A stretch of 64,000 bases of DNA, taken from contig CAZVUO010000001.1 in NCBI GenBank assembly GCA_964630235.1, positions 917,446 to 981,445 on the forward strand. The letters are read 5' to 3'. Of this stretch, positions 1-64,000 are shown piece by piece. Below the pieces are notes generated by a model, which searched no databases, had not been told where the DNA came from, and worked only from the letters and a program-made list of their open reading frames with translations. The position numbers and the translations under genes were made by a program. Within the stretch, counting starts at the first letter, position 1; every line of letters starts with the position of its first letter. The DNA is from an uncultured bacterium (GTDB taxonomy: Bacteria > Oederibacteriota > JAAXVQ01 > JAUVAV01).

Positions 1-977
1 TGGCCAAACCCCAGATCATGCAGGTGGAAGCGAGCTCCCCGGCCCAGGCAGCCGGCCTGGGGGCTGGCGATATCCTGCTGGCGTTGAATGGTGAAGCGGT
101 GGACAACTGGGAAACCTTCTCTGACCGCCTCAACGCCCTGAGCCAGGAGGGTCGGCCCGTGCGGCTGACCGTCCTGCGGCAGGGGCAGGAGAGCGTGCAG
201 GAGGTTGCGCCCATGCGGGACGAGAAGACCGGCCGTTTTCGGCTGGGCGTGACCATTGGCGCGGCCGGTTCCAACGTGATCGAACGGGTGTACGTGGGCA
301 CGCCCGCGGAGATGGCGGGCCTGAAGGAAAAAGACCGCGTGCTGGCCGTGGAAGGGCAGACGGTGTGGAGCAAGTACGATTTCCAGCAGGCGGTGTGGCC
401 GCGCGCCGGCCAGCCCACGCGGTTCACCGTGCAGCGGGGCGAGGAGCGGCTGGACATCACCTGCACGCCCATCGCGCAGCAGCTGCCCGGCGAGGGCAAG
501 GTCGGGGTCATTGGCGTGAATTTCGTGCTCTCGGACCGGACCCAGATCCTGCGCTATCCCTTCTTCCAGGCGTTCGGGCTGGGCGCGGCGCAGACCGTGG
601 GCATCACCCGCCTGATCCTTACGTCCATCTGGCAGATGCTGACCGGCCAGATCTCGGCGCGCGATTCCCTGGGCGGGCCGATCAGCATTATGCGCATGGC
701 GGGCCAGGAAGCCCGCACCGGGGTGAAGGATTTCTTTTTCTTTCTGGCCAGCATCTCCATCATGCTGGGGATCATCAACCTGCTGCCCATCCCCGTGATG
801 GACGGCGGCAATTCCTTGTTCTTCCTGATCGAGGGCATCCGGCGCAAGCCGCTCTCCCTGCGCGCGCAGGAAGTGTCTCAGCAGGTCGGCCTGGCTTTGC
901 TGGTGGCGCTGATGGTGTACGCCACCTACAATGACATCTACAAACTGGTGGCCCCGGCCCTGGGCGGCACGCCTTGA
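1..977 (+). CDS. rseP: Site-2 protease RseP (zinc metalloprotease, M50 family), C-terminal part; 5' end lies outside the window
   Basis: Reading frame is open from nt 3. PDZ-like segment, then GGPISIMRMAG...LLPIPVMDGG, which is the typical M50/RseP C-terminus. Lies directly upstream of ispG as in many bacteria. Confidence 0.8.
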   Translation, partial: AKPQIMQVEASSPAQAAGLGAGDILLALNGEAVDNWETFSDRLNALSQEGRPVRLTVLRQGQESVQEVAPMRDEKTGRFRLGVTIGAAGSNVIERVYVGTPAEMAGLKEKDRVLAVEGQTVWSKYDFQQAVWPRAGQPTRFTVQRGEERLDITCTPIAQQLPGEGKVGVIGVNFVLSDRTQILRYPFFQAFGLGAAQTVGITRLILTSIWQMLTGQISARDSLGGPISIMRMAGQEARTGVKDFFFFLASISIMLGIINLLPIPVMDGGNSLFFLIEGIRRKPLSLRAQEVSQQVGLALLVALMVYATYNDIYKLVAPALGGTP

Positions 978-2047
978 AACGCGCCCACCGGCTCACAACC
1001 CGGCTGGTACGGGTGGGGAACCGCGCCCTGGGGCACGGACAGCCCGTGCTCGTGCAGTCCATGACCAACACCCCCACCGAGGACACGGGCCGCACCCTGG
1101 CGCAGATCCGGCGCCTGGCTGGCGCGGGCTGCGAGCTGGTGCGCGTGGCCGTGCCTTCGCAGGCCGCGGTCAAAGCCCTGCCGCGGATCGTCGCCCGCTC
1201 GCCCCTGCCCGTGATCGCGGACGTGCATTTCGATCACGCGCTCGCGCTCGGGGCCATCGCGGCGGGCGTAGCCAAGGTGCGGATCAATCCCGGCAATCTG
1301 GGCCTGGCGAAGTCCCTGCTGGTGGCCCGCGCCGCGGCACGGGCCAAAACAGCGGTGCGCATCGGCGTGAACGCCGGCTCCCTGCCCGAACGCTGGCGGC
1401 AGGCGGCCCGGACGCCCGCGGCCCTGGGCCGGCTCATGGCCCGCACCGCCACGCGCTACGCGGATGCCTTGGCAAAAACCGGCTTGCGCCACATCGTCCT
1501 ATCCGTGAAATCCTCGGACATCCAGGCTTCTCTCGCCGCTTACCGTCAGTTGGCCGCGACCGCCCGGTGGCCCCTGCACCTGGGTCTGACCGAAGCCGGG
1601 GGAGAGCTGGCCGGCGGGATCAAGACCGCGGCCGGCCTTTCGCCCTTGCTGCTGGAAGGCATCGGCGACACCCTGCGCGTGTCCCTGACCGCGGACCCGG
1701 TGGCTGAGATCCGCGTGGCCAACCTGATCCTGGCGGCCACGGGCGTGCGCCGGCGCGGGCCGGACATCATCGCCTGCCCGACCTGCGGCCGCACCTCGGG
1801 CGACCTGTTCGGGATCTTGCACAAGGTCGAGCAAGCCCTGCGGACCGAAACCCGGCCCCTGACCGTGGCGGTCATGGGCTGCGTGGTCAACGGTCCGGGC
1901 GAGGCCCGGCACGCGGACGCGGGGCTGGCCGGCGCGCCGGACGGCACCTTCATGCTCTTCGCCCAGGGCAAGCCCCTGCGCCGCGTGAGCGCGGCCCAGG
2001 CCGTGCCCGCGCTGCTCGCGGAGCTGAAAAAGATCAAAATCCCCTAA
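974..2047 (+). CDS. ispG: 4-hydroxy-3-methylbut-2-enyl diphosphate synthase IspG (GcpE)
   Basis: VQSMTNTPT motif near the N-terminus, ACPTCGRT Fe-S cysteine motif and GCVVNGPGE. TTG start overlaps the rseP stop (TTGA). Confidence 0.9.
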   Translation: MKRAHRLTTRLVRVGNRALGHGQPVLVQSMTNTPTEDTGRTLAQIRRLAGAGCELVRVAVPSQAAVKALPRIVARSPLPVIADVHFDHALALGAIAAGVAKVRINPGNLGLAKSLLVARAAARAKTAVRIGVNAGSLPERWRQAARTPAALGRLMARTATRYADALAKTGLRHIVLSVKSSDIQASLAAYRQLAATARWPLHLGLTEAGGELAGGIKTAAGLSPLLLEGIGDTLRVSLTADPVAEIRVANLILAATGVRRRGPDIIACPTCGRTSGDLFGILHKVEQALRTETRPLTVAVMGCVVNGPGEARHADAGLAGAPDGTFMLFAQGKPLRRVSAAQAVPALLAELKKIKIP

Positions 2048-2079
2048 ATCCCACCACTTCGGAAGCTGGGATTACGTTT

Positions 2080-2268
2080 TTCATTCCTCTCCCCTGGGAG
2101 GCTGTGTCATAACGTTCGTTTTTGTGTTTGTTCGTCACCCCGGTGAAAACCGGGGTCCAGAAAAAGCTGTGAAATGAACACTTCCTGGATACCGGTTTCC
2201 GCCGGTATGACGGCAAAACCGCAAGCTTTTGAATTATGACACAGCCTCTGGCGAGAGAGGAATAAGGA
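2080..2268 (+). other. Long inverted repeat enclosing R copy A
   Basis: A perfect 15-bp inverted repeat GAGGCTGTGTCATAA (2098-2112) / TTATGACACAGCCTC (2234-2248) continues imperfectly outward for about 30 bp on each side, enclosing R copy A. Confidence 0.6.
2133..2213 (+). repeat. R-family structured repeat, copy A
   Basis: CGTCACCCCGG-loop-CCGGGGTCCAG ... CCTGGATACCGG-loop-CCGGTATGACG. The two arms are mutually complementary. Confidence 0.7.
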
Positions 2269-2351
2269 GAAGGGGGACATCCTGAACCTGCCCTCTCCCC
2301 TCGCCCCTCCCACCACAATACCCGGGGAGGGGGAACCATCAGGAGCGATCT

Positions 2352-3317
2352 GTGAAATTTACCTTCGTCATTGGTCATGCATTGTTGCTCGGCCTTTCCC
2401 TTGTTACCGGCTGCGGCCGCCCGGGCCGCCTGGAGACCAACGCCGATCCCACCAGCCTGGTCCTGGACGCGGGTTCGCGCACGCTCTTCGTGGCTTGCGA
2501 GGGCAGCCGGACCGTCGAGGCCTGGGACGTGTCACGGCGCACCAAGACCGCCGAGGCCGAGGCCGGCCGGGGACCCCTGCGTCTGGTCCTGGACCAGACC
2601 GGCAGCCAGCTTTACGTCCTGTGCGGCGGCGACCGCCTGGTGCTGGCCCTGCGCGTGCCGGATCTGAAGCCCCTCAAGCGGCTGCGCCTGTCCGACGCGC
2701 CCTCCGCGCTGTGGGAAGATGTTGCCGCAGGCGCGATGTGGGTGGCCTGCGCGGATTCGAACTTCCTGCGCCCCTATGCCGGGAGCAACCCCCTGCCGGC
2801 CATCGAGACCGGTCAGGAACCCGTGGACCTGGCGCGCGCCGGGGACAAGGACCTGCTGTGGGTGGCCAACCGCCAGGGTGGGGATGTGGCCGTGGTCAAG
2901 CTCAGCGAAGGCCAAGTGGTCAAGCACGTCGGGGTGTGGCCCAACCCGGTGCGCTTGCTGCTGCCGTCCGAGAGCAACCGTCTGCTCGTGCTGTGCCAGG
3001 GCCAGGACGCCCAGCCGCCGCAAAGCCGGGTGCAGATCGTGGACACGCTGTACCAGTCCGTCGGCCTGTCCTGGCCCGCGGGCGTGGATGCCCGCGATTT
3101 CGCTCTCAGCCCGGACGAACAGCGGCTGTACGTGCTCACGGCCGAGCGCTTGCTGGTGCTGTCGAGCGATATCGGCGTCCAGCTGGCCAGCCTTAAAGTG
3201 GGCAAGGAACCCCGGGCCCTGGCCCTCTCCTCGGACGAATCCACAGCTTTCATTTCCTGTCAAGACCAGCATGAGATATTGCTGGTCAAGCTCACCCCGG
3301 GCAAGTGGCTTCGGTAA
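2352..3317 (+). CDS. Lipoprotein with YVTN/YncE-like beta-propeller repeats
   Basis: Signal peptide plus lipobox (LSLVTGC). Repeated LYVL / LWVAN / LLVLCQG / LYVLTAE blades. Confidence 0.6.
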   Translation: MKFTFVIGHALLLGLSLVTGCGRPGRLETNADPTSLVLDAGSRTLFVACEGSRTVEAWDVSRRTKTAEAEAGRGPLRLVLDQTGSQLYVLCGGDRLVLALRVPDLKPLKRLRLSDAPSALWEDVAAGAMWVACADSNFLRPYAGSNPLPAIETGQEPVDLARAGDKDLLWVANRQGGDVAVVKLSEGQVVKHVGVWPNPVRLLLPSESNRLLVLCQGQDAQPPQSRVQIVDTLYQSVGLSWPAGVDARDFALSPDEQRLYVLTAERLLVLSSDIGVQLASLKVGKEPRALALSSDESTAFISCQDQHEILLVKLTPGKWLR

Positions 3318-3346
3318 ACGACGAGCAACCGTTCGTTTTCTATTAC

Positions 3347-3464
3347 CGTCACCCCGGCGTGGTTCTAGCCGGGGTCCAGGATCGAACGCCCCCTTGCGCC
3401 CCCTCTTTACCAAAGAGGGGGCGGGGGGAGTTGGATTCCGGCTCAATACATGCCGGAATGACGA
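3347..3464 (+). repeat. R-family structured repeat, copy B (with an internal CCCCCTCTTTaccAAAGAGGGGG hairpin module)
   Basis: Same arms as copy A. The internal module is shared with copy D. Confidence 0.7.
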
Positions 3465-3486
3465 ACCACGAAAGAGCCCTATTAAC

Positions 3487-4692
3487 TTGAAGAAGCTCAA
3501 GATCAAATGCCGTCCCGAGGATTTCGTGGTCGAGGAACTGGCGGACCTGCCGCTGTCCCAGCGCGGACGGTTCGCGGTCTACTGGCTGAGCAAACGCGGC
3601 TGGAACACGGTGGACGCCCTGCGGCGCATCGCCAAGACCTGCGGCGTGCCGTTCGAGCGTTTCGCGTACGGCGGCAAGAAGGACCGGCACGGCCTGACCG
3701 GCCAGTGGGTGACCGTGGAAGACGCCCGGCCGTGCCGCGTGGAGGGGCAGCCCTACCAGTTCGCGTTCCGCGGCTATTCGGACCAGCCCATGGGACCCCA
3801 GCGGATCCAGGCTAACCGCTTCGCGATCACGGTGCGGCACCTGACCAGCGGCGATATCCGGCGCGGCCTGGCCGAACTGGAGGCGGTCCGCGCCCACGGC
3901 TTCGTCAATTATTTCGACGATCAGCGCTTTGGCGGCTGGGACCGCGACCTGGGATTCCCGGCCGAGCGCCTGCTGCGGAACGAGTTTTCCGAGGCCCTGC
4001 AGATCTTCACGGCCGGCTGGTACCCCGAGGATACGAAGACCGCCAAGGAGCGCAAGCGAGGCCTGCGGGCCGCGTGGGGCGACTGGGCCGCGTGCCTGAA
4101 GCTGGCGCAGACCCGCTGGGAGCAGGAAACCTTCGGTTATTTGGCGCGCCGTCCGGACGACCTGCTGGCTGTGCTCCGGCGTCTGTCCCGGGAAACCGCC
4201 TCGCTCGCGGTGAGCGCCTTCCAGTCCTTTTTATGGAACGAGCTGGCCCGCCGTTTGCTGCTGGAAGCGGGCTGGGCCGAGCGCCGCTATACGGGCAAGG
4301 TGGGGGACTATGTTTTCTACGGCGCGCTGCCAGCCGAGACCAGCGCCAGCCTGCTGACCTTGGACGTGCCGCTCGCTGACAGTCAGGCGCGCATGCCAGG
4401 CGGGCAGCTCAGCCGCCTGTACGCGGACCTGCTGCGTGAGCGCGGGCTCGAACCCGGGGCCTTCGGCCGCTTTCCCCTCTCCCAGGCGTTCTTCGGCTCC
4501 GCGCCGAGGCCTCTGGCCGTCAGGCCGGAGGAGGTCTCCGCGGAAACGATCCCGGACGAGCTCTATCCCCGGCACAAAGCCCTGCGACTTGGATTCACCC
4601 TGGGACGCGGCAGTTACGCCACCATGCTCATCAAAAGGTTGTTCGCCGCGCCGATCCGCCAGCCTGGAACTCCCATTCAATCCCTCCGCTAA
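3487..4692 (+). CDS. truD: tRNA pseudouridine(13) synthase TruD
   Basis: PEDFVVEE near the N-terminus and FVNYFDDQRFG catalytic motif. The ORF-track frame 2719-4692 has a spurious N-terminal extension overlapping the lipoprotein gene. TTG at 3487 sits just before the conserved N-terminus, with an AAAGAG Shine-Dalgarno-like sequence 10 nt upstream. Confidence 0.8.
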   Translation: MKKLKIKCRPEDFVVEELADLPLSQRGRFAVYWLSKRGWNTVDALRRIAKTCGVPFERFAYGGKKDRHGLTGQWVTVEDARPCRVEGQPYQFAFRGYSDQPMGPQRIQANRFAITVRHLTSGDIRRGLAELEAVRAHGFVNYFDDQRFGGWDRDLGFPAERLLRNEFSEALQIFTAGWYPEDTKTAKERKRGLRAAWGDWAACLKLAQTRWEQETFGYLARRPDDLLAVLRRLSRETASLAVSAFQSFLWNELARRLLLEAGWAERRYTGKVGDYVFYGALPAETSASLLTLDVPLADSQARMPGGQLSRLYADLLRERGLEPGAFGRFPLSQAFFGSAPRPLAVRPEEVSAETIPDELYPRHKALRLGFTLGRGSYATMLIKRLFAAPIRQPGTPIQSLR

Positions 4693-4826
4693 GGGTGGGT
4701 ATCTGCCGGGAGACGGCCTCACCAGCCGCTCCGCTTTAAAAGTTATCGTTCGGATCCGGAGTGCCTCTCCGGATCCGAACGTAAGATATCGGAGGCCTTG
4801 AGGCGGCGACCGGCAGATACCCAACC
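4693..4826 (+). other. Nested palindromic element of about 134 nt downstream of truD
   Basis: Outer 13-bp stem GGGTATCTGCCGG / CCGGCAGATACCC. Inner perfect 14-bp stem GTTCGGATCCGGAG / CTCCGGATCCGAAC. Confidence 0.6.
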
Positions 4827-4934
4827 TCTTCTTCTCCCTACCCCTTGCCCAAGCCGGAGGTTTATGAGAAAATTGCCGGGTTTAAGATAACCTCGCGGCA
4901 CGATACGAGTGGTTGGTGGCGGAATAATAATTGT

Positions 4935-5041
4935 TCGTCACCCCGGCATGAATCCAGCCGGGGTCCACAAGCTGGTCTTGGGTAAAAGTGAAACACAGAA
5001 TTCAATTCCTGGATACCGGCGAAGACCATGCCGGTGTGACG
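4935..5041 (+). repeat. R-family structured repeat, copy C
   Basis: CGTCACCCCGGC...GCCGGGGTCCA...CCTGGATACCGGC...GCCGGTGTGACG. Confidence 0.7.
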
Positions 5042-5088
5042 GAAAAAGAAATACCGTGGATAAACCTGAAACGAGGAATCACAACCTT

Positions 5089-6819
5089 ATGCGTTGGAGC
5101 CAGACCCTGATTGACACCCTGAAGGAAGTGCCGGCCGAGGCCGAGGTGAAGAGCCACCAGCTCATGCTGCGGGCCGGATTCATCAAGAAGCTGGCCGCCG
5201 GGCTCTACTCCTACCTGCCGCTCGGCTGGCGGACCATCCGCAAGATCGAGCAGATCGTGCGCGAGGAGATGGACGCGGCCGGCGCGGTCGAAGTGATGCT
5301 GCCCATCCTCTCGCCCGCGGAGCTGTGGCAGGAGACCGGCCGCTGGTCCCAGTACGGCGCGGAACTGTTCCGCGTGCAGGACCGGCATGAGCGCCAGTTC
5401 GCGCTCGGCCCCACGCACGAGGAAGTGATCACGGACCTGGTCCGCCGGACCGTGAAGTCCTACCGCCAGCTGCCCCTCAACTGCTACCAGATCCATACCA
5501 AGTTCCGGGACGAGATCCGCCCGCGCTTCGGCGTGATGCGGGCGCGGGAGTTCCTCATGAAGGACGCCTATTCCTTCGATCGCGACGAGGCCGGGGCCGA
5601 GGCGGCGTACGCGAAGATGTACGAGACCTACCACCGCATCTTCCGGCGCTGCGGTCTGCGCTTCAAGGCCGTGGAGGCCGATCCCGGAGCGATCGGCGGC
5701 TCCTTTTCCTCCGAGTTCATGGTGCTGGCCGAGACCGGCGAAGAGGCCATCGCGACCTGCGGACAGTGCGCCTACGCGGCCAATGTGGAGAAGGCCCAGG
5801 GCGAGCTCCCCGACCCCTCGGCCCCCGAAGCGCCGCAGGAGCGCAAGCTGGTGTCCACGCCCGGCCAGCACACCGTGGAGGAGGTCGCGGCCTTCCTGCG
5901 GGTGCCGGTGACGCGCCTGGCCAAGACCCTGCTCTACGCGGCGGACGGGAAGCTGGTCGCGGTGGTCATTCGCGGCGACCGGGATGTGAACGAGATCAAG
6001 CTGCGCAACGCGCTGGCCGCCCAAACGCTGGCGCTGGCCTCGCCGGAGCAGATCCGGCAGGCCACGGGCGCGCCCGTGGGATTCGCCGGGCCCTTCGGGC
6101 TCAACGGCGTGGCCGAGATCATCCAGGACGACTCGCTGGAGGGCGCCGCCAATCTCGTGACCGGCGGCAACCAGGCGGACACGCACGCCACGGGCGTCAC
6201 GCCCGGCCGCGACTACCAGCCCAGCCGGGTGCTCGACCTGCGCGTGGCGCGCGCGGGCGACCACTGCCCCCGGTGCGGCGGGGAACTCGGCATCGAGCGC
6301 GGCATCGAGGTCGGCCACGTGTTCAAGCTGGGGCTGAAGTACTCGCAGGCCATGCAGGCCTCGTTCCTGGACGAGGCGGGGCAGGAACGCCTGTGCGTCA
6401 TGGGCTGCTACGGCATCGGCGTGTCCCGCATCGCGGCCGCGGCCATCGAGCAGAACCACGATGAGCAGGGCATGATCTGGCCCATGCCGCTGGCCCCGGT
6501 CCAGGTGGTGCTGCTGCCCATCGCGCCCAAGGACCCGAAGGCCGGCGCCATGGCCGAGGAGGTTTACGCGGAGCTGACGGCCGCGGGCGTGGAAGCGCTG
6601 CTCGACGACCGCGACGAGCGGGCCGGGGTCAAGTTCAAGGACGCGGACCTGCTCGGCATCCCGCTTAGGCTCACCTTCGGCAAGCACGCGGCCGAGGGCC
6701 TGGTCGAGCTGAAGCGCCGGGACACCGGCGAAACGGCGCTGGTGCCCCGCGCTGAAGTTGCGGCCCGGGTCAAGACCCTGATCGCGGAACTTCTGCAGGC
6801 CGTCCGTCCCGCCGCATGA
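5089..6819 (+). CDS. proS: Proline--tRNA ligase ProS (bacterial type with editing domain)
   Basis: N-terminus MRWSQTLIDTLKE...HQLMLRAGFI, class II motifs, about 576 aa. GAGGA RBS 11 nt upstream of the ATG. Confidence 0.92.
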   Translation: MRWSQTLIDTLKEVPAEAEVKSHQLMLRAGFIKKLAAGLYSYLPLGWRTIRKIEQIVREEMDAAGAVEVMLPILSPAELWQETGRWSQYGAELFRVQDRHERQFALGPTHEEVITDLVRRTVKSYRQLPLNCYQIHTKFRDEIRPRFGVMRAREFLMKDAYSFDRDEAGAEAAYAKMYETYHRIFRRCGLRFKAVEADPGAIGGSFSSEFMVLAETGEEAIATCGQCAYAANVEKAQGELPDPSAPEAPQERKLVSTPGQHTVEEVAAFLRVPVTRLAKTLLYAADGKLVAVVIRGDRDVNEIKLRNALAAQTLALASPEQIRQATGAPVGFAGPFGLNGVAEIIQDDSLEGAANLVTGGNQADTHATGVTPGRDYQPSRVLDLRVARAGDHCPRCGGELGIERGIEVGHVFKLGLKYSQAMQASFLDEAGQERLCVMGCYGIGVSRIAAAAIEQNHDEQGMIWPMPLAPVQVVLLPIAPKDPKAGAMAEEVYAELTAAGVEALLDDRDERAGVKFKDADLLGIPLRLTFGKHAAEGLVELKRRDTGETALVPRAEVAARVKTLIAELLQAVRPAA

Positions 6820-7982
6820 ACATCGGGCTGGCGACGGACACGTACCTGCCCCGCATCAACGGCGTGGTCCAGTCCGTCGCGACCTTCGCCCGGGAGTTCC
6901 GGCGCCTGGGGCACCGCGTGGTGATCTTCGCGCCCGCGTTCCCCGGGAACGAGCAGGAGGAAACGGACGTCTGGCGCTTTCCCAGCCGGCGCCCCCGCAA
7001 CAATCCCGAAGACCGGTTGACCAATCCCCTGCATCCGAGCTCGCTGCGCCTGATGCGCCGGCTGTCCGGCCTGGAACTGGACGTGGTCCATACCCATACG
7101 CCGTTTTCCCTGGGAGGCATGCTGTTGCGCTGGGCGCGCCGGCACCGCGTGCCCACGGTGCATACCTACCATACCTATTTTGCGCGCTATGTCGAACATT
7201 ACCTGCGCCCCGTGCCGCACCGGACCGGCCAGTGGCTGGTGCGGCGCGTCTCCAGATCCTTCTGCAACCGGCACGATCTGGTGGTGACCCCCTCCCGGGC
7301 CATGGCCAGGATCCTGCGCCGCTACCAGGTTACCGTTCCGATCCGGGTCATTCCCACGGGCGTGGACCTGGAGGAGTTCAAGCGCGGCCGGCGTGCCCAG
7401 GGGCGCGCGGCCTTCAACCTGGGGCCGGACGACCAGGTCCTGCTCAGCCTGGGGCGCATCTCCGGCGAGAAGAACCTGGAACTGCTGCTGGACGCGCTCG
7501 TGCGCCTGGCGCCGGCCCATCCACGCCTGCGCCTGGTGCTGGCCGGGTCCGGGCCGGACCTGGACAGCATGCGGCAGGAGACCAGGCGGCGCGGACTGGC
7601 GGACCGCGTGGTCTTCGCGGGTTACGTGCGGGGCCAGGGCCGGCTCGACCTCTACGCCGCGGCGGACGTGTTCGTGCTGTCGTCCAAGACCGAAACCCAG
7701 GGGCTGGTGCTGAACGAAGCCATGGCCGCGGGCAAGCCCTGCGTGGCCGTGGGCGCCATGGGTGCCCGCGAAGCGCTGAAGCACGGCGGCGGCGCGCTGG
7801 TTCCGAACCAGCCCGCGGCGTTCGCCGCGGCCGTGGAGCGTCTGTTGGCCGATCCCGCCTGGTACGCGGCCAAACAGGCCGAGGCCCACGCTCAGGTCGC
7901 GCGCTATTCCGCCGCGGCCAAAGCGGAAGAACTGCTGGCCAGCTACCAGGAGCTGGCGGCGAAGAAGAGATCAAAGGCCTGA
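6816..7982 (+). CDS. GT4 glycosyltransferase, alMGS-like (putative monoglycosyl-diacylglycerol synthase)
   Basis: N-terminus MNIGLATDTYLPRINGV, typical of GT4 glycolipid synthases. ATGA overlap with the proS stop. Confidence 0.75.
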   Translation: MNIGLATDTYLPRINGVVQSVATFAREFRRLGHRVVIFAPAFPGNEQEETDVWRFPSRRPRNNPEDRLTNPLHPSSLRLMRRLSGLELDVVHTHTPFSLGGMLLRWARRHRVPTVHTYHTYFARYVEHYLRPVPHRTGQWLVRRVSRSFCNRHDLVVTPSRAMARILRRYQVTVPIRVIPTGVDLEEFKRGRRAQGRAAFNLGPDDQVLLSLGRISGEKNLELLLDALVRLAPAHPRLRLVLAGSGPDLDSMRQETRRRGLADRVVFAGYVRGQGRLDLYAAADVFVLSSKTETQGLVLNEAMAAGKPCVAVGAMGAREALKHGGGALVPNQPAAFAAAVERLLADPAWYAAKQAEAHAQVARYSAAAKAEELLASYQELAAKKRSKA

Positions 7983-8007
7983 AAAGCCAAAAGGAGCCTT
8001 GCACATC

Positions 8008-9174
8008 ATGCACATCGGAATGGTCACGGACACGTTTCTGCCGCGCATCAACGGCGTTACCAAATCCACCCTGACCTTCGCCGAGCATTTCCGGCGGCTG
8101 GGCCACCGCGTGACTATTTTCGCCCCTCAGTATCCCAAGGCCCAGGACGAGAGCGCGGACGTCTGGCGCTTTCCCTCGTACTTTCTTTTCTTCAGTCCCG
8201 AGGACCGGCTGAGCAATCCGCTGGGTCTGGCCGCGCGCCGCTTATTTAAAAAACTTCCGGCGCTCAAGCTCGATATCCTGCACACGCAAACGCCCTTTGC
8301 CCTGGGCATGGCCATGGCCCGGTGGGCGAAGCGCCGGGGGGTGCCGTCCTTGCACACCTACCATACCCTGTTTGAAGCCTACATGCCCCACTACTTCGGC
8401 CTGCTCCCCCGGTCCCTGGACAAACCCATCGTGGCCTCCTTTTCGCGCTGGTTTTGCAATCTGCACGACCAGGTGGTGGTGCCTTCGAGCGCCATCGCCG
8501 ACGTGCTCGCCGGTTACCGCCTCGCCGTGCCCGTCAAGGTCCTGCCCACGGGCACGGACCTGTCGCCCTTCCAGAACCTGGACGGCAACCGCATGCGCGA
8601 AAAGCTGGGCTTTGGCCCGGAGGACAAGCTGCTGCTTTCCATGGGCCGGGTGGCGCACGAGAAGAACATCCCGTTTTTGTTCGACGTGCTGGAGCGCCTG
8701 AAATCCGAACAGCCGCGGGCCAGGCTGGTGGTGGCCGGGCAGGGTCCGGCGCTGGAATCCGTGAAGGCCGAAAGCGAACGGCGGAAGCTGGGCGAGCGCG
8801 TGATCTTTCTCGGCCTGCTGAACCGCCGGGACTGGGCGGACCTGTACGCCGCGGCGGACCTGCACCTGCTGGCTTCGGTCACCGAAACCCAGGGCCTGGT
8901 GCTGACCGAGTCCATGGCCGCGGGCACGCCCTGCGTGGCCGTGGCCGCCATGGGCGTGCGGGACGTTATGCAGGGCGGCGGCGGATTGGCCGTATCGCTG
9001 AACGTCGAGGAGTTCAGCCAGGCGGTCAACCGTTTGCTGGGAGATAAAACGCTCTACGCGGACAAGGTCGCGGAGTGCGGCCGCCAGGCCGTCGCGTGGT
9101 CCGCGGAAACCAAGGCCAAGGAAATGCTGGACAACTACGCCCAGCTGATCGCCGCGAAAGGAAATGTCCGCTGA
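8008..9174 (+). CDS. GT4 glycosyltransferase, paralog of the upstream gene (putative second glycolipid glycosyltransferase)
   Basis: MHIGMVTDTFLPRINGV aligns with the upstream paralog. The ATG at 8008 was chosen by paralog alignment. The ORF track instead starts at TTG 7999. Confidence 0.75.
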   Translation: MHIGMVTDTFLPRINGVTKSTLTFAEHFRRLGHRVTIFAPQYPKAQDESADVWRFPSYFLFFSPEDRLSNPLGLAARRLFKKLPALKLDILHTQTPFALGMAMARWAKRRGVPSLHTYHTLFEAYMPHYFGLLPRSLDKPIVASFSRWFCNLHDQVVVPSSAIADVLAGYRLAVPVKVLPTGTDLSPFQNLDGNRMREKLGFGPEDKLLLSMGRVAHEKNIPFLFDVLERLKSEQPRARLVVAGQGPALESVKAESERRKLGERVIFLGLLNRRDWADLYAAADLHLLASVTETQGLVLTESMAAGTPCVAVAAMGVRDVMQGGGGLAVSLNVEEFSQAVNRLLGDKTLYADKVAECGRQAVAWSAETKAKEMLDNYAQLIAAKGNVR

Positions 9175-9605
9175 TGCCGCCGCTCGCGTCCACCGCTCTC
9201 CTGGCCCTGGGTCTGGTCGCCCTGCTCACCCTGCTGGCCCTCTGGCTGAAGCGTCTGGCGGAACGCACCCTGCCGGCCTGGACCCGCGCCAGCGCGCTGC
9301 AGCAGCTCTCCCGTTCCCATCCCGGCAAATCCCTGGAAGACATCGCCGTCATCCTGGCTGACCGCGAGCGGCGCTTCAGCCGCCTGCTCCCCTGGCTGCC
9401 GTGGCAGGCCCTGGCAGGTCTCGTCGCGGTCTGGCTCGCCTGGCGGTTCCTGGCGCCGCCGCAGAGCGTGTTCTGGCGGACCCTGGCCCAGAACTTCGGC
9501 GTGTTCTTTTTCATGCTCCTGGCCATGCTCCCGCTCTTCTACATCCTCCGGGACCTTCAGCGCGCCACCCTGAAGCGCGTGCAGGAGCTGGCCGGGAAGC
9601 GGTAA
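9174..9605 (+). CDS. Small hypothetical membrane protein (3-4 TM helices)
   Basis: Hydrophobic helices. ATG overlaps the stop of the GT4 gene (TGATG), so it is probably cotranscribed with the glycosyltransferases. Confidence 0.5.
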   Translation: MPPLASTALLALGLVALLTLLALWLKRLAERTLPAWTRASALQQLSRSHPGKSLEDIAVILADRERRFSRLLPWLPWQALAGLVAVWLAWRFLAPPQSVFWRTLAQNFGVFFFMLLAMLPLFYILRDLQRATLKRVQELAGKR

Positions 9606-9697
9606 AGCCGTCCGATAAAAAGGCGTAATAAACCCCGCCCCTGCCTGGTCTAATTTGATGCGGCCCCATTGCGCTCCTGTGTAGGAGGGATCAAAAC

Positions 9698-11092
9698 ATG
9701 CTGCGAACAGGCTGGGTTCTCGCGCTGGTCTTGGCTTATCCTGCGGTAGGGATGGCGGCCTTGACCTACCAGGACCATCCCCGCGCTGACAGCGACCTGG
9801 TCGAACGCGCGGTGTTTTCCGGCGCGCAGGAGGTCGCCAGGCTCGCGCTGGACGGGAACGGGAACGTGATCCGCTCCACGGGAACGGTACCGGATGGCGT
9901 AGCCGAATACTACGATAAAGACCAACGCCTGCGCGGCCGCCTCACGTTCCAGGGCGGGGTGCTGTCAGGACCTGCCGCGACCTACTATCCGGATGGAACC
10001 CTATACCTGGAAGCGAATTACACCGGGAACCGGCTGCACGGCGCCTACCGGCTATACGACGCGCAGGGCAGGTTGAAGACCGATTACCGCTTCCAGGACG
10101 GACGGCTGGACGGGGAACAGAAAGTCTACTACGACAGCGGCCAGCTCATGAGCCGGTCCCGCTACAGTTACGGCGTCAAGGACGGTCCGCTCCTCATGTA
10201 CCACGAGAACGGACGCGTCGCGTATAAAAGCGACTATCACCAGGGACACCAGCTGCGACGTGCGGAGTTCGACGAGGACGGCCGTGAGATCGGGACCCGG
10301 CCCGGTCCCTCCGCCGGCCCTCCGGACGCGGAAGAACCGGCTGTCGAAACCGGCGCCGGCGCGGCCGTGGAACCCGAGGCGCAGCTGACTGAGACCAGGG
10401 CAGAAACCCCCGATGGGGGAGGCGGGCACCGAGCCTCAGACCGCTGGCAGGGCAGGATCGTGATCTTCGGCAGCGTGCCTTCGGCGGCTTTTTCCATGGC
10501 CCGAGTCAATGCCTACTTGAACGACTGGGATGAATTCCTGAACTATTACGGCGTGCGTTCCAGCCTGGGTCTGGCGGCGCAGTCTACCTTTACCGGCGGG
10601 GCGGGGTACTGGGTCAGCGATGCGGTCTTCGCGGGGTTTGAAGGGGAAGTACTGAGCTGTGAAACCTCATCTGGCGGCGATCAGCTGGGGGTGGATTTCC
10701 GCGCGCGGGCTCTGGAACTGGGGGCGTTTGTCCAGGTCGGCACCCATGTGCCGCCGCATGTGTTTATGGCCGGCTTGGGAGGCTACAGTGTCACTCTGAT
10801 CGATGCCTGGGAGTACCTGCATCTCAACGCGGTCGGTTATAGCGACGCCTTCCGGGTTTTTCACGGTTCGACCCTGGGTTTAAAATTCATGGCTGGGTAT
10901 CAGGTCGAGTTGGCGCCATTTTTTGGACTGGGAGTGGATCTGGGCTACCGCCTGGCCGCGATCAACGACGTGACCTTTACGGCGGATAATTACCAGGAGG
11001 AGCCGTTTATCTACGCCGGCGATCCCATCAACCTCGATTTCAGCGGCTTCTACGTCCGCGCGGGTCTCCGCCTGTATTTTCAGACCCGGTGA
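9698..11092 (+). CDS. Secreted protein: N-terminal MORN/YwqK-type repeats fused to a C-terminal outer-membrane beta-barrel-like domain
   Basis: Signal peptide. Repeats of YYxxGxLxxExxYxxGxxxG, a Pro/Glu/Ala-rich linker, then about 220 aa with an alternating hydrophobic pattern ending LRLYFQTR. AGGAGGG RBS. Confidence 0.6.
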   Translation: MLRTGWVLALVLAYPAVGMAALTYQDHPRADSDLVERAVFSGAQEVARLALDGNGNVIRSTGTVPDGVAEYYDKDQRLRGRLTFQGGVLSGPAATYYPDGTLYLEANYTGNRLHGAYRLYDAQGRLKTDYRFQDGRLDGEQKVYYDSGQLMSRSRYSYGVKDGPLLMYHENGRVAYKSDYHQGHQLRRAEFDEDGREIGTRPGPSAGPPDAEEPAVETGAGAAVEPEAQLTETRAETPDGGGGHRASDRWQGRIVIFGSVPSAAFSMARVNAYLNDWDEFLNYYGVRSSLGLAAQSTFTGGAGYWVSDAVFAGFEGEVLSCETSSGGDQLGVDFRARALELGAFVQVGTHVPPHVFMAGLGGYSVTLIDAWEYLHLNAVGYSDAFRVFHGSTLGLKFMAGYQVELAPFFGLGVDLGYRLAAINDVTFTADNYQEEPFIYAGDPINLDFSGFYVRAGLRLYFQTR

Positions 11093-11094
11093 CC

Positions 11095-11240
11095 TCCATC
11101 CCCTCCGCGGGGGGTGAATGCGGAATGGTTGCTCCGTGGATGTCGCCAAGAGGGGGTAGCGAGGGGTGCGGTTGGTATCCCGGTGGGAGCCCTTCGGTCC
11201 CCAAAGGGACTTCTTTCAGTCGCCGGGGGGCTCCATCGCT
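11095..11240 (+). repeat. F-family repeat, copy 1 (in the dnaE/polC leader)
   Basis: CCCCTCCGCGGGGGGTGAATGCGGAAT..GGATGTCGCCAAGAGGGGGTAGCGAGGGGTG...cUUCGg hairpin...GGGGGGCTCCAT. Confidence 0.7.
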
Positions 11241-11320
11241 TCCGCAGGACATTCCGGGTCCTCCAGGTAAAATATTCAAAAAAAGATTTTCTGTTCATTT
11301 GTGGATTTTTTGCTACAATG

Positions 11321-11329
11321 TTTTTGAAT
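11321..11329 (+). promoter_or_regulatory. Putative extended -10 promoter element (TGcTACAAT) in an AT-rich block upstream of polC
   Basis: The only AT-rich stretch in the intergenic region (11270-11340), about 120 nt upstream of the polC start. Confidence 0.3.
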
Positions 11330-11456
11330 TGGTGCGTGCTACCGCGGTCATTCACGACTCTCTCTCCCCAGCCAGTGACAGACCTCCTCCCCTGCGCCGA
11401 ATGCCGCGTGCCGGATATATGTCAGCGCCGCCTCAACCACTCGGCTGGAGTCGCGG

Positions 11457-14400
11457 ATGAGCCCGGAAATCATTGTCGAACCCGCTGGCCTGACACCCCG
11501 GTTGCAGACCCTGATCGAGAACCTTGACCTTTCCCCCGAACATAAAAAGACCCTCCTGGACGCCCAAATCCGTTCCATCCGCATCAGCGCCCAGCCGGCC
11601 TTGCTCATCGTCCGCCTGGACGCCGCGCAGCTCCTGCCCGCCGACGGCCTGGAACAGCTGCGCGCCCGTCTCGGCGAGATGCTGGAAACCAGCGGCGGGA
11701 CGCAGATGGTGTGGGATGTGTACTATCCCGAGGGCGCCGTGACGCCCGCCCAATACTTGGAGGCCCACTGGCACGACCTGCTTGGCATCCTGTCCCGGCA
11801 CGTGCAAATGGCCCGCGCGTATCTGTCCCTGATCCAGGTGTCCAACGGCGAGCCCAATCGCCTGCGCCTGGCTCTGCCCAATGCCATGACCCTTTCCGCC
11901 CTGCAGCGCCAGTCCGGCGACAAAATCTTGAGCCAGCTCCTTACCGAACGCCTGAGCCGGGCCGTGAGCGTGCGCTTCGAGATCGGCCACTTCGAGGAAG
12001 AGCTCAAGCGCCGCGAGGCCCTGTACCAGAAGCGCCTGCGCGAGGAACTGGAGCGCATTCAGAACGAGAGCGCTGACGCACCCGCGGCCGGAACCGCCGC
12101 CTGCGAGGGCGGTCCGGCCTCGGCCCCCGCCCCCCTGCGCGTGCTCTTGGGACGCAAAATCGCCAGCCCGCCCCGCCCCATCGCGAGCCTCACGGAAGAA
12201 GAGGACCAGGTGGTGCTGGAGGGCGAGCTCATCACTTTCGAATGCAAGACCTTGCGCACCGGCCGCCAGCTCGCCCTCATGGACGTGTACGACAAGACCG
12301 GCACCTTGAACGCGCGCCTGTTCGTGGACGCCGGCAAAACGCTCTCCCCGGAGATCAAGGTCGGCGCCTACGTGCGGATGCGGGGCACCCTGCAGTTCGA
12401 TAAATTTTCCCGCGACCTGTGCCTGCTGGTGCGGGACGTCTCCCTCGGCGCCAAACCCGAGCGGCGGGACTGCGCCGCGGAAAAGCGGATCGAGCTCCAC
12501 GCCCACTCCCATATGAGCGCCATGGACGCCCTGGTCGGCGTGACCCAGCTGGTGGCCCGGGCCGCGGCCTTTGGCCATCCGGCCGTGGCCTTGACCGACC
12601 ACGGCGTGGTGCAGGGCTTTCCCGAAGCCATGGCCGCGGGAGAGAAACACAAGATCAAGGTCATCTACGGCATGGAAGGCTACCTGGTGGAGGACGAATG
12701 GCTCGGCATCAAACCGCCGCAGAAACCGCCCCGGCCTTACCATATCTGCCTGCTGGTGGCCGAACCCCGCGGCATTCGCAACCTCTACCATCTGGTGTCG
12801 GAAGCTCACCTCGGTCACTTTTATTACCATCCGCGCATTCCCCGGTCCTTGCTGGAGAAATACCGCGAAGGACTGCTGCTGGGCTCGGCCTGCGAGCAGG
12901 GCGAGCTCTTCCGCCGCCTGCGCGAGGGCGCCGCGGGGGAAGAACTCGAAACCATCGCCCGGCGCTACGACTATTTGGAGATCATGCCGCGCGAGAACAA
13001 CCGGTTCCTCATCCGTGAGGGCCTCGTGGCCGGCGAGGACAAGCTCCTGGCCATGAACCAGCGGATCTATGAACTGGGGAAGCGGCTGGGGCTGCCCGTG
13101 GCGGCCACGGGCGATGTGCATTTTCTCGAACCCGGGGACGAAGTGTTCCGCTCGATCCTCCACGCGGGCATGGGTTATGCGGACGCGGACCTGCAGGCGC
13201 CGCTGTATTTCAAGACCACCGAAGAGATGCTCGGGGAGTTCGCCTATCTGGGCCCTGACGGCGCGTACGACGCGGTCGTGGCCGCTCCGCGCAAAATCGC
13301 GGAGCGGATCGGCGACATCCAGCCCGTGAAGAAAAAGTTCCATCCCCCCAAACTGCCCCGGGCCGAGGAGGAGCTCAAATCCACGGCCCTGGCCAGGGCC
13401 CGCGAGGTGTACGGCGGTTCCCTGCCCGAAGAGGTGGAGAAGCGCCTCCGGCGGGAGATCACGGCCATCACCAAGAACCACTTTGCCTCGCTCTTCATGA
13501 TCGCGCGGCGCCTGGTGCAGAAATCCCTGGCGGACGGCTACCTGGTCGGCTCGCGCGGCTCCGTGGGCTCCTCTCTCACGGCCACCATGCTGGGTATCAC
13601 GGAGGTCAACCCCTTGCCCGGGCATTATCTGTGCACCGCCTGCCGGCACCATGCGTTTCCGGGAGACGGCCGCATCGGGCCCGACCTGCCGGACAAGTCC
13701 TGCCCGGCTTGCGGCCAGGTCATGGAAAAGGAGGGGTTTGACATCCCCTTCGAGGTCTTTATGGGTTTCGAGGGTGATAAACTGCCGGATATTGACCTGA
13801 ATTTTTCGGGAGAGTATCAGGCCAAGGCGCACAAGGCCCTGGAGGAAATATTCGACCGCGCGCATATTTTCCGCGCGGGCACCATTTCCACGGTGGCCGA
13901 CCGCATTGCCTACGGATTTGTCAAAAAATACCTCGAGGACAACAAACTGGTGGTGCGGGAGGCCGAGGTCAACCGGCTCACCCGCGGCTGCGCCGGCGTC
14001 AAGAAAACCACGGGCCAGCACCCGGGCGGCATCATGATCGTGCCGCAGGACATGGAAATTTATGATTTCACGCCCGTGCAGCGGCCGGCCGACGACCGCA
14101 GTTCGGAGATCGTGACCACCCACCTGGACTACCACGCCATTCACGACGCGCTGCTCAAGCTGGACCTGCTCGGCCATGACGATCCCACGTCCCTCAAGCG
14201 CCTGGGCGATCTGACCGGCGTGGACGTGCGCTCCATCCCGCTCGACGATCCGGAGACTCTGGCCATTTTTTCGGGCGTCTCCAGCCTGGGGCTCGCGGCC
14301 GAGGCCATCGGCACGCCCATCGGCACCTTGGGCATTCCGGAGTTCGGCACCGAATTTGTGCGCCAGATGCTGGAAGCCACCCGGCCCAAGCTGTTTTCCG

Positions 14401-15209
14401 AGCTGGTCCGGATCTCCGGACTCTCGCACGGAACGGATGTGTGGCTGAACAACGCCGCGGACCTGATTCGCGAGAAGACCGCCACGCTGTCCACGGTCAT
14501 CTCGGCGCGCGACGACATCATGAATTACCTGATTACCCGCGGCATGGATCCGGCCCAGGCATTCAAGATCATGGAATCCGTGCGCAAGGGCAAAGGCCTG
14601 TCGCCTGAACAGGAGCAGAGCATGCGCGATGCGGCGGTGCCGTCCTGGTACATTGACTCCTGCAAGAAGATCAAGTACATCTTTCCCAAAGCCCACGCCG
14701 TGGCCTACTGCCTGATGGCCTTCCGCATCGCGTATTTCAAGGTACACCATCCCACGGCTTTCTACGCCAACTACTTCACCCTGAACGCGGAGTTCTTCGA
14801 CGCCCAGCTGGTGGCGCGCAGCGGCGCGCAGAAAGTGGCCGAGCGGATCCAGGAACTGCGCGGCCTGCAGGACGCCACGGCCAAGGACAAGCACACCCTG
14901 ACCGTGCTGGAAGTGGCGCGTGAGGCGTTCGCCCGCGGCCTGCGCTTCAAACCCGTGTCGCTGATGGAGTCGGACCCGGCGAAGTTCCTGATTGTGGCCG
15001 AAGGCGTACTGCTCCCGCCCCTGGTTTCACTCTCGGGCCTGGGCGCGACCTGCGCCCAGCGCATCGTGGAGGAACGGTCCAAAACCTCATTCCGCTCCAT
15101 CGAGGATCTCTCGCGCCGCACGGGCGCCAACAAGAACGTGGTCGAGATCCTCATCCAGCACGGCTGCCTCGGCATCCTCCCCAAGACCGACCAGACCACC
15201 CTGTTTTAA
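11457..15209 (+). CDS. polC: PolC-type DNA polymerase III alpha subunit, apparently lacking the 3'-5' exonuclease insertion
   Basis: N-terminal domain, then an OB fold, then a PHP domain (IELHAHSHMS). PolC-specific GSRGSVGSSLTATMLGITEVNPLP and the CxxC...CxxC zinc module. C-terminal tandem HhH. 1250 aa, with no FDxETTG exonuclease motif between the PHP halves. Confidence 0.85.
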   Translation: MSPEIIVEPAGLTPRLQTLIENLDLSPEHKKTLLDAQIRSIRISAQPALLIVRLDAAQLLPADGLEQLRARLGEMLETSGGTQMVWDVYYPEGAVTPAQYLEAHWHDLLGILSRHVQMARAYLSLIQVSNGEPNRLRLALPNAMTLSALQRQSGDKILSQLLTERLSRAVSVRFEIGHFEEELKRREALYQKRLREELERIQNESADAPAAGTAACEGGPASAPAPLRVLLGRKIASPPRPIASLTEEEDQVVLEGELITFECKTLRTGRQLALMDVYDKTGTLNARLFVDAGKTLSPEIKVGAYVRMRGTLQFDKFSRDLCLLVRDVSLGAKPERRDCAAEKRIELHAHSHMSAMDALVGVTQLVARAAAFGHPAVALTDHGVVQGFPEAMAAGEKHKIKVIYGMEGYLVEDEWLGIKPPQKPPRPYHICLLVAEPRGIRNLYHLVSEAHLGHFYYHPRIPRSLLEKYREGLLLGSACEQGELFRRLREGAAGEELETIARRYDYLEIMPRENNRFLIREGLVAGEDKLLAMNQRIYELGKRLGLPVAATGDVHFLEPGDEVFRSILHAGMGYADADLQAPLYFKTTEEMLGEFAYLGPDGAYDAVVAAPRKIAERIGDIQPVKKKFHPPKLPRAEEELKSTALARAREVYGGSLPEEVEKRLRREITAITKNHFASLFMIARRLVQKSLADGYLVGSRGSVGSSLTATMLGITEVNPLPGHYLCTACRHHAFPGDGRIGPDLPDKSCPACGQVMEKEGFDIPFEVFMGFEGDKLPDIDLNFSGEYQAKAHKALEEIFDRAHIFRAGTISTVADRIAYGFVKKYLEDNKLVVREAEVNRLTRGCAGVKKTTGQHPGGIMIVPQDMEIYDFTPVQRPADDRSSEIVTTHLDYHAIHDALLKLDLLGHDDPTSLKRLGDLTGVDVRSIPLDDPETLAIFSGVSSLGLAAEAIGTPIGTLGIPEFGTEFVRQMLEATRPKLFSELVRISGLSHGTDVWLNNAADLIREKTATLSTVISARDDIMNYLITRGMDPAQAFKIMESVRKGKGLSPEQEQSMRDAAVPSWYIDSCKKIKYIFPKAHAVAYCLMAFRIAYFKVHHPTAFYANYFTLNAEFFDAQLVARSGAQKVAERIQELRGLQDATAKDKHTLTVLEVAREAFARGLRFKPVSLMESDPAKFLIVAEGVLLPPLVSLSGLGATCAQRIVEERSKTSFRSIEDLSRRTGANKNVVEILIQHGCLGILPKTDQTTLF

Positions 15210-15251
15210 TTAATCCATATGCCTCCGCAGGGGCGGACCCCTGTGTCCGCC

Positions 15252-15285
15252 CAAAAAGAAAAAGGGCAGGCACATAGGCCTGCCC
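15252..15285 (-). terminator. Rho-independent terminator for the minus-strand murB-GNAT operon
   Basis: GGGCAGGC-ctatgt-GCCTGCCC hairpin on the minus strand followed by TTTTTCTTTTT. About 70 nt downstream of the GNAT stop. Confidence 0.55.
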
Positions 15286-15353
15286 CTACGAAAAATATCA
15301 GGATATTTGCAAATGGATGGTAGGGGCGGCTCTGCGTGGCCGCCCGAACATGG

Positions 15354-15863
15354 TTATATGTTTACGTTGAGTGCCAGCCAGCGCTTATCCGCCAGCACCA
15401 CCGAGGTTTCGCGGTGCGTGGGCGTGAGCTGCCAGTAGCGTTCCAGGAGCGCCCAGCCCTGTTCCCGCGGCAGGAGGGTGAAGCCGTGGCGCTGGTAAAA
15501 ACGGAGGGCCCAACCGGCCGCGGCCCAGGTGCCGACCAGCACGGGGGTCGTGCCGGCGCGGGACAGCAGGTGGCCGAGCAAGCGTCCGCCCACGCCGGAC
15601 CGCTGGCAGGCCGTGCGCACGTAGGCGTGGCGGATCAGCATCACGTCGCCTTTGTCCTGCAGGCCCATGACGCCGGTCAGCCGGCCGTTGTCCTCGTACA
15701 CCCAGAACTCCACCCCGGCCGCGATCTCGTGTTCCACCTCGGAAGGCGTGAAGTACGGCTCATGCCAGCATGCGGACGGGATCACGCCGCGGTAAGCCCG
15801 GGCCGCGTCCGCGACGATGTCCGCGATCATATAGGCTTCCTGGATATCAGCCGGCCGGATCAT
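15354..15863 (-). CDS. GNAT family N-acetyltransferase
   Basis: Acetyl-CoA binding pattern (RSGVGGRLLGHLL). Start MIRPADIQ. ATGA overlap with the murB stop. Confidence 0.7.
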   Translation of the reverse strand: MIRPADIQEAYMIADIVADAARAYRGVIPSACWHEPYFTPSEVEHEIAAGVEFWVYEDNGRLTGVMGLQDKGDVMLIRHAYVRTACQRSGVGGRLLGHLLSRAGTTPVLVGTWAAAGWALRFYQRHGFTLLPREQGWALLERYWQLTPTHRETSVVLADKRWLALNVNI

Positions 15864-16774
15864 GGCACCACCCGGACCTCGGGCTCCAGCCGGACCTGGT
15901 GCCGGTCCCACACGCTCCGGCTGATCACCTCCATCAGCGCCAGCACGTCGGCCGTGGTGCCCGTGCCCGTGTTGACGATGAAATTGGCGTGGCGCTCATA
16001 GACTTTCACGCCGCCGACCTGCCGGCCTTTCAAGCCGCAGGACTCGATCAACGAGCCGGCCGAACGGTTGGAAGCGTAGTCGTTCTTGAACACGCAGCCG
16101 GCCGAGGGCAGGAGGAACTGGCCCTTCTGTTCGCGGTCCTGCCGGTTCGCCGCGCCCTGGGCGCGGATGCGTTCCGGGTCCCCGGGCGAGAGCAGGAGCG
16201 AAGCGCGCACGATGATCCACGGCCGGGTCTGGAAGACCGAGGCCTTGTATCCGAATCCGCAGTCCGCGGGCTTGAGCGTGCGCAGTTCGCCTTGGTCGGT
16301 CAGCACTTCCACCTCGGCGATGATGTCCGCGAAGGACGCGCCGTAACAGCGGGCGTTCATGTAAACGCCACCGCCCACGCTGCCCGGCAGGCCGTTGGCC
16401 CATTCGAACCCGGTCCACCCGTGCGCTTCGGTCCAGGCGGTCACTTCCTCGTTGGCCACGCCTGCCGCAACGCTGACCCAGTTGCCTGGCACCGGGCCTA
16501 GGGACTTCAGGTTCTTGGTGGACAGCACCAGCCCCGGAAAGCCATCGTCCCGGAACAACACGTTCGAGCCGCCGCCGAGCAGGAACCAGGGCAGCCGGTG
16601 CTGCCGGCATACGGCCAGGGCCGCGGCCAGGGCCTGGACGGTAAAGGGCGCGGCGAAATACCGGGCCGGCCCGCCCAGCCGGAACGTGCACTCCTGGGAC
16701 AGGGAGTGGTCGGTCAAGACCGGGGACTGAGCGGCTTGGGAGAGCTCTTTAAATATGGATTCCTGATTCGCCAT
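15860..16774 (-). CDS. murB: UDP-N-acetylenolpyruvoylglucosamine reductase MurB
   Basis: FAD-binding N-terminal domain (LGGGSNVL) and a MurB C-terminal domain. ATG start (MANQESIF) with a GAGG RBS. Confidence 0.9.
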   Translation of the reverse strand: MANQESIFKELSQAAQSPVLTDHSLSQECTFRLGGPARYFAAPFTVQALAAALAVCRQHRLPWFLLGGGSNVLFRDDGFPGLVLSTKNLKSLGPVPGNWVSVAAGVANEEVTAWTEAHGWTGFEWANGLPGSVGGGVYMNARCYGASFADIIAEVEVLTDQGELRTLKPADCGFGYKASVFQTRPWIIVRASLLLSPGDPERIRAQGAANRQDREQKGQFLLPSAGCVFKNDYASNRSAGSLIESCGLKGRQVGGVKVYERHANFIVNTGTGTTADVLALMEVISRSVWDRHQVRLEPEVRVVP

Positions 16775-16874
16775 GCCTGACCTCGAGGACAAACCTTGCC
16801 ATCGAGGGTATCATCGCACACCTGTATGAGGATTCAAAGCGGAAAACGGTTTAAAAGCAAGCTTAAAAGTGCCA

Positions 16875-16903
16875 TTGACATTTGTGGACAAAAGGATCAA
16901 AAT
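16875..16903 (+). promoter_or_regulatory. Putative sigma-70 promoter for the regulator/Ehr-like operon (TTGACA-N17-CAAAAT)
   Basis: Perfect -35 about 50 nt upstream of the regulator ATG, in the divergent region with murB. Confidence 0.35.
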
Positions 16904-16953
16904 GACCATCTTTTAGACAGGCGGAGAAAAATGTCAGTAGCCAAGAGGATTCC

Positions 16954-17655
16954 ATGGAATTATCCGTCAGGGAAGTCGCCAAACTCCTGAAAGTATCCGA
17001 AAAGACGGTCTACCGGTGGATTGCGGAAAAAAAATTGCCGGCCTTCCGCATCCACGACCAGTACCGGTTCAACCGGGTGGAATTGCTGGAGTGGGCCACG
17101 ACCCGCCGCTTGAACGTTTCCCCGGAAATCTTCGCCGAACCTTCCTCTGAAGCGCCCTTGCCCAGCCTGGCCGAGGCCCTGCAGGCCGGCGGCGTTTATT
17201 ACCGCATCGCCGGCCAAACCCGCGATGAAGTCCTGGCCGCCGTGGTCGAGCACATGCGCCTGCCTGATGCGGTGGACCGGAAGTTCCTGCTGCAAGTGCT
17301 GCAGGCGCGCGAGGAACTGGGCTCCACGGCCATCGGCGAGGGCATCGCCATTCCGCACGTCCGCAATCCCGTGGTCCTGCACGTGGGGCAGCCGACCATC
17401 ACCCTCAGTTTCCTGGAAACGCCGGTGCCGTTCGGCGCGCTGGACGGCCAGCCCGTGCGGGCCCTGTTCACGCTGATCAGTCCCACGGTCCGCGCCCACC
17501 TGCACATGCTGTCGCGCTTGGGGTTCGCGCTGCGCGACCCGGAGCTCAAGCGGCTGGTGCGGGAGCAAAGCCTGCGCGAGAAAATCTTCTCCGCCGTGTC
17601 GGCCGTGGAACAGGCGTTGACCGAGGCCGAATCCAGGGAGGGAAGCGGTTCATGA
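16954..17655 (+). CDS. Transcriptional regulator: N-terminal excisionase/MerR-like HTH fused to a PTS EIIA(Ntr)/fructose-type domain
   Basis: AKLLKVSEKTVYRWI helix-turn-helix. C-terminal GSTAIGEGIAIPH signature with the phosphorylatable His. Stop overlaps the start of the next gene (ATGA). Confidence 0.75.
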   Translation: MELSVREVAKLLKVSEKTVYRWIAEKKLPAFRIHDQYRFNRVELLEWATTRRLNVSPEIFAEPSSEAPLPSLAEALQAGGVYYRIAGQTRDEVLAAVVEHMRLPDAVDRKFLLQVLQAREELGSTAIGEGIAIPHVRNPVVLHVGQPTITLSFLETPVPFGALDGQPVRALFTLISPTVRAHLHMLSRLGFALRDPELKRLVREQSLREKIFSAVSAVEQALTEAESREGSGS

Positions 17656-19634
17656 TCGCCGCCGGATTCGCCTTATCCCTGGGATTGCTGCTCGCGGGCG
17701 GGCTTCTGGCCTGGATGTGTTCCGGCCGTCCGGCCCTGGCCGCCATCCTGGGCAGCGCCAGCGCTTGCGCGGCCGGCGGGATCGGCTTGGCCGCGTCGCT
17801 GGCGGCCCTGCATCCGGGGAACGCCTTCAGCCTCAACTGGCCGTGGGTCATGCCCAACGCATCCTTGTCCCTGGGCGTGGATCCCCTGGCGGCGTTTTTC
17901 CTGGCAGCGCTATTCGCGGTTTCCGGCTGTGCGGCGCTCTTTGGCTGGGGGTATTTGCGGCAGGACCACGAACCAGCCCGGCAGGGCGGCCACTGGTTTT
18001 TCTTCAACCTGCTGGTGGCGAGCATGGCCGTGGTCCTGCTGGCGCGCAACGCCCTGCTGTTCCTCGTGGCCTGGGAAGTCATGACCGTGTCTTCGTATTT
18101 CTTGGTGGTGCACGATCACGAGGAAGAACGCGTCCGCAGGGCGGGATGGATTTACCTGACCGCGTCCCATATCGGCGTGCTGTTCCTTTTGGGCTTTTTC
18201 GCGCTGGCCGGCCAGCAGGCCGGCGGTTTCGAATTTTCCCGCCTCCAGAGCGCGCTCCCGGATTCCGCCGGTTGGCTGTTTTTACTCGCCTTGGCCGGCT
18301 TCGGGTTGAAGGCGGGATTCGTGCCCCTGCACGTGTGGCTGCCCGAGGCGCATCCGGCCGCGCCGAGCCACGTATCGGCGCTCCTGTCGGGCGTGATGAT
18401 CAAGCTCGGCATCTACGGCCTGTTCCGGGTCCTGACTTTTTTTGCCGAGCCGGCCGCATGGTGGGGAGGGCTCATGGTCGGCATCGGCCTGCTTTCCGGC
18501 GTTTGCGGGGTGGCTTTCGCCCTGGCGCAGCACGACCTCAAACGCCTGCTGGCCTACCACAGCGTGGAGAACATCGGCATTATCGCGCTGGGCCTGGGCC
18601 TGGCCCTGATCGGGCGCAGGCTGAACCTACCCGCGCTGGCCGCGCTCGGGGCCTTGGGCGCGCTGCTGCACGTTTGGAACCATGCATTGTTCAAAGCCCT
18701 GCTCTTTCTCGGCGCGGGCGCCGTGGTGCGTCAGACCGGACTGCGCAGCGTGGATGCCGCGGGCGGCCTGTTGAAACGCATGCCCGCCACCGGCGCGGCG
18801 TTTTTTGTGGGCGCGGCTGCCATCTGCGGCTTGCCGCCGTTCAACGGCCTGGTGAGCGAATGGCTGATCTATACGGCCGGATTCACGGGCCTGACGCAGG
18901 CGCCGGCAGCCTGGGCGCCTGCGGCCATCGCCACGGTGGCCGGCTTGGCCGCGATTGGCGGCCTGGCGCTCGCCTGCTTCGCCAAGGTTTTCGGCGCGGT
19001 CTTTCTCGGCGAACCGCGCACACCGGAGGCCGCGGCCGCCACTGAAGCCCATTGGACCCTGCTCGCGCCCATGCTCGCGCTGGCCGCCATCTGCCTGGCC
19101 ATCGGTCTGGCCGGGCCTTGGCTGTGCCTGGCTCTGAGGCCGGCCGTCTTGTCCATCCTGGGCGTCGAGGCCGCCCTCGGCGCCGGGGCCGTGGCTGTGG
19201 CCGCCGGCTGGATGCTGCGCCTGACCGGGGTCATGCTGATCCTGCTGGCCGCGACCGCGCTGATCATCTGGCTGCGGAACCGCAGACTGCGGAAGCCCGT
19301 TGCTTCCGGGCCGACGTGGGATTGCGGCTTCGCGGACCCTTCGCCCCGCATGCAGTATACGGCCGCGTCCTTCAGCCAGCCCCTGACCCGCTCCCTGGGA
19401 CTCTTGCTCAGGCCGCAAACGCAAGCCCAGCTTCCAGCCGGGCTGTTTCCCGGCCCGGCCCATTGGCGCTCCCATGTGTCCGACTTGTTCCAGCGGCTTC
19501 TGCTGGAGCCGTTGTTCCGCGGCGCGGCGGCCGGGTTGTCGTGGCTGCGCTGGCTGCAGCACGGCCGGATCCAGCTCTACGTCCTCTACATCGCCGCGGC
19601 GCTGATTCTGCTCGCCCTCTGGGGGTGGCTGTGA
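17652..19634 (+). CDS. Antiporter-like membrane subunit (NuoL/MrpA/HyfB family) of an energy-converting hydrogenase-related (Ehr-like) complex
   Basis: 660 aa, many TM helices, WLPEAHPAAPSHVSALLSGVMIKLG motif typical of the NuoL/HyfB family. Confidence 0.8.
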   Translation: MIAAGFALSLGLLLAGGLLAWMCSGRPALAAILGSASACAAGGIGLAASLAALHPGNAFSLNWPWVMPNASLSLGVDPLAAFFLAALFAVSGCAALFGWGYLRQDHEPARQGGHWFFFNLLVASMAVVLLARNALLFLVAWEVMTVSSYFLVVHDHEEERVRRAGWIYLTASHIGVLFLLGFFALAGQQAGGFEFSRLQSALPDSAGWLFLLALAGFGLKAGFVPLHVWLPEAHPAAPSHVSALLSGVMIKLGIYGLFRVLTFFAEPAAWWGGLMVGIGLLSGVCGVAFALAQHDLKRLLAYHSVENIGIIALGLGLALIGRRLNLPALAALGALGALLHVWNHALFKALLFLGAGAVVRQTGLRSVDAAGGLLKRMPATGAAFFVGAAAICGLPPFNGLVSEWLIYTAGFTGLTQAPAAWAPAAIATVAGLAAIGGLALACFAKVFGAVFLGEPRTPEAAAATEAHWTLLAPMLALAAICLAIGLAGPWLCLALRPAVLSILGVEAALGAGAVAVAAGWMLRLTGVMLILLAATALIIWLRNRRLRKPVASGPTWDCGFADPSPRMQYTAASFSQPLTRSLGLLLRPQTQAQLPAGLFPGPAHWRSHVSDLFQRLLLEPLFRGAAAGLSWLRWLQHGRIQLYVLYIAAALILLALWGWL

Positions 19635-20533
19635 TGGACCTCGCGAGCCTTCTGCTTTGGCTGGCCGCGCTGCTGCTCTCGCCACTGTGGCTGGGCCTGA
19701 TCGAGCGCGTCAAAGCGTTCTTCGCCGGCCGCCGGGGGGCGCCCCTGCTGCAGGTTTATTATGACCTGGCAAAACTCTGGGGCAAGCAGGCGGTGTACAG
19801 CCGCACGGCCACCTGGGTTTTGCGTTCCGCGCCGGCCTGGAGCCTGGCCGCGATCCTGGCAGCCACCCTGTTCGTTCCGTGGGGCGGCTGGCCGGCCCTG
19901 GCGGTTTTTCCCGGAGACATGATCGTCTTGTTCTACCTGCTGGCCCTGGCCCGCTTTGGGCTGGTGCTGGGCGCCCTGGACACGGGGTCCGCGTTCGCGG
20001 GCATGGGCGCCAGCCGCGAAGTCTGGCTCTCCGCCCTGGCCGAGCCCGTGCTGTTCCTGGGGCTGGCGGTGCTGGCGCTCCAGCACAGGCAGTGGAGCCT
20101 GACCGCGTTGCTGGGAGGCCCGGCCGGCTGGCCGGACCTCGCGGTGTGGCTGGTGGCCCTGGCGTGGGCCGTGGTGCTGGTCGTGGAAAACGCGCGCCTG
20201 CCGGTGGATGATCCGAACACGCATCTGGAACTGACCATGATCCATGAGGCCATGATTTTGGACCATAGCGGGCCGGACCTGGCGCTGGTCACGGCCGGGA
20301 GCGCCGTGAAATTTTCCATCTTCTCCGCGCTCTTGGCCGGGTTGTTCGTGCCCCAGGGGCTGGAGCCGGGCTGGCTCAAGCTCGCGGCCGCAGGGGCCGG
20401 CATGGCGGTGGCCGCCGTGGCCGTGGGGGTGACCGAGTCGGTTTTGGCCCGCTGGCGTCTGGTCAGCCTGCCGCGCCTGCTCGCGGGCGCAGCCGCTCTG
20501 GCCGTGATCGCCCTGTTGTGGGTGATGCGATGA
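19634..20533 (+). CDS. NuoH/HycD/HyfC-like membrane subunit of the Ehr-like complex
   Basis: About 299 aa polytopic protein, with HycD-like length and pattern. TGATG overlap with the upstream gene. Confidence 0.7.
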   Translation: MDLASLLLWLAALLLSPLWLGLIERVKAFFAGRRGAPLLQVYYDLAKLWGKQAVYSRTATWVLRSAPAWSLAAILAATLFVPWGGWPALAVFPGDMIVLFYLLALARFGLVLGALDTGSAFAGMGASREVWLSALAEPVLFLGLAVLALQHRQWSLTALLGGPAGWPDLAVWLVALAWAVVLVVENARLPVDDPNTHLELTMIHEAMILDHSGPDLALVTAGSAVKFSIFSALLAGLFVPQGLEPGWLKLAAAGAGMAVAAVAVGVTESVLARWRLVSLPRLLAGAAALAVIALLWVMR

Positions 20534-21219
20534 ACCTGCAACCGGATTTCATGAACGTCCTGTCGGTTTTGCTGATCCTGTGCACCCTCGCGCTGTTCGG
20601 CGCCAGCCGCCTGTCCTATTGCATCCGGGTGGCCGCGGTCCAGGGGTTTGTGCTGGGCCTGCTGCCGGTTTTCACCAGCGCGGCCGGTATGCACCCCTCG
20701 GCCTGGGTCATGTCCGGATTGGCGATAGCCCTCAAGGCGTTCGTCTTTCCCTGGCTGCTGCTGCGGGCCTTGCGCCAGGCGAATATCCGGCATGAGATCG
20801 AACCCAGCGTGGGATTCAGCTGGTCGATCTGGATCGGCATCCTGCTGCTCGCGGTCTGCGTGCTGGCCGGCCGGGGCATGGCTTCCTGGCCAGGCGCGCC
20901 CGAGGGCCTGCAGTTGCCGGCCTCCTTCTTTATGGTGCTGGCCGGATTTTTTCTGATCGCGGCCCGGCGCCAGGCCCTGACCCAGGCGGTCGGCTACCTG
21001 GTCCTCGAGAACGGCGTGTTTGTCTTCGGCAGCCTGCTGGTGCCCGAAGCGCCGCGCCTGCTGGAGTTGGCGGTGCTCCTCGACCTGTTGGCCGCGGTCT
21101 TCATCATGGGCATCGCCATCTTTCACATTCACCGGGAATTCGACCACATTGACACCAACCGGCTGAACTTTTTGCGCGATTGGCACCGGAAAGAACCCCT
21201 GCGGGAGCCGCGGCCATGA
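20530..21219 (+). CDS. HyfE-like small membrane subunit of the Ehr-like complex
   Basis: 229 aa, about 6 TM helices. ATGA overlaps on both sides. Confidence 0.6.
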   Translation: MNLQPDFMNVLSVLLILCTLALFGASRLSYCIRVAAVQGFVLGLLPVFTSAAGMHPSAWVMSGLAIALKAFVFPWLLLRALRQANIRHEIEPSVGFSWSIWIGILLLAVCVLAGRGMASWPGAPEGLQLPASFFMVLAGFFLIAARRQALTQAVGYLVLENGVFVFGSLLVPEAPRLLELAVLLDLLAAVFIMGIAIFHIHREFDHIDTNRLNFLRDWHRKEPLREPRP

Positions 21220-22655
21220 TCCTCGTCCTCGCGCTTTTGCCTCCCCTGGCCGGCGCGGCGGCCCTGCTGCTGCGCGGCCCCCGCCTGATCCGGGGCTGGC
21301 TGGTGACGGCCGCGCTCGGGCACTTTCTGCTGACCGTGGCCGCGCTGGCCGGCGCGCCAGCGCCTGCCTGGCACGGCTGGCTGGAACTGGACGCGGCCGG
21401 CAAGATTTTTTTAGGCACCACCAGCCTGTTGTTCCTGGTGGTCAGCGTGTATACGCTCGATTTCCTCCGGAGAGAAAAGCGGACGGACGCCGAGGACCGG
21501 CCCTACCCGGAGTCGGTGTTCGTGGCCTGCCTCCTGTTTTTCCTCGGCGCCATTACCTGGGTGATCCTGAGCCAGCACCTGGTCCTGCTGTGGGCGGCGG
21601 TCGAAGCCACCACGCTCTCTTCCGCGCCGCTCATTTATTTCCATCGCAACGACCGTTCCCTGGAAGCCACCTGGAAATACCTGCTCCTGTGTTCGGTCGG
21701 AATCGCCCTGGCCCTGCTCGGCACGTATTTTCTGGCCATGGCCGCGGGCGGCAGCGGCGCGGGGCTCACGCTGCGGGAACTGGCCCAGCCCGGCCAGGCC
21801 CTGCGCACGCCCTGGCTGAAAGGCGCGTGGATTTTGCTGCTGGTGGGATACGGCACCAAGATGGGCCTGGCGCCCATGCATTCCTGGCTGCCGGACGCGC
21901 ACAGCGAAGCTCCCTCGCCGGTTTCGGCCCTGCTCTCCGGCGCGCTGCTCAACGGTGCGTTCCTCGGCATCGCGCGCGTGCTCTCCGTGTGCGCGGCCTC
22001 CGGGCAGGGCGACTTTGCCCGGCAGACGCTGATCGCCCTGGGCTTGTTTTCCATGCTGGTGGCCGCGGTGTTTATCCTGGGCCAGACGGACTTCAAACGC
22101 ATGCTGGCGTTCTCTTCGGTGGAGCACATGGGCGTCCTGGCGCTCGGCTTGGGCATCGGCGGGGCGGGCGTTTACGCCTCGCTGCTGCACGCGGTCAATC
22201 ACTCCCTGGCCAAGGCCATGCTGTTTCTGCTGGCCGGCAACCTGCTGGCCGCCTTCGCGACCAAAACCATCACCGCGGTGCGGGGAGCGGGCCGCCTGCT
22301 GCCTGTCACCGGGGCCCTGTGGCTGGCAGGCTTCTTCGCCATCTCCGGCATCCCACCCTTCGGATTGTTCTGGAGCGAATGGCTGATGCTCAGGGCGGCG
22401 CTGTGGAGCGGGGCGTGGCTGGCGGGCGTGCTCTATCTGCTGTTCTTGCTGGTGGTGGTGATCGGCATGGCCTCCATCGTGGTGCGCATGGTGCAAGGCG
22501 AACTGCCGCCCGAACGGAAGCCGCTGATCGAGCGCAGCCTGGCTGTCCTTCCGCCTGCCGTACTTGCGCTCTGCGCGCTGCTGCTCGGCCTGTACCTGCC
22601 CGCGTTCCTGCGTTCGGCGCTGGAACAGGCCGCGGCCTTGTTGGGAGGCGGTTAG
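21216..22655 (+). CDS. NuoN/NuoM/HyfF-like antiporter subunit of the Ehr-like complex
   Basis: 479 aa. GTKMGLAPMHSWLPDAHSEAPSPVSALLSGALL motif. Confidence 0.75.
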   Translation: MILVLALLPPLAGAAALLLRGPRLIRGWLVTAALGHFLLTVAALAGAPAPAWHGWLELDAAGKIFLGTTSLLFLVVSVYTLDFLRREKRTDAEDRPYPESVFVACLLFFLGAITWVILSQHLVLLWAAVEATTLSSAPLIYFHRNDRSLEATWKYLLLCSVGIALALLGTYFLAMAAGGSGAGLTLRELAQPGQALRTPWLKGAWILLLVGYGTKMGLAPMHSWLPDAHSEAPSPVSALLSGALLNGAFLGIARVLSVCAASGQGDFARQTLIALGLFSMLVAAVFILGQTDFKRMLAFSSVEHMGVLALGLGIGGAGVYASLLHAVNHSLAKAMLFLLAGNLLAAFATKTITAVRGAGRLLPVTGALWLAGFFAISGIPPFGLFWSEWLMLRAALWSGAWLAGVLYLLFLLVVVIGMASIVVRMVQGELPPERKPLIERSLAVLPPAVLALCALLLGLYLPAFLRSALEQAAALLGGG

Positions 22656-24116
22656 ATGACTCCCGGGGTCCGCACCCGCAATCAGGAGGCCGTGAGCCTG
22701 AACGAGATTCCCAACCTGGACGCCGGGGCGTTTCGCGCCGCGGTGCTGGCAGCCGTGTCCAGGGGGAGCCGCTTGTCCGCCTGGTTCGCGGGGCCTGCCA
22801 TTGGGGCCGCGCGCAGGCTGTACGCGATCTTGGCCGATGACCACAGCGGCACGCTAACCTGGCTGAGCACCGGGATGGAAGATGAATGGCCAAGCCTCAC
22901 GCCGGACTGTCCCCAGGCGCACGCGTTTGAGCGGGAACTGGCGGAAGACGCGGGGCTGCATCCACAGGGGCATCCCTGGCGCAAGCCCCTCAGGCGCCTC
23001 CGCGACCACGGGGAATTCTTCCGCGTCCTCGGCGAGGAAATTCACGAGGTCGCCGTGGGGCCGGTGCACGCGGGCGTGATCGAACCCGGCCATTTCCGCT
23101 TCCAGTGCGCTGGCGAAAAAGTATTGCACCTGGAAATCGCCCTTGGATACCAGCACCGCGGCGTGGAGCAGGCGCTGCCCCAGGCCGCGCCCAGGTCGGC
23201 CATGGCCATCATCGAAACCGCGGCCGGCGATACCAGCATCGGGCATGCCCTGGCCCATGTCGGCGCGCTCGAAGCACTGTCCGCGGCCCACGTGCCGCCG
23301 CGCGGCCTGGCCGTGCGCGCCCTGGCCCTGGAACTGGAGCGCCTGGCCAACCATGCGGGCGACCTGGGCGCCCTGGCCCAGGACGTGGGCTATCTGCCCA
23401 CCGCGTCCCACTGCGGCCGCCTGCGCGGAGACCTGCTGAACCTCACGGCCGAGCTCTGCGGCAGCCGCTTCGGCCGCGGCCTGGTCCAACCCGGCGGCGC
23501 GGCTTTTGACCTGGAGCCGGAACGGGCGGCCCGCCTGGAAAACAAGCTGGTTGCCATTCTCGCGGAACTGCATTTGGCCCTGGACCTGACGTGGAACTCG
23601 CCCTCCGTGCTGGCGCGCTGGGAGCAAACCGGCCGGCTCCCGCGCAAAACCGCGCTGGACCTGGGCGTGGTGGGACCGGCGGCCCGGGCCTGCGGATTGG
23701 CTCGCGACGTCAGGCAGGATTTCGCCTCGGGCATGTACGCGCTGGCGCATATCCCCATCGCCCTGGCGCACGGCGGGGACGTTTTTTCCCGGGCCCTGGT
23801 ACGCTGGATCGAAATTCAGCGCTCGGCTGCGTTCGTGCTGGAACAGCTGGGGTCCCTGCCCGCGGGCCCGGTCCGGGACGGAATGCCGGACCTCAAGCCC
23901 CGGCTGGCCGCGGCCGCGCTGGTCGAAGGCTGGCGAGGCGAGATCTGCCACGTGGCCATGACCGGCGACGACGGCCGGCTGGCCGCGTATAAGATCGTGG
24001 ACCCGTCGTTCCACAATTGGCAGGCGTTGGCCCAGGTCATGCGCAACGGGGAGATCAGCGATTTTCCGCTGTGCAATAAAAGCTTCAACCTGTCCTACTG
24101 TGGACATGATCTATAG
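22656..24116 (+). CDS. NuoC-NuoD/HycE-like large subunit lacking all NiFe-ligating cysteines (Ehr large subunit)
   Basis: NuoC-like N-terminal part (AFERELAEDAGLHPQGHPWRKPLRR). The core GPVHAGVIEPGHFRF...LGYQHRGVEQ is hydrogenase-like. Position L1 reads ETAAGDTSIGH where a hydrogenase has ERICGICSxxH. Position L2 reads IVDPSFHNW where a hydrogenase has DPCxxCxxR. The C-terminal tail is NuoD-like (SYCGHDL). Confidence 0.8.
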   Translation: MTPGVRTRNQEAVSLNEIPNLDAGAFRAAVLAAVSRGSRLSAWFAGPAIGAARRLYAILADDHSGTLTWLSTGMEDEWPSLTPDCPQAHAFERELAEDAGLHPQGHPWRKPLRRLRDHGEFFRVLGEEIHEVAVGPVHAGVIEPGHFRFQCAGEKVLHLEIALGYQHRGVEQALPQAAPRSAMAIIETAAGDTSIGHALAHVGALEALSAAHVPPRGLAVRALALELERLANHAGDLGALAQDVGYLPTASHCGRLRGDLLNLTAELCGSRFGRGLVQPGGAAFDLEPERAARLENKLVAILAELHLALDLTWNSPSVLARWEQTGRLPRKTALDLGVVGPAARACGLARDVRQDFASGMYALAHIPIALAHGGDVFSRALVRWIEIQRSAAFVLEQLGSLPAGPVRDGMPDLKPRLAAAALVEGWRGEICHVAMTGDDGRLAAYKIVDPSFHNWQALAQVMRNGEISDFPLCNKSFNLSYCGHDL

Positions 24117-24231
24117 GCCTGCGTTTCCAGCTTCCTGATCCTTGCCGTAAACCCGGCAGACAGGGTCCGGAAGCTTCCCCCTGCGGCCCAAGAGGGGCAA
24201 GGGGAGTGGGGCACCAAACAGGAGTCACCGT

Positions 24232-24981
24232 ATGCTGAAAGCCTTGCTGGCCCGGCTGAAGACCGGATGCCGAACCCAACCTTTTCCACCCGGGTCCGCG
24301 GCGGTTTCCGACCGCTTCCGAGGCAGGCCCGAGCTATGCGCGGGCACCGGACCCGCGGACCCCGGCGCCTGCCCGACTGCCGCGTTCAGCCGGCAGGACG
24401 GGGGCTTGAACCTGGACCTGGGCCGCTGTTTGTTCTGCGGGTCCTGCCCATTTAGCCAGCCTGCGGGTCCGCTGGCGTTCAGCCGGGATTACCGGCTGGC
24501 TGCTTCCACGCGCGGAGACTTGAACCTGCGGCTCGGCGCCGAGTTCCATCCCGCCCGGCCGCTGGGCGAGAACCTGCGCCGTTTGCTGGGCCGCGCCTTG
24601 CGCCTGCGCCAGGTCAGCGCCGGCGGCTGCAACGCCTGCGAAGCCGACGCCAATGTGCTGACCACGGTCGGGTTCGACTTGGGGCGTTTCGGCATCCAAT
24701 TCGTGGCTTCGCCCAGGCACGCGGACGGGCTGCTGGTCACCGGGCCGGTCACGCTCAACATGCGGCTGGCCCTGGAAAAGACCTATGCCGCGGTGCCGGA
24801 GCCCAAGCTGGTCATCGCCTCCGGCGCGTGCGCCATTTCCGGCGGGCCGTATGCGGGGCAGAAGCAGGTCCTGAACGGCGTGGACCGGCTCCTGCCCGTG
24901 GACCTGTACGTGCCCGGCTGTCCGCCGCATCCCTTGACCCTGTTGGACGGCCTGTTGCGCCTGCTGGGCAGGATCCGCTGA
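24232..24981 (+). CDS. NuoB/HycG-like small subunit with an N-terminal ferredoxin-like (HycF-remnant) extension
   Basis: GGCNACE...ASGACAISGG...VPGCPP cluster-N2-type motifs. The N-terminal 60 aa carry CP(TAAF) and CLFCGSCP, enough for one additional [4Fe-4S] cluster. AGGAG RBS. Confidence 0.8.
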   Translation: MLKALLARLKTGCRTQPFPPGSAAVSDRFRGRPELCAGTGPADPGACPTAAFSRQDGGLNLDLGRCLFCGSCPFSQPAGPLAFSRDYRLAASTRGDLNLRLGAEFHPARPLGENLRRLLGRALRLRQVSAGGCNACEADANVLTTVGFDLGRFGIQFVASPRHADGLLVTGPVTLNMRLALEKTYAAVPEPKLVIASGACAISGGPYAGQKQVLNGVDRLLPVDLYVPGCPPHPLTLLDGLLRLLGRIR

Positions 24982-25074
24982 TCCGGCCAGCCGGAGCAGG
25001 CGCAGGGCGATTTTTAGCTTGACTTTGGCGGCCTGGGAGCCTATGCTGGCTGCCAGTCAACCACTTTTTCAGTA

Positions 25075-25110
25075 AGAGTGGGAGCAGGTCTGCCCACTCT
25101 TTTTATTTTT
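25075..25110 (+). terminator. Rho-independent terminator after the Ehr-like operon
   Basis: AGAGTGGG-agcaggtctg-CCCACTCT hairpin (8-bp stem) followed by TTTTTATTTTT. Confidence 0.65.
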
Positions 25111-25191
25111 CGGGACAGGCCGGAACGCACCCGAAAAGCCTTTTAAAATAAGCGGAAAAGTGGCGAGGCGAACCTCAAAGAGGGGCGAAAC

Positions 25192-26709
25192 ATGAGTTTG
25201 CAATTGATCGAGATCATGCGGCAGATCGAGCGGTCGCGCAAGGTGGACCGGCAGGTGGTGATCCAGGCCATTGAAGCGGCCTTGATCTCCGCTTCCCGTA
25301 AAAACCACGGTACAGCCCAGGACATCCGGGTGGCCTTCAATTCCGACACCGGTGAGCTCCTGGCGTTTTTAAAGAAGCTGGTCGTGGAGGAGGTTCACGA
25401 ACCCTGGAACGAAATCGCCCTGGAAGAGGCGCGGCGGATCAAACCGGACGCCCAACTGGGCGAAATGGTGGAAATGGGCATGATGCCCTCCGAGTTCGGC
25501 CGGATCGCGGCCCAGACCGCCAAGCAGGTCATGCTGCAGCGGGTGAGGGAGTCGGAACGCAACGCCATTTTCGAGGAATTCAAGCAGCGTCAAGGCGAAC
25601 TGCTCAACGGCGTGGTTCTGCGCGAGGAAAACCGCAACCTGATCGTGGACCTGGGCGATACGGAAGCGCTTCTGCCGGGCCGGGAACAGGTGCCGCGGGA
25701 ATTCTACAAGGCCGGCGACCGGATCAAGGTTTTTATCCTGGATGTCCGCCGCACCAGCCGGTCGCCCCAGGTCGTGGTGTCGCGCTCCCACCCGGGCCTG
25801 ATCCGCAAACTATTCGAGATGGAAGTGCCGGAAGTGGCGGACGGCGTGGTGGAGATTCGCGCCGTGTCCCGCGAAGCCGGCGCCCGCTCCAAGGTGGCCG
25901 TGGTCTCCAAGGACAAGAATGTGGACCCGGTCGGCGCCTGCGTGGGCATCAAGGGGTCCCGCATCCAGTCCATTGTCCGCGAACTGCATGGCGAAAAAAT
26001 AGACGTGATCCCCTTTGCCGAGAACGTGGAGACCCTGCTGACCTCGGCGCTGCAGCCGGCCAAGATCGCGCAGGTGGTCCTGGCGGCGGAGAACAAGCAG
26101 GCCACGGTGATCGTACAGGACGACCAGCTCGCGCTGGCCATCGGCAAGAACGGCCAGAACGTGCGCCTGGCGTCCAAACTCCTCGGCTGGAAGGTGGACA
26201 TTGTCCCGCTCTCCAAAAACCAGGAGGAGATGCGCCGCCGCGCCGAGGAAGCGTTCCTCAAAACCGCGCCGGCCCTGGACAAAATACCCGGCATTACCGC
26301 CAATCTGGCTAAAAAGCTGCAAGAGGCCGGGTACGACAGTGTGGCCAAGTTCCTGGGCAAGACCGCGGACCAGCTGACCGAGATCCAGGGTATCGGGCCC
26401 AAAACCGCCGAGAAGATCATGGAGAGCCTTAATCCCTATCTGCCCCATCCGGCCGAAAGCCGTCCGGCCGAACGCACGGCCGCCGAGCTGTTCGCCAACC
26501 TGGGCGGGCACGAGGCCGCTGCTCCCAAACCCAAAGAAATGGCGGCCGGCGACCTGTTTGCTAATTTCGACCAGGCCGCGGCCGCGACCGAGCCGCCAAC
26601 CGAAACCCCGGCCGAGGTGCAAACCGAAGCGCCGGCCGAGACGCGGGAGCGCGCGCCCCGTAAAAGCCGATCTGACGCCCCTGCAGGGGAAGGGGGTGAG
26701 GCCGTATGA
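25192..26709 (+). CDS. nusA: Transcription termination/antitermination factor NusA
   Basis: N-terminus [15 protein letters not shown]...; S1 and KH domains ([14 protein letters not shown]). AAAGAGGGG RBS. Confidence 0.92.
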
Positions 26710-28883
26710 CCCACCAAAAAGTCCGTGTTTTTGAACTGGCCAAGGAACTCAAATTGACCTCCAAGGAGCTGATGGGCGAACTGGAGAAGATGCGCATTCA
26801 GGTTAAAAGCCACATGAGCGTGCTGGAAGACGAGACCGTGGCCTATATCAAACGCCACTGGGGCGAGGATGAGATCTTCGAGGATACCGTGGTTCCCGGC
26901 ATGACCATGGCCGCGCCCCGGCCGGCCGCGGCCGATGTGGTCCAGACCACGACGGTCCAAGCACCTGTGGTGGAAGAAGAACCGGCTCCGTCCCGGCCCG
27001 AGCCCGTGTACGTGCCTGAGCCCCTGTTTGAGCCTGAGCCCGAGCCAGAGCCTGAACCCGAGCCAGAACCCAAGTCCGCCGCCATGGCGGCTCCGGTGCC
27101 GTCCGCGCCGCCGAAATCCAGGGAAACGCTCCCGCCCCTGCGCCTGCCCAGCGCGGTGTCGGTGGGCGACGTGGCCGAACGCCTGAGCGTGAAGCCGGCC
27201 GAGGTCATCAAGAAACTCATGGGCCTGGGCGTGTTCGCCACCATCAACCAGCGGCTGGATGAAGACACAATCGAGATCCTGCTTTCCGAGTACAATTTCC
27301 GGCCGGAATACGAGGAGCTGTACGGCGAGGATCTGCTGGCCCAGGAAGAGGTTGTGGACCGGCCCGAGGACCTGCAGCCGCGGCCGCCCGTGGTGACCAT
27401 CATGGGTCACGTCAACCACGGCAAGACCTCTCTCCTGGACGCGGTCCGGGAGACCAACGTCATGGACGGCGAGGCCGGCGGCATCACCCAGCATATCGGC
27501 GCGTACCAGGTCAAACTGCCCAAGGGCTACGTGACCTTCCTGGACACACCCGGCCACGAGGCCTTCACCACCCTGCGCGCCCGCGGCGCCCAGGTGACGG
27601 ACGTGGTCGTGCTGGTGGTGGCGGCCGACGACGGCGTGCAGCCGCAGACCATCGAGGCCATTGACCACGCCAAAGCGGCCAACGTGCCCATCATCGTGGC
27701 CATCAACAAAATGGACAAACCCGGCGCCGATCCCAGCCGCGTGCGCCAGGAACTCACCAAGTACAACCTGCTCTCCGAGGAGTGGGGCGGCAAAACCATT
27801 TTCGTGGAAATTTCGGCGAAGAAACGCCAGGGGCTGGAAAAACTTCTGGAAATGATCCTGCTCGAAGCCGAAATGCTGGAGCTCAAAGCCAACCGCAAAG
27901 CCCATGCCCGGGGCACGGTCATCGAGGCCAAGCTGGACCGGGGGCGCGGGCCGGTGGCCACGGTGCTCGTGCAGCGCGGCACGCTCAAGGTCGGCGATCC
28001 GGTGGTGACCGGCGTGCAGTTTGGACGCGTCCGGGCGCTCATGAACGAACGCGGGGCCATCCTCAAGACCGTGGGGCCGGGCATGCCGGCCGAGGTGCTG
28101 GGACTTTCGGGCGTGCCCCAGGCCGGCGACCTGTTCCAGGTTCTGGCCAGCGACAAGCTCGCCCGGCAGATCGCCCTGAAGCGCCAGATGATCAAGCGCG
28201 AGCAGGATTTGAGCGCCAGCCAGAAGATCAACCTCGACAACCTCAAGGACCAGATCAAAGAGGGGACCATCAAGGAACTGAAAATCATCATCAAGGCCGA
28301 CGTGCAGGGATCGGCCGAGGTGCTGGCCAATTCGCTCGAGGGTCTGTCCACCGAAAAAGTGCGCCTGACCAGCATCCACAGCGCGGTCGGCAACATCACG
28401 GAGAGCGACATTCTCCTGGCCACGGCCAGCAACGCCATCGTGCTCGGCTTCAACGTCAAGGCCGAGGCCGGCGTGGAACAGGTCGCTCAGCGGGAACAGG
28501 TGGACGTGCGCATCTACTCGGTGATCTACGACGTGGTGAACGACGTCAAGGCGGCCATGGAAGGCCTGCTGGAACCCCACTACCACGAGGTGCCGATCGG
28601 CCAGGCCGAGGTGCGCAGCGTCTTCAAACTCTCTTCGGGCGTGACGGCGGCCGGGTCCCAGGTCTCAAGCGGCAAGATCACGCGCGGCGCGCAGGCCAAA
28701 GTGGTGCGACGCGGCCAGATCCTGCACACGGGCAAGATCGAGTCCCTCAAGCGCTTCAAGGACGATGTCAAGGAAGTCCCGGCGGGGATGGAGTGCGGCC
28801 TCTCCGTGAGCGGCTTTAAAACGTACGAGCCGGGGGACGTGATCGAAGCCTTCGTGCTCGAAGCCGTGGCGCAGAAGCTCTGA
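26706..28883 (+). CDS. infB: Translation initiation factor IF-2
   Basis: GTPase motifs ([18 protein letters not shown]) and an (EP)9 linker. ATGA overlap with nusA. Confidence 0.95.
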
Positions 28884-28920
28884 GGCGCGCGCTCCTTCTC
28901 CCGCACCGTGGACACCGGAC

Positions 28921-29001
28921 GCTTGCTTGCGAGCGGGATCGCCCGGCGCAGGGGATGTCGCCTTGCCCCGAAGAAATACGTGCCGAGAAAAGGGGGGCTC
29001 C
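28921..29001 (+). repeat. F-family repeat, short copy 5 (its 3' module contains the DUF503 RBS and ATG)
   Basis: CAGGGGATGTCGCC...AAAAGGGGGGCTCCATGG. Confidence 0.55.
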
Positions 29002-29283
29002 ATGGTCGTCGGCCTGTTGAGCGGGGACCTGTTCTTCCCCGAGAACCACAGCCTGAAGAACAAGCGGATGCTGTTGAGAAAATTGATGGAGCGGCTCAAG
29101 CGCGACCTCAACGTCTCCGTGGCCGAGGTCGAGCACCAGGACCTCTGGCAGCGCTCGCGGATCGCGGTGGCGTGCGTGAACACCAGCAGCCGCGAGGCGA
29201 ACGCCACCCTGAACGAAGCGCTGAAACTGATTGACCAATTCCCCGAAGCCGAGCTCGTGGACCACGTCTTTGAGCAGCGCTGA
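29002..29283 (+). CDS. DUF503 (YlxP-like) protein
   Basis: MVVGLLSGDLFFPENHSLKNKR...; conserved position between infB and rbfA. Its ATG lies inside the GGGGGCTCCATG 3' module of an F-family repeat. Confidence 0.7.
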   Translation: MVVGLLSGDLFFPENHSLKNKRMLLRKLMERLKRDLNVSVAEVEHQDLWQRSRIAVACVNTSSREANATLNEALKLIDQFPEAELVDHVFEQR

Positions 29284-29440
29284 CACCGAACCCCATCCCC
29301 TTCGCAGGATCGACAGTCCAGCCGCTTCGCACCCAGGGATGGACTGCGGCGGGGAGGTCGCCTGGCTCTGAGAGTGTCCTGGAAACGGAAGGGGGAGGCT
29401 CCATTCCCTATGCCGTGGACAACAGCCTCTGCTCGATAAA

Positions 29441-29530
29441 AAAAATCGCCCGGTCTGGGGGATGTCGCCCCGACAGGAATAACCTATATGGGCGCCGTGG
29501 GCGCAGAGGGACTTCCCCTAAAGGGGTCGC
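29441..29530 (+). repeat. F-family repeat, short copy 6 (in the rbfA leader)
   Basis: ATCGCCCGGTCTGGGGGATGTCGCCCCGACAGG, which parallels copy 5. The rbfA start reuses GGGAGGCTCCATG. Confidence 0.5.
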
Positions 29531-29594
29531 CCTGCCACTAGCGATTATTTGCATTGAAAGGGGGGTATCCCGGCCAAGACCGCCGGGAGGCTCC

Positions 29595-29954
29595 ATGAAA
29601 CCCAAACGCGTTGACCGCCTGGCCTCGCAGCTGGTGCGGGAAATATCGGACATCCTCCTGCGCAAACTCTCGGACCCCCGGCTCTCCTGGGTCACGATCA
29701 CGCGCGCCGCGATCACGCCGGACCTGCGGGAGGCCAAAGTCTATATCCTGACCCTGGCGGGCGGCGACCAGCGGGCGCAAACCCTGGAGGGCCTGGCGCA
29801 TGCCGCCGGCTTCATCCGGCACGAGCTCGGCCGCCGGGTGGAGTGGCGCGTGCTGCCGGAATTGCATTTTCTGGTTGACGAGGAAGCCGAGCGCACGGAG
29901 CAGCTGCTTCGGAAACTCTCTCCGCCTCCACCGGCAGAAAAAACCGAGGAGTGA
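29595..29954 (+). CDS. rbfA: Ribosome-binding factor A
   Basis: MKPKRVDRLASQLVREISDIL...; GGGAGGCTCCATG initiation region. Confidence 0.85.
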   Translation: MKPKRVDRLASQLVREISDILLRKLSDPRLSWVTITRAAITPDLREAKVYILTLAGGDQRAQTLEGLAHAAGFIRHELGRRVEWRVLPELHFLVDEEAERTEQLLRKLSPPPPAEKTEE

Positions 29955-29959
29955 CTGGC

Positions 29960-30967
29960 ATGGTTGAGCAGAAGCTGGAGCGCGACCCGAATTACGAGGT
30001 GGAACTCGAGCGGGCGCTGGAAATCATCGCGAAAGGCCGGGATTTCGTGCTGACCACGCACGTCAACCCGGACGGCGACGGGCTGGGCTGCGAATCCGCC
30101 CTCTATCTGGCCTTGGCCAGCATGGGCAAGCAGGTGACCGTGGTGAACGCGGATCCGGTGCCGGACCTGTACCATTTCCTCCCGGCCGGAGAAGACTTCC
30201 TCACGGCGGCCAAGTACGACCGCCGGCACGAAGTGGCGATTCTGCTGGAATGCCCGGACGTGCAGCGGTCCGGCGGCGTTTTGCGGCTGCCCGGGGGCGC
30301 GGAGCACGTCATTAACATTGACCACCACGTGTTCAACACGCGCTACGGCACCATCAACCTGGTGGATCCCACCGCGGCCGCGGCCGGGGAGCAGATCTGG
30401 GATTTGGTGTCCGCCCTCGATTGCCCGCGCGACCAGCGCATGGCCATCGGCATCTACACCGCCATCGCCACGGACACCGGGCACTTCAAATACGCCGGCG
30501 TCACCCCCCGGACCCACCGCGTGATCGCGGAACTGCTGGAGCTGGGCGTGCAGCCCGGTTACATGAACGAACAGCTGTACGAACGCGTGCCGGCCGAAGG
30601 CCTGCACCTGCTGGCCCTGGGCCTGTGCGGGGTCCGCTACAACGCGCGCCGCGACGTCGGCTGGTTCAGCATCACGCAAACCATGCTGGCCCAGACCCAT
30701 GGCCGGGCGAACCAGACCGAAAATTTCGTCAACTACGTGCGCGCCGTGGACGGCGTGGAAGTCGCCGTCTTCTTCCTGGAGACCGAAACCGGCAAGATCA
30801 AGGTCTCGTTCCGGTCCCGGGGCAACGTGGATGTCTCCACCATCGCGGTCCAATTCGGCGGCGGGGGCCACCAGCGCGCCGCGGGCGCGCTCCTGGCCGG
30901 GCCGCTGGCCGCGGCCCAGGAACAGGTCCTGGCCGCGGTGGAAGCGCGGATCCATCCCCAGGGCTGA
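29960..30967 (+). CDS. nrnA: DHH/DHHA1 phosphoesterase NrnA (oligoribonuclease / pAp phosphatase)
   Basis: DHH motifs (HVNPDGDGLG, IDHH). GAGGA RBS 10 nt upstream of the ATG at 29960. Confidence 0.8.
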   Translation: MVEQKLERDPNYEVELERALEIIAKGRDFVLTTHVNPDGDGLGCESALYLALASMGKQVTVVNADPVPDLYHFLPAGEDFLTAAKYDRRHEVAILLECPDVQRSGGVLRLPGGAEHVINIDHHVFNTRYGTINLVDPTAAAAGEQIWDLVSALDCPRDQRMAIGIYTAIATDTGHFKYAGVTPRTHRVIAELLELGVQPGYMNEQLYERVPAEGLHLLALGLCGVRYNARRDVGWFSITQTMLAQTHGRANQTENFVNYVRAVDGVEVAVFFLETETGKIKVSFRSRGNVDVSTIAVQFGGGGHQRAAGALLAGPLAAAQEQVLAAVEARIHPQG

Positions 30968-30971
30968 TCCC

Positions 30972-31859
30972 GTGTCCGCGGGCCTGCTCGCGCTGCGCAA
31001 GCCGGGAGGGCCGACCTCGGCCGCCTTGGTGGGGCGCGTGCGGCGGCTGACCGGCGCGGCGCGCGCCGGTCACAGCGGCACCCTAGACCCGGCCGCGGAC
31101 GGCGTGCTGATCGTCGCGTTGGGCCAGTCCACCAGCCTTTTCCCCTACCTTCCCTCGGATAAAACCTACCGCGCCGTGATCCGGCTGGGCGCGACTACCG
31201 CGACGGACGATGCGCAGGGCGAGATCCTGACCAGGGCCAGCGTGCCGCCTTTCAGCCGGGAGCAGGTGGCGGCCACCCTGGAGCGCTGGGTCGGCCCTCA
31301 ACTGCAAATCCCCCCCATGGTCTCCGCCCGCCGCCACCGCGGCGAACGGCTGTATCAGATCGCCCGGCGCGGGGAAACCGTACTGCGGGCGCCTCGCCGG
31401 GTGCTGGTGCACGCTCTGCGCCTTTTGGACTGGCAGCCGCCGGACGTGAGCCTTGAAGCCCACTGTTCCAGCGGAACGTACATCCGTTCACTGGCTGCGG
31501 ACCTCGGCCGGGTCTGGGGCTGCGGGGCTCATTTGCTCCGCTTGACCCGCACGCGGTGCAACGGGTTCGGCTGGGAAGAGGCCGTGGCTTGGGAAACCTT
31601 CGAAGCCTCGACTGCGAACGGTTCCAGCGCGTGGCGGCGCTTCCTGGTGGACCCGAGCCGGGCTCTGGCCCACTTGCCGGGCGTGGCGGTGGATGAAGCA
31701 GGGCGCCAGGATGTGTCGCACGGGCGGCCGCTGGCTGGCCTGCAGGCCCCTCCCGGATTGGTGCGGGTGCTGGACGCGGAAGGGCGGCTGCTGGCCGTGG
31801 CGCGGGCTGAGCAGAACAAGTTGGTGATGGAGCGGGTGCTGGTATCACCTCGGCAGTAA
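30972..31859 (+). CDS. truB: tRNA pseudouridine(55) synthase TruB
   Basis: GHSGTLDPAADGVL catalytic Asp motif. GTG start inferred in-frame just after the nrnA stop. Confidence 0.82.
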   Translation: MSAGLLALRKPGGPTSAALVGRVRRLTGAARAGHSGTLDPAADGVLIVALGQSTSLFPYLPSDKTYRAVIRLGATTATDDAQGEILTRASVPPFSREQVAATLERWVGPQLQIPPMVSARRHRGERLYQIARRGETVLRAPRRVLVHALRLLDWQPPDVSLEAHCSSGTYIRSLAADLGRVWGCGAHLLRLTRTRCNGFGWEEAVAWETFEASTANGSSAWRRFLVDPSRALAHLPGVAVDEAGRQDVSHGRPLAGLQAPPGLVRVLDAEGRLLAVARAEQNKLVMERVLVSPRQ

Positions 31860-31936
31860 TCTTAGCCGGGATTCGAAAAGAGATTGCCACGCGCTCCCTA
31901 CGGGATCGCTCGTCATGACTGCATTGGAAAGTTGTC

Positions 31937-31962
31937 TGTCATTGCGAGGACCGGAGGGACTT
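31937..31962 (+). repeat. Partial MITE-like end (GTCATTGCGAGGACCGGAGGGAC)
   Basis: Matches the left end of the 49096 element. No right terminal repeat was found. Confidence 0.4.
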
Positions 31963-32000
31963 TCTAAGTAATAGATGCCATACAGCCTCCGGGAGGCGGC

Positions 32001-32942
32001 ATGAAAGTCTTTTACGGCTGGCCCAAACGACCCGGCCGGGGGCGCGCGGTCACGCTGGGCGTTTTCGACGGCGTGCACCGCGGCCATGTCCGCCTGCTGC
32101 AGGCGCTCCTGCGGCGCAGCCGCGGGCTGGGAGTGCCGGCCGCGGTGGTTACCTTCGACGAACATCCGCACGGTACGCTTTCGCCCAGCCGGCGGCCGCC
32201 CCGCCTGGCCACTCCCCGGCAGTGTCTCGAACGTTTCCGGCGCTTGGGCGTGGACGAAGTGTGTTTGATCCCTTTCACCACCCGCTTGGCGGCAACCCCG
32301 GCTGCATCCTTCGTCCGCCGCGTGCTGGCCGGCCGCATGGGCGTCCGGCAGGTGGTGGTCGGGCAGGATTTCGTGTTCGGACGCGGCGGGCGCGGGAACA
32401 CGGCCCTGCTCCGGCGCCTGGGTCCGGCGCTTGGCTTCGGGGTCACGGTTGTGCCGCCGCTCAAGCACAGAGGCCGCGTGATCAGCTCCAGCGGCCTGCG
32501 CGAACTCGTGTCGCGGGGGCGGATGCGCCTGGCCTGGCAGTGGCTGGGCTGGCCTTATACCCTGCACGGCCGCGTGGTGCGCGGCGAGGGCCGCGGCCGG
32601 ACCATCGGCCTGCCCACGGCCAATCTGCGTTCTCTGCACGAGCTGGTGCCGCCTCCTGGCATTTATTTGACAGGCGTGCAGGTGGGCGGCCGCCTGCGTC
32701 TGAGTCTGTGCTACATCGGGCGCCGGCCGACCTTCCATCCCTGGGGCCCGCAGACCATCGAGGTCCACATCCCCGGTTGGAACCGGTCTCTGTATGGACG
32801 CCAGCTCGCACTGCGCTTCTACCACCGCCTCCGGCAGGACCGGCGCTTTTCGAGCGCCGAAGCGCTGGTGCGCCAGGTGGAGCGGGACGGGCGGCAGGCG
32901 CGGCATTTGTGGACAAAATGGGCAAAACTCATTAAAATGTAA
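32001..32942 (+). CDS. ribF: Bifunctional riboflavin kinase / FMN adenylyltransferase RibF
   Basis: GVFDGVHRGH N-terminal adenylyltransferase motif. C-terminal riboflavin kinase (GRTIGLPTANL). GGGAGG RBS. Confidence 0.9.
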   Translation: MKVFYGWPKRPGRGRAVTLGVFDGVHRGHVRLLQALLRRSRGLGVPAAVVTFDEHPHGTLSPSRRPPRLATPRQCLERFRRLGVDEVCLIPFTTRLAATPAASFVRRVLAGRMGVRQVVVGQDFVFGRGGRGNTALLRRLGPALGFGVTVVPPLKHRGRVISSSGLRELVSRGRMRLAWQWLGWPYTLHGRVVRGEGRGRTIGLPTANLRSLHELVPPPGIYLTGVQVGGRLRLSLCYIGRRPTFHPWGPQTIEVHIPGWNRSLYGRQLALRFYHRLRQDRRFSSAEALVRQVERDGRQARHLWTKWAKLIKM

Positions 32943-32995
32943 CCGTTATAGATTTATCCCCTCCCATCGCGGGGGAGATGATTTTTTAGTCAGAG

Positions 32996-33136
32996 GTTGC
33001 CCATCCCCTCCGCGGGGGGGGGGCGAATGCGGAATCGCTGTTCTGGGGATGTCGCCCAGAGGGGTAGCGAGGGGTGAAGTTGGTACTCCGGGTTTTGTCC
33101 CTAAAGGGACTTCTTGCAGTCGCCCGGGGGCTCCAT
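32996..33136 (+). repeat. F-family repeat, copy 2 (upstream of hup)
   Basis: About 85% identical to copy 1. Confidence 0.7.
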
Positions 33137-33176
33137 GCAAGTAACGGTGACAAAGTCCACCTCGAGGTAAGCACGC

Positions 33177-33467
33177 GTGAACAAGAACACCTTGGCCAAA
33201 CAGCTGTCCCGACAGTTCGGGTTTACCCAGCGGGAATCCCAGATCCTGGTGGACCACATCCTGAACGCTTTAGCCGCTGAATTGGTGAAAGGCCGGCGCG
33301 CGGAGATCCGGGGCCTGGGCACGTTCGGCACCCGCAAGCGCAAAGCCAGCGTGGGGCGCGTGGTCAGGACGGGAAAATCCGTGACCGTGCCGGCCCTGCG
33401 GCGCGTTTTTTTCCGGCCGGGCCGCGAGTTGAAGGAAATCTCCCGCGAGGCGGAAAAAAACGCGTGA
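33177..33467 (+). CDS. hup: HU/IHF family DNA-binding protein
   Basis: 96 aa. RGLGTFGTRKRKA...GKSVTVPALRRVFF beta-arm. GTG start with a GAGGT RBS. Confidence 0.85.
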   Translation: MNKNTLAKQLSRQFGFTQRESQILVDHILNALAAELVKGRRAEIRGLGTFGTRKRKASVGRVVRTGKSVTVPALRRVFFRPGRELKEISREAEKNA

Positions 33468-35704
33468 AGCCCGGAACGGTATTTACCGCGGAACTGAACC
33501 CGCCGCAGCTGGAAGCGGTCACGCACGGCGACGGGCCGCTCCTGGTGCTGGCCGGCGCCGGTTCGGGCAAGACCCGCGTGATCACCTGCCGGATCGCCCA
33601 CCTCATCGGGCAGACCCGCGTTCCTCCCGGCGCCATCCTGGCTGTCACCTTCACCAACAAAGCCGCGGGTGAGATGCGCGAACGCATCGAACGCCTGCTG
33701 GGGAAAGAGACCGCGTCCAAGCTGTGGATCGGCACTTTTCACGCCCTGTGCCTGCGGATCCTCAAACGCGAACTGCCCGAGACGTTCTCGATCTACGACG
33801 ACGAGGAGAGCAAGCGCCTGCTCAAGGAATGCCTGCGCGAGCTCAACCTGGACCAGCAGACCGTTAAGCTGGAGCAGGCGGCTTTCCGGATCGAAAGCGC
33901 CAAACACGAGCTGATCGCCCCGGCGGAATTCGCGAGCCTGGCCCTTGATTTCATCAGCCGCCAGGTCGCCAAGGTGTACGAACTCTACCAGCGCAAGCTG
34001 GCCCGCAACCGCGCCCTGGATTTCGGCGACCTTATTTTGCGCGCCGTACAGCTTTTTCAGGAACAGCCGGACCTGCTGGCCAAGTACCGCGAACGGATCC
34101 AGCACCTCTTGGTGGACGAATACCAGGACATCAATCACGCCCAGTACCGCTGGATCCGCCTGCTGGCCGGAGAGCAGGGCAACCTGACCGTGGTGGGCGA
34201 CGACGACCAGAGCATCTACCAGTTCCGCGGGGCGGACCTGCGCAACATCCTGGAATTCGAACGGGATTTTCCCTCGGCCAAGGTGATCAAACTGGAGCAG
34301 AATTACCGCTCCACCCAGAACATCCTGGCCGCGGCCGGCGCCGTGGTGGCGAATAACCGCGGGCGCAAGGAAAAAACCCTGTGGACCGAGAACCCCGAAG
34401 GCGAAACGCTGACCTATTTCCGGGGGCAGGACGAGGCGGACGAGGCGGCCTTCGTGGTGCGATCGTTCGTCGCGGAAACCGTCCGGGGCCGCCGGCTTTC
34501 GGAACTGGCCGTGCTCTACCGCACCAACGCCCAGTCGCGCCCCCTGGAAGACGCGCTGCGGCGCGAGCGCATGCCGTACCGGCTCATCGGCGGCATGCGG
34601 TTCTACGACCGCATGGAGATCAAGGACGCGCTGGCTTATCTCAAGATACTGGTCAACCCGGCGGACGAAATTTCCCTGGAGCGGGTCATCAACCTGCCTT
34701 CACGCGGCCTGGGCGAGGGCACGCTCGCCAAGCTGCGCGCGGCCGCTTCGCAGCGGGGGCTGACCCTGCTCGAAACCATGGCCTTGGAGGATATCCCGGC
34801 GCTGGGGCTGAACGACCGCGCCACGGCCGCGGTCCGGGCCTTTGTCCGCCTGCAGCAGGATATGCAGGCGCGGCGCGATCAGCAGCCCCTGCCGCTCTTG
34901 CTCGCCGACCTCTTGCGCGAAAGCGGCTACCTGGCCATGTGGGAAAAAGACGAAGAGAACGGCACCGCGCGCATCGAGAACCTCAACGAACTGGTCGTGG
35001 CCGCGGAGGAGTTCAGCCGCACCGGCGAGGGCACGCTGGAGGGCTTTTTGGACCAGGTTGCCCTGGTCTCGAGCCTGGACGAGCAGGATGACAGCAGCGA
35101 ACAGGTGACCCTGATGACCCTGCACGCGGCCAAAGGCCTGGAATTCCCGGTGGTCTGCCTGGTGGGGATGGAAGAAGGCTTGTTCCCGCATGCCAACGCC
35201 CTGCAGGAAGCTTCCGGGCTGGAGGAAGAGCGCCGGTTGTGCTACGTGGGGTTGACCCGCGCGCGCGAACGGCTGATCTTGACCGGCGCGGCCACCCGCA
35301 GTTCATTCGGCAACCGGATCTACAATTCCGAGTCCCGGTTTTTGCACGAAATCCCGGGGCGGTTGTTCACGGGGCACAAACCCCTGGCCCACCTCAAGGC
35401 GGAGCAGACCGAAACGGCCCGCGGCCTGTGGCGCGGCCGGCCCGCGGCCGGCGACGGGGAGATCACCCGCGAACCCCTGGCCGAAGGCACGGAACCGGAC
35501 GAGGACGCGTTCCCCGGCCTGAGGATCGGCCAGCGCGTGCGGCACGCCCGCTACGGCACGGGCACGATCGTGGGCAGGCACGGCGAAGGCCAGGACGCCA
35601 AGCTGGAAGTGGCTTTTACCCACTATGGCCGTAAAAAACTCATGGCGCGGTACGCCGCCCTGCAGCCCGCGGGCGCGGCGGAGCCGGCCAGGCGGAGGCC
35701 GTGA
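33464..35704 (+). CDS. pcrA: ATP-dependent DNA helicase PcrA/UvrD
   Basis: Walker A AGAGSGKT, UvrD motifs and a C-terminal Tudor-like tail. GTGA overlap with the hup stop. Confidence 0.9.
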   Translation: MKPGTVFTAELNPPQLEAVTHGDGPLLVLAGAGSGKTRVITCRIAHLIGQTRVPPGAILAVTFTNKAAGEMRERIERLLGKETASKLWIGTFHALCLRILKRELPETFSIYDDEESKRLLKECLRELNLDQQTVKLEQAAFRIESAKHELIAPAEFASLALDFISRQVAKVYELYQRKLARNRALDFGDLILRAVQLFQEQPDLLAKYRERIQHLLVDEYQDINHAQYRWIRLLAGEQGNLTVVGDDDQSIYQFRGADLRNILEFERDFPSAKVIKLEQNYRSTQNILAAAGAVVANNRGRKEKTLWTENPEGETLTYFRGQDEADEAAFVVRSFVAETVRGRRLSELAVLYRTNAQSRPLEDALRRERMPYRLIGGMRFYDRMEIKDALAYLKILVNPADEISLERVINLPSRGLGEGTLAKLRAAASQRGLTLLETMALEDIPALGLNDRATAAVRAFVRLQQDMQARRDQQPLPLLLADLLRESGYLAMWEKDEENGTARIENLNELVVAAEEFSRTGEGTLEGFLDQVALVSSLDEQDDSSEQVTLMTLHAAKGLEFPVVCLVGMEEGLFPHANALQEASGLEEERRLCYVGLTRARERLILTGAATRSSFGNRIYNSESRFLHEIPGRLFTGHKPLAHLKAEQTETARGLWRGRPAAGDGEITREPLAEGTEPDEDAFPGLRIGQRVRHARYGTGTIVGRHGEGQDAKLEVAFTHYGRKKLMARYAALQPAGAAEPARRRP

Positions 35705-36198
35705 TGATCTCCCCCGCGGTGGATTACACCGCCCTGCGAAAACAGTCGGTCCGGGCGATGAAGCTCAAGCTGGAGCCCGGCAAGGAGCTGCGCATCGATC
35801 TGCCCAGCACCTTGCCCAAACTGGCGCAGGTCCGGCAGGCCATCCGCCGGTTCACCAAGACCTGCAAGCTCCCGGCGCTGATCGTGGACAAGATCGAGCT
35901 GGCCGTGGACGAGGCGGTGGCGAACGCGGTCGAGCACGCCTACCCCGAGCGCGAGGACGGCCTGGTGCAGGTCCGGGCTTGGCGGGAACGGCGCCGCTTC
36001 TCCGTGGCCATCCGCGATTACGGGAAAGGGTACGACCCCAAGCCCGTCTCCTTCTCCGCCATCCGCAAGGTCATGCGCAACCATCTGCGGCGCGGCATGG
36101 GCCGCTACCTCATGCGCCAGTGCATGGACATCGTGAAATACGTTTCGGTCCCCCAGCAGTACAACGAGACCTTCATGGTCAAACGGTTGCTGCGGTAA
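35704..36198 (+). CDS. Anti-sigma regulatory factor-like HATPase (RsbW/SpoIIAB family Ser kinase)
   Basis: ELAVDEAVANAVEHAY N-box and a DYGKGYD G-box-like segment. TGATG overlap with pcrA. Confidence 0.6.
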   Translation: MISPAVDYTALRKQSVRAMKLKLEPGKELRIDLPSTLPKLAQVRQAIRRFTKTCKLPALIVDKIELAVDEAVANAVEHAYPEREDGLVQVRAWRERRRFSVAIRDYGKGYDPKPVSFSAIRKVMRNHLRRGMGRYLMRQCMDIVKYVSVPQQYNETFMVKRLLR

Positions 36199-36277
36199 GC
36201 AGCATCCTTCTCCTTACCACCCTCTCCCGCACCCTCAATGTCTGTGTCATAATTTTCTTTAGAGACTTTTTATCTAT

Positions 36278-36395
36278 TGTCACCCCGGCATGCCTATAGC
36301 CGGGGTCCAGATGCGAACTCCCCCTTTTCCCCCTCTTTACCAAAGAGGGGGCAGGGGGGAGTTGGATTCCGGCTAAAACCATGCCGGAATGACGA
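36278..36395 (+). repeat. R-family structured repeat, copy D (with the hairpin module)
   Basis: Near-identical to copy B over the internal module. Confidence 0.7.
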
Positions 36396-36456
36396 TCAAC
36401 TTAAAACAGCGCAGCGACACAATCTCAAGGGGAAGAGACGAAGGGGAGGGTGAAGA

Positions 36457-38178
36457 TTATTTCCGCTTGAACAGCTTGCGCAGTTCGGTAACGGACCGTG
36501 TGTTGAGCACGTCCGCCGGCTCCAGCCACCCGCGCCGCGCCTGATTGATCCCGTAGCGCAGGGTGCGCAGGCCGACCGGGCTGTGCGCGTCCGAGGAAAC
36601 AGCCACCCGCACGCCTGCTTCCTTGGCCTGGCGGCAGGCCGTGTCCGTGGCGTCCAGACGCTCGGGATGGGAGTTGAGCTCGAGAAAACAGCCGCGTTCC
36701 TTCGCGCCGGCGATCACGCGTTCCAGCTCCAGCGGGTAGGGGGGGCGGGAGTTCAGCAGGCGGCCGGTGGGGTGGCCGAGAATGCTGAAATAGGGATTGT
36801 CCATGGCGCGCAGAATGCGCTCGGTTTGCTTGCCCGCGGGCAGGTTAAATTTGTAGTGGATGGACCCCACGGCGTAATCCAGGCGCGCCAGCACCTCATC
36901 CGGCATATCCAGCCGGCCGTCCTCCAAAATGTCGGCTTCCAGTCCTTTTAGCAGCGTGAAATTCTTAAGCCGCGCGTTGGCCGCGTCAATGGCGTCGAGC
37001 TGTTTGAGCAGGCGTTTGGCGTCCAGGCCGTGGGCCACGGTCACATGCTGGGAATGGTCGGTAATGCCCAGGTACGCATAACCGAGGGCGCGGGCGGCCT
37101 CGGCCATTTCCAGCAGGCCGGCTGTGCCGTCCGATTCCTCGGTATGGCAGTGGAGGTCTCCGCGCAGGTCCGGCAGGCTTACCAGGCGCGGCAGGAGCCC
37201 CTGGGCCGCCCGCTCCAGTTCGTCCCCCGCTTCCCGCAGTTCGGGCTCGATGTAAGCCAGGCCGAGGCGGCGGTAGATTTCCTCCTCGGTTTTGCCTGCC
37301 ACGGACCGTGTTCCCTTGAACAGCCCATACTCATTGAGTTTGTAGCGCTTTTTTTGCGCCAGCTTGCGCACCGCGATGTTATGCGCCTGAGAGCCGGTGA
37401 AATAGTGCAGGGCCGCGCCGAAACTCTCCTGCGGCACGGCGCGCACGTCCACCTGCAGGTCCGAGCGCAAAACGACCGTGGCGCGGGTCGGACCCAAGGC
37501 CTGCACGCGCGCGATGTCCGGGTAGCGGCTGAAAAATTCCAGGGTCTTGTCAGGCAGGCGGCTGGCGACCAGGATATCCACATCGCCGATGGTTTCCTTG
37601 CGGCGGCGGAAGCTGCCGGCCGCGGCCGTGGACTCCACGCCCGGGGCGGCCCGCAAATAGACCAGGAGCGCTTCCACGGCCGGCTCGGCGCTGGCCCACA
37701 GCGTGCGCTCGGGATTGGCCATGCGGTGCGCGGCGCCGGACAGGATCTGCTCCTCCAGCTTGGGGCCGAAGCCGGGGAGCGCCCGCACCTTGCCGGCTTG
37801 GGCCGCGCGTTTAAGGTCGTCCAGCGTTCGCGGACGCAGGCTCGCGGCCAGCTGTCTGACCCGCTTGGGTCCCAGCCCCGGCAGTTTCAGCATCGCGAGC
37901 TGCACAGGCGGGATCTTGGCCTCCAGCTCCGAAAGCATTGTCAGCGCACCGGTGGCCAGGAGTTCCTGGATCTTTTCGGCCAGGTCCGGGCCGATGCCCG
38001 GCAGACCGGTCAGGCCGTTCTTGCGGGCGGCGAGTTCGGACAGGCTGCGGGGCAGGTTGGCAATGGTTTGGGCCGCAGTATGATACGCGCGGATGCGGAA
38101 GGGATTGGCGCCTTCCAGCTCCAGCAATACGGCCACCCGCTCGAAGCGTTCCGCGATTTCCTGGTTTGTGAGGGGCAT
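36457..38178 (-). CDS. polX: DNA polymerase X family protein with a C-terminal PHP (3'-5' exonuclease/phosphoesterase) domain
   Basis: HhH motifs (GLPGIGPDLAEKI) and a Pol beta-like nucleotidyltransferase (GSFRRRKETIGDVDIL). PHP with HCHTEESDG. Confidence 0.88.
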   Translation of the reverse strand: MPLTNQEIAERFERVAVLLELEGANPFRIRAYHTAAQTIANLPRSLSELAARKNGLTGLPGIGPDLAEKIQELLATGALTMLSELEAKIPPVQLAMLKLPGLGPKRVRQLAASLRPRTLDDLKRAAQAGKVRALPGFGPKLEEQILSGAAHRMANPERTLWASAEPAVEALLVYLRAAPGVESTAAAGSFRRRKETIGDVDILVASRLPDKTLEFFSRYPDIARVQALGPTRATVVLRSDLQVDVRAVPQESFGAALHYFTGSQAHNIAVRKLAQKKRYKLNEYGLFKGTRSVAGKTEEEIYRRLGLAYIEPELREAGDELERAAQGLLPRLVSLPDLRGDLHCHTEESDGTAGLLEMAEAARALGYAYLGITDHSQHVTVAHGLDAKRLLKQLDAIDAANARLKNFTLLKGLEADILEDGRLDMPDEVLARLDYAVGSIHYKFNLPAGKQTERILRAMDNPYFSILGHPTGRLLNSRPPYPLELERVIAGAKERGCFLELNSHPERLDATDTACRQAKEAGVRVAVSSDAHSPVGLRTLRYGINQARRGWLEPADVLNTRSVTELRKLFKRK

Positions 38179-38304
38179 GGGTACTTATAATAAACCACCT
38201 CAAACCACGTTGCACGGAAAAATCAAAAGGGTCGCGGCGCTTTCTGCCTGATCACCCGTTCGTTGAGCGATTGCCGAGCCTGTCGAGGCAGTCGAAACGA
38301 ACGT

Positions 38305-38435
38305 CCCCTCCCCTCCGCAGGGCACCCCGAGCTTGCTCGGGGGTGAATGCGGAATCGTTGCTCCGGGGATGTCGCCAAGCAGGGGTAGCGAGGATTGAAG
38401 TGGGTACCCCGGGCCCTTCGGCCGGGGGGCTCCCT
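38305..38435 (+). repeat. F-family repeat, copy 3 (upstream of rtcB)
   Basis: Same core GGGTGAATGCGGAATCGTTGCTCCGGGGATGTCGCCAAG, ending GGGGGGCTCCC. Confidence 0.7.
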
Positions 38436-38506
38436 CGACAGGCTCGGGGACCTAGAAAGATGTTTCCCGCATTGAACCTCTGCGGTCTTGGCGTTATACT
38501 CCTGCC

Positions 38507-39964
38507 ATGAAGACTTCCGCCGAACCCCCGAAACTCGAACCCCTTGCCCCAAACCTGTGGCGCATTCCCCGGGACCAGCATCCCGGCATGCGCGTGGACG
38601 GCCTGGTCTTCGCTTCTTCCGAACTGCTTCAAGACGTGTTCCGTGACCAGGCGCTCAGCCAGGTCATCAACGTGGCCCATTTGCCCGGCATCGTCAACGC
38701 TTCCTTGGCCATGCCGGACATCCACTGGGGATACGGTTTTCCCATCGGCGGCGTGGCGGCCTTTGACGCGGAGACCGGCGTGGTCTCGCCCGGCGGGGTG
38801 GGATATGACATCAACTGCGGCGTGCGCCTGCTCGCCTCCTCGCTGGAGCAGGATGAAGTGGCGCCCAAGGTAAAGGACCTGCTCGCCGTCCTTTACCGGA
38901 ACGTGCCGGCTGGCGTGGGCAGCGAAGGCCGGATCACGCTCAAGCCCGCGGAGCTCAAGCGCGTGCTGGAGCTGGGGTCGCGCTGGGCGGTCCAGCAGGG
39001 CTACGGCTGGCAGGAGGACCTCGCGCGCACGGAAAACGAGGGGCGCCTGGCGGCGGACAGCGAGCTGCTCAGCGCCAGGGCCAGGGAACGCGGCCTGGGA
39101 CAGCTGGGCACGCTCGGGTCAGGCAACCATTTTTTGGAAGTCCAGGCTGTGGACGAGATCTTCGACCAGGCAGGGGCCGAAGCCTACGGCTTGCGCACGG
39201 GGCAGGTGACGGTCATGATCCACTGCGGTTCGCGCGGCCTTGGGTATCAGGTGTGCGAGGATTTCCTGGCGGTCCTGCGGCGCGCCACGCGCACGTATGG
39301 TTTCGATTTACCTGACCCCCAGCTGGCCTGCGCGCCGGTCAGCTCGCCAGAGGGGCGGGAATATTTGGCGGCCATGGCCGCGGCCGCGAATTACGCCTGG
39401 GCCAACCGCCAGTGCATCACCCACTGGGTGCGGGAGGCTTTTCAGGAAGTGCTGGGGAAGCCGGCCGAACGGTTGGGCCTGCACCTGGTGTACGACGTGG
39501 CGCACAACATCGCCAAACTGGAAACGCACCGCGTGAAGGGAAAAGAACGGCTCGTGTGCGTGCACCGCAAGGGCGCGACCCGCGCGTTTCCGGCCGGGCA
39601 TCCCGAGGTGACCGCGCGCTACCGCCGGGTCGGCCAGCCGGTGCTCATTCCCGGCAGCATGGGCACGGCTTCTTACGTCTGCGCGGGCGCGGCCGGAGCC
39701 ATGGAACAGAGCTTCGGCTCCACGGCGCACGGCGCGGGCCGCGTGCTCTCGCGCCACGCGGCCATCCGGCAGGCCCAGGGCCGCTCCATCGGACAGGAGC
39801 TGGCTGCCCAGGGCATCCAGGTCATGGCCCGGGGCCGGGAGACTTTGGCCGAAGAGGCGCCGGCCGCGTACAAGGACATTGACGAGGTGGTGGCGACCGT
39901 GGATGAGGTTGGGCTGTCTAAAAAAGTCGCCCGGTTGAGGCCGTTGGGGGTCGTAAAAGGCTGA
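38507..39964 (+). CDS. rtcB: RNA-splicing ligase RtcB
   Basis: IHWGYGFPIGGV, YDINCGVR and GSGNHF motifs. Confidence 0.92.
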   Translation: MKTSAEPPKLEPLAPNLWRIPRDQHPGMRVDGLVFASSELLQDVFRDQALSQVINVAHLPGIVNASLAMPDIHWGYGFPIGGVAAFDAETGVVSPGGVGYDINCGVRLLASSLEQDEVAPKVKDLLAVLYRNVPAGVGSEGRITLKPAELKRVLELGSRWAVQQGYGWQEDLARTENEGRLAADSELLSARARERGLGQLGTLGSGNHFLEVQAVDEIFDQAGAEAYGLRTGQVTVMIHCGSRGLGYQVCEDFLAVLRRATRTYGFDLPDPQLACAPVSSPEGREYLAAMAAAANYAWANRQCITHWVREAFQEVLGKPAERLGLHLVYDVAHNIAKLETHRVKGKERLVCVHRKGATRAFPAGHPEVTARYRRVGQPVLIPGSMGTASYVCAGAAGAMEQSFGSTAHGAGRVLSRHAAIRQAQGRSIGQELAAQGIQVMARGRETLAEEAPAAYKDIDEVVATVDEVGLSKKVARLRPLGVVKG

Positions 39965-39983
39965 ATGTACCCCTGTCCCCACA

Positions 39984-40019
39984 CCCCTCTTTGCTAAAGA
40001 GGGGCAGGGGGAGATTACT
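39984..40019 (+). repeat. Hairpin repeat module (CCCCTCTTTgctaAAGAGGGGCAGGGGGAGATTACT)
   Basis: Perfect 9-bp stem. The same module is found at 59878-59913 (reverse) and, diverged, at 40053-40088, 59806-59840 and inside R copies B and D. Confidence 0.6.
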
Positions 40020-40121
40020 TATCATCCGTCCAGTCGGCAGTTGAGGTTTATGAGTAATCCCCCTTCGCCCCCTTTAGAAAAGGGGGCAGTCAACAGCAAG
40101 TGGGGAATAAAAGGTATACAC

Positions 40122-40535
40122 ATGATTCCTTTTGAGATCCTAGAGCATACGGCGGACGTGGGGCTTAGGGTCCAGGGCCGGACGCTGGAGGAACTGTTCG
40201 AGAACGCGGCCCAGGGCCTGTACGCGCTGGCCTTGGCGGCGCCTCCGGCCGGGGCGGTGACCGAGAAGGTCACTCTGCACCTGGCCGCTGACGGCCCGGA
40301 ATCCCTGCTGGTCGCGTTCCTGGAGGAACTGGTATTCCGCCTCTACAGCCGGTGCCAGATGGCGATCAGCGCGCGCCTGTCCTTTCCCACGCCCAATCGC
40401 TTGAGTGCCGAGGCGGCGTTCGTTCCCGTCGCGGCCGAATCCTATGCGGTGGAAGTGAAAAGCCCCACGTACCACCGGCTGAAGATCGAGCAGGGGCCTG
40501 AAGCCTGGCTCGCGGAGGTCTATTTTGACCTGTGA
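40122..40535 (+). CDS. Archease (RtcB activator)
   Basis: MIPFEILEHTADVGLRV N-terminus. Confidence 0.85.
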   Translation: MIPFEILEHTADVGLRVQGRTLEELFENAAQGLYALALAAPPAGAVTEKVTLHLAADGPESLLVAFLEELVFRLYSRCQMAISARLSFPTPNRLSAEAAFVPVAAESYAVEVKSPTYHRLKIEQGPEAWLAEVYFDL

Positions 40536-40556
40536 GGGCGGGGAGAACTGAACGTC

Positions 40557-40991
40557 GTGGCCATACGCAAGCTCAAGCGGAAAAAGGGAAGTCTTTATCC
40601 CCACCGATATTTTCTGGGCACGGGGTTCGGGACCGAGGACCTGGACAATAAACCCGTGGAGGATAAATACCGAGCCCAGGTGCCGAGATCAGAGGCCCTG
40701 ATCAAGATCGGGACCGTGGAAAAACTTCCACACGGCACCCTGAAGTGCTTTCTGCGACGGGGGATCGCGGTCGTCGGCTTATACCAGGCCGGGAAACCCG
40801 TGGGGTACGAGCTGTTGTATAAACCGACACCCGAGGAACGCCAGCGCGGCATCCCGGAGTGGAAGTTCGACCTCCAGAACACCTCGGTCTTGGGCACGGA
40901 TTGGGATTACCAGGACATCACCACATTCTTTTGGACCGTGCGCGGTTTGCGCAAGAACGGCAAGGCAGAAAAGACCATCAATCAAAGCTAG
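40557..40991 (+). CDS. Hypothetical protein
   Basis: 144-aa ORF at the edge of the low-GC island with no recognisable motif. Putative GTG start. Confidence 0.4.
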   Translation: MAIRKLKRKKGSLYPHRYFLGTGFGTEDLDNKPVEDKYRAQVPRSEALIKIGTVEKLPHGTLKCFLRRGIAVVGLYQAGKPVGYELLYKPTPEERQRGIPEWKFDLQNTSVLGTDWDYQDITTFFWTVRGLRKNGKAEKTINQS

Positions 40992-41116
40992 CGGACCGGA
41001 CAGGGCCGAGGTTCTGCGCGGCATGGCGAAGGGTCCGTGGCAGGTGTGGTGATTGACCAGCGGGATTTCGGTTTCGTGTAGACAAACGCTTTTAATGCTG
41101 TTGCGGAGGAAAAATC

Positions 41117-41908
41117 GTGAAAATATTGAAATATCTCATAAAGCATATTTTACGCATGGCAGGAGTCGGAACGTATAGCATAAAAAATGTTCATCGCCAT
41201 TATATGTTTGAAGTCCTCGAGCATCTCAAAAAGATGTCTTTTTACCCCAGCACGGTTATTGATGTGGGCGTAGCGTACGGGACAAATGATCTCTATGAGA
41301 AATTTCCGCGAGCCCATCATTTATTAGTTGAACCACTCGAAGAGTACAAAAGCGTTTTGGATAAAATAGCCAAGAAATATAACGCGGAATATGAATTGGC
41401 GGCCGCGGGGGCCAAGGAAGGAGTTCTCGAGATCAACGTTCATCCGGATCTGTCCGGATCATCATTATTAAAAGAGGTCGAAGACAGTGACGTCAATGGC
41501 GTTCCCCGCAAAGTCAAAATAATAACGCTTGATCATTTGTGCCTTCGAAAAAAAACGACCGGCCCTTATTTAATCAAGATTGATGCGCAAGGAGCTGAGC
41601 TTGAGGTGCTGGAAGGCGCGCAAAACATATTAAAAGAAACCGAAGCGATTGTTTTGGAGGTGTCTTTTTTTCAGTTTTACCAGAATGGCCCGCTGATGTA
41701 TGACGTGGTCAAGTGGATGAAGGATCATGGGTTTGCTGCCTACGATTTGTATGGAGGTCAAAACCGTCCCCTCGACGGCGCCTTGGCTCAAATTGACATG
41801 GTTTTTGTTAAAGAACATGGAATTTTCAGGAAAAATCATTATTACGCCACCCGCGAACAACGAAAGAAGCATACGAAGTTGGTGAGTACAGAAAATCCGA
41901 AAAACTAA
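41117..41908 (+). CDS. FkbM family SAM-dependent methyltransferase
   Basis: VIDVGVAYGTND SAM motif and IDAQGAELEVLEGA. About 41% GC against 65% in the surrounding sequence. GTG start with a GGAGGA RBS. Confidence 0.75.
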   Translation: MKILKYLIKHILRMAGVGTYSIKNVHRHYMFEVLEHLKKMSFYPSTVIDVGVAYGTNDLYEKFPRAHHLLVEPLEEYKSVLDKIAKKYNAEYELAAAGAKEGVLEINVHPDLSGSSLLKEVEDSDVNGVPRKVKIITLDHLCLRKKTTGPYLIKIDAQGAELEVLEGAQNILKETEAIVLEVSFFQFYQNGPLMYDVVKWMKDHGFAAYDLYGGQNRPLDGALAQIDMVFVKEHGIFRKNHYYATREQRKKHTKLVSTENPKN

Positions 41909-42064
41909 TATAGGTCTTGAATTAATCGGTGCGATTTATTTTAGCGGAACAGAAAAGTGGTTTCGATTTGCTGCGCGGGTTTCATCCCCGGTTGTACAGT
42001 GATGGTATTCACTTGACAGTGTCCGCGAATGGCCTATCATTGTAAGGAGTAGGTTTTTACTTCT

Positions 42065-42181
42065 CGTCACCCCGGCCCAGTCCTGTCTGATCTGGGCCAG
42101 GGCGAAAGCCGGGGTCCAGTATCAGGCATTAATCAAATCAAATTCCCTGGATTCCGGCTAACTACATGCCGGAAAGACGAG
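42065..42181 (+). repeat. R-family structured repeat, copy E
   Basis: CGTCACCCCGGC...GCCGGGGTCCAG...CCTGGATTCCGGC...GCCGGAAAGACG. Confidence 0.7.
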
Positions 42182-42276
42182 CGGACGGGATTTCCGTGGC
42201 AGGATTATTTACCTGCGATATCAGGTGAATACTATCACTACACATGCCGGTAGCAGCGGTATTTCCGAGGGGTCGC

Positions 42277-42600
42277 ATGTCTAAAATCCTAGTGGGTATC
42301 ATGGCCGGAACTGTCGCCGGCGTCCTTGACCTCGTTCCCATGCTCGCACAGAAGTTAACCTGGGACGCCAACCTGAGCGCGTTCCTCTTGTGGGTCATTT
42401 CCGGGTTCCTGATCTCCACCACCAACCTGAAGCTGCCGCCTGTGTTGAAAGGCGTGGTCATATCCTTTTTAGTTCTAACGCCCTCGGCTGTTCTCATTGG
42501 CTGGAAGGAACCGTTCAGCCTGCTGCCCATTGGGTGCATGACCCTGGTCCTGGGCGGCCTGCTGGGGTATGGGATTGAAAAGTGGGGAACAGCGGGATGA
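42277..42600 (+). CDS. Small hypothetical membrane protein
   Basis: 108 aa, 3-4 TM helices. Confidence 0.45.
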   Translation: MSKILVGIMAGTVAGVLDLVPMLAQKLTWDANLSAFLLWVISGFLISTTNLKLPPVLKGVVISFLVLTPSAVLIGWKEPFSLLPIGCMTLVLGGLLGYGIEKWGTAG

Positions 42601-43232
42601 GGAAGCCGTTAGCTCTGATCCGGTGTATTGCACACGGATGTATCGGCCTGATATTGGTTCTGGCTAGCCTGCGTTTGACCTGGGCAAGCGACCTGCCAAT
42701 CGAATTCACTCTCGGGGCCGGCCTGCTGCTGCCGGGCGAAGTGAATCTGGACATCTCGCCGCCCAGCATTCCAGTCAACATCCAGCCCGCTTTTATCTGG
42801 AAGGCTGGCGTGGATGTGCCGGTGATCCCCCACTGGTATGTGAGCACACGCCTGCTGCAGGCTTCGGTGGCTGTCCAGGAACTGGAAGAGGTCAGGAGCC
42901 TGCTGCCTCTGGCCCTGACGAACCAGGTGCCTAGCCGCGTGTCCGGTTTCCAGGTCAGTGCAGGCCCCAAAGCCAGTGTGACTCTCAATGATTCCCTCAC
43001 TTTGACTTTCGCGCTATACGGCGGCTACCGGAGCATCAGCGGTGACACGGATTATGCCAATTCCAAAGGCTTTGCACTAGACGGTGCCACAGAGCTGCAG
43101 GTCCAGCTTGGCGGCGGGTGGAGGCAGTTCTGGGAGGTTGGGTTCTTGACCCAGCCGGTGGGCGGCCGGGAAGGGGATTACTACCTCACCTTCGGCCCGC
43201 TGGTGTATGTGCTGGCAGGGGTGGCGTACTGA
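42597..43232 (+). CDS. Putative secreted / outer-membrane beta-barrel protein
   Basis: Signal peptide, alternating hydrophobic strands and a C-terminal aromatic residue. ATGA coupling with the upstream ORF. Confidence 0.5.
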   Translation: MRKPLALIRCIAHGCIGLILVLASLRLTWASDLPIEFTLGAGLLLPGEVNLDISPPSIPVNIQPAFIWKAGVDVPVIPHWYVSTRLLQASVAVQELEEVRSLLPLALTNQVPSRVSGFQVSAGPKASVTLNDSLTLTFALYGGYRSISGDTDYANSKGFALDGATELQVQLGGGWRQFWEVGFLTQPVGGREGDYYLTFGPLVYVLAGVAY

Positions 43233-43318
43233 GCGCAAAGCGTCGGGTGACTTGCGGCGCGTGAACCAGGAGCAGGAAGGAATTATCGGCAGAACGGAGA
43301 TTTGTTGCGTCCTGCAGC

Positions 43319-43726
43319 TTATTTCACGCCTTTGGAAGCGAGGAAACCAGCGTATTTCAGGTCCGAACTTTTGAGATGGCTGGTCACCCAGCCGTAGAGA
43401 TACTGCATGAGCGTGATGGAGAGGCTGAGCTGGCGGGTTTCGAACGCGGTCCTAAATTCGGACATTTTGTCCATGAACGCCTTGTGCTCCAGTTTGTGGC
43501 CCGGGGCGTCCGGATAGCCGTAGCGGTCAAAGAGCCTTTCTTCGGTGATGAAATGCTTTCCCGCGTAGGTTAACAGGTCGGTGATGGTTTTTCCCATGGT
43601 TTCGCGGGCCGTGCCCTGAAGCATGGCTTGGTGCAGGGCGTTGATCATGGTGACCAGTTGCTGGCGCTGATGGTCCAGCTCGGTGATGTTGACGCGGTAA
43701 CTGTCCGTCCATTGAATCAGGGCCAT
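43319..43726 (-). CDS. Bacteriohemerythrin
   Basis: MALIQWTDSYRVNITELDHQ...HFITEERLF...GHKLEHKAF, matching the hemerythrin H-HxxxE-HxxxH-HxxxxD spacing. Confidence 0.8.
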   Translation of the reverse strand: MALIQWTDSYRVNITELDHQRQQLVTMINALHQAMLQGTARETMGKTITDLLTYAGKHFITEERLFDRYGYPDAPGHKLEHKAFMDKMSEFRTAFETRQLSLSITLMQYLYGWVTSHLKSSDLKYAGFLASKGVK

Positions 43727-43945
43727 GGCCAGGCTCCGGTGCGTGATCCAGTGCAATAATTATACACTTACATACCCCAAACTTCCAACTTTGTAAATGA
43801 TTCTTGCGGGGGAAAATCAGGGACTGTCCTTCGGCACGGTCTGGGAATGGGTTTGAAAGCACGGTATTTTCTTTCTGTATTCCTTGCCAGCCCGCGAGCC
43901 TCTATGCTATCATGAAGCGCATTTGAAGTTTTGGAGGAATGCGTT

Positions 43946-44236
43946 GTGCCGGAAATCACCGCGGAAACAGTCGAAAAGATCGCCCGCTTGGCCAATCTGA
44001 AGCTTACCGCGGATGAGGTCGGTCTGTTTGCCCGCCAGCTGGAGCAGATTCTGGAATACATCCATAAATTAAACCAGCTCAACACGGCGGAAGTGGCGCC
44101 GACCACGCACGCCCTGCCCATGCAAAACGTGTGGCGGCCGGATGCGGTGCGGCCGGGATTGGCGCGGGAAGAAGCCCTGGCCGCGGCGCCGGATGCGCAG
44201 GAAAATTGCTTCCGGGTGCCCCGGATCATCGCGTGA
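43946..44236 (+). CDS. gatC: Glu/Asp-tRNA amidotransferase subunit C
   Basis: ITAETVEKIARLANLKLTADE. GTG start with a GGAGGA RBS 7 nt upstream. Confidence 0.85.
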   Translation: MPEITAETVEKIARLANLKLTADEVGLFARQLEQILEYIHKLNQLNTAEVAPTTHALPMQNVWRPDAVRPGLAREEALAAAPDAQENCFRVPRIIA

Positions 44237-45705
44237 ACCCGGCCGTGGACTGGACAGCGCTGACCGCCAGGGAACTGCGCGACCGGATCAGCCGGGGCGA
44301 GATCAAGGCCAGTGAAGCGTGCGAAGCCAGCCTGGCGCGCGTTCGCGAGCTGGACCCGAAGCTGAAGATCTTCCTGTCCGTGGACGAGGCCGGCGCCCGC
44401 GGCGCGGCCCAAGCCGTGGACCGGGCCGTGGCGGAAGGCCGTGCCGCGGGCCCCTTGGCCGGCGTACCCGTGGTCCTTAAGGATAATTTGTGCACCAGCG
44501 GCCTGCCCACGACCTGCGCCTCGCGCATCCTGGAAGGCTGGAAACCGCCCTACGACGCGGCCGTGGTGGAGCGGGTCAAAGCCGCGGGCGGCGTGGTGCT
44601 GGGCAAGGTCAACCTGGACGAGTTCGCCATGGGGTCGTCCTGCGAGAACTCCGGTTTTTTTCCCACGCGCAACCCGTGGGACCCGGAGCGCGTGCCCGGC
44701 GGATCCTCGGGCGGCTCGGCCGCGGCCGTGGCCGCGGGATTCGCGCCGCTGGCGCTCGGTTCGGATACCGGCGGGTCGATCCGGCAGCCGGCGGCGCTCT
44801 GCGGCGTGGTGGGGCTCAAACCGACCTACGGCCGGGTCTCGCGTTTTGGATTGATCGCGTTCGCCAGCTCGCTGGACCAGATCGGGCCGCTGACGCGCAC
44901 GGTCGAGGACGCGGCGCTCCTGCTCAACGTGATCGCGGGGCAGGACCCGCGTGACGCGACCAGCGCCCAGGTGTCGGTGCCGGATTTCACGGCCGGCCTG
45001 GACCCGCTGCCGCGAGGGTTGCGTCTGGGACTGCCGCGTGAATATTTCGCCGCGGGGCTCAATCCCGAGATCCAGGCCAGTCTCGAGCAGGCGCAAACAA
45101 TTTTCGGGGATCTCGGTCTGAAGATCACCGAGGTCTCGCTGCCGCACACGGAGTACTGCCTGGCGGTGTATTACCTCGTGGCCACGGCCGAGGCATCGAG
45201 CAACCTGGCCCGCTACGACGGCGTGCAGTACGGCCTGCGGGCCGAGGCTGATTCCCTCCTGGCCATGTACCGGGAGACCCGCGCGCGGGGATTCGGCCCG
45301 GAGGTCAAGCGGCGCATCATGCTCGGCACCTACGCGCTGTCCGCCGGGTATTACGACGCCTACTACCTGAAGGCGCTGAAGGTCCGGACCCTGATCCAGC
45401 AGGATTTTGCCCGGGCCTGGGAAAAGTGCGATGCGATCCTCACGCCCACCTCGCCGACCGCGGCGTTTCGGATGGGCGACAAAACGGAAGATCCGCTGAG
45501 CATGTACCTCTCCGATGTCTACACCATCTCGGCGAATCTGGCGGGCCTGCCCGCCGTGTCCGTACCCAGCGGGTTTACCTCTCGGGGCCTGCCGATCGGC
45601 CTGCAGCTGATCGGCCGCGCTTTTGACGAGCAGACCATACTCAGCGTGGCGCATGCCTACCAGTCGAGGACTGACTGGCACCGGCGCCGCCCCGCTGAAC
45701 TTTGA
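44233..45705 (+). CDS. gatA: Glu/Asp-tRNA amidotransferase subunit A
   Basis: Amidase signature GGSSGGSAAAVAAG. GTGA overlap with gatC. Confidence 0.92.
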   Translation: MNPAVDWTALTARELRDRISRGEIKASEACEASLARVRELDPKLKIFLSVDEAGARGAAQAVDRAVAEGRAAGPLAGVPVVLKDNLCTSGLPTTCASRILEGWKPPYDAAVVERVKAAGGVVLGKVNLDEFAMGSSCENSGFFPTRNPWDPERVPGGSSGGSAAAVAAGFAPLALGSDTGGSIRQPAALCGVVGLKPTYGRVSRFGLIAFASSLDQIGPLTRTVEDAALLLNVIAGQDPRDATSAQVSVPDFTAGLDPLPRGLRLGLPREYFAAGLNPEIQASLEQAQTIFGDLGLKITEVSLPHTEYCLAVYYLVATAEASSNLARYDGVQYGLRAEADSLLAMYRETRARGFGPEVKRRIMLGTYALSAGYYDAYYLKALKVRTLIQQDFARAWEKCDAILTPTSPTAAFRMGDKTEDPLSMYLSDVYTISANLAGLPAVSVPSGFTSRGLPIGLQLIGRAFDEQTILSVAHAYQSRTDWHRRRPAEL

Positions 45706-45719
45706 CAGGGAGGCTGAAC

Positions 45720-46004
45720 ATGATCTGTAAAAATTGCGGCAACCGGAAGAGTTTTCAAGCGCTCGTGACCTACTACGAACCCGTGGAGCTGTGGGAGTTC
45801 GACGACAAGGGCCAGCTCGAGCGGTACAACCAGCCCGAGACCGGGGACCTGGACATCAAGCTGTCCTGCCCCGTGTGCAACCACGAGGACATTGACCCCG
45901 AGGGGTACGAGGTGCAGACCTTTGTGGAACGCCCGCTGCACCGCCTCTCCGGCGACAAGTGGGAAGAGAAGGTTAAAACCTCGGTGGAGAACAGTAAGGT
46001 CTAA
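45720..46004 (+). CDS. Small zinc-ribbon protein inserted between gatA and gatB
   Basis: CKNCG...CPVCN, four Cys. GGAGG RBS. 94 aa. Confidence 0.55.
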   Translation: MICKNCGNRKSFQALVTYYEPVELWEFDDKGQLERYNQPETGDLDIKLSCPVCNHEDIDPEGYEVQTFVERPLHRLSGDKWEEKVKTSVENSKV

Positions 46005-46019
46005 AGGCAGGTCGCCGGC

Positions 46020-47510
46020 ATGGGGCATGACTACGAAGTGGTGATCGGGCTGGAGGTGCACGCCGAACTGGCCACTGCCTCCAAAATTTTCTGCGGCTGT
46101 CCCACGGCCTTCGGGGCGCCGCCCAACACCCAGACCTGCCCGGTCTGCCTGGGCCTGCCGGGGTCCCTGCCGGTGTTCAACCGGCGGGTGCTGGAGCTGG
46201 CCGTCCGCGCCGCCCTGGCGCTCGCGTGCGAGATCGCGCCTCAGACCAAGTTCGACCGCAAGAATTATTTCTATCCTGACCTGCCCAAAGCCTACCAGAT
46301 CTCCCAGTACGACCTGCCCCTGGCCCTGCACGGCCGTCTGACCATTGACACACCCGAAGGGGCCCGGACGATCGGCATCACCCGCGTGCACATGGAAGAG
46401 GACGCGGGCAAACTCCTGCACCAGACCGCTGGCGGCCAGATCGGCCGGGCCGCGAGCTCCCTGGTGGATTACAACCGCGCGGGCGTGCCGCTCATCGAGA
46501 TCGTCAGCGAACCGGACCTGCGCTCGCCCGAAGAAGCCTACGCCTATCTCGCCGAACTCAAGGCCATCCTGCGCTATACGGACGTGTCGGACTGCAACAT
46601 GGAGGAGGGCAGCCTGCGCTGCGACGCCAACATTTCAGTCCGTCCCCGGGGCCAGCAGGCCTTGGGCGCCAAGATCGAAGTCAAGAACATGAACTCCTTC
46701 AAGAACGTGCGGGATGCCCTGGCCTATGAAGCTGAGCGTCAGATCCGGGCGGTGTCCGAGGGCGCGGTGCTGACCCAGGAAACCCGGCTGTGGGACGCGG
46801 AGCAGGGCAAGACCCTGCCCATGCGCGGCAAGGAAGAGGCGCATGACTACCGCTATTTCCCCGAGCCGGATCTGCCGCGCCTGGCGCCGGAAGCGGGATG
46901 GATCGAGGACATCAGGAAGAATCTGCCTGAGCTGCCGCGCGCGAAGCGGGGACGGTTTCAGGCCCAGCACCGCCTGAGCGCCTACGACGCAGGCGTCCTG
47001 ACCACGACGCGCCTTCTGGCCGATTTTTTCGAGGCGGCGGTCGGGTCCGCGCCAGTCCCGGTTCCCGAAACCTTGCCCAAAGCGGTCAGCAATTGGCTGA
47101 CCGGCGACTATCTTGGACGCCTCAACGCCGAAGGCAAGGACCTGGAGCGCGAGACCCCGGCCACCCTGCCGATCAAGCCGGAACAACTGGGACGGTTGGC
47201 CGCGCTCACCAGCTCCGGCGAGATCTCCTCGAAGATCGGGAAACAGGTTTTCGACGAGATGTTCACCACCGGCAAGGACCCCGACGACATCATCAAAGCC
47301 GAGGGCTTATCCCAGATCTCCGACCCCGAGGCCTTGGGCCGCCTGGTGGAGCAGGCGATTGCGGCGAATCCCGGGCCAGCGGCGGAATATCGCAAGGGCA
47401 AGCAGCAGGCCCTGGGTTTTCTGGTCGGGCAGATCATGAAAGCGTCGCGGGGCAAGGCCAATCCGCAGATGATCAACCAGTTGCTGCGGGAGAAGTTATT
47501 GGGCTCATAA
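46020..47510 (+). CDS. gatB: Glu/Asp-tRNA amidotransferase subunit B
   Basis: N-terminus [17 protein letters not shown]...CGCPT...CPVCLGLPG. Confidence 0.92.
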
Positions 47511-47530
47511 CAAAGTGACCGTCAGTGCGA

Positions 47531-47624
47531 GCAACAAAGAGAGCGCGGCAATCTGATTTTGCTCGAATAATACGAGATTGCTTCGTCGCCCCGAAGGGAA
47601 CTCCTCGCAATGACGAGGCGAAGG
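47531..47624 (+). mobile_element. MITE-like element with 11-bp terminal inverted repeats GTCAGTGCGAG / CTCGCAATGAC
   Basis: Terminal inverted repeats plus internal GCGGCAATC / GATTGCTTCG complementary segments. Non-coding and intergenic. Confidence 0.55.
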
Positions 47625-47669
47625 TTTTGATAACACTCTGCTAATTCAGCACCGGGAGGAGACAACCTT

Positions 47670-49070
47670 TTGTCCACCGCCTCAACCACGCCGGCCGCGG
47701 TCCGGGTGGGCGAAGAACTTGAACTGGCGGTCACGAGCCTGGCCTACGGCGGCGAGGGCATCGGCCGCCACGGCGGGCTGGTGGTGTTCGTGGCCGGCGC
47801 CCTGCCCGGCGACCGCGTCACCTGCCGCGTGCAGCAGGTCAAATCCCATTTCGCGCGCGCGGACCTGATCGCGGTTCTCGAGGCCTCGCCGGACCGGGTC
47901 GAACCTTTCTGCCCCCTGGCCCGCGAATGCGGCGGCTGCACCTGGCAGCATCTCGCCTACCCGGCCCAGGTCCAGGCCAAGCAGCTGTTCGTGCAGAACG
48001 CCCTCCAGCACGTGGGCCGGATTCGAAACGCCGCGGTGCCGGGCGTCATCAAGGCGGTTCCGCAAACCGGGTACCGGCACAAGATCCAGATCCCCCTGCA
48101 GTCCCAGAACGGAGCCCTGGCCGCCGGTTTTTACGCGGCCAAGACCCATCGCGTCATCCCGATGGACGAATGTCCGGTCCAACCGCCTTTGGGCAACCGC
48201 CTCCTCCGGGCGGTGCGCGATTTGGCCGCGGATTTCAATTACCACGGATACGATGAGACCGAACGGCAAGGCGACTTACGGCACCTCGTGATCCGGCTGG
48301 GACTGCATACCAAGGAAGCCCTGGCCATCCTGGTGACGCCTCAGTCCGCGGTTCCGCGCCTTGAAGAATTCGCCGGCCACCTGATGCAGCGGGTTCCCGA
48401 GCTGGTGGGTGTGGTCCAGAACGTGAACCCCGAGGCCACGAATGTCATTTTGGGCCGCACCTTCAAGCCGCTGGCAGGCCATCCGTATATATATGAAGAG
48501 ATCGAAGGCCTCCGGTTCAGGATCTCCGCCGGCTCGTTCTTCCAGGTCAATCCGTTTCAGGTGCCGCTCCTGCTGGCCGCGGTCAGCCAGGCCGCGGACC
48601 TGACCGGCCGGGAAAGCGTGGTGGACCTTTACTGCGGCGTGGGGCTCCTGACCCTGGCCCTGGCGCGGCAGGCGCGCCTGGTGGTGGGGGTGGAGGACGT
48701 GCCCGGCGCCGTGGAGGACGCCCAGGCCAACAAACATCTGAACGGCTTCTCCCACGTCGAATTCCTGGCTGCGGACGCGGCCGCCGGGTTCAAGCAGCTG
48801 GCGGCCAAGGGCTTGCAGCCGGACGTGGTGCTGCTCGATCCGCCGCGCAAAGGCGCGGACCCGAAAGTCCTGGCTCAGTTGGACCAGCACAAACCCAAGC
48901 GCGTGGTCATGGTCTCCTGCAATCCGGTCACCCTGGCCCGCGACCTGGCGCGCCTGGCCGCTTCCGGGTACCGGGTCCTGCAAGCCCAGCCGCTGGATTT
49001 TTTTCCGCACACCTATCATGTGGAGACCGTGGCCACGCTGGTCAGGAAAAACAACCAAGGGAAGCGTTGA
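47670..49070 (+). CDS. rlmD: 23S rRNA (uracil-C5)-methyltransferase RlmD/RumA
   Basis: TRAM domain, 4Cys Fe-S motif (CPLARECGGCTWQ), SAM MTase (DLYCGVG) and NPPR. TTG start with a GGGAGGA RBS. Confidence 0.88.
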   Translation: MSTASTTPAAVRVGEELELAVTSLAYGGEGIGRHGGLVVFVAGALPGDRVTCRVQQVKSHFARADLIAVLEASPDRVEPFCPLARECGGCTWQHLAYPAQVQAKQLFVQNALQHVGRIRNAAVPGVIKAVPQTGYRHKIQIPLQSQNGALAAGFYAAKTHRVIPMDECPVQPPLGNRLLRAVRDLAADFNYHGYDETERQGDLRHLVIRLGLHTKEALAILVTPQSAVPRLEEFAGHLMQRVPELVGVVQNVNPEATNVILGRTFKPLAGHPYIYEEIEGLRFRISAGSFFQVNPFQVPLLLAAVSQAADLTGRESVVDLYCGVGLLTLALARQARLVVGVEDVPGAVEDAQANKHLNGFSHVEFLAADAAAGFKQLAAKGLQPDVVLLDPPRKGADPKVLAQLDQHKPKRVVMVSCNPVTLARDLARLAASGYRVLQAQPLDFFPHTYHVETVATLVRKNNQGKR

Positions 49071-49095
49071 CCGGCGGCGGAAGCCAATCCTCTTT

Positions 49096-49334
49096 GTCAT
49101 TGCGAGCGACCGGAGGAAGTCCCATAGCTATCCGGTCGGGGCGACCGGAGGAAGTCCCATAGCTATCCGGTCGGGGCGACCGGAGGAAGTCCCATAGCTA
49201 TCCGGTCGGGGCGACCGGAGGAAGTCCCATAGCTATCCGGTCGGGGCGACCGGAGGAAGCGAAGCAATCGCGCTTTTCTCAAAGTCGAGATTGCCGCGTC
49301 GCCCTTCGGCAAGCCCGGGGCTTCTCGCCATGAC
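49096..49334 (+). mobile_element. MITE-like element (terminal repeats GTCATTGCGAG / CTCGCCATGAC) carrying an internal tandem expansion
   Basis: Flanks match the reverse complement of the 58561-58659 copy. The interior has 4.4 perfect 35-bp repeats. Confidence 0.6.
49107..49259 (+). repeat. Perfect tandem repeat, 35-bp unit x 4.4 (CGACCGGAGGAAGTCCCATAGCTATCCGGTCGGGG)
   Basis: Four identical units plus a 13-bp partial unit. No spacers, so this is not a CRISPR array. Confidence 0.9.
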
Positions 49335-49368
49335 CCCTATGGCAGCGAAAAGTTGAGGACCAAGAAGC

Positions 49369-51951
49369 ATGAAGAAAAAACTCCTGCTCATTGACGGCAC
49401 GGCCCAGCTGTACCGCGCGTTCTACGCCATTAAGGAGCTGACCGATCCCAAGGGCCGGCCCGTGAACGCGGTGTACGGTTTTGCCCAAACCCTGCTCAAC
49501 CTGCTTGCGACGTTTTCTCCCACGCATGCGGCGTCGGTTTTCGACCGGCCGGAACCCACCCACCGGCACGCGCAATTTCCGGCTTACAAAGCCCAGCGCG
49601 AAACCGTGCCCGAAGGGCTGGTGGCGCAGATTCCGCTGGTGCGCAGCCTGACCGAGGCGTTCAGCGTCCGCCCCATCGAACAGCCGGGCTGGGAGGCGGA
49701 CGACCTCATTGCCACTCTGGCCCGGCGGGCGCGGCGGGAAGGCTTCGAAGTCCTGATCTTCAGCAACGACAAAGACCTCCTGCAGCTGGTGGGCGACGGC
49801 GTCCGCCTGGTCCGGCCCCAGCGTCCGGGACATAAAGACTACGAGGTGCTGGACCCTGCCGGCGTGGAACAGGCCTTTGGCGTCCCCCCGGACCAGGTGG
49901 CGGAGGTGCTGGCGCTCATGGGCGACAGTTCGGACAATATTCCCGGCGTGCCGGGCGTAGGTCCGAAAACCGCGGTGGAACTGATCCGCGTTCACGGGTC
50001 GCTGCAAAATCTCTATGCCGATCTCTCCCGCGTGCCGCAGCCAAAGCTGCGCGAAAAACTGGCCGCGCACCGCGCCGAGGCCGAACAGGCCCGCGGGCTG
50101 GTGCTCCTGCGCGGCGATGCCTCACTGGCTGTTTCCTGGGAGGAGCTTGCCCTTCCGGGTAAAACACCGGACGCGGCCTATGCGCTGCTGGCCGAGCTGG
50201 GTTTCAAACGCCTCCTCCTGCGGCAGGGAGCGGCCGGCCCGGCCCAGGCCGGGACCTGGGCTCAGGACCTTCGCGCCGACGCGGATCCGGCGGCCGTGCT
50301 GGCCGAGGCCCGGGCCTCCAAACTGCTGGCCGTGGAACGCCTGCCCGGGGGTGTGGCCTTGGCCGCATCGGCCCGTTCCGCGGCCTGGCTGCCTTTCGCG
50401 GACCCGGATGCGGGTTCGGCGCTGGAGGACTGGTTTGGCCTCCACCCCGAGGTGGTCGAGATTCTCGCTGATCCCGCGGTCGGCAAGATCGGCTATGACC
50501 TCAAAGCCCTGGCCACGGCCCTGTGCCGCCTGGGGCGCGCGCTGCAGGGTCCTCTCGAGGACCTCCACCTGATCGCGCACCTCCTGGACCTGCCGAGCAA
50601 CCGGCCGGCGGATTTCGCGGCCCGGCTTCTGGGCGGGCCGCCGCCCGAGGACAAACTCGCCGTGCTGGCCTGCGCCTGGCTGCTGGTCGGGCGCACGCTC
50701 CGGGCCCAGCTCGCCGAAAAGGAATCGGAGCGGTTGTACCGCGACGTCGAACTGCCGCTCCTGCCGGTTTTGGCGGACATGGAAGCGCGGGGCGTGGCCG
50801 TGGACAGCCAGGCCCTGTCCGACATGGCCGAGGACCTGGGGCGGGAGATGTCCGGCCTGGAGGCGGAGATCCGCCACCTGGCCGGCGGGGAATTCAACCT
50901 GCGCTCGACCCAGCAGCTCGCGGAGGTGCTGTTCGACCGGCTGGGGCTGGCCTCCGGAAAAAAAACCAAGACCGGCCGATCGACCAGCGTGGACGTGCTT
51001 GAGCAACTGGCCGCTCAGCACCCCCTGCCGCAGAAAATTCTGGACTACCGGCAGGCGCAGAAACTGAAATCCACCTACCTCGACGTGCTGCCCCAGCTGG
51101 TGGACCCCCGCGACGGCCGCGTGCATACCACTTTCCACCAAGTGGGCGCGGCCACGGGCCGGCTCTCGTCCTCGGACCCGAACCTCCAGAACATCCCGGT
51201 GCGGACCGAGCGCGGCCGCGAGCTGCGCAGAATGTTCGTGCCCGGCTCGCCGGGGGTTCGCCTGCTCTCGGCGGATTATTCCCAGATCGAGCTGCGCCTG
51301 CTGGCGCATTTTTCGGAGGACCCGCGCATGATCGCGGATTTCCAGGAGGGCCTGGACATCCACCAGGCGACAGCCGCCGAGATCTTCAACGTGCCCAGGG
51401 AGCAGGTTACGCCGGACATGCGGCGCCAGGCGAAAACCTGTAATTTCGGCATCGCCTACGGCGTCAGTCCTTTCGGACTGGCGCGCCAGCTCAGGATTTC
51501 GAACCAGCGGGCCAAGGCGTTCATAGACGGTTTTTACGCCCGCTATCCCCGCGTGCGTCGCTACCTGGACCACCTGCTGACCACGGCGCGGCGCCAGGGC
51601 TATGTCAGCACGTTTCTCGGCCGGCGCCGGCCCACGCCCGACGTGTCGTCGGCCAACCGCGCGGTCCGCGAGGCGGGAGAACGCATGGCCATCAATATGC
51701 CGATCCAGGGTTCGGCCGCGGATCTGATCAAGCTGGCCATGGTCGCGGTCGCCAAGGACCTGGCCGAACGGAAGCTGCGGTCACGCATGATTCTGCAGGT
51801 GCACGACGAGCTGCTGTTCGAGGGTCCGGAATCGGAAATGCCCGAACTGGGCGAACGGGTCCGCGACCGCATGAGCGGGATCCATCCTTTGAAAGTTCCC
51901 CTGGTCGTGGACGTAGCCTGGGGGAACAACTGGATGGAAGCGCACGGATAG
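49369..51951 (+). CDS. polA: DNA polymerase I (5' nuclease plus a vestigial 3'-5' exo domain plus polymerase)
   Basis: 5'-3' exonuclease N-terminus and polymerase motifs A/B/C (DYSQIELR, RRQAKTCNFGIAYG, QVHDEL). Confidence 0.92.
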   Translation: MKKKLLLIDGTAQLYRAFYAIKELTDPKGRPVNAVYGFAQTLLNLLATFSPTHAASVFDRPEPTHRHAQFPAYKAQRETVPEGLVAQIPLVRSLTEAFSVRPIEQPGWEADDLIATLARRARREGFEVLIFSNDKDLLQLVGDGVRLVRPQRPGHKDYEVLDPAGVEQAFGVPPDQVAEVLALMGDSSDNIPGVPGVGPKTAVELIRVHGSLQNLYADLSRVPQPKLREKLAAHRAEAEQARGLVLLRGDASLAVSWEELALPGKTPDAAYALLAELGFKRLLLRQGAAGPAQAGTWAQDLRADADPAAVLAEARASKLLAVERLPGGVALAASARSAAWLPFADPDAGSALEDWFGLHPEVVEILADPAVGKIGYDLKALATALCRLGRALQGPLEDLHLIAHLLDLPSNRPADFAARLLGGPPPEDKLAVLACAWLLVGRTLRAQLAEKESERLYRDVELPLLPVLADMEARGVAVDSQALSDMAEDLGREMSGLEAEIRHLAGGEFNLRSTQQLAEVLFDRLGLASGKKTKTGRSTSVDVLEQLAAQHPLPQKILDYRQAQKLKSTYLDVLPQLVDPRDGRVHTTFHQVGAATGRLSSSDPNLQNIPVRTERGRELRRMFVPGSPGVRLLSADYSQIELRLLAHFSEDPRMIADFQEGLDIHQATAAEIFNVPREQVTPDMRRQAKTCNFGIAYGVSPFGLARQLRISNQRAKAFIDGFYARYPRVRRYLDHLLTTARRQGYVSTFLGRRRPTPDVSSANRAVREAGERMAINMPIQGSAADLIKLAMVAVAKDLAERKLRSRMILQVHDELLFEGPESEMPELGERVRDRMSGIHPLKVPLVVDVAWGNNWMEAHG

Positions 51952-51957
51952 AAAGAC

Positions 51958-52058
51958 GCGAGCCTGAGGCGGAAACTTTTTTTGCTGCGGAACTCGCCCT
52001 TCGACAGGCTCAGGGCTCAGACAGTCCTCGCTTCAAAAAGTCTCCGCCTCAGGCTCGC
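51958..52058 (+). other. 24-bp inverted repeat with a 50-nt loop between polA and coaE
   Basis: GCGAGCCTGAGGCGGAAACTTTTT ... AAAAAGTCTCCGCCTCAGGCTCGC. Confidence 0.55.
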
Positions 52059-52149
52059 TAATGGGGTGAAGAAAAAGGAAAAGCGATTTCCCAATACGGC
52101 TCAGGGCGCGTCTGGGTATAATAAGCGATAAGAAAGCCAAGGGGGGGCA

Positions 52150-52881
52150 GTGGGCAAAACCCGATCCACCAGCAAGGTCCCGGTTCTGGTCGTTACCGGC
52201 GGCAGCGGTTCGGGCAAGAGCACGGTTGCCGCGGTGTTCGGCCGGCTCGGCGCGCGCGTCCTGGACGTGGACCGCCTTGCCCACAAGTTGTTGTTGCCCG
52301 GAACCCCGGCCTGGCACGCGGTCGTGAAGGAATTTTGCGGAGCCCGCTGGCGCGGCTCAGGGCCGCTCCGGCCGCCCTTGGCGCCGGGCAAATTCAGCGA
52401 CCGGCAGGGCCGGCCCCTGCCGGAGCTGCCCTGGGTGCTGGCGCCGAGCGGCGCCATCCGGCGCGACCGGCTGGGCGCGACGGTTTTCGCCAACCCTGCC
52501 GCGTTGCGCGCGCTGAACCGGATCACCCATCCGCGCCTGCGCCGGTTGCTGGAGCAGGAGATCCGCCGCCACCGCCGCCGCGCCCGTCCCTTGGTGCTGG
52601 ATATGGCTGTATATCCCGAAAAGGTTTTTCGCGGTCTCGGCGACCGGGTGTTGTGGGTGCGCTCGTCCGCCGGCCAGCGGGCCCGGCGCCTGATCCGGCG
52701 TTTGGGGCTCTCCCCGGCCGCGGCCAGCGCCCGCATCCGGCGACAGCGTCCGGACCAGGACTACCGCCGGCTGGCGGACCTGGTGCTGTCCAACCAGGGC
52801 TCGCTGGTCCGCCTCCGGCAGGCCGCCCGCAAAGCCTGGCCGCGCCTCTTGACCCGGCCTAAACGAAAAAGGAGCGCCTGA
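52150..52881 (+). CDS. coaE: Dephospho-CoA kinase
   Basis: GGSGSGKST P-loop, conserved position after polA. GTG start. Confidence 0.82.
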   Translation: MGKTRSTSKVPVLVVTGGSGSGKSTVAAVFGRLGARVLDVDRLAHKLLLPGTPAWHAVVKEFCGARWRGSGPLRPPLAPGKFSDRQGRPLPELPWVLAPSGAIRRDRLGATVFANPAALRALNRITHPRLRRLLEQEIRRHRRRARPLVLDMAVYPEKVFRGLGDRVLWVRSSAGQRARRLIRRLGLSPAAASARIRRQRPDQDYRRLADLVLSNQGSLVRLRQAARKAWPRLLTRPKRKRSA

Positions 52882-54302
52882 TGCTGTTTTGGTTCCAACA
52901 CCATCCGGCCTATCGCTGGCTGTGGCTGCTGGGGTTGCTGCTGGCGTATCCCGTGATTGTGGTCATGGTCCAGACCAGCGGCGAGCCGGGATGGTTGTCC
53001 GCGGCCGTGCTGATCCCAGCCGCGGGGCTGTGGTGCGTGGGGCTGGCGGCCGGCAACGGTCTCGCGGTTTTCACCATGCTGCTGTACTGGTTTTTGGCCT
53101 TGCGGGAAACGGACCCGGCCGCCCGTTCGGCTCTCCTGGTTCATCTGCCGGTCACCCTGCTGACCTGGGGCGCGGCCCTGTTTTTCCACGTCCGGTCCGC
53201 GGCCGAACAGCGGGAGCACGCGCGCCACCTGGAACGGCTGCGCGAGCGGCTGGCCCTGGCGCGCGAACAATACAAGACCGACATCGTGGTCAACGTTTCC
53301 AACCAGAGAAAATTCAAAAAATACTCCGACTTGAACCGCGCCTCGCGCATCTTCGGGCTGCAACTGGCCTTGGACAAACTGGCGGACCGCGTGCTGAACG
53401 AAGTGCGCCAGATCATCGGGGCGGAACGCGGGCGCTACCTGGTTTCCTTCGAATTTCCCGAACGCACGGAGATCGTCTTCCAGTGCCTGCCGACGGACGC
53501 GGAACAGCACCAGCAGCCCGATGACGCCTACACCCGCTGGACCCTGCAGCACCGCACGCCGCTTCTGGTCAGCGATACCCTGCATGATTTCCGTTTCCAG
53601 GCGCCCGAACCCGGCGCCTTGGTCCGGAGCCTCATGCTGGTGCCCATGCTTTCGGGCGCCCACGTGTTCGGGATGCTCCGGGCCGAGAGCCCGTGGCCGG
53701 ACATTTTTTCCAAGGATGATCTGCGCCTCTTCACCCTGCTGGGGGACCTGGCCGGCGTGGCCGCGGAGAACGCCCACCTCTACCAGTGCGCCCAGGAGCT
53801 GGCCATCACCGACGGGCTGACCGGCCTGTACCTGAGGCGGTTCTTCAACCAGCGTTTTGCCGAGGAACTGGAGCGCCACCAGGAGCACGGCGAGATCTTC
53901 TCCCTCATCATTCTCGACATTGACCATTTCAAGCGCATCAATGACCGCTTGGGGCATCTGGCCGGCGACCAGATCCTAGCCCAGTTCGGGGAAGCCCTGA
54001 AGGCCGAGGCCCGCGTCATGGACTTGGTCTGCCGGTTCGGCGGCGAGGAGTTCGCCCTGATCCTGCCCCACACGCCCGTGGAAGGGGCGCTGGTCATGGC
54101 CGAGCGCATCCGCGTCCATATCAGCCAGCGCGAATTCCAGGCCGGCGTCGAACGCCTGCGCCTCACGGTCAGCGGCGGCGTGGGGGAATGTCCGCGGCAC
54201 GGCCGGCAGATGGTCGAAATCATCCGGCAGACCGACTCGGCGCTGTACGAGGCCAAACGGCAGGGGCGCAACCGCGTGTTCGCCGCCGGAGGCGCGTCAT
54301 GA
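52881..54302 (+). CDS. Membrane-anchored GAF-GGDEF diguanylate cyclase
   Basis: N-terminal TM helices, a GAF-like middle, and a GGDEF domain with RFGGEEF. TGATG overlap with coaE. Confidence 0.8.
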   Translation: MLFWFQHHPAYRWLWLLGLLLAYPVIVVMVQTSGEPGWLSAAVLIPAAGLWCVGLAAGNGLAVFTMLLYWFLALRETDPAARSALLVHLPVTLLTWGAALFFHVRSAAEQREHARHLERLRERLALAREQYKTDIVVNVSNQRKFKKYSDLNRASRIFGLQLALDKLADRVLNEVRQIIGAERGRYLVSFEFPERTEIVFQCLPTDAEQHQQPDDAYTRWTLQHRTPLLVSDTLHDFRFQAPEPGALVRSLMLVPMLSGAHVFGMLRAESPWPDIFSKDDLRLFTLLGDLAGVAAENAHLYQCAQELAITDGLTGLYLRRFFNQRFAEELERHQEHGEIFSLIILDIDHFKRINDRLGHLAGDQILAQFGEALKAEARVMDLVCRFGGEEFALILPHTPVEGALVMAERIRVHISQREFQAGVERLRLTVSGGVGECPRHGRQMVEIIRQTDSALYEAKRQGRNRVFAAGGAS

Positions 54303-55750
54303 ACCGGACCGTCAAGCATTACAGCCTGCTGACGCTCGGCTGGCTCCTGGTCGCCAGCCTCATGCTGCTCGGTCAGGATCCTGAAGTCCCCAACGGCTTC
54401 GCGCTGCTGCTGCTCCCGCTCGTCATCCTGGGCGGCGCCCTGGAGATTACCGCCGGCATCGTGGTCACCAGCGCGATGGCGGCCGCTTCTCTGGTGGCCG
54501 GTTTCGGGCTGCACTGGCTGCCGCAGCCGGCCGCGGTGACCACGCTGGTGGCGGTCAGCCTGGCCGCGGGGCTGGCGGCCCTGGCGGCACAGGACCGGGA
54601 GGGGCGGCTCAAGGCCGAGACGCGCGAGCGCGAGCCTCTGGAGCACGAACTTCTCCGCGTGGAACGGAAAGGGTACCAGATCCGCCGCCAGATCGAGGGA
54701 TACAAGGAAAAGCTGGACCACCTGATCAGCTTGTACGCAGTGGCCAAAAAGCTTTCGGGCACCATCAAGTTGGACAGCATGCTGGACGAGGCGCGCCTGG
54801 AAGTGGCCCGGCTCTTTCCCCAGCACTTCTCCAGCCAGAGTGAGGAGGACGCCCGCCTGGTCTTCTATGTGCCGGACGAGGAGTCCGGTGATTTCCAGCG
54901 CATGGGATTGCGCGGCCACGAGGTGTCGGACGAAGGCTTCCCGGACCAGGTCCCGGCCGCGGAAATTCTCGACTGGCTGGGCGAATCCTACAGCGCCATC
55001 CGGATCAAGGACATGCGCCAGGACCCGCGTTTCCGCTACCTGACCCAGCAGAGCCAGTTCCGGTCCCTGTTGGCCATTCCGCTGATCATGCACGACATTG
55101 TCATTGGCCTGATGCTGCTCGCCACGTCCCAGCCCGGGAGTTTCACACCCACGGATTTCACCCAGGCCGAGACCCTGGGCAAACAGATCGTCTTCGCCCT
55201 GCGGAAATCCCTGCTCTACCGCAAGGTTCAGACGCTCTCTTTCACGGACAGCCAGACCGGCCTGTACGTGCACCGCTATTTCCACGAGCGGCTGCGCGAG
55301 GAGATCCACCGCGCGGAACGCTACCGCCAGCACCTGTCCCTGATCATGCTCGACCTGGACCATTTCAAGCGCGTCAACGACCAGCACGGGCACCAGGTCG
55401 GGGATGCCGTCCTGGCGGAGGCCGCGAGCCGGATCCAGGAAATGGCCGGTCCCACGTCCCTGGTGGCGCGCTATGGCGGCGAGGAATTCGCGGTGCTCCT
55501 GCCCAATACCCCGCTGGCCAGGGCCGCGGTCATCGCGCAGAGCATCAATACCTATCTCAAGGCCACGCCCATTGACGCCGGGGAGCTGAAACTGACCTTG
55601 ACCATCTCCGCCGGGGTTAGTTCGTATCCCGAACACGCGCTGTCCCGGGAGGCGTTGATCGGCGCCGCCGACATGGCCCTCTACCAGGCCAAGAATGACG
55701 GCCGGGACCTGGTCCGGTTCTTTCAGGAAGGATATCCAAAAAAAAGTTGA
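54299..55750 (+). CDS. Membrane-anchored GAF-GGDEF diguanylate cyclase (tandem paralog)
   Basis: Same architecture, RYGGEEF. ATGA overlap with the upstream paralog. Confidence 0.8.
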   Translation: MNRTVKHYSLLTLGWLLVASLMLLGQDPEVPNGFALLLLPLVILGGALEITAGIVVTSAMAAASLVAGFGLHWLPQPAAVTTLVAVSLAAGLAALAAQDREGRLKAETREREPLEHELLRVERKGYQIRRQIEGYKEKLDHLISLYAVAKKLSGTIKLDSMLDEARLEVARLFPQHFSSQSEEDARLVFYVPDEESGDFQRMGLRGHEVSDEGFPDQVPAAEILDWLGESYSAIRIKDMRQDPRFRYLTQQSQFRSLLAIPLIMHDIVIGLMLLATSQPGSFTPTDFTQAETLGKQIVFALRKSLLYRKVQTLSFTDSQTGLYVHRYFHERLREEIHRAERYRQHLSLIMLDLDHFKRVNDQHGHQVGDAVLAEAASRIQEMAGPTSLVARYGGEEFAVLLPNTPLARAAVIAQSINTYLKATPIDAGELKLTLTISAGVSSYPEHALSREALIGAADMALYQAKNDGRDLVRFFQEGYPKKS

Positions 55751-55774
55751 CAGGGTGCGGGTCCTTGGCTATAC
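55746..55774 (+). promoter_or_regulatory. Putative sigma-70 promoter of rho (TTGACA-N17-TATACT), followed by a leader of about 240 nt
   Basis: Perfect -35 with a 5/6 -10 at canonical spacing. The long leader is typical for autoregulated rho. Confidence 0.5.
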
Positions 55775-56011
55775 TTCAGGCACCTACCCAAATGGCGCGA
55801 TCGGATGCCTAATCATCACGGCACACTAATCCCATAGGATCCATTCCCCAGGGGTTTCATGAGGGGTTCCGCATCTTGCACGCTCAATTCATTCCGAGGA
55901 TGAACCGATACGGGTGGTCAATCTCCAATCCAGCAGGTGTTTCCGCTTGAATTGTGTCCAATGGACAAATGCGCCGACGGCCGATAACCGTCCACGCAGG
56001 AGGGAAAGGGC

Positions 56012-57259
<1,248 letters not shown>

Positions 57260-57397
57260 TACGCTCTCCATGCATGCAGAACTCCCCCCGTCCCCCTGGG
57301 GGGAGTTGGCGCAAAAACCCTTGTAAAACCCCGGAGGCTATGTTAGGATTTGCCCCTTCCAGCCTGCCAGGCTGGGATAATGTAGGAGGATGGTCCC

Positions 57398-57607
57398 ATG
57401 AAAGAAAAGTTGCACCCCAAATACGAGCCCACGAAATTCGTGTGCGCCTGCGGCAATGTGATCGAAACCCGGTCCACGGTTCCGCCCACCGTGCGCGTGG
57501 AAATCTGCTCCCAGTGCCATCCGTTCTTCACCGGCACGCAGAAGCTGGTGGATACGGCCGGCCGCGTGGAGAAATTCCGGCGCCGTTACAACGCCAAGAC
57601 CACTTAG
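57398..57607 (+). CDS. rpmE: 50S ribosomal protein L31
   Basis: MKEKLHPKY...CxCG...[10 protein letters not shown]. Confidence 0.92.
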
Positions 57608-57650
57608 CCCTCGCCTGAGCCCAGTCTGAGCCAAATATTTCGGTGGCCCC

Positions 57651-58337
57651 ATGCAGGTCGTATTGCTCAAATCCCCTCAGGACCCGGAGCATATGGTGGC
57701 GCAAGCCGCGCGCCTGTGCTATTCCGCCGCGGATCTCGAGGCCATCGCCGAGAAACTGACCCCGGAGAAAACCTCCTCGTTCATCCGTCACCTGGTGAAG
57801 CTCGGTCATCATTCGGCACTGGAGCACGCCGTGTTCACCTTCGGTGTGGAGGGCGTGTCCCGGGCTTTGACGCACCAATTGGTGCGCCACCGCCTGGCCT
57901 CCTATTCCCAGCAAAGCCAGCGTTATGTCACCCTGCGGGATTTCCCCTATGTGGTGCCGCCCACCGTGGCGGCGCGGCCGGACCTGGCCAAGCGGTTCGA
58001 CGGGGCCCTGGCCGCGGTGGGCGAGGCCTACGCGGCCCTGCTGGCCGCCGGGGTGCCGGCCGAGGACGCCCGCTATCTTCTGCCCAACGCCTGCGAGACC
58101 AAGATCGTGGTCACGATGAACAGCCGGGAGCTTCTCCATTTTTTCCGCCTGCGCTGCTGCAACCGGGCGCAGTGGGAGATCCACGGCCTGGCGGACCGCA
58201 TGCTGGGCCTGGTCAAGCCGCTTGCCCCGAATATCTTTCACCAGGCCGGGCCCGGTTGCCTGCAGGGTCCCTGTCCGGAAGGGGAAATGACCTGCGGAAA
58301 AACGGCCGAAGTCCGGGCCACCTATCAGGCGCTGTAG
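57651..58337 (+). CDS. thyX: FAD-dependent thymidylate synthase ThyX
   Basis: RHRxxSxxxxSxRY motif (LVRHRLASYSQQSQRY). Confidence 0.92.
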   Translation: MQVVLLKSPQDPEHMVAQAARLCYSAADLEAIAEKLTPEKTSSFIRHLVKLGHHSALEHAVFTFGVEGVSRALTHQLVRHRLASYSQQSQRYVTLRDFPYVVPPTVAARPDLAKRFDGALAAVGEAYAALLAAGVPAEDARYLLPNACETKIVVTMNSRELLHFFRLRCCNRAQWEIHGLADRMLGLVKPLAPNIFHQAGPGCLQGPCPEGEMTCGKTAEVRATYQAL

Positions 58338-58439
58338 CTCAAACCACAGGTTCCAGGCGCGGAGGGGCCAACCGCCCGCGCCGAGGACTTGTGGTTTTTT
58401 TATAGGATGATTGAGTCTTCCTTTAGCCCTGCAACGCCG

Positions 58440-58558
58440 AAAGCCCCGGGCTTGCTCGGGGATGAAGGCCACGACGGCGTTGCAGGATGTCGCCTGCCGA
58501 ACTGGCCGGAGACGCAGGGTTGTTTCGGGGTGCCCCGGCCTTCGGCCGGGGGGCTCCA
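58440..58558 (+). repeat. F-family repeat, copy 4 (diverged; upstream of prfA, abutting a MITE-like element)
   Basis: GCAGGATGTCGCC...CCCCGGCCTTCGGCCGGGGGGCTCCA. Confidence 0.55.
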
Positions 58559-58560
58559 CA

Positions 58561-58659
58561 GTCATTGCGAGGCTCCCCGAGCATGTCGAGGGGAGACGCG
58601 GCAATCTTGACTTTGAGAAAAGCGCGATTGCTTCGCTTCCTCCGGTCGCTCGCAACGAC
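58561..58659 (-). mobile_element. MITE-like element, unexpanded copy in inverse orientation
   Basis: GTCATTGCGAG...CTCGCAACGAC terminal repeats. The internal GACTTTGAGAAAAGCGCGATTGCTTCGCTTCCTCCGGTCGCTCGCAA is the exact reverse complement of the 49096-49334 element flanks. Confidence 0.6.
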
Positions 58660-58697
58660 CCGCCAGAGGGATTTTTATTCAGATCAGGAGCGTACGC

Positions 58698-59756
58698 ATG
58701 TGGGATAAACTCGCCCAGGTAGAGGACAAGTTCAATAAGCTGGAACAGGAGCTCTCCAACCCGGACTTGGTCGCCGACCAGAAACGCTTCCGCGAAGTGG
58801 TCAAAGCCCACGCCGAATTGCGGGACGTGGTGGAGGAATTGCGCCGCCACCGGAAGCTCAAACAACACCGTCAAGAGGCGGAGGAGATGGCCGGGAGCGG
58901 CGAATTGGCCGAGCTGGCCCAGGAGGAGCTCGTGCGCCTTGACAGAGCAATGGCCGCCTCCGAAGCCAAACTCAAGCAGCTGCTGATTCCGCCGGACCCG
59001 CACGATGGCAAGAACGTGTTCCTGGAAATCCGCGCGGGCACGGGCGGCGAGGAAGCGGCCCTGTTCGCGGCCGACCTGTTCCGCATGTACGGCCGCTACG
59101 CGGAAAAGCAGGGGTGGAAGGTCTCGCTGTACGACAGCAACGCCACCCAGCTGGGCGGGTACAAGGAGATCATCTTCCAGATCACCGGCCGGGAGGTGTA
59201 CCGGGCCCTGAAATTCGAGGCTGGCGTGCACCGCGTGCAGCGGGTGCCCGCCACCGAGGCTTCGGGCCGGATCCACACCTCGGCCGTGACCGTGGCCGTG
59301 CTGCCCGAAGCGGACGAAGTGGAAGTCACGATCAACCCGGCTGACCTGCGCATAGACATTTTCTGCTCCTCCGGGCCAGGCGGCCAGAGCGTGAACACCA
59401 CCTATTCCGCCGTGCGCATCACCCACCTGCCCACGGGCCTGGTGGTGTCGTGCCAGGACGAGCGCTCGCAGACCAAGAACAAGCAGAAGGCCATGAAGGT
59501 GCTGCAGGCCCGCCTGCAGCAGCTTAAGGAGGAGGAACAGCAGCAGGAGCAGGCTGCGGACCGCAAATCCCAGGTGGGGTCGGGCGACCGCAGCGAGAAG
59601 ATCCGTACCTATAACTATCCGCAGAACCGGGTCACGGATCACCGCATCGGGGTGTCGCTGTATAACCTGGAAACGTTCATGAACGGGGACATTGGGGAAA
59701 TGATCGGCAAACTGCAGGAGGCGGACCACGCGGAGAAGCTGGCCGCTGAGCAATAA
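58698..59756 (+). CDS. prfA: Peptide chain release factor 1
   Basis: PAT tripeptide motif context (VPATEASGRIHTS) and SSGPGGQSVNTT. Confidence 0.95.
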   Translation: MWDKLAQVEDKFNKLEQELSNPDLVADQKRFREVVKAHAELRDVVEELRRHRKLKQHRQEAEEMAGSGELAELAQEELVRLDRAMAASEAKLKQLLIPPDPHDGKNVFLEIRAGTGGEEAALFAADLFRMYGRYAEKQGWKVSLYDSNATQLGGYKEIIFQITGREVYRALKFEAGVHRVQRVPATEASGRIHTSAVTVAVLPEADEVEVTINPADLRIDIFCSSGPGGQSVNTTYSAVRITHLPTGLVVSCQDERSQTKNKQKAMKVLQARLQQLKEEEQQQEQAADRKSQVGSGDRSEKIRTYNYPQNRVTDHRIGVSLYNLETFMNGDIGEMIGKLQEADHAEKLAAEQ

Positions 59757-59805
59757 GAATCCCCTCTCTTGAGGGGATTCATCCAAGATTCATTGGATGT
59801 TGATT

Positions 59806-59840
59806 GCCCCCTTTTCTAAAGGGGGCGAAGGGGGATTACT
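59806..59840 (+). repeat. Hairpin repeat module (GCCCCCTTTTctaAAGGGGGCGAAGGGGGATTACT)
   Basis: Related to 39984-40019. The reverse-complement version is at 40053-40088. Confidence 0.5.
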
Positions 59841-59877
59841 CACAATCCTCAAGTGCCGATTTGATGGTTTATTAATA

Positions 59878-59913
59878 ATCTCCCCCTGCCCCTCTTTAGG
59901 AAAGAGGGGTGGA
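59878..59913 (-). repeat. Hairpin repeat module, reverse orientation
   Basis: AATCTCCCCCTGCCCCTCTTTaggAAAGAGGGGTGG is the reverse complement of the 39984 module. Confidence 0.55.
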
Positions 59914-59966
59914 AATGCTCTGAGATCCATCCGGATGCTTGCCCTTTCAGGGGAGGGGAGCATTTT

Positions 59967-60395
59967 TTAAGGTTCGAGGTGCAGGCGCTGGCGGAGAGCG
60001 GCGTGCGCCTGGCCGCAGATCCCAAGAGACTGCCACTCGCAGCCCTGGCAGACCGCGCGGAACTCCTCGGCGGTGAGTCGCGCAATCCTTTCGTCTATTT
60101 CCGGCAGGGGGTAGGGGTGACCGGGTTTCAACTTTAAAGTACGCAGGGTCCGGTGGTCCAATTCGGCCATGGCCCGGCCCCGGATACCGAGTTTTTCCGG
60201 CGCGCATTCATACTCGTGGTGCGGGCAGCTGCGGCAGATATGGTCCAAGCCGGGTTTGGCAATGACGGTCTTGACCCGGCCGGAACGGAACAACCGGACG
60301 ATCCGGCTGGTCTCCGCCAGGTATTCAGGAGAGTACCCATAACCGATGAACCCCAAGCGGCAGAGCAGATGGTGAGGTCTCAAAATCAGAGTCAT
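59967..60395 (-). CDS. DUF1284 family protein
   Basis: ILRPHHLLCRLGFIGYGYS N-terminal signature and conserved Cys. Confidence 0.6.
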   Translation of the reverse strand: MTLILRPHHLLCRLGFIGYGYSPEYLAETSRIVRLFRSGRVKTVIAKPGLDHICRSCPHHEYECAPEKLGIRGRAMAELDHRTLRTLKLKPGHPYPLPEIDERIARLTAEEFRAVCQGCEWQSLGICGQAHAALRQRLHLEP

Positions 60396-60506
60396 GCCAG
60401 CACCGCTTTCAAGCCGGAGAAAAAGACTTGAATTTACTGAGTTTGCGCAAGCTATGTTAAATTATGCAGCACTCCAAGTCAATCTCAAATCCCCGTCCGC
60501 TTCAAA

Positions 60507-61361
60507 ATGAAAAACTACCAAGAGTGGATCAACTGGAGTATTACTAAATTCAAGGCCGCGGGCGTCGAGGCGCCAAGCCAGACAGCGGTTGAATTACTGG
60601 CGCATGCCGGCCGCTATTCCAAGGCCAGGGTGCTGGCCAACCTGCGTGAGTTTCTGCGTCCGGAGGCTGGCAAGAGGTTTCGAAAGCTGGTACAGGCCCG
60701 CTGCCGCCGGGTTCCTCTGCAATATTTGCTGGGGACTGAAAATTTCGGCGGCCTGACCCTCAAAGTCGGGAAAGGGGTCCTGATTCCGAGGCCTGAGACC
60801 GAATTGATTTTGGAGGAAGCAAAAGCACGGGCCAAGGCCGAACCGCGTCTGATCGCTGATCTGGGAACTGGATCAGGGAATCTGGCTTTGGCCTTAGCCA
60901 CCCACTATCCCGGGGCACGCGTCTGGGGCCTTGACCGTTCGAGCCGGGCTTTGATGTGGGCGCGCAAAAACCTCCGTGCCCAGCGATTAGGCCGGCGGGT
61001 GCGTTTTGTTCAAGGCGCGGGCTCCGCCTTTCTGCCGCGGCCGGTGCAGGGCCGCTTTGATCTGGTGGTTTCCAATCCCCCCTATATTCCCAGCGCGGTC
61101 CTGGACTCCCTTCAGCCGGAAGTCCGTTTTGAGCCTAAGCTGGCCTTGGACGGCGGCCCGGATGGTCTGCTGGCCATCCGCCGCATGCTCGCCGCCGCGC
61201 ATCGGCTGTTGCGGTCCGGGGGAACTTTCATTTGTGAAATAGGTGTTTTCCAGAAGACGGCGGTTTGGAAACTGTTTACGGCCGCGGGCTTCTCGGATTT
61301 AAACTGCCGCCTGGACTGGCAGGGGATTCCGCGGGTTATTTCCGGATCGAAGCGTCCGTGA
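60507..61361 (+). CDS. prmC: Release factor glutamine N5-methyltransferase PrmC (HemK)
   Basis: DLGTGSGN SAM motif and NPPY. Confidence 0.88.
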   Translation: MKNYQEWINWSITKFKAAGVEAPSQTAVELLAHAGRYSKARVLANLREFLRPEAGKRFRKLVQARCRRVPLQYLLGTENFGGLTLKVGKGVLIPRPETELILEEAKARAKAEPRLIADLGTGSGNLALALATHYPGARVWGLDRSSRALMWARKNLRAQRLGRRVRFVQGAGSAFLPRPVQGRFDLVVSNPPYIPSAVLDSLQPEVRFEPKLALDGGPDGLLAIRRMLAAAHRLLRSGGTFICEIGVFQKTAVWKLFTAAGFSDLNCRLDWQGIPRVISGSKRP

Positions 61362-61465
61362 TCTTTATTGCGGGTTTCTGCGTTCCCTTCAACGGCAAAA
61401 TATATTATACTTAATCTTACGTGCGCCAGACTTGCTTCCGACACTATCAACACGAGGAAACCGCG

Positions 61466-61969
61466 ATGCATTCGACGCAAAGGTCGTTCGTGATTCTGGT
61501 ATTGCTGGCCGGCTGCCTTCTGGTTGGCGGACCGACCGCGGGAGCCCCACCCGATACGTTCGAAGTGCCTGAAGCCGAAGAAGGTCCGGAAGCGAACGCG
61601 GCCGAAACGGATACGAACCAGGGCGGTCAGGCGGCGGAAAATCCGGCTGCGTTCAAGCTGTTGCGCACCGCCGGCCATGCCTGGATCTCCATCGTGCGCC
61701 AAGTTGAGGATCATCAGCTCATCACCCTCGGCGATCTCGTTTACCTTGCCGCTTCCCGTCAGTCCGTTTTGCGGGACGGGGAAATTTATCCGATTTATCA
61801 ATCCCTGGACCGCGCGATCGGCCAGCCCGCGGCCGGGAGCACGGGCTGGCTGAAGCAGGTGGGGAAACTGGAAATCCTCGGAGGCCAAGAGGGATTAACC
61901 ATTGGACGGGTCGTCGCGGCGCGTGATATTATTCAGGCTGGCGACCAGATTTTACTGCCGGCCGAATGA
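61466..61969 (+). CDS. Hypothetical lipoprotein
   Basis: Signal peptide with LAGC lipobox and an acidic low-complexity linker. GAGGA RBS. Confidence 0.5.
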   Translation: MHSTQRSFVILVLLAGCLLVGGPTAGAPPDTFEVPEAEEGPEANAAETDTNQGGQAAENPAAFKLLRTAGHAWISIVRQVEDHQLITLGDLVYLAASRQSVLRDGEIYPIYQSLDRAIGQPAAGSTGWLKQVGKLEILGGQEGLTIGRVVAARDIIQAGDQILLPAE

Positions 61970-62772
61970 TCGCCGAACCCGAGGACCGGCAGTTTCATTA
62001 CCTGCTCCAGGCCATTTTGCGCCGGGCGGGGCTCGACGCCAGCCAATATAAGATCAGTTATTTAAAACGCCGGCTGGCCGTGCGCATGCGCGCGACCCAG
62101 AAAACCAACTATGCCGACTACCGCCGGCTGCTCGAAACCGATCCGCAGGAATACGCCTACCTGCTCGACCGGTTGACGATCAATGTTTCCAATTTTTTCC
62201 GGGACCCGGGGGTATACGGCCAGATCAAGCGCAAAGTGCTGTCCCAGTGGCAGCACCAGCCCAAGATCAGGATCTGGAGCGCGGGGTGCGCCCACGGCCA
62301 GGAACCGTATTCGCTGGCGATCCTTCTCGGCGAGGGGCTGCCGGCTATCTGCCACTGGTCGATCCTGGCCACGGATATTGATCCCACGGTGTTGGAGCAC
62401 GCCCGGACGGGCCGCTACAGCGCGGACAGCATCCAGCCCGTCCTGCCGGACCTGCGGCAAAAATATTTCGAGGCCGACGGCGAGGAGCGGGTGGTCAAGA
62501 TGCTCCTCAAGCGGCGGATCGAGTTCCGGCAGCACGATCTGACCGGCGCACTGCCGGACGAGAAGTTCGACCTGATCGTGTGCCGGAACGTGCTGATCTA
62601 TTTTGTCGGCGGTTTGCAGGAACGGCTGTTTGGCGGGTTTCACGCCCGGTTGAATCCCGGCGGGTTTCTGGTGCTCGGGAAGACCGAGACCCTCCTGGGT
62701 GAAATGCGGCGCTGGTTCGAAGTGGTCGATATCCGGGAGCGGATCTACAGGCGGCGGGAAGAGCCGACCTAG
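61966..62772 (+). CDS. cheR: CheR-type protein-glutamate O-methyltransferase
   Basis: CheR N-terminal helix domain plus SAM MTase (IWSAGCAHGQEPYSLAILL). ATGA overlap with the upstream gene. Confidence 0.85.
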   Translation: MIAEPEDRQFHYLLQAILRRAGLDASQYKISYLKRRLAVRMRATQKTNYADYRRLLETDPQEYAYLLDRLTINVSNFFRDPGVYGQIKRKVLSQWQHQPKIRIWSAGCAHGQEPYSLAILLGEGLPAICHWSILATDIDPTVLEHARTGRYSADSIQPVLPDLRQKYFEADGEERVVKMLLKRRIEFRQHDLTGALPDEKFDLIVCRNVLIYFVGGLQERLFGGFHARLNPGGFLVLGKTETLLGEMRRWFEVVDIRERIYRRREEPT

Positions 62773-62837
62773 GAGACGGAAGAGAGCAAGAGAGCAACAG
62801 GCGGAATCCATTGCGGTCTATTTCCCATTGCTCGGTT

Positions 62838-62865
62838 GTTCGGAATCCGAACATCGGATTTTTGC
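62838..62865 (+). terminator. Possible intrinsic terminator after cheR
   Basis: GTTCGGAATCCGAAC / TCCGAacaTCGGA hairpins followed by TTTTT. Confidence 0.4.
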
Positions 62866-62897
62866 TCGGATACCTTTGGACTTGACTAGGAGCGAGC

Positions 62898-64000
62898 GTG
62901 GAAAAAATCCAGGATCACATTAATCTGGGCGTGGCATTTTCCCTAAGCCGCCGCTATCAGGACGCCATCCGGGAATTTCAGAAAGCGCTGGCGCTGAACC
63001 CCAAGGATGCGGAGGTTCATTTCCAGCTGGGGATCCTCTACTCCAACGTCGGGGAATACGACCGCGCGGTCACGGCGTACAAGCAGGTGCTGTCCACCAA
63101 CCCCATGCACCTGAACGCCCACTGCAAGCTGGGGCTGATCTACGCCAATACGGGCAAGACCGACGAGGCGATCAGCGAGTTCCGCAAGGCACTGGAGATC
63201 AACACCGAGGACTCGGGTCTGCACAACAACCTGGGGGACGCCTACTATAAAAAAGGCAGTTGGGAAGAGGCGCGGCGCGAATACGAGGCCGCCTTGAAAA
63301 TCAATCCCAACCTGTCCGAAGTTCATTTCAAGCTGGGGTTCATTCACGAGAGCCAGGGGCGCTATGCCGAAGGCGTGGCGGAATACGAAGCCGCCCTGAA
63401 AATCAACCCCAAGCACGCCGGCATTTACAACATCATCGGCGGTCTGAAGACCAAAATGGGAAAACTGGCCGACGCCGAAGTCGCCTTCCGGCAGGCGCTG
63501 GAGCTCAATCCGGACGACGTGGTGAGCCTCCAGAACATCGGACAGCTCCTGGTGCGCGCGAACAAGCCGCGGGACGCCCTGTCCTTCATCCAGCACGCGC
63601 TAAAAATCAATCCCAAGAATCTGGACGCCTTCACCCTGCTGGGCCAGATTTACGCGCTGATGGGGAAGAAGGACGAGGCCATCGCCGCCTACAAGAAAGT
63701 GCTGGAGATGAATCCCGCGGACGCCAACCTGCATAAAATCCTGGCCTTCATCTACGACCAGCAGGACCAGGCGGCCAACGCGCTCAAGGAATATGAGGCC
63801 GCGCTCAAGCTCAATGCCGCCGACGTTACGGTGCAGCTGGGGCTGGCCAACCTGTTCTACCGTCTGGGCGAATACACCAAGGCCATGTCGGCGTTCAAGG
63901 GCGTGATCAAGCTGGAGCCGAACCTGGCCGAGGCCTATCTCAAGCTGGGCAACATCTATTACCGCCAGAACGAACACGACAAAGCCCTGAAAGTGTGGGA
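62898..64000 (+). CDS. TPR-repeat protein, 3' end outside the window
   Basis: Open frame from GTG 62898 to the end of the window. Repeated AxxxYxxALxxNP TPR units. Not listed in the ORF track because no stop codon falls within the window. Confidence 0.7.
   Translation, partial: MEKIQDHINLGVAFSLSRRYQDAIREFQKALALNPKDAEVHFQLGILYSNVGEYDRAVTAYKQVLSTNPMHLNAHCKLGLIYANTGKTDEAISEFRKALEINTEDSGLHNNLGDAYYKKGSWEEARREYEAALKINPNLSEVHFKLGFIHESQGRYAEGVAEYEAALKINPKHAGIYNIIGGLKTKMGKLADAEVAFRQALELNPDDVVSLQNIGQLLVRANKPRDALSFIQHALKINPKNLDAFTLLGQIYALMGKKDEAIAAYKKVLEMNPADANLHKILAFIYDQQDQAANALKEYEAALKLNAADVTVQLGLANLFYRLGEYTKAMSAFKGVIKLEPNLAEAYLKLGNIYYRQNEHDKALKVW

Follow-up and report, generated by a model that had tools for sequence, protein, structure and literature searches.

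Background

A stretch of 64,000 nucleotides from an uncultured bacterium (hereafter the window) carries five copies of a highly structured repeat in the spacers between its genes. The question raised by this locus is whether such a repeat acts as RNA, within the transcripts of the neighboring genes, or as DNA. A preliminary description of the same sequence leaned towards the first answer, and proposed a functional structured RNA with a three-way-junction-like fold, carried in mRNAs and unlike any catalogued RNA; REP/BIME-like elements, protein binding sites and miniature inverted-repeat elements (MITEs) were listed as alternatives.

Here we examine the anatomy of the repeats, their pairing, their genomic neighbors and their occurrence in other genomes. 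The central result is that the five repeats are, as judged from their sequence, paired inverted copies of NTS/SRM, the recognition motif of Ssn nucleases that was described in 2025. We consider it probable (roughly 0.7) that this inward-facing SRM doublet acts as DNA and not as RNA, and that it is a miniature of an ssnA cassette.

Five doublets in intergenic DNA

The five copies reported previously are real, lie on the + strand essentially where they had been placed, and have the arm anatomy ascribed to them; their limits have been refined (Table 1). Each is a doublet of 80 to 118 bp with the layout 5'-CGTCA-[CCCCGGC loop GCCGGGG]-TCCAG - core - (C/T)TGGA-[TWCCGGC loop GCCGGWW]-TGACG-3', in which two arms of about 30 nt, both following the formula CGTCA-[YNCCGGC loop GCCGGNR]-TCCAG, face inward around a core of 24 to 51 nt. 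The typical loop is 9 nt long, with the consensus ATG..T.TA, and reaches 33 nt in a single arm. Deviations from the layout are few: besides those listed in Table 1, they are TCCAC in copy 3, TTGGA in copies 2 and 4, and a terminal AGACG in copy 5. Copies 2 and 4 have a core in common (family D5, 78% identity).

All doublets in the window are inward-facing and heterotypic, with no single motifs among the copies, and within the 64 kb all ten arms are intergenic. The two-arm pattern was matched 8 times in the window, against 0.55 matches expected. A covariance model of the arm, trained on nine of the ten arms and run on the window with filters off, recovered exactly the ten arms at about 27 to 39 bits, the next match scoring 18.3. 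Around all five copies the flanking DNA weakly continues the palindrome, being rich in T on the 5' side and in A on the 3' side; reading through it revealed no direct target-site duplications.

Table 1. Positions of the repeat copies, their parts and the neighboring genes in the window
Feature	Position	Strand	Remarks
ispG	974-2047		
Outer inverted repeat around copy 1	2083-2112 / 2234-2263		30 nt, 83% complementary, CTGTGTCATAA family
Copy 1	2133-2212	+	
Copy 1 left arm	2133-2160	+	CGTCA-CCCCGG-TGAAAA-CCGGGG-TCCAG; matches SRM search sequence; 32.7 bits
Copy 1 right arm	2185-2212	-	stem TACCGG/CCGGTA; 32.0 bits
Beta-propeller lipoprotein gene	2352-3317		
Copy 2	3347-3463	+	
Copy 2 left arm	3347-3379	+	forward SRM, 9-nt loop; 36.3 bits
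Copy 2 variable core	3380-3430	+	G+C-rich hairpin at 3397-3423
Copy 2 right arm	3431-3463	-	CGTCA-TTCCGGC-ATGTATTGA-GCCGGAA-TCCAA; 39.3 bits
truD	3487-4692		
Copy 3	4936-5041	+	
Copy 3 left arm	4936-4968	+	covariance model 33.4 bits
Copy 3 right arm	5009-5041	-	stem CACCGG/CCGGTA, one mismatch; 26.9 bits
proS	5089-6819		
Gene preceding copy 4	35701-36198	+	
Copy 4	36278-36394	+	
Copy 4 left arm	36278-36310	+	starts TGTCA; 35.5 bits
Copy 4 core	36311-36361	+	hairpin at 36321-36359
Copy 4 right arm	36362-36394	-	TTCCGGC-ATGGTTTTA-GCCGGAA; 38.9 bits
PolX gene	36457-38178	-	
Outer inverted repeat around copy 5	41993-42016 / 42221-42244		
Copy 5	42065-42179	+	
Copy 5 left arm	42065-42119	+	33-nt structured insertion in loop; arm left out of model training; 28.9 bits
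Copy 5 right arm	42147-42179	-	CGTCT-TTCCGGC-ATGTAGTTA-GCCGGAA-TCCAG; 30.8 bits

The gene context agrees with the earlier annotation: copies 1 to 3 occupy the consecutive spacers between the co-oriented genes ispG, lipoprotein, truD and proS, and a conserved, promoter-like GTTTATGAGAAAAT box precedes the right arm of copy 3, which is followed by the proS start. The earlier statement that all copies are oriented like their flanking genes fails for copy 4, which is co-oriented with only one neighbor because the genes around it are convergent. The five copies share the same orientation within the window, for which the chance is about 1 in 16. A tRNA scan of the window found none, and a consensus scan for terminators and promoters flagged none of the doublets.

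Arms of the NTS/SRM type

The Neisseria Transformation Sequence (NTS), CGTCATTCCCGCGMAVGCGGGAATCYRG, and its broad form, SRM, for which the search sequence HGTCWYN(0-2)YYVSBRHN(0-5)WNVSBRGN(0-2)RNCYNB has been given, are recognized by SsnA, a single-domain GIY-YIG nuclease of the cd10448 type, about 94 amino acids long (Chenal et al., Nat Commun 2025, PMC11893778). SsnA binds and cuts the motif as single-stranded DNA (ssDNA) only and does not interact with RNA or double-stranded DNA; ssDNA-only binding and cutting has been published for four homologues. Cleavage depends critically on the trinucleotide that precedes the palindrome, and binding on the C that directly follows it (PMC11893778).

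In the window, the SRM search sequence has 6 matches, against 0.63 expected from 100 dinucleotide-preserving shuffles, and five of the six are doublet arms. It is matched exactly by five of the ten arms, while the other five agree with them in head, type of stem and tail; GTC before the palindrome and C right after it are present in every arm. Since the arm motif is a known Ssn site, the repeats represent a further instance of an established repeat family rather than a new RNA. The claim that they resemble no catalogued RNA is correct as far as Rfam is concerned, no match being found in the window at gathering thresholds.

Pairing within and between arms

Compensatory base changes are abundant in the arm helix. 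In partner arms collected without any pairing requirement (all 103 partner sequences, uncurated), 86 to 94% of pairs are Watson-Crick at each stem position, compared to 28 to 89% after shuffling. An alignment (A5) from which 9 of the 103 partner sequences were omitted as chance matches or indel arms, and to which nine window arms were added, has 96.5% of its cells paired and both sides changed in 124 cells; its covariation score, 0.406 against 0.101, was reached by none of 500 shuffles. G-U pairs account for only 7 of 823 cells, and are as rare as mismatches. Such near-exclusive Watson-Crick covariation is the pattern expected of a DNA hairpin. Within doublets, the differences between arms (CC:GG versus TT:AA) preserve the hairpin of each arm and break the pairing from arm to arm; in copy 1, for example, the right arm has TA:TA where the left arm has CC:GG, a compensated change.

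The doublets have strong predicted folds, with z-scores of -4.7 to -9. Their predicted minimum-energy structure is a single long inter-arm hairpin, and the three-way-junction form put forward in the preliminary description is 3 to 7 kcal/mol worse in copies 1 to 4. A three- or four-way junction is therefore rejected as the most stable structure. The complementarity of CGTCA with TGACG and of TCCAG with CTGGA, on which the junction was based, is real, but it arises automatically because the right arm is an inverted left arm, and the outer and inner 'junction' helices show no variation.

Distribution in other genomes and in close relatives

A scan for the left-arm pattern identified at least 120 genome loci in many phyla, with 79 inward-facing pairs among the matches listed. 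Relative to flanking genes, 60 doublets from many genomes were co-oriented (20), anti-oriented (16), between convergent genes (12) or between divergent genes (12), an approximate count given that gene strands were taken from the longest open reading frames. Across genomes, doublets thus show no orientation preference relative to genes. The preliminary description had taken random orientation combined with a lack of covariation as the mark of a simple MITE as opposed to a functional RNA; we find the orientation random and the covariation present.

The same repeats leave their trace in assemblies. In more than 13 samples, short-read contigs from the organism end at arms, which suggests a high copy number. 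The exact TruD and PolX proteins are confined to short Logan contigs interrupted at the repeats, and no record of the HATPase protein was found. Coordinate mapping places the ends of the PolX-bearing contigs, about 85 nt beyond the stop codon, inside the right arm of copy 4. Short-read assemblies of the source organism are, in other words, fragmented by these repeats.

In a syntenic relative from candidate division FCPU426 (L244, ProS 89% identical), no arms are present across 21.7 kb, and only a decayed half-arm is seen upstream of truD. The ispG-lipoprotein spacer measures 304 bp here, while the two genes overlap or are 10 nt apart in three relatives; the whole spacer is missing from L244, L245 and L247, and doublets are missing from the orthologous spacers of the same three. 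The leader containing copy 3 is too diverged from that of L244 to define exact insertion ends. Since relatives lack the copies in these spacers, they are not conserved parts of those transcripts, and transcription across copies 1 to 3, though likely, would be incidental. Two otherwise identical contigs (L245 and L246) diverge cleanly at the 3' edge of an arm.

Arms next to ssnA genes

A metagenome scan with the right-arm variant of the window, GGATTCCGGCT-N5-CATGCCGGAA, returned 120 loci, none of which stems from the organism studied here, the best nucleotide identity being about 70%. At five of them (L154, L156, L182, L222 and L231), a gene for a GIY-YIG protein of 90 to 93 amino acids lies directly beside the arm. 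The order forward arm, ssnA, reverse arm is found at L182, with the loop variant of the window, and at L060, with a different loop variant; in both, the gene sits where the window doublets have their short core. Residues Y6, Y17 and E64, which are those mutated in N. meningitidis SsnA (PMC11893778), are kept in the GIY-YIG homologues aligned over their full length, including the genes of L060 and L055; the genes of L182 and L222, which gave split hits, were left out of this alignment. NCBIfam holds no specific model that matches the Ssn homologues, and a PDB sequence search with them returned UPF0213 GIY-YIG proteins only.

Neither ssnA nor any other GIY-YIG gene was found in the 64-kb window by motif regular expression, tblastn or profile HMM (best match for ssnA with filters off, E = 9.3), and the roughly 80 kb of loci from relatives showed no GIY-YIG gene either. 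Among genomes with more than 200 SRMs, 81% encode an Ssn homologue and about one in five does not (PMC11893778). We infer that the source genome encodes a cognate Ssn acting on these copies, and that this Ssn or another agent mobilizes them.

A probable mobile DNA element and its alternatives

The doublet is likely to be a MITE- or REPIN-like, mobile Ssn-site element, and the following scheme would account for its features. When replication, repair or DNA uptake leaves one or the other strand unpaired, the CGTCA...TCCAG arm of that strand would fold into an 8-bp hairpin; because the arms face inward, each strand offers one forward site. A cognate Ssn, a single-domain GIY-YIG protein of about 90 to 95 amino acids, would bind the folded arm and nick its single strand a few nucleotides before the 5' end of the motif, so that two predicted cut sites bracket the doublet. 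The doublet would be a non-autonomous miniature of the forward-SRM/ssnA/reverse-SRM cassette, the core of 24 to 51 nt replacing the gene, and would relate to this cassette as a MITE relates to an insertion sequence (IS) or a REPIN to its RAYT. In this form it would have spread through the intergenic DNA of the lineage. The shared orientation of the five window copies is not explained by such an ssDNA model, and we know of no mechanism by which a GIY-YIG nickase copies doublets to new sites.

A bolder proposal, possible but in our view rather doubtful, is that the doublet is a transposable unit of an unproven mobile class, driven by the GIY-YIG nickase and with forward-SRM/ssnA/reverse-SRM as its autonomous form. 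Cuts made by the nickase immediately beyond either arm, one on each strand, would excise or copy the unit, and gene-less miniatures such as the five copies would move as well. The CC:GG versus TT:AA difference would keep the arms unpaired with each other, making each a separate enzyme site, and the divergence of L245 and L246 at an arm edge would be the footprint of such events.

That the doublet is instead a cis-acting structured RNA of ispG-lipoprotein-truD-proS mRNAs, serving as a stabilizer or as an RNase or protein-binding site, we regard as unlikely. The placement of copies 1 to 3 in successive co-oriented spacers, with copy 3 between a promoter-like box and proS, the strength of the predicted folds and the covariation of the arm helix all fit this proposal. 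However, the protein partner of the motif does not interact with RNA (PMC11893778), the orientation of doublets relative to genes is random, and the same spacers in relatives do without copies. The pairing data point the same way, as G-U pairs are scarce, the junction helices are invariant as an automatic result of inverted duplication, and the inter-arm differences keep pairing within arms at the expense of pairing between them; moreover, the doublets are not terminator-like and have no match in Rfam. The REP/BIME, protein-binding-site and MITE alternatives of the preliminary description come closer to the mobile Ssn-site element favored here.

A REP/REPIN moved not by Ssn but by a RAYT (a Y1 HUH transposase of the IS200/IS605 kind) appears more improbable still, even though REPINs are defined by just this architecture, short hairpins in inverted pairs within intergenic DNA, and target-site duplications are lacking. 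Classical REPs carry a GTAG-type head and REP/RAYT pairs are species-specific, whereas the conserved 5' bases are CGTCA here and the motif is conserved across phyla. The genes noted so far beside arms are GIY-YIG genes (7 genes at 6 loci). The parallel with REP/BIME was itself noted for Ssn sites (PMC11893778). Least credible of all is a MITE of the classical kind, derived by deletion from an IS with a DDE transposase, the arms being its terminal inverted repeats. Arm length, small element size and absence from the same sites in relatives would suit it, but there are no direct target-site duplications and the flanks weakly extend the palindrome; each arm is also a covarying hairpin, a property not required of terminal inverted repeats. 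In about 1.6 Mb of arm-bearing loci no transposase bounded by such ends came to notice, and the sole recurrent neighbor identified there is ssnA.

Implications

These repeats should be annotated as SRM-type and not as a new RNA class, which removes a false lead. The Ssn-site family thereby extends to the uncultured candidate phylum FCPU426, and includes a 9-nt-loop SRM variant that tolerates a 33-nt loop insertion. The common genomic form of the motif is the inward-facing, often heterotypic doublet, laid out like an ssnA cassette; together with the absence of doublets in a syntenic relative, this form provides material for testing whether Ssn-type GIY-YIG proteins mobilize their own sites.

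Relation to known repeat families

Among known systems, REP/BIME and REPIN-RAYT elements offer a close architectural parallel: they too are inverted hairpin doublets, intergenic, devoid of target-site duplications and recognized as ssDNA hairpins, and REPINs, as we propose for the doublets, lack autonomy, being copies of a unit whose single-copy nuclease gene is bounded by the same hairpins. The differences lie in the partner, which is of the GIY-YIG and not the Y1 HUH type, in the head, and in the cross-phyla motif. With the Correia element of Neisseria and the Rickettsia palindromic elements, the doublets have in common that they are small palindromic insertions differing between relatives, which can be co-transcribed with neighboring genes. 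Unlike MITEs such as Correia, the window doublets have neither target-site duplications nor an identified DDE transposase parent, and their arms form covarying hairpins of a type for which an ssDNA nuclease is known.

The dRS3 repeats and NIMEs of Neisseria, short palindromes of the form ATTCCC-N8-GGGAAT paired around short variable cores and adjoining variable regions, are also similar; the dRS3 sequence is contained within NTS (PMC11893778). The definition of dRS3 has no oriented flanks, however, and in Neisseria dRS3 is also a phage integration target, while no phage link was seen here.

The NTS and SRM repeats themselves share with the window copies the CGTCA head, a Y-rich, CCGG-type palindrome and a tail of C plus YRG; the window copies are likewise intergenic and probably numerous in their genome, and both have a wide phyletic spread, within which the original study names sphingomonads and Devosia (PMC11893778). 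What sets the window copies apart is a CCCCGGC or TWCCGGC stem in place of ATTCCCGCG, a loop of 9 nt (33 nt in one arm), a host from candidate division FCPU426, and their exclusive occurrence as inward-facing heterotypic doublets instead of single motifs.

Anatomy and context of the doublets

The five repeats of the preliminary description were all found where it had placed them, all on the + strand (see table), and are hairpin doublets of the Ssn-related motif (SRM)/Neisseria Transformation Sequence (NTS) type. Aligned, they share one layout. The left arm reads CGTCA, the looped 7-bp stem CCCCGGC/GCCGGGG and TCCAG; the right arm reads (C/T)TGGA, the looped stem TWCCGGC/GCCGGWW and TGACG; a variable core of 24-51 nt separates the two. 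The arms are reverse complements of each other except at the two outermost stem pairs, so every copy is a doublet in which a single oriented hairpin motif is present twice, facing inward. The two-arm pattern matched the window 8 times against 0.55 expected, and the five-copy signal is far above chance. A structure-aware scan of the window found ten arms and zero solitary ones; an arm covariance model applied without filters to the entire window recovered precisely the same ten (27-39 bits), the best-scoring other match reaching 18.3 bits.

Pfam confirmed the genes around copies 1-3 as ispG, a beta-propeller lipoprotein gene, truD and proS. The copies had also been described as co-oriented with their flanking genes; the + strand holds for all, but copy 4 lies between convergent genes. 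Among 60 heterotypic doublets from all loci, with flanking gene strands inferred from the longest ORFs, 20 were co-oriented, 16 anti-oriented, 12 convergent and 12 divergent, so that the same-way orientation in the window is not a family property. Copy 5 sits in a lower-GC stretch (0.54 vs about 0.66), which also holds an FkbM-type methyltransferase and small membrane-like ORFs, and may be an acquired island.

Features of the window and their positions
Feature	Position	Strand
Doublet copy 1	2133-2212	+
Doublet copy 2	3347-3463	+
Doublet copy 3	4936-5041	+
Doublet copy 4	36278-36394	+
Doublet copy 5	42065-42179	+
Inverted repeats enclosing copy 1	2083-2112 / 2234-2263	
Inverted repeats enclosing copy 5	41993-42016 / 42221-42244	
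CTGTGTCATAA motif preceding copy 4	36242-36252	
GTTTATGAGAAAAT box upstream of proS	4862-4880	
Nested inverted repeats just past truD stop	4692-4709 / 4810-4827; perfect 15-bp stem 4747-4781	
Tandem paralogous GT4 glycosyltransferase genes	6816-7982, 7999-9174	
Second intergenic repeat family, about 170 nt, core GGGGGTGAATGCGGAATCGTTGCTCCGGGGATGTCGCCAAG.GGGGTAGCGAGGGGTGAAGTTGGTA	11096-11270, 33005-33180, 38320-38470	+
Lower-GC stretch	40000-44000	
FkbM-type methyltransferase	41117-41908	
Perfect 35-nt tandem array, unit GCGACCGGAGGAAGTCCCATAGCTATCCGGTCGGG, about 5 copies	49097-49272	

Covariation and predicted folding

Partner arms were gathered by the TGGA...TGAC frame alone, so that pairing was not a selection criterion; their Watson-Crick share per stem position was 86-94%, against 28-89% when shuffled. 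An alignment of 94 such arms with nine window arms had 96.5% paired cells, changes on both sides in 124 cells and a covariation score of 0.406 vs 0.101, reached by 0 of 500 shuffles, with all four Watson-Crick pairs in use at the second stem position. Compensatory changes, which the preliminary description had proposed to look for, are present within the arm hairpin. In the same alignment G-U pairs occupy 7 of 823 cells and are not commoner than plain mismatches, a scarcity more in keeping with a DNA hairpin than with an RNA helix.

The outer CGTCA/TGACG and inner TCCAG/CTGGA helices had been taken as evidence of a three-way-junction-like fold; these pairings never vary and so carry no information, and in copies 1-4 that fold is 3-7 kcal/mol costlier than the single long inter-arm hairpin, with CC/AA positions unpaired, predicted for the whole doublet as RNA or DNA. 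A single arm is predicted to form an 8-bp hairpin with a 9-nt loop, and differences between a doublet's two arms are compensated inside the arm and disruptive to arm-to-arm pairing. The functional RNA reading has no specific support, though an RNA role might arise as a side effect of co-transcription.

Identity of the motif and its probable nuclease

Scanning one genome per species for GTCACCCCGG-N(3-33)-CCGGGGTCCA yielded at least 120 loci, most with a partner arm CTGGAT(T/G/C)CCGG...CCGG(A/C/G)ATGACG some tens of bases downstream. Hosts among the matches listed include sphingomonads, Agrobacterium, Azospirillum, Devosia and many 'delta proteobacteria', as well as Elusimicrobia, Verrucomicrobia, Gemmatimonadales, Methylomirabilis and candidate-phyla-radiation genomes. 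The NTS is CGTCATTCCCGCGMAVGCGGGAATCYRG, and the SRM is its broader form (Chenal et al. 2025, PMC11893778). The motif is bound by SsnA, a GIY-YIG protein of 94 aa with a single domain, which cleaves a few nucleotides upstream of it, on single-stranded DNA and the forward strand only, being inactive on dsDNA or RNA; the three bases preceding the palindrome affect cutting, and the C after it affects binding (PMC11893778). All ten arms have an unvaried GTC and post-palindrome C, and the published degenerate SRM search sequence has 6 matches in the window (0.63 expected), 5 of them within arms.

No GIY-YIG gene lies in the 64-kb window. When metagenome contigs were scanned with the window's right-arm variant, GGATTCCGGCT-N5-CATGCCGGAA, a 90-93-aa GIY-YIG gene directly adjoined it in 5 of the 120 loci listed; the genome scan added two more loci with such a gene beside an arm. 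At L182 and L060, loci with the window's and a different loop variant, the order is forward arm, GIY-YIG gene, reverse arm, which puts the gene in the position of the doublets' short core. Residues Y6, Y17 and E64, whose mutation abolished the nuclease activity of the meningococcal enzyme (PMC11893778), are kept in the homologues aligned full-length.

Gain in the lineage and copy number

The doublets were gained in this lineage. ProS puts the organism beside a 'candidate division FCPU426 bacterium' (89% identity), whose genome keeps synteny from rpsB to dnaE but lacks any SRM arm over 21.7 kb, with only a decayed half-arm upstream of truD. The ispG and lipoprotein genes, 304 bp apart in the window, overlap or lie 10 nt apart in this relative and two more distant ones. 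The organism's short-read contigs stop in or beside arms, one such contig being seen in 13 samples; such ends suggest many copies genome-wide.

Copies 1 and 5 are enclosed by larger inverted repeats, which suggests that they either inserted into palindromes already in place or form part of composite elements; the CTGTGTCATAA motif of copy 1's repeat also precedes copy 4. Copy 3 is inserted between the proS ribosome-binding site and the GTTTATGAGAAAAT box, probably a proS promoter or leader element, which is conserved in the FCPU426 relative (~9925-9945) and in the more distant L245 (~9945-9960). L245 and contig L246 are identical for 16,818 nt and split at position 16819, right after ...GCCGGAATC, where an SRM arm has its 3' edge; next come a partner arm and a BrnA antitoxin gene in one contig and unrelated genes in the other. 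The split either marks a breakpoint of strain-level recombination at the arm or results from chimeric assembly.

Other repeats

The second repeat family, without a match in Rfam, lies upstream of dnaE, the gene at 33464 and rtcB, and Logan contigs terminate within it. The 35-nt array, flanked by GTCATTGCGAGC and GCGAAGCAATC, looks like another GTCA-hairpin-TC motif with the array in its loop; the FCPU426 relative has a related unit between its lipoprotein gene and truD. The GT4 genes are 74-79% identical across 160-169-nt segments and tandem in relatives too. The inverted repeats past truD, flagged as terminator-like on the - strand only, are unrelated to SRM arms.

Conclusion

We infer a cognate ssnA somewhere in the source genome, its activity on the window's loop variant and also the mechanism by which the doublets spread. 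The doublet may be a unit mobilised by Ssn. A homologue is encoded by 81% of SRM-rich genomes (PMC11893778), and the doublets are DNA-level putative sites for an Ssn-type nuclease, laid out like a gene-less ssnA cassette.

Follow-up and report, generated by a model that had tools for sequence, protein, structure and literature searches.

The window analysed here, a 64-kb stretch of DNA from an uncultured bacterium, carries a short repeat (the F-family) beside several genes, and the question is whether its copies are regulatory leaders of those genes or insertions of a mobile element. A sequence-only reading had left both readings standing: a mobile or duplicated leader able to donate translation-initiation signals, or a conserved cis-regulatory RNA.

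Copies of the repeat in the window

A profile search of both strands of the window (nhmmer) recovered exactly seven copies, all on the + strand, and none on the - strand. The six copies reported earlier were all found at their places on the + strand, but that count had overlooked a seventh (c6, 29297-29404). The seven copies are:

11100..11236, + strand: c1, type A, 137 nt; host CCAT at 11096-11099, 3' end CCAT
28886..29003, + strand: c5, about 118 nt (5' boundary approximate); between infB and DUF503
29297..29404, + strand: c6, 108 nt; host CCAT at 29293-29296
29405..29596, + strand: c7, 192 nt; in tandem with c6, whose terminal CCAT is its left flank
33005..33136, + strand: c2, type A, 132 nt; between ribF and hup; CCAT at 33001-33004, 3' end CCAT
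38310..38435, + strand: c3, type A, 126 nt, fold complete; between the divergent polX and rtcB; CCCT at 38306-38309, 3' end CCCT
58427..58559, + strand: c4, type C, 133 nt; between the thyX terminator and prfA; 3' end CCAC

Members of the family are roughly 100-190 nt long, and GGAKGTCGCC and GGRGGCTCC(A) are common to all seven window copies. With at most one mismatch, block 1 (GGATGTCGCC) was matched 22 times in the window against 8.3 +/- 3.2 expected. The block GGGGGCTCCA alone was not enriched in the window (7 matches, 13 expected); all seven of its matches fall 30-116 nt 3' of a block-1 match, on the + strand. The 5' sequence that had been described as shared by all copies holds for c1-c3 only; c4 has another 5' half and c5-c7 are further variants (block 1 of c6 reads GGAGGTCGCC). 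The strand bias (7/7 copies on the + strand) is confounded with gene orientation, about 40 of the 46 window genes being on the + strand too, and the GC skew of the window is weak. In the MAG080 genome, 9/9 pattern matches lay on one strand (contig positions not given).

Comparison of filled and empty sites

Orthologous spacers were compared between the window genome (W) and close relatives, in which the flanking genes are 80-87% identical. Where W carries c5, c6 and c7, the infB-DUF503-rbfA spacers of L140 measure 7 nt and 10 nt and read ...CCAT^G... (the caret marking the insertion point), the two empty sites at start codons being gaggaccCCAT^Ggtcgt and cccgctCCAT^Gaaaccc; MAG080 has three copies orthologous to c5, c6 and c7. 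Copies c2 and c3 are present in W only. Their empty sites in L140 are ggtcgtCCGT^GCAAGTAACGG (CCGT^GCAAG, with CCAT on the filled side) and gaacgtCCCCT^CGACAGGCTCG (CCCT^CGACAG), respectively. The polX-rtcB spacer of MAG080 holds an independent copy at a position different from that of c3, c4 is missing from the orthologous spacer in MAG080, L133, L136 and L137, and a profile scan of L140, L141, L131, L133, L136 and L137 found 0 copies. The earlier suggestion of a mobile or duplicated element is upheld by these spacers, which in close relatives are empty or contain different copies. The spacers of three close relatives show the copies to be discrete, lineage-specific insertions, mobile and with a definite target site.

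At the junctions, host CCAT (CCCT for c3) lies directly 5' of the element and the same four letters form the element's 3' end; tandem copies have one CCAT in common, both in W (c6/c7) and in MAG080. Both the filled and empty sites and the window copies indicate insertion in one orientation, directly 3' of a specific CCAT-like tetranucleotide. The identity between target and 3' end amounts to 4 nt at c2, c3, c6 and c7 and 6 nt (CTCCAT) at the flank of c1, to only AT (2 nt) at the MAG080 polX copy (ATAT/CCAT), and to 0-1 nt in type C and Omnitrophota copies (c4, TTAG/CCAC; Omnitrophota, ...CGA/CCAC); the 3' end keeps CCAY in spite of such differences in the 5' flank. In c3 a possible compensatory pair was noted, GUGGGUA 5' of P3 (see below) accompanying the terminus CCCU, where other type A copies have GUUGGUA with CCAU.

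Identical flanking tetranucleotides at c2, c3 and c6/c7, the six letters at c1 and the presence of the c3 variant CCCT on both sides are what a classical cut-and-paste MITE of a DDE transposon would leave by duplicating a 4-bp CCAT target. Such an origin is nevertheless highly improbable: the element is strictly asymmetric with a single insertion orientation, CCAY persists at the 3' end of the MAG080 polX copy, c4 and the Omnitrophota copies, where the 5' flank differs, and terminal inverted repeats are absent, the first 20 nt sharing 4-8/20 identities with the reverse complement of the last 20 nt (c1, c2, c3, c4, c6). Membership of the DDE-type MITEs was rejected for want of such repeats and for inconsistent flank identity.

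Start codons at the element end

The terminal ...GGCTCCATG overlaps the start codons of DUF503 (ATG 29002-29004) and rbfA (ATG 29595-29597; product identified as Pfam RBFA). In c5, the terminal CCAT and a host G form the DUF503 ATG; in c7, the terminal GGGAGGCTCCAT and a host G form the Shine-Dalgarno sequence and ATG of rbfA. An ATG directly follows the element in c5, c7, L016, L034, L048, L060 and L079; that at the end of c2 opens just an 11-codon ORF, and c1, c3 and c4 have none at the element end. Donation of a ribosome-binding site and start codon, as first proposed, is right in that the element supplies the G-run and two letters of the ATG, A and T, but the start codon itself predates the insertion. 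Since the L140 empty sites read CCAT^G, the "donated" ATG is the older CC-ATG start codon, split and then rebuilt, and ATG reconstruction upon insertion is thus shown. When the target is a CC-ATG start, the G-run (GGGGGG or GGGAGG) would be set 4 nt upstream and would substitute for the displaced Shine-Dalgarno sequence; a gene with an insertion at its start codon may survive because the element rebuilds the ATG and supplies this G-run.

Conserved fold

A covariance model gave 49 matches, and the alignment used for pairing statistics was fitted to the model's own structure. In this structure-fitted alignment, 88.7% of cells were paired, a share that fell to 76.7% in shuffles and to 42-52% when partners were slid; changes on both sides occurred in 27/37 pairs and 0/500 shuffles reached the observed values. 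In the predicted fold, helix P1 closes a 5' domain holding a GC hairpin (LE), and is followed by a small hairpin P2 starting GUCGCC and by the GC hairpin P3 (RE). The LE hairpin lies about 15 nt from the 5' end, and P3 stops 8 nt before the 3' terminus ...GGCUCCAY, a sharp boundary beyond which the flank is variable. The LE and RE hairpins are similar (CCMCGGSC...GSCCGKGG) and helices 3 and 7 are backed by covariation; the first four bases of the two stems agree at 0.85 within copies versus 0.77 when permuted (3/2000 permutations as high). G-U pairs are conserved (45/48 at the base of P3, for example), and the junction nucleotides (GGGAUGUCGCC, GGGGGGCUCCA, GAUGAAUGCG) are invariant across phyla while the helices covary. 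The host CAU, set against the internal AUG next to P1, gives A-U or G-U in 40/47 rows and U-A in 27/47 rows. The model thus shows a predicted multi-helix fold conserved across the family. Lack of any conserved secondary structure had been named beforehand as a point that would count against the repeat; the covariation-backed fold is present, and in predicted helix P3 the G-run is indeed paired, as had been guessed for the hairpin.

Individual copies depart from this scheme. The LE hairpin is missing from c1, where this 5' hairpin is deleted, and from c2; both carry an additional insert in the P3 loop (about 40 nt at ~11184-11223 in c1; ~33093-33123 in c2). P3 is missing from c6 and, by comparison with its MAG080 orthologue, from c5; c7 has a nested 62-nt insert at 29470-29531, and c4 a long P1 stem (CCTGCAACGCC/GGCGTTGCAGG). 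The GC hairpin with a CUUCGG loop, earlier taken as common to the copies, was found in c3, in c4 and within the larger P3-loop insert of c1.

Rfam, proposed earlier as a check on identity, matched no known family: 0 matches were obtained in the window at gathering thresholds, only noise over 28700-29700 at E up to 10, and, with 8 loci scanned at E up to 5, none that fell on an element. The search itself works, because 6S RNA was recovered elsewhere in two of those 8 loci. Membership of a known Rfam RNA family was therefore rejected for the window and these 8 loci.

Genomic context of the copies

The copies had been placed immediately upstream of genes, which is loosely true: c1 lies 220 nt 5' of the Pol III alpha gene and c4 138 nt 5' of prfA. 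Several begin 3-35 nt past an upstream stop codon (c1, c5, c6), among them c1, 8 nt past that of a MORN/OMP gene, and c6, 10 nt past that of DUF503. Copies c2 and c4 are positioned after terminators (that of thyX for c4), and c3 lies upstream of a promoter-like site of rtcB (TTGAAC-17-TATACT, 38472-38500), the -10 box of which stops 6 nt short of the rtcB ATG. The genes downstream of copies share no function (Pol III alpha, HU, RtcB, RF1, signal peptidase, acyltransferase, BCCP, PBP2, RibD, surface proteins). Most FCPU426 copies have the orientation of their flanking genes; the L042 copy lies between convergent genes, the Omnitrophota-type copies (that of L052 and both of L101) run antisense to the gene on either side, and that of L067 sits in frame within pheT, the sole in-ORF case observed. 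Copies located after stop codons or terminators, before promoters, antisense or in an ORF would be passengers.

A cis-regulatory leader RNA (attenuator, riboswitch, thermometer or protein-binding leader), in which P3 sequesters the Shine-Dalgarno-like G-run and controls downstream translation, would account for the covarying fold, the pairing of the G-run in P3, the ATG directly after seven of the copies listed above, the co-orientation of most FCPU426 copies with their neighbours and the retention of the infB-DUF503-rbfA copies in two species. It is very unlikely, given functionally unrelated downstream genes, a copy 5' of a promoter-like site (c3) and others after terminators (c2, c4), the convergent, antisense and in-ORF placements, the lack of an Rfam match, and the occurrence of the same genes in close relatives without the element and with spacers of 7-10 nt. 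As a general role, the cis-regulatory one put forward earlier is not supported, in view of these placements, the unrelated downstream genes and a presence that varies among close relatives.

Copies that start 3-35 nt past an upstream stop (c1, c5, c6), strong GC hairpins and the infB-rbfA operon copies kept in two species, with conserved blocks intact and other positions diverged, are also what a host-domesticated REP-like element would show, one spread by transposition and then kept for what it does in transcripts, whether stabilising 3' ends, terminating without a U-tract, or serving for processing or insulation between cistrons. This is unlikely, since individual copies do without hairpins (P3 in c5 and c6, LE in c1 and c2), antisense and in-ORF copies occur, and a simple stabiliser role does not explain the invariant single-stranded blocks. 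Domestication of this kind is compatible with a mobile element and does not exclude it.

Proposed mechanism of movement

The reading that we favour, and consider fairly probable, is that the F-family consists of non-autonomous mobile DNA that probably travels in single-stranded form, much as IS200/IS605 elements do. The CAU made up by the three host bases next to the element could pair with the AUG of the invariant GGGAUG and so extend P1, and in a circularised element its own 3' end would make the same pairing; movement as a folded single strand through an intermediate with abutted ends (a circle junction) is therefore proposed. A trans-acting enzyme would recognise both hairpins and the CCAU nick or joining site, and may be of the IS200/IS605 "peel and paste" type or belong to a different HUH-type or single-strand recombinase system. 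Both the movement as a single strand and the class of enzyme are deduced from these features. No HUH/Y1 signature was found by a crude regular-expression motif search in 1.14 Mb of sequence from the loci examined, and no transposase or recombinase gene is encoded in the 64-kb window. Against this model, the 4-nt identity of target and end could reflect duplication of a 4-bp target site, something that IS200/IS605 elements do not produce; the MAG080 polX copy (AT only) and the Omnitrophota copies (no identity) count against such a duplication. Also against it, the fold is richer than an HUH transposase should need, and several conserved G-U pairs fit RNA better than DNA.

On a further reading, which we hold to be unlikely, the fold would do more than give a transposase something to grip: it would be nucleic acid with an activity of its own, a miniature RNA or single-stranded DNA, guide-bearing or catalytic, which would choose CCAU sites by pairing and take part in its own insertion or retention; the internal AUG would then pair with the host CAU, and UGG with the element's own CCA terminus. 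The corresponding RNA-level proposal, equally unlikely, is that the fold is itself a part of the mobility machinery, either an omega-RNA/reRNA-like guide scaffold for a TnpB-type nuclease, borne by a miniature element, or an RNA of small-ribozyme or intron-like kind that reads CAU by pairing with the internal AUG. The invariant junction nucleotides amid covarying helices, the conserved G-U pairs, the sharp 3' boundary with variable flank (as in reRNA guides) and the CAU-AUG pairing beside P1 speak for it. Against it, none of the copies was seen to adjoin a tnpB, iscB or reverse transcriptase gene, Rfam ribozyme families gave no match, and copies lying antisense within genes would be unable to splice out. 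At ~70 nt, moreover, the conserved 3' module is short for an omega-RNA of the known kinds.

Comparison with known systems

Elements of the IS200/IS605 family have no inverted or direct repeats, carry subterminal hairpins, insert their left end 3' of a tetra- or pentanucleotide, and use a guide sequence beside the hairpin foot and a single-strand circle junction (PMC5027513). The F-family resembles their miniature derivatives, the palindrome-associated transposable elements (PATEs), and the "peel and paste" element IS608 in lacking terminal inverted repeats, in its asymmetric ends with similar subterminal hairpins, in always inserting the same way round right after a specific tetranucleotide, with tandem insertion possible, and in the short complementarity of the cleavage or target sequence to an internal sequence beside a helix. 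It differs from IS608 in that no TnpA or TnpB was found, and in that its target equals its own 3' end, whereas the IS608 target (TTAC) differs from the 3' end of that element. The 3'-end cleavage sequence of IS608 is TCAA. Moreover, the AUG of GGGAUG, the candidate guide, is located on the 3' side of the LE hairpin, where the long closing helix has its base, whereas that of IS608 lies just 5' of the hairpin foot, and the F-family has extra conserved helices, invariant junction blocks and a possible flank identity of 2-4 nt.

Integron attC sites and group IIC introns are recognised as folded single strands, insert in a specific orientation at a short core repeated at both boundaries, and often lie after terminators or between genes. 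The F-family shares these features, but has neither the RYYYAAC/GTTRRRY cores nor the cassette ORF of attC systems; unlike group II introns, it lacks domains V/VI, is far smaller than any of them and matches no Rfam intron model.

REPs and REPINs are mobilised by RAYT (HUH Y1) transposases (PMC3116915, PMC3733652). Like the F-family, they are short, abundant, hairpin-forming intergenic repeats without their own transposase gene, usually located between genes and co-transcribed. REPs are palindromes of 20-40 nt with a GTAG or CGTC tag and REPINs symmetric inverted pairs, whereas the F-family is asymmetric, tagless, 100-190 nt long and has a CCAT target. Membership of REP/REPIN was rejected, the F-family being bounded by CCCC... 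and ...GGCTCCAY. Rickettsia palindromic elements and Coxiella MITEs are likewise small structured repeats tolerated in frame in coding sequences and able to alter gene ends, to which the pheT copy of L067 may be compared (PMC5896051). They are palindromic or have terminal inverted repeats, unlike the F-family, whose in-ORF case is a single one.

Distribution and significance

Matches to the family occur in MAGs of candidate division FCPU426, in Omnitrophota, in one "Ignavibacteriaceae" MAG and one delta-proteobacterial MAG, and in about 35 metagenome contigs; on these matches, the F-family is common to FCPU426, Omnitrophota and some other uncultured bacteria. Among these contigs, L090, L092, L093, L101 and L104 carry near-identical copies with unrelated flanks, the pattern expected of a recent burst. 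Neither a published description nor an Rfam family was found; a previously undescribed repeat family of two poorly known candidate phyla now has a name and a model.

On the favoured reading, the F-family is a small, transposon-like insertion and no dedicated regulatory leader. For annotators, conserved structured "leaders" of this kind are insertions, and start-codon and operon calls in such MAGs are affected. Should the mobilising enzyme turn out to be a recombinase of the HUH or another single-strand type whose 3-4 nt target can be programmed, or the fold a guide RNA scaffold, the family would be relevant to transposon-derived genome-editing tools; were the fold an active nucleic acid, the family would form a new class of small mobile elements, guided by RNA or DNA, that is spread over FCPU426 and Omnitrophota and can land exactly on start codons without killing the gene. 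The family shows how a mobile element can be tolerated at gene starts: with CCAT as both its target and its 3' end, and with a G-run of its own, it would leave the CC-ATG start and the ribosome-binding site rebuilt after insertion.

Copies of the F element in the window

The F element is a structured repeat of about 100-190 nt which begins with CCCCTYCGCAGG and ends in GGGGGGCTCCAT. The sequence-only reading had listed six copies in the window, and the repeat was found at all of these places; its total was one short, c6 having been overlooked. A search with a profile built from 61 family members retrieved seven copies (c1-c7, numbered in the order found), all on the + strand, and none on the - strand of the window.

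Copies of the F element in the window (limits from empty-site comparison)
11100-11236, + strand, c1
~28886-29003, + strand, c5
29297-29404, + strand, c6
29405-29596, + strand, c7
33005-33136, + strand, c2
38310-38435, + strand, c3
58427-58559, + strand, c4

All window copies share two invariant blocks, GGAKGTCGCC (block 1) and, 30-116 nt downstream, GGRGGCTCC (block 2), the latter mostly followed by AT. The sequence GGATGTCGCC (at most one mismatch) occurs 22 times in the window versus 8.3 expected, and each of the seven GGGGGCTCCA-like sites is paired with a block-1 site on the + strand. Both orientations are possible close together outside the window, since one metagenome contig (L116) carries two convergent copies, 2154-2288 (+) and 2453-2589 (-), 165 nt apart.

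Empty and filled sites in related genomes

Loci of relatives were fetched via PrfA and the PcrA/UvrD helicase, and synteny around the copies was conserved. Flanking genes were 80-87% identical between the genome of the window (W), the contig L140 and MAG080 (FCPU426 metagenome-assembled genome GCA_040756875.1, with loci L016, L131 and L139); L133, L136, L137 and L141 are contigs from further relatives.

Intergenic spacers in W and in relatives (slash, insertion point in an empty site)
infB-DUF503: W, 118 nt, holds c5; L140, 7 nt, ctctgaggaccCCAT/Ggtcgt, empty; MAG080, orthologous copy; L141, 97 nt, no copy
DUF503-rbfA: W, c6 and c7 in tandem; L140, 10 nt, cccgctCCAT/Gaaaccc, empty; MAG080, same tandem pair, clearly homologous; L141, 272 nt, no copy
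ribF-hup: W, ggttgcCCAT, then c2 ending in GGCTCCAT, then GCAAGTAACGG; L140, ggtcgtCCGT/GCAAGTAACGG, empty; MAG080 and L141, no copy (synteny differs in L141)
polX-rtcB: W, gaacgtCCCCT, then c3 from CCCCTCCGC to GGGGGGCTCCCT, then CGACAGGCTCG; L140, gaacgtCCCCT/CGACAGGCTCG, empty; MAG080, F copy of a different subtype, located elsewhere in the spacer (10 nt from the polX start); L141, no copy
thyX-prfA: W, c4; absent in MAG080, L133, L136 and L137

W, MAG080, L133 and L136 all retain the conserved thyX terminator. With the profile, no copy was found in L140 (8.7 kb), L141 (21.6 kb), L131, L133, L136 or L137. Given these empty and filled spacers, each copy is a discrete insertion, and closely related lineages have acquired theirs independently. 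On this comparison the F element is mobile DNA, as the sequence-only reading had proposed: orthologous spacers are empty or differently filled in relatives. Precise excision in L140 was also considered and set aside, since W, L140 and MAG080 lie at roughly equal distances from one another and gain after the split of L140 explains the empty sites equally well.

Conserved fold

Single-sequence folding was uninformative because F sequences are GC-rich: energies were not better than those of shuffles, except for c4 (z = -2.9). RNAalifold recovered only the right-end (RE) hairpin P3 and part of the left-end (LE) hairpin from a MAFFT alignment of 16 mixed copies, and a long-range fold without covariation support from 7 compact copies; automatic consensus folding was defeated by whole-hairpin indels between subfamilies and by the GC-rich sequence. 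A naive test of helix P1, based on the longest ungapped stretch complementary to the GGG strand, gave a mean of 7.0 for the copies' own upstream regions versus 6.0 for swapped ones, a noisy measure. The structure was therefore written by hand, placed on a 7-sequence compact alignment to build a covariance model, and tested via alignment to this model.

Elements of the fold as derived from the sequences, from 5' to 3'
P1: 5' (C)AUCCCNNN pairs with NNNGGGAU(G)
P1b: GCA pairs with UGC, with the GC hairpin (LE) as cap
Junction after the LE domain: conserved GAUGAAUGCG
P1d: small hairpin between the GAUGAAUGCG junction and the invariant GGGAUGUCGCC
GGGAUGUCGCC: invariant; its first half closes P1 and its second half opens hairpin P2, followed by a linker
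P3: GG-NR-CCMCGGGC, loop, then GCCCGGGG-GG-CUCC
3' terminus: AY after the P3 strand CUCC

Searching 490 kb of related loci with the covariance model gave 49 matches (E below 0.01). In the resulting alignment, standard pairs occupied 88.7% of cells versus 76.7% in column shuffles, changes on both sides were seen in 27 of 37 pairs, and none of 500 shuffles was as high as any observed pairing measure; compensatory changes occurred in every helix but the two-pair extension of P3. This alignment was itself fitted to the structure of the model; the slid-partner control, in which only 42-52% of cells were paired after shifts of 1-3 columns, nevertheless speaks for a real signal. The conserved secondary structure on which the sequence-only reading depended is thus present. 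The LE and RE hairpins are alike, and their first four bases agree more within copies than between copies.

Copies c5 and c6 are devoid of the P3 hairpin, which is kept in their MAG080 orthologues (L139, 5522-5656 and 5943-6079); the hairpin was apparently lost through a deletion between the two G-runs, so that in c5 the G-run before the DUF503 ATG is unpaired.

Several other readings of the conserved sequences were rejected. That the AUG in GGGAUGUCGCC opens a conserved small ORF was ruled out, as indels break the frame between copies. Likenesses to a CsrA site (GGAUGU), to a sigma-54 promoter (in P3), to a tRNA minihelix or CCA end, and to HDV or hammerhead ribozymes were considered and dropped, with no consistent features or Rfam support.

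The rich fold conserved across phyla, its conserved G-U pairs and the junction blocks that do not vary leave room for an activity at the RNA level, as a guide scaffold or in a ribozyme-like role; we regard such an activity as improbable.

Junctions and proposed mechanism

Returning to the F element as mobile DNA, a host tetranucleotide (CCAT, or CCCT for c3) precedes the element at 4 of 5 resolved sites, and the same tetranucleotide ends the element; tandem copies have one CCAT in common, and at the polX site of MAG080 the identity is limited to AT, gatAT(...CTCCAT)cataag. The 5' flanks of type C and Omnitrophota copies (TTAT, TTGT, TTAG, ...CGA) differ from the conserved end CCAY, which was therefore tentatively assigned to the element, with a target similar to it, in preference to a true 4-bp duplication. 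Comparison of the two ends revealed no terminal inverted repeats.

The last host bases can pair with the AU(G) of GGGAUG (40 of 47 rows with A-U or G-U, 27 of 47 with U-A). If the element's own ends were abutted, as at the junction of an excised circular intermediate (...GGCTCCAT/CCCCTCCGC...), they would form the same helix with GGGAUG as the host bases do. The UUGG directly 5' of P3 faces the terminal CCAU; in c3, GUGGG versus CCCU is a possible compensatory change, and L017 breaks the pattern.

This set of features is closest to single-strand transposition of the IS200/IS605 type and its miniature derivatives (family features from PMC5027513). As in that family, the F element is asymmetric, without inverted repeats, and has two similar subterminal hairpins; it inserts in a specific orientation 3' of a tetranucleotide, also in tandem, and the tetranucleotide forms a short pairing with an internal sequence. 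No transposase-like gene was found in the window, and a crude motif search for HUH/Y1 gave no match in all fetched DNA.

Genomic context and start codons

The sequence-only reading had offered a cis-regulatory RNA as an alternative. This is not supported, nor is the element a dedicated leader of the downstream genes: the functions of these genes are unrelated, and copies lie upstream of promoter-like sites, after terminators (c2 and c4) or antisense. Copy c1 starts 8 nt past the upstream stop codon, and a promoter-like site (11246-11273) separates it from the Pol III alpha gene; c3 precedes TTGAAC-17-TATACT, in which 6 nt separate the end of the -10 box from the rtcB ATG. Elsewhere, the L042 copy is located between convergent genes, the L052 copy and the two of L101 run antisense to the genes on either side, and the L067 copy is inside pheT, antisense and in frame.

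The rtcB start (38472-38509; promoter-like site, 6 nt, ATG) has a leaderless-type layout, and in the start region of the divergent polX (38176-38215) an AT-rich box resembling a -10 element also lies a few bases ahead of the start codon. The in-frame copy of L067 (4621-4721, - strand of the locus, Omnitrophota MAG) adds about 30 residues (...VEPPGKARDTNPHPTRGATSRTPGQ...) to the pheT product, stretching the Pfam tRNA_synthFbeta (CLM) domain, and resembles Rickettsia palindromic elements.

As to the proposal that a mobile element can donate initiation signals, it came close, with the correction that start codons are rebuilt rather than donated: the empty sites of L140 show that the ATGs of DUF503 and rbfA are older than the insertions. 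The insertion point lies between the CCAT and the G, and the CCAT at the element's end restores the ATG. DUF503 had a native Shine-Dalgarno, TGAGGA, which in L140 overlaps the stop codon of infB; it was displaced by about 115 nt, and a G-run of the element lies 4 nt before the ATG (GGGGGG in c5, GGGAGG in c6 and c7). The same fusion to long ORFs was seen in L016, L034, L048, L060 and L079. About a quarter of F copies have a start codon at their end, a share which by rough estimate is about what would be expected if the tolerated insertions are those at intergenic CCAT sites.

Other small repeats

F copies themselves harbour a further, smaller insert (...GGGACTTCYT..CAGTCGCC): in c7 (29470-29531, 62 nt, directly after GGATGTCGCC and ending in GTCGCC; the MAG080 orthologue is without it), in the P3 loop of c1 (~11184-11223) and c2 (~33093-33123), and in the LE-hairpin loop of L017. 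A related 35-nt unit forms 5 tandem repeats at 49071-49280 (minus strand, ATGGGACTTCCTCCGGTCGC). Another intergenic family (3348-3469, 36279-36400, 4937-5042, ~42100-42185) is built of two hairpin modules, one with GTCACCCCGGC..GCCGGGGTCCAG and one with TGGATTCCGGC..GCCGGAATGACGA; the former directly abuts an F copy in MAG080 (just 5' of the L027 copy). Immediately 3' of c4, a repeat of ~89 nt (58561-58649) has an inverted copy 9 kb away (49246-49334, 89%); it is present in the thyX-prfA spacer of L133 and absent from MAG080, and is thus also insertion-polymorphic. Hairpins of the CCCCTCTTT..AAAGAGGGG type occur in both members of an inverted pair of 121 nt (39982-40102 and 59791-59911, 88% identical, 19.7 kb apart), which probably represents a further family of small repeats.

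Distribution and novelty

The window derives from an FCPU426 bacterium. Genomes (one per species) were scanned with the pattern GGATGTCGCC-N28-58-GGGGGGCTCC. Among the 82 stretches matched, mostly chance matches within genes, about 20 were clearly F elements: 9 in MAG080, whose PrfA is 89% identical to that of W, and the remainder in three further FCPU426 MAGs, several Omnitrophota MAGs, one 'Ignavibacteriaceae' MAG and one delta-proteobacterial MAG. Scanning metagenomes brought in about 35 more members, and a scan of viral contigs gave one match, by chance. The architecture is clearest in a compact form of ~122 nt (L091, L096, L098, L106, L108, L120, L126). Copies of an Omnitrophota-type subfamily (L090, L092, L093, L101, L104) are nearly identical in unrelated flanks, which is the signature of recent multiplication.

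Rfam, to which the sequence-only reading had pointed as a check, holds no known family at the elements: Rfam 15 gave no match in the window at gathering thresholds, only noise over c5-c7 at E up to 10, and nothing at the elements of eight related loci at E up to 5. The last search recovered 6S RNA genes (RF00013) elsewhere in two of these loci (L086, 2962-3142, - strand, 85 bits; L067, 5249-5433, + strand, 78 bits), within a few kb of F copies and without overlap, a proximity that is probably coincidental. Literature searches on the two motifs and on repeats in FCPU426 or Omnitrophota returned nothing relevant, the motif text search giving unrelated papers. The F elements constitute a genuine family of small, structured mobile elements that had not been described before.

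Follow-up and report, generated by a model that had tools for sequence, protein, structure and literature searches.

Introduction

Forms of the PolC-type DNA polymerase III alpha subunit which lack the exonuclease (Exo) domain make up 6% of PolCs and are found in Clostridia and Negativicutes, where they are paired with DnaE1 and are counted as PolC (Timinskas et al., NAR 2014, PMC3919608). The structure 3F2B is a crystal form of Geobacillus PolC from which the Exo domain is likewise absent (PMC3919608, Fig. 1 legend). The phyla with PolC in published surveys are Firmicutes, Fusobacteria, Tenericutes, and Thermotogae (PMC4070872). For the PHP domain an "active PHP" metal-binding signature of nine residues, HHDHEH[C/H]DH, has been defined, and the consensus QxxLF is available for the clamp-binding motif (both PMC12926913).

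The gene described here lies in a 64-kb stretch of DNA from an uncultured bacterium, which is referred to as the window and was analyzed over its whole length. The sequence surveyed comprised this window and 10 kb to either side of homologs.

The polC Gene and Its Product

The polC reading frame starts with an ATG at position 11457, which is the first start following a stop, and continues for 3750 nt without interruption. The following features were assigned in and next to it.

11447–11450, plus strand: GGAG Shine-Dalgarno sequence, 6 nt 5' of the polC ATG (read from the sequence)
11457–15209, plus strand: polC, Exo-less PolC-type DNA polymerase III alpha subunit, 1250 aa (open reading frame and NF001688)
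11457–12164, plus strand: PolC N-terminal domain, NI/NII subdomains, residues 1–236 (sub-threshold Pfam matches)
12210–12407, plus strand: OB fold, residues 252–317, N-terminal to PHP (PF01336, 28.6 bits, cutoff 27)
12492–12695, plus strand: first half of PHP, residues 346–413, with ligands H348, H350, D357, H382, and E407 (PF02811; alignment with M. tuberculosis DnaE1)
12696–12737, plus strand: loop DEWLGIKPPQKPPR, residues ~414–427, at the Exo insertion site of canonical PolC (alignments)
12738–13256, plus strand: second half of PHP, residues 428–600, with ligands H429, C479, D553, and H555 (Pfam; alignments)
13371–14612, plus strand: polymerase core with palm, thumb, and fingers, residues 639–1052 (PF07733, PF17657; invariant columns of alignment A1)
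13632–13712, plus strand: Cys4 zinc module, C726, C729, C749, and C752 (motif; alignment A1)
14937–15182, plus strand: tandem helix-hairpin-helix (HhH), residues 1161–1242 (PF14579, 46 bits, cutoff 25.6)
15192–15206, plus strand: QTTLF, a QxxLF beta-clamp-binding motif, residues 1246–1250 (conservation in homologs)

A preliminary description of this DNA had taken the product for a PolC-type rather than a DnaE-type replicase, and this assignment is borne out by the NCBIfam scores. Both PolC equivalog models were passed, NF001688 with 1402 bits (cutoff 873) and TIGR01405 with 1265 bits (cutoff 1043), whereas the equivalog models for DnaE1, DnaE2, and DnaE3 gave at most 227 bits against cutoffs of 939–1806, mainly in the PHP-palm region with the best stretch at residues 344–723. 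On the same scores, the possibility that the product is a DnaE carrying an unusual OB fold at its N-terminus was rejected. The domain order that had been proposed (N-terminal domain, OB, PHP, polymerase core, HhH) was recovered by the Pfam scan, in which weak NI/NII matches are followed by OB at 252–317, PHP at 346–504, Pol3 at 639–1052, and HHH_6 at 1161–1242. The OB fold and the N-terminal domain thus precede PHP, and the HhH is C-terminal, with no DnaE-type OB or CTD behind it. At the N-terminus PF11490 matched residues 104–209 (E=6.8e-4) and PF14480 residues 15–77 (E=0.13), both below threshold; PF11490 is a precomputed match of the clade members P0003 and P0004, and dN/dS of residues 1–236 is 0.14. 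In the AlphaFold model the OB fold is a beta-barrel with strands at model residues 13–94.

Within the polymerase core, the Pfam matches cover residues 639–827 (DNA_pol3_alpha) and 911–1052 (finger). The GSRGSVGSS motif and the Cys4 module, both claimed beforehand, were found, the former at residues 698–706. The core further contains GHDD at 906–909 and an invariant PDIDLNF at 777–783 with the acidic residues D778 and D780, for which a catalytic role is presumed from the family. Among the cysteines of the zinc module, C490, C513, and C516 (model numbering) are invariant in alignment A1 and C493 is at least 90% conserved. Q-x-x-L-F is found at or near the C-terminus in 29 of the 30 homologs in which C-termini were compared, P0027 being the exception. 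As judged by these motifs, the polymerase core, the Cys4 module, the HhH, and the C-terminal clamp-binding motif are all intact.

Absence of the Exonuclease Domain

The absence of a DEDD exonuclease insertion, likewise claimed in the preliminary description, was confirmed along several lines. The Pfam scan gave no RNase_T/DEDD (PF00929) match anywhere in the product. On alignment with Bacillus PolC, 193 unmatched residues of the latter fall between residues 413 and 423 of the query, and the DxETTG motif is lacking in the query. Residues 432–625 of the full-length PolC 9qpc have no counterpart in the query, and the alignment with 3F2B is unbroken. The NCBIfam PolC profile matches the query in two stretches, with profile position 612 corresponding to query residue 425. 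The AlphaFold model of residues 237–1250 has a pLDDT of 89 and TM scores of 0.92–0.94 against 3F2C/3F2B, and the model blocks covering the loop at 414–427 have a mean pLDDT of 82–91. The DnaQ-like Exo domain, normally ~193 aa within PHP, is hence cleanly absent; the gap in the PHP fold is closed by a loop of ~14 residues.

The window was also searched for an Exo gene that had been split off or left as a remnant. A hidden Markov model built from 54 PolC Exo domains and run with filters off against the six-frame open reading frames of the window found none (best E=1.1), and the Pfam and NCBIfam scans gave no RNase_T among ~55 open reading frames from the window; such a gene was accordingly rejected for this stretch.

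As the source is uncultured, and as assemblies of metagenome-assembled genomes (MAGs) can collapse regions, the missing domain could be thought to result from mis-assembly, a frameshift, or pseudogene formation. Against this speak the uninterrupted frame, the occurrence of the identical protein (P0001, 100% identity) on 22 contigs, the same junction in 18 further members of the clade from independent assemblies, the confidently predicted fold with its closed PHP domain, and a dN/dS of about 0.1. With the ortholog from locus L001 as reference, the whole gene has a dN/dS of ~0.10, and PHP taken separately also gives 0.10. An artefact or decaying gene is thereby effectively refuted and may be considered extremely improbable. 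The product is a complete Pol III alpha subunit of the PolC type, and the gene is under purifying selection.

Canonical PolC of Geobacillus shares 51% identity with the query, and motifs, Cys4, and clamp motif are common to both; unlike the canonical proteins (B. subtilis, G. kaustophilus 3F2B, 9QPC) the query is devoid of the ~193-aa DEDDh exonuclease in PHP. It represents a natural counterpart of the Exo-deleted PolC construct used for crystallization. Closer in architecture are the Exo-less PolCs of Clostridia and Negativicutes, for example, those of Sporomusa sphaeroides and Thermosinus carboxydivorans, which have the same NTD-OB-PHP-Pol3-HhH arrangement, a length of ~1220–1250 aa, an intact PHP motif, and a C-terminal QxxLF, and which are 47–56% identical to the query over 81–100% of its length. 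They differ from it in that the query forms part of a separate clade with hosts labelled FCPU426/Firestonebacteria. The junction in the query clade reads EDxW...RPYH, with 27–31 residues from GMEGY to the end of the junction window compared with 22 in Negativicutes.

Host Lineage and Evolution of the Exo State

The closest relatives come from MAGs labelled candidate division FCPU426 and Candidatus Firestonebacteria; one FCPU426 protein (P0002, locus L001) is 87% identical to the query. These labels support the earlier view that the host stands outside Firmicutes. A literature search for PolC in FCPU426 or Firestonebacteria yielded nothing relevant. An outer-membrane-type beta-barrel protein is encoded adjoining polC, from which the FCPU426-labelled lineage is apparently diderm, and the G+C content is high (about 65%).

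Neighbor-joining trees were calculated from 118 PolC sequences, a sample chosen by similarity and hence biased, and without an outgroup. The query falls into a clade of 19 sequences, some of them labelled FCPU426 or Firestonebacteria, which was monophyletic in 100 of 100 bootstraps and in which all 19 members are Exo-less. The Exo-less state is fixed across one whole deep lineage.

The preliminary description had regarded an Exo-less PolC as something unusual, a view that did not hold. Exo-less forms make up the published 6% of PolCs (PMC3919608) and are plentiful among database proteins: of the best 120 matches listed, 118 are full-length homologs, and 64 of these have no Exo domain, including proteins from the cultured Sporomusa, Thermosinus, Heliorestis, Thermanaeromonas, and Thermosyntropha. 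Fitch parsimony on presence or absence of Exo required 7–13 changes across the bootstrap trees (median 10), and both length and sequence of the junction vary between Exo-less clades. The Exo state has shifted repeatedly in the evolution of PolC, most simply by loss.

Genomic Neighborhood

The genes at the locus are arranged in the order proS ... polC-murB-nusA-infB-rbfA. This order is conserved and also holds polC in Firmicutes, the neighborhood proS-polC-nusA-infB being common to the query and canonical PolC. The related loci L001, L081, and L082 show the arrangement GT4...polC-murB-nusA-infB; none of the three has a nuclease gene beside polC, and a conserved exonuclease neighbor in the relatives was rejected on the gene content of these three loci. 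Within the 64-kb window neither a DnaQ-like gene nor dnaE was found, and scans for tRNA genes and Rfam families gave no matches there.

A gene for PolX, the product of which matches the equivalog of PolX repair polymerases/3'-5' exonucleases, had been put forward as a nearby source of proofreading. It lies 21 kb from polC on the opposite strand with ~20 genes in between, and nothing ties PolX to PolC. As an unlinked member of a repair family it was rejected as the proofreader of PolC.

Proposed Proofreading in an Exo-less PolC

All nine PHP ligands, H348, H350, D357, H382, E407, H429, C479, D553, and H555, are conserved in the query. They pair one-to-one with H14, H16, D23, H48, E73, H107, C158, D226, and H228 of M. 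tuberculosis DnaE1, and the resulting motif HHDHEHCDH fits the active PHP signature. M. tuberculosis DnaE1 and Thermus Pol III alpha are enzymes with demonstrated proofreading by the PHP domain; no PolC is known to proofread in this way. These two enzymes are DnaE-type, carry OB and CTD at the C-terminus, and are only ~20% identical to the query. The proposal that the PHP domain might proofread in the query is made because its PHP ligands are shared with these enzymes and because, like them, it has no fused DnaQ domain. Since the nine ligands are intact, proofreading in cis by PHP is the leading candidate, and the claim that absence of Exo implies a proofreader acting in trans could not be upheld. 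The intact motif has not been specifically retained to offset the loss of Exo, as every one of the 54 sampled homologs with an Exo domain carries it too, and it thus fails to distinguish the two forms.

The Exo-less PolC would act as a clamp-tethered replicative polymerase, with 3'-5' proofreading most likely performed in cis by the PHP domain. By analogy with Clostridia and Negativicutes, a DnaE1-type polymerase encoded elsewhere is its probable co-worker. Taken together, a complete, clamp-tethered Exo-less PolC with PHP proofreading in cis, probably working beside DnaE1 and belonging to a family in which the Exo state changed repeatedly, most simply by loss, is the reading we favor with some confidence, based on residue conservation and on analogy.

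The rest of the genome may encode a DnaQ acting in trans, DnaE1, or another PolC that does contain Exo, and two other arrangements have to be weighed. A separate DnaQ/epsilon-like exonuclease could dock on the PHP domain of PolC and correct errors in trans. Alpha-epsilon complexes of the E. coli type exist, in which epsilon sits on DnaE, and DnaE3 of B. subtilis is proofread in trans by the Exo domain of PolC (PMC12926913). A candidate is probably present somewhere in the genome, because bacterial proteomes contain on average more than three standalone DnaQ homologs (PMC12926913). However, no DnaQ-like reading frame was found in the 64-kb window or beside polC in the three related loci, PolX does not fill the place for the reasons given above, and in the bacteria surveyed a DnaQ acting in trans typically goes together with an inactivated PHP site (PMC12926913), whereas the site is intact here. 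Such a partner appears unlikely.

It is also conceivable that DnaE1, with an active PHP of its own or with DnaQ, is the main high-fidelity replicase and that the Exo-less PolC is auxiliary or strand-specific with little or no proofreading, its errors being covered by mismatch repair. A division of labor was raised by Timinskas et al. for organisms with PolC and DnaE1, the group into which, according to these authors, every Exo-less PolC falls (PMC3919608). The strong purifying selection on the whole protein including PHP, the retained clamp motif, and the ancestral polC locus kept throughout a deep clade argue against a minor role, and we regard this arrangement as quite unlikely. The preferred reading remains that PHP would itself proofread in cis.

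Significance

The Exo-less variant had been reported from some Firmicutes as early as 2013, so that the novelty here is confined to the host lineage; the finding is incremental, because the architecture has been known since then and because NCBI pipelines already annotate such proteins as PolC. With it a deep uncultured and apparently diderm lineage joins the short list of PolC phyla, and the Exo-less form, far from being an occasional peculiarity of clostridia, is seen to be capable of fixation throughout a lineage. Exo-less PolCs with an intact PHP domain are natural test cases for the question whether the PHP domain of PolC proofreads.

A more far-reaching version, which we put forward tentatively and consider rather doubtful, is that FCPU426 and Firestonebacteria, as a lineage outside Bacillota, use an Exo-less PolC, encoded at the ancestral locus, for replication, with PHP as the sole proofreader and no DnaQ-type partner. 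If true, this would be a natural "PHP-proofreading PolC" and a fifth phylum-level PolC lineage, and it would bear on the age of PolC and of the polC-nusA-infB arrangement relative to Firmicutes.

The polC Gene and Its Product

The open reading frame at 11457–15209 of the forward strand, in a window of about 65% G+C, comprises 1250 codons, and its ATG is the first possible start following a stop. The following features were located in the gene and its product.

Features of the polC gene and protein (domains from Pfam)
6 nt upstream of the ATG, forward strand: GGAG, read from the sequence
Residues 252–317: OB fold
Residues 346–504: PHP domain
Residues 639–827: Pol III alpha core
Residues 698–706: GSRGSVGSS
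C726, C729, C749, C752: Cys4 module
Residues 911–1052: finger domain
Residues 1161–1242: HHH_6
C-terminal end: QTTLF, a QxxLF clamp-binding motif

Matches to the N-terminal PolC subdomains (NII, E=6.8e-4; NI, E=0.13) remained below the Pfam threshold. Both NCBIfam PolC equivalogs were passed comfortably (NF001688, 1402 bits, cutoff 873; TIGR01405, 1265 bits, cutoff 1043). An identity as DnaE was rejected, all NCBIfam DnaE models scoring far under their own cutoffs. The preliminary description of a PolC-type rather than DnaE-type enzyme, with the glycine-serine and Cys4 motifs it had named, is thus borne out.

Absence of the Exonuclease Domain

The same description had noted the lack of the DEDD exonuclease (Exo) insertion, and four concordant lines of evidence confirm that this domain is truly absent. 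No RNase_T/DEDD match was found by Pfam and no DxETTG motif occurs anywhere in the protein. The PolC profile match comes split, with residue 425 falling at profile position 612, and in the pairwise alignment with a Bacillus PolC 193 Bacillus residues, containing DVETTG and the H-x4-D motif, are unmatched between residues 413 and 423. Against the full-length PolC structure 9qpc, the protein up to residue 413 pairs with chain residues 359–431 and what follows with 626–809, leaving 432–625 unpaired; the alignment with 3F2B, a Geobacillus PolC crystal form without NTD and Exo (PMC3919608, Fig. 1 legend), is uninterrupted. An AlphaFold2 model of residues 237–1250, computed from a 44-sequence alignment (mean pLDDT 89.3, pTM 0.77), superposes on 3F2C/3F2B with TM 0.92/0.94 and an rmsd of 2.6 Å, and the loop replacing Exo has a block pLDDT of 82–91. 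A profile HMM derived from the Exo sequences of 54 homologues and run over every frame of the 64-kb window gave no match (best E=1.1); Exo has therefore not become a separate gene close by.

The exo-less gene is no artefact. Database entry P0001, found on 22 contigs, is identical to the protein, and "candidate division FCPU426 bacterium MAG080" carries an 87% identical ortholog (P0002, locus L001) on a contig of 1.13 Mb. All 19 of the proteins P0001–P0019 (64–100% identical) lack Exo and share the junction form EDxW...(K/R)PYH; they are labelled FCPU426 (n=2), Firestonebacteria (n=1), and "bacterium" (n=2), the remainder being unnamed. They are monophyletic in 100/100 NJ bootstraps, with P0052 as sister. 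Compared with L001, dN/dS equals 0.10 both across the entire gene and within the PHP region, and 0.14 in the NTD.

Genomic Context

The window runs rseP, ispG, ..., truD-like, proS, two GT4 glycosyltransferases, a MORN/outer-membrane beta-barrel protein, and polC, followed by a GNAT gene and murB on the minus strand, an EIIA-HTH regulator, an Mrp/complex-I-like membrane cluster, and nusA, infB, DUF503, rbfA, a DHH protein, truB, and ribF. The related loci L081 and L082 show GT4...polC-murB(-)-nusA, L081 continuing with infB-DUF503-rbfA-DHH-truB-ribF and L082 stopping inside nusA; L001 has proS-GT4-GT4-polC...murB-EIIA-Mrp, and Firmicutes loci, Exo-containing or exo-less alike, have proS-polC-nusA-infB. 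As this order matches relatives and Firmicutes, the gene sits at the orthologous polC position; judged by gene order, it is no stray duplicate carried by a mobile element. Among the conserved neighbours of polC in the window and related loci there is no nuclease gene.

The regulator and Mrp antiporter/complex-I-like module (16954–24981, forward strand, about 8 kb; Proton_antipo_M twice, NADHdh, Oxidored_q2, and 49-kDa and 20-kDa subunits) separates murB from nusA, unlike in L081 and L082, where nusA directly follows murB. The MORN-repeat/beta-barrel gene immediately upstream of polC (9698–11092, forward strand), which suggests a diderm envelope, is not at the corresponding position in L001. 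About 40 of some 50 likely genes lie on the forward strand; strong strand bias is a trait associated with PolC-containing genomes (PMC4070872). A low-G+C island (40500–43800, 0.52–0.56 against about 0.65) downstream of RtcB-archease, with an FkbM-type methyltransferase, a hemerythrin-domain gene, and several ORFs without family match, may be horizontally acquired. Two forward-strand GAF-GGDEF diguanylate cyclase ORFs (52881–54302 and 54188–55750) overlap by 115 nt in their longest frames.

Candidate Proofreaders

Genes for replication and repair are plentiful in the window (PolC, PcrA, PolX, Pol I).

Further DNA polymerases in the window
36457–38178, minus strand: full-length bacterial PolX with C-terminal PHP domain (NF006375, "DNA polymerase/3'-5' exonuclease PolX", 498 bits, cutoff 426)
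49369–51951, forward strand: DNA polymerase I (NF004397, 957 bits)

In Pol I, the Pfam matches cover the 5'-3' exonuclease and the family-A polymerase but not the 3'-5' exonuclease domain, which may be degenerate; if so, the 64-kb window encodes no DEDD proofreader that can be recognised.

Nine residues of the PHP domain (H348, H350, D357, H382, E407, H429, C479, D553, H555) align residue-for-residue with H14, H16, D23, H48, E73, H107, C158, D226, and H228 of M. tuberculosis DnaE1 (D23, D226, and H228 counted directly on 7pu7 numbering), which form its trinuclear metal site. They spell HHDHEHCDH, a type of signature used to call a PHP proofreader "active" (PMC12926913). Because of this match and signature, proofreading in cis by the PHP domain is the best explanation: fairly probably, the protein would be a clamp-tethered replicative polymerase correcting its own errors, its partner probably being a DnaE1 encoded elsewhere in the genome. 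No PolC is known to have a PHP domain with exonuclease activity. The intact motif also occurs in 54/54 Exo-containing homologues of the sample, in line with a published observation that three "active" proofreaders are usual in Clostridia; it is a pre-existing back-up rather than a specific compensation.

A trans-acting proofreader, DnaQ or the nearby PolX, had initially been thought to be implied; the intact PHP signature points elsewhere. PolX lies 21 kb and about 20 genes from polC on the opposite strand, adjoins RtcB-archease, belongs to a repair family (cf. PMC2566882), and shows no tie to PolC. Proofreading by a separately encoded DnaQ is rather unlikely. Exo-less PolCs have always been found in genomes with both PolC and DnaE1 (Timinskas et al., PMC3919608); a division of labour with DnaE1 as the accurate replicase is considered more doubtful still.

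Exo-Less PolCs in Other Lineages

Timinskas et al. counted 6% of PolCs as exo-less, all of them from Clostridia and Negativicutes apart from a single additional Thermotogae copy (PMC3919608). Among the best 120 database hits, 64 of 118 full-length homologues are exo-less, with Sporomusa, Propionispora, Thermosinus, Heliorestis, Thermanaeromonas, and Thermosyntropha among the cultured hosts. Fitch parsimony on NJ bootstrap trees, unrooted and from a similarity-biased sample, gave 7–13 (median 10) Exo state changes, and exo-less clades differ in junction length and sequence; with such trees and sampling, repeated independent loss would be the simplest reading. A separate exo-less clade (P0035, P0038, P0039, P0042; junction GTECYLV...SYH) counts MAG proteins with Deltaproteobacteria and Ignavibacteriales labels among its members; either such proteins were mis-binned or more non-Firmicutes lineages carry exo-less PolC.

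The preliminary observation stands and its interpretation is partly supported; the architecture is already known and not unusual in itself. In published surveys PolC is confined to Firmicutes, Fusobacteria, Tenericutes, and Thermotogae (PMC4070872), and a literature search found no paper linking PolC to FCPU426, a candidate phylum in NCBI taxonomy, or to Firestonebacteria. What is new is the fixation of the exo-less architecture in a lineage labelled outside Bacillota, and its main value is that of a further natural system, fixed lineage-wide, for testing PHP-based proofreading by PolC.
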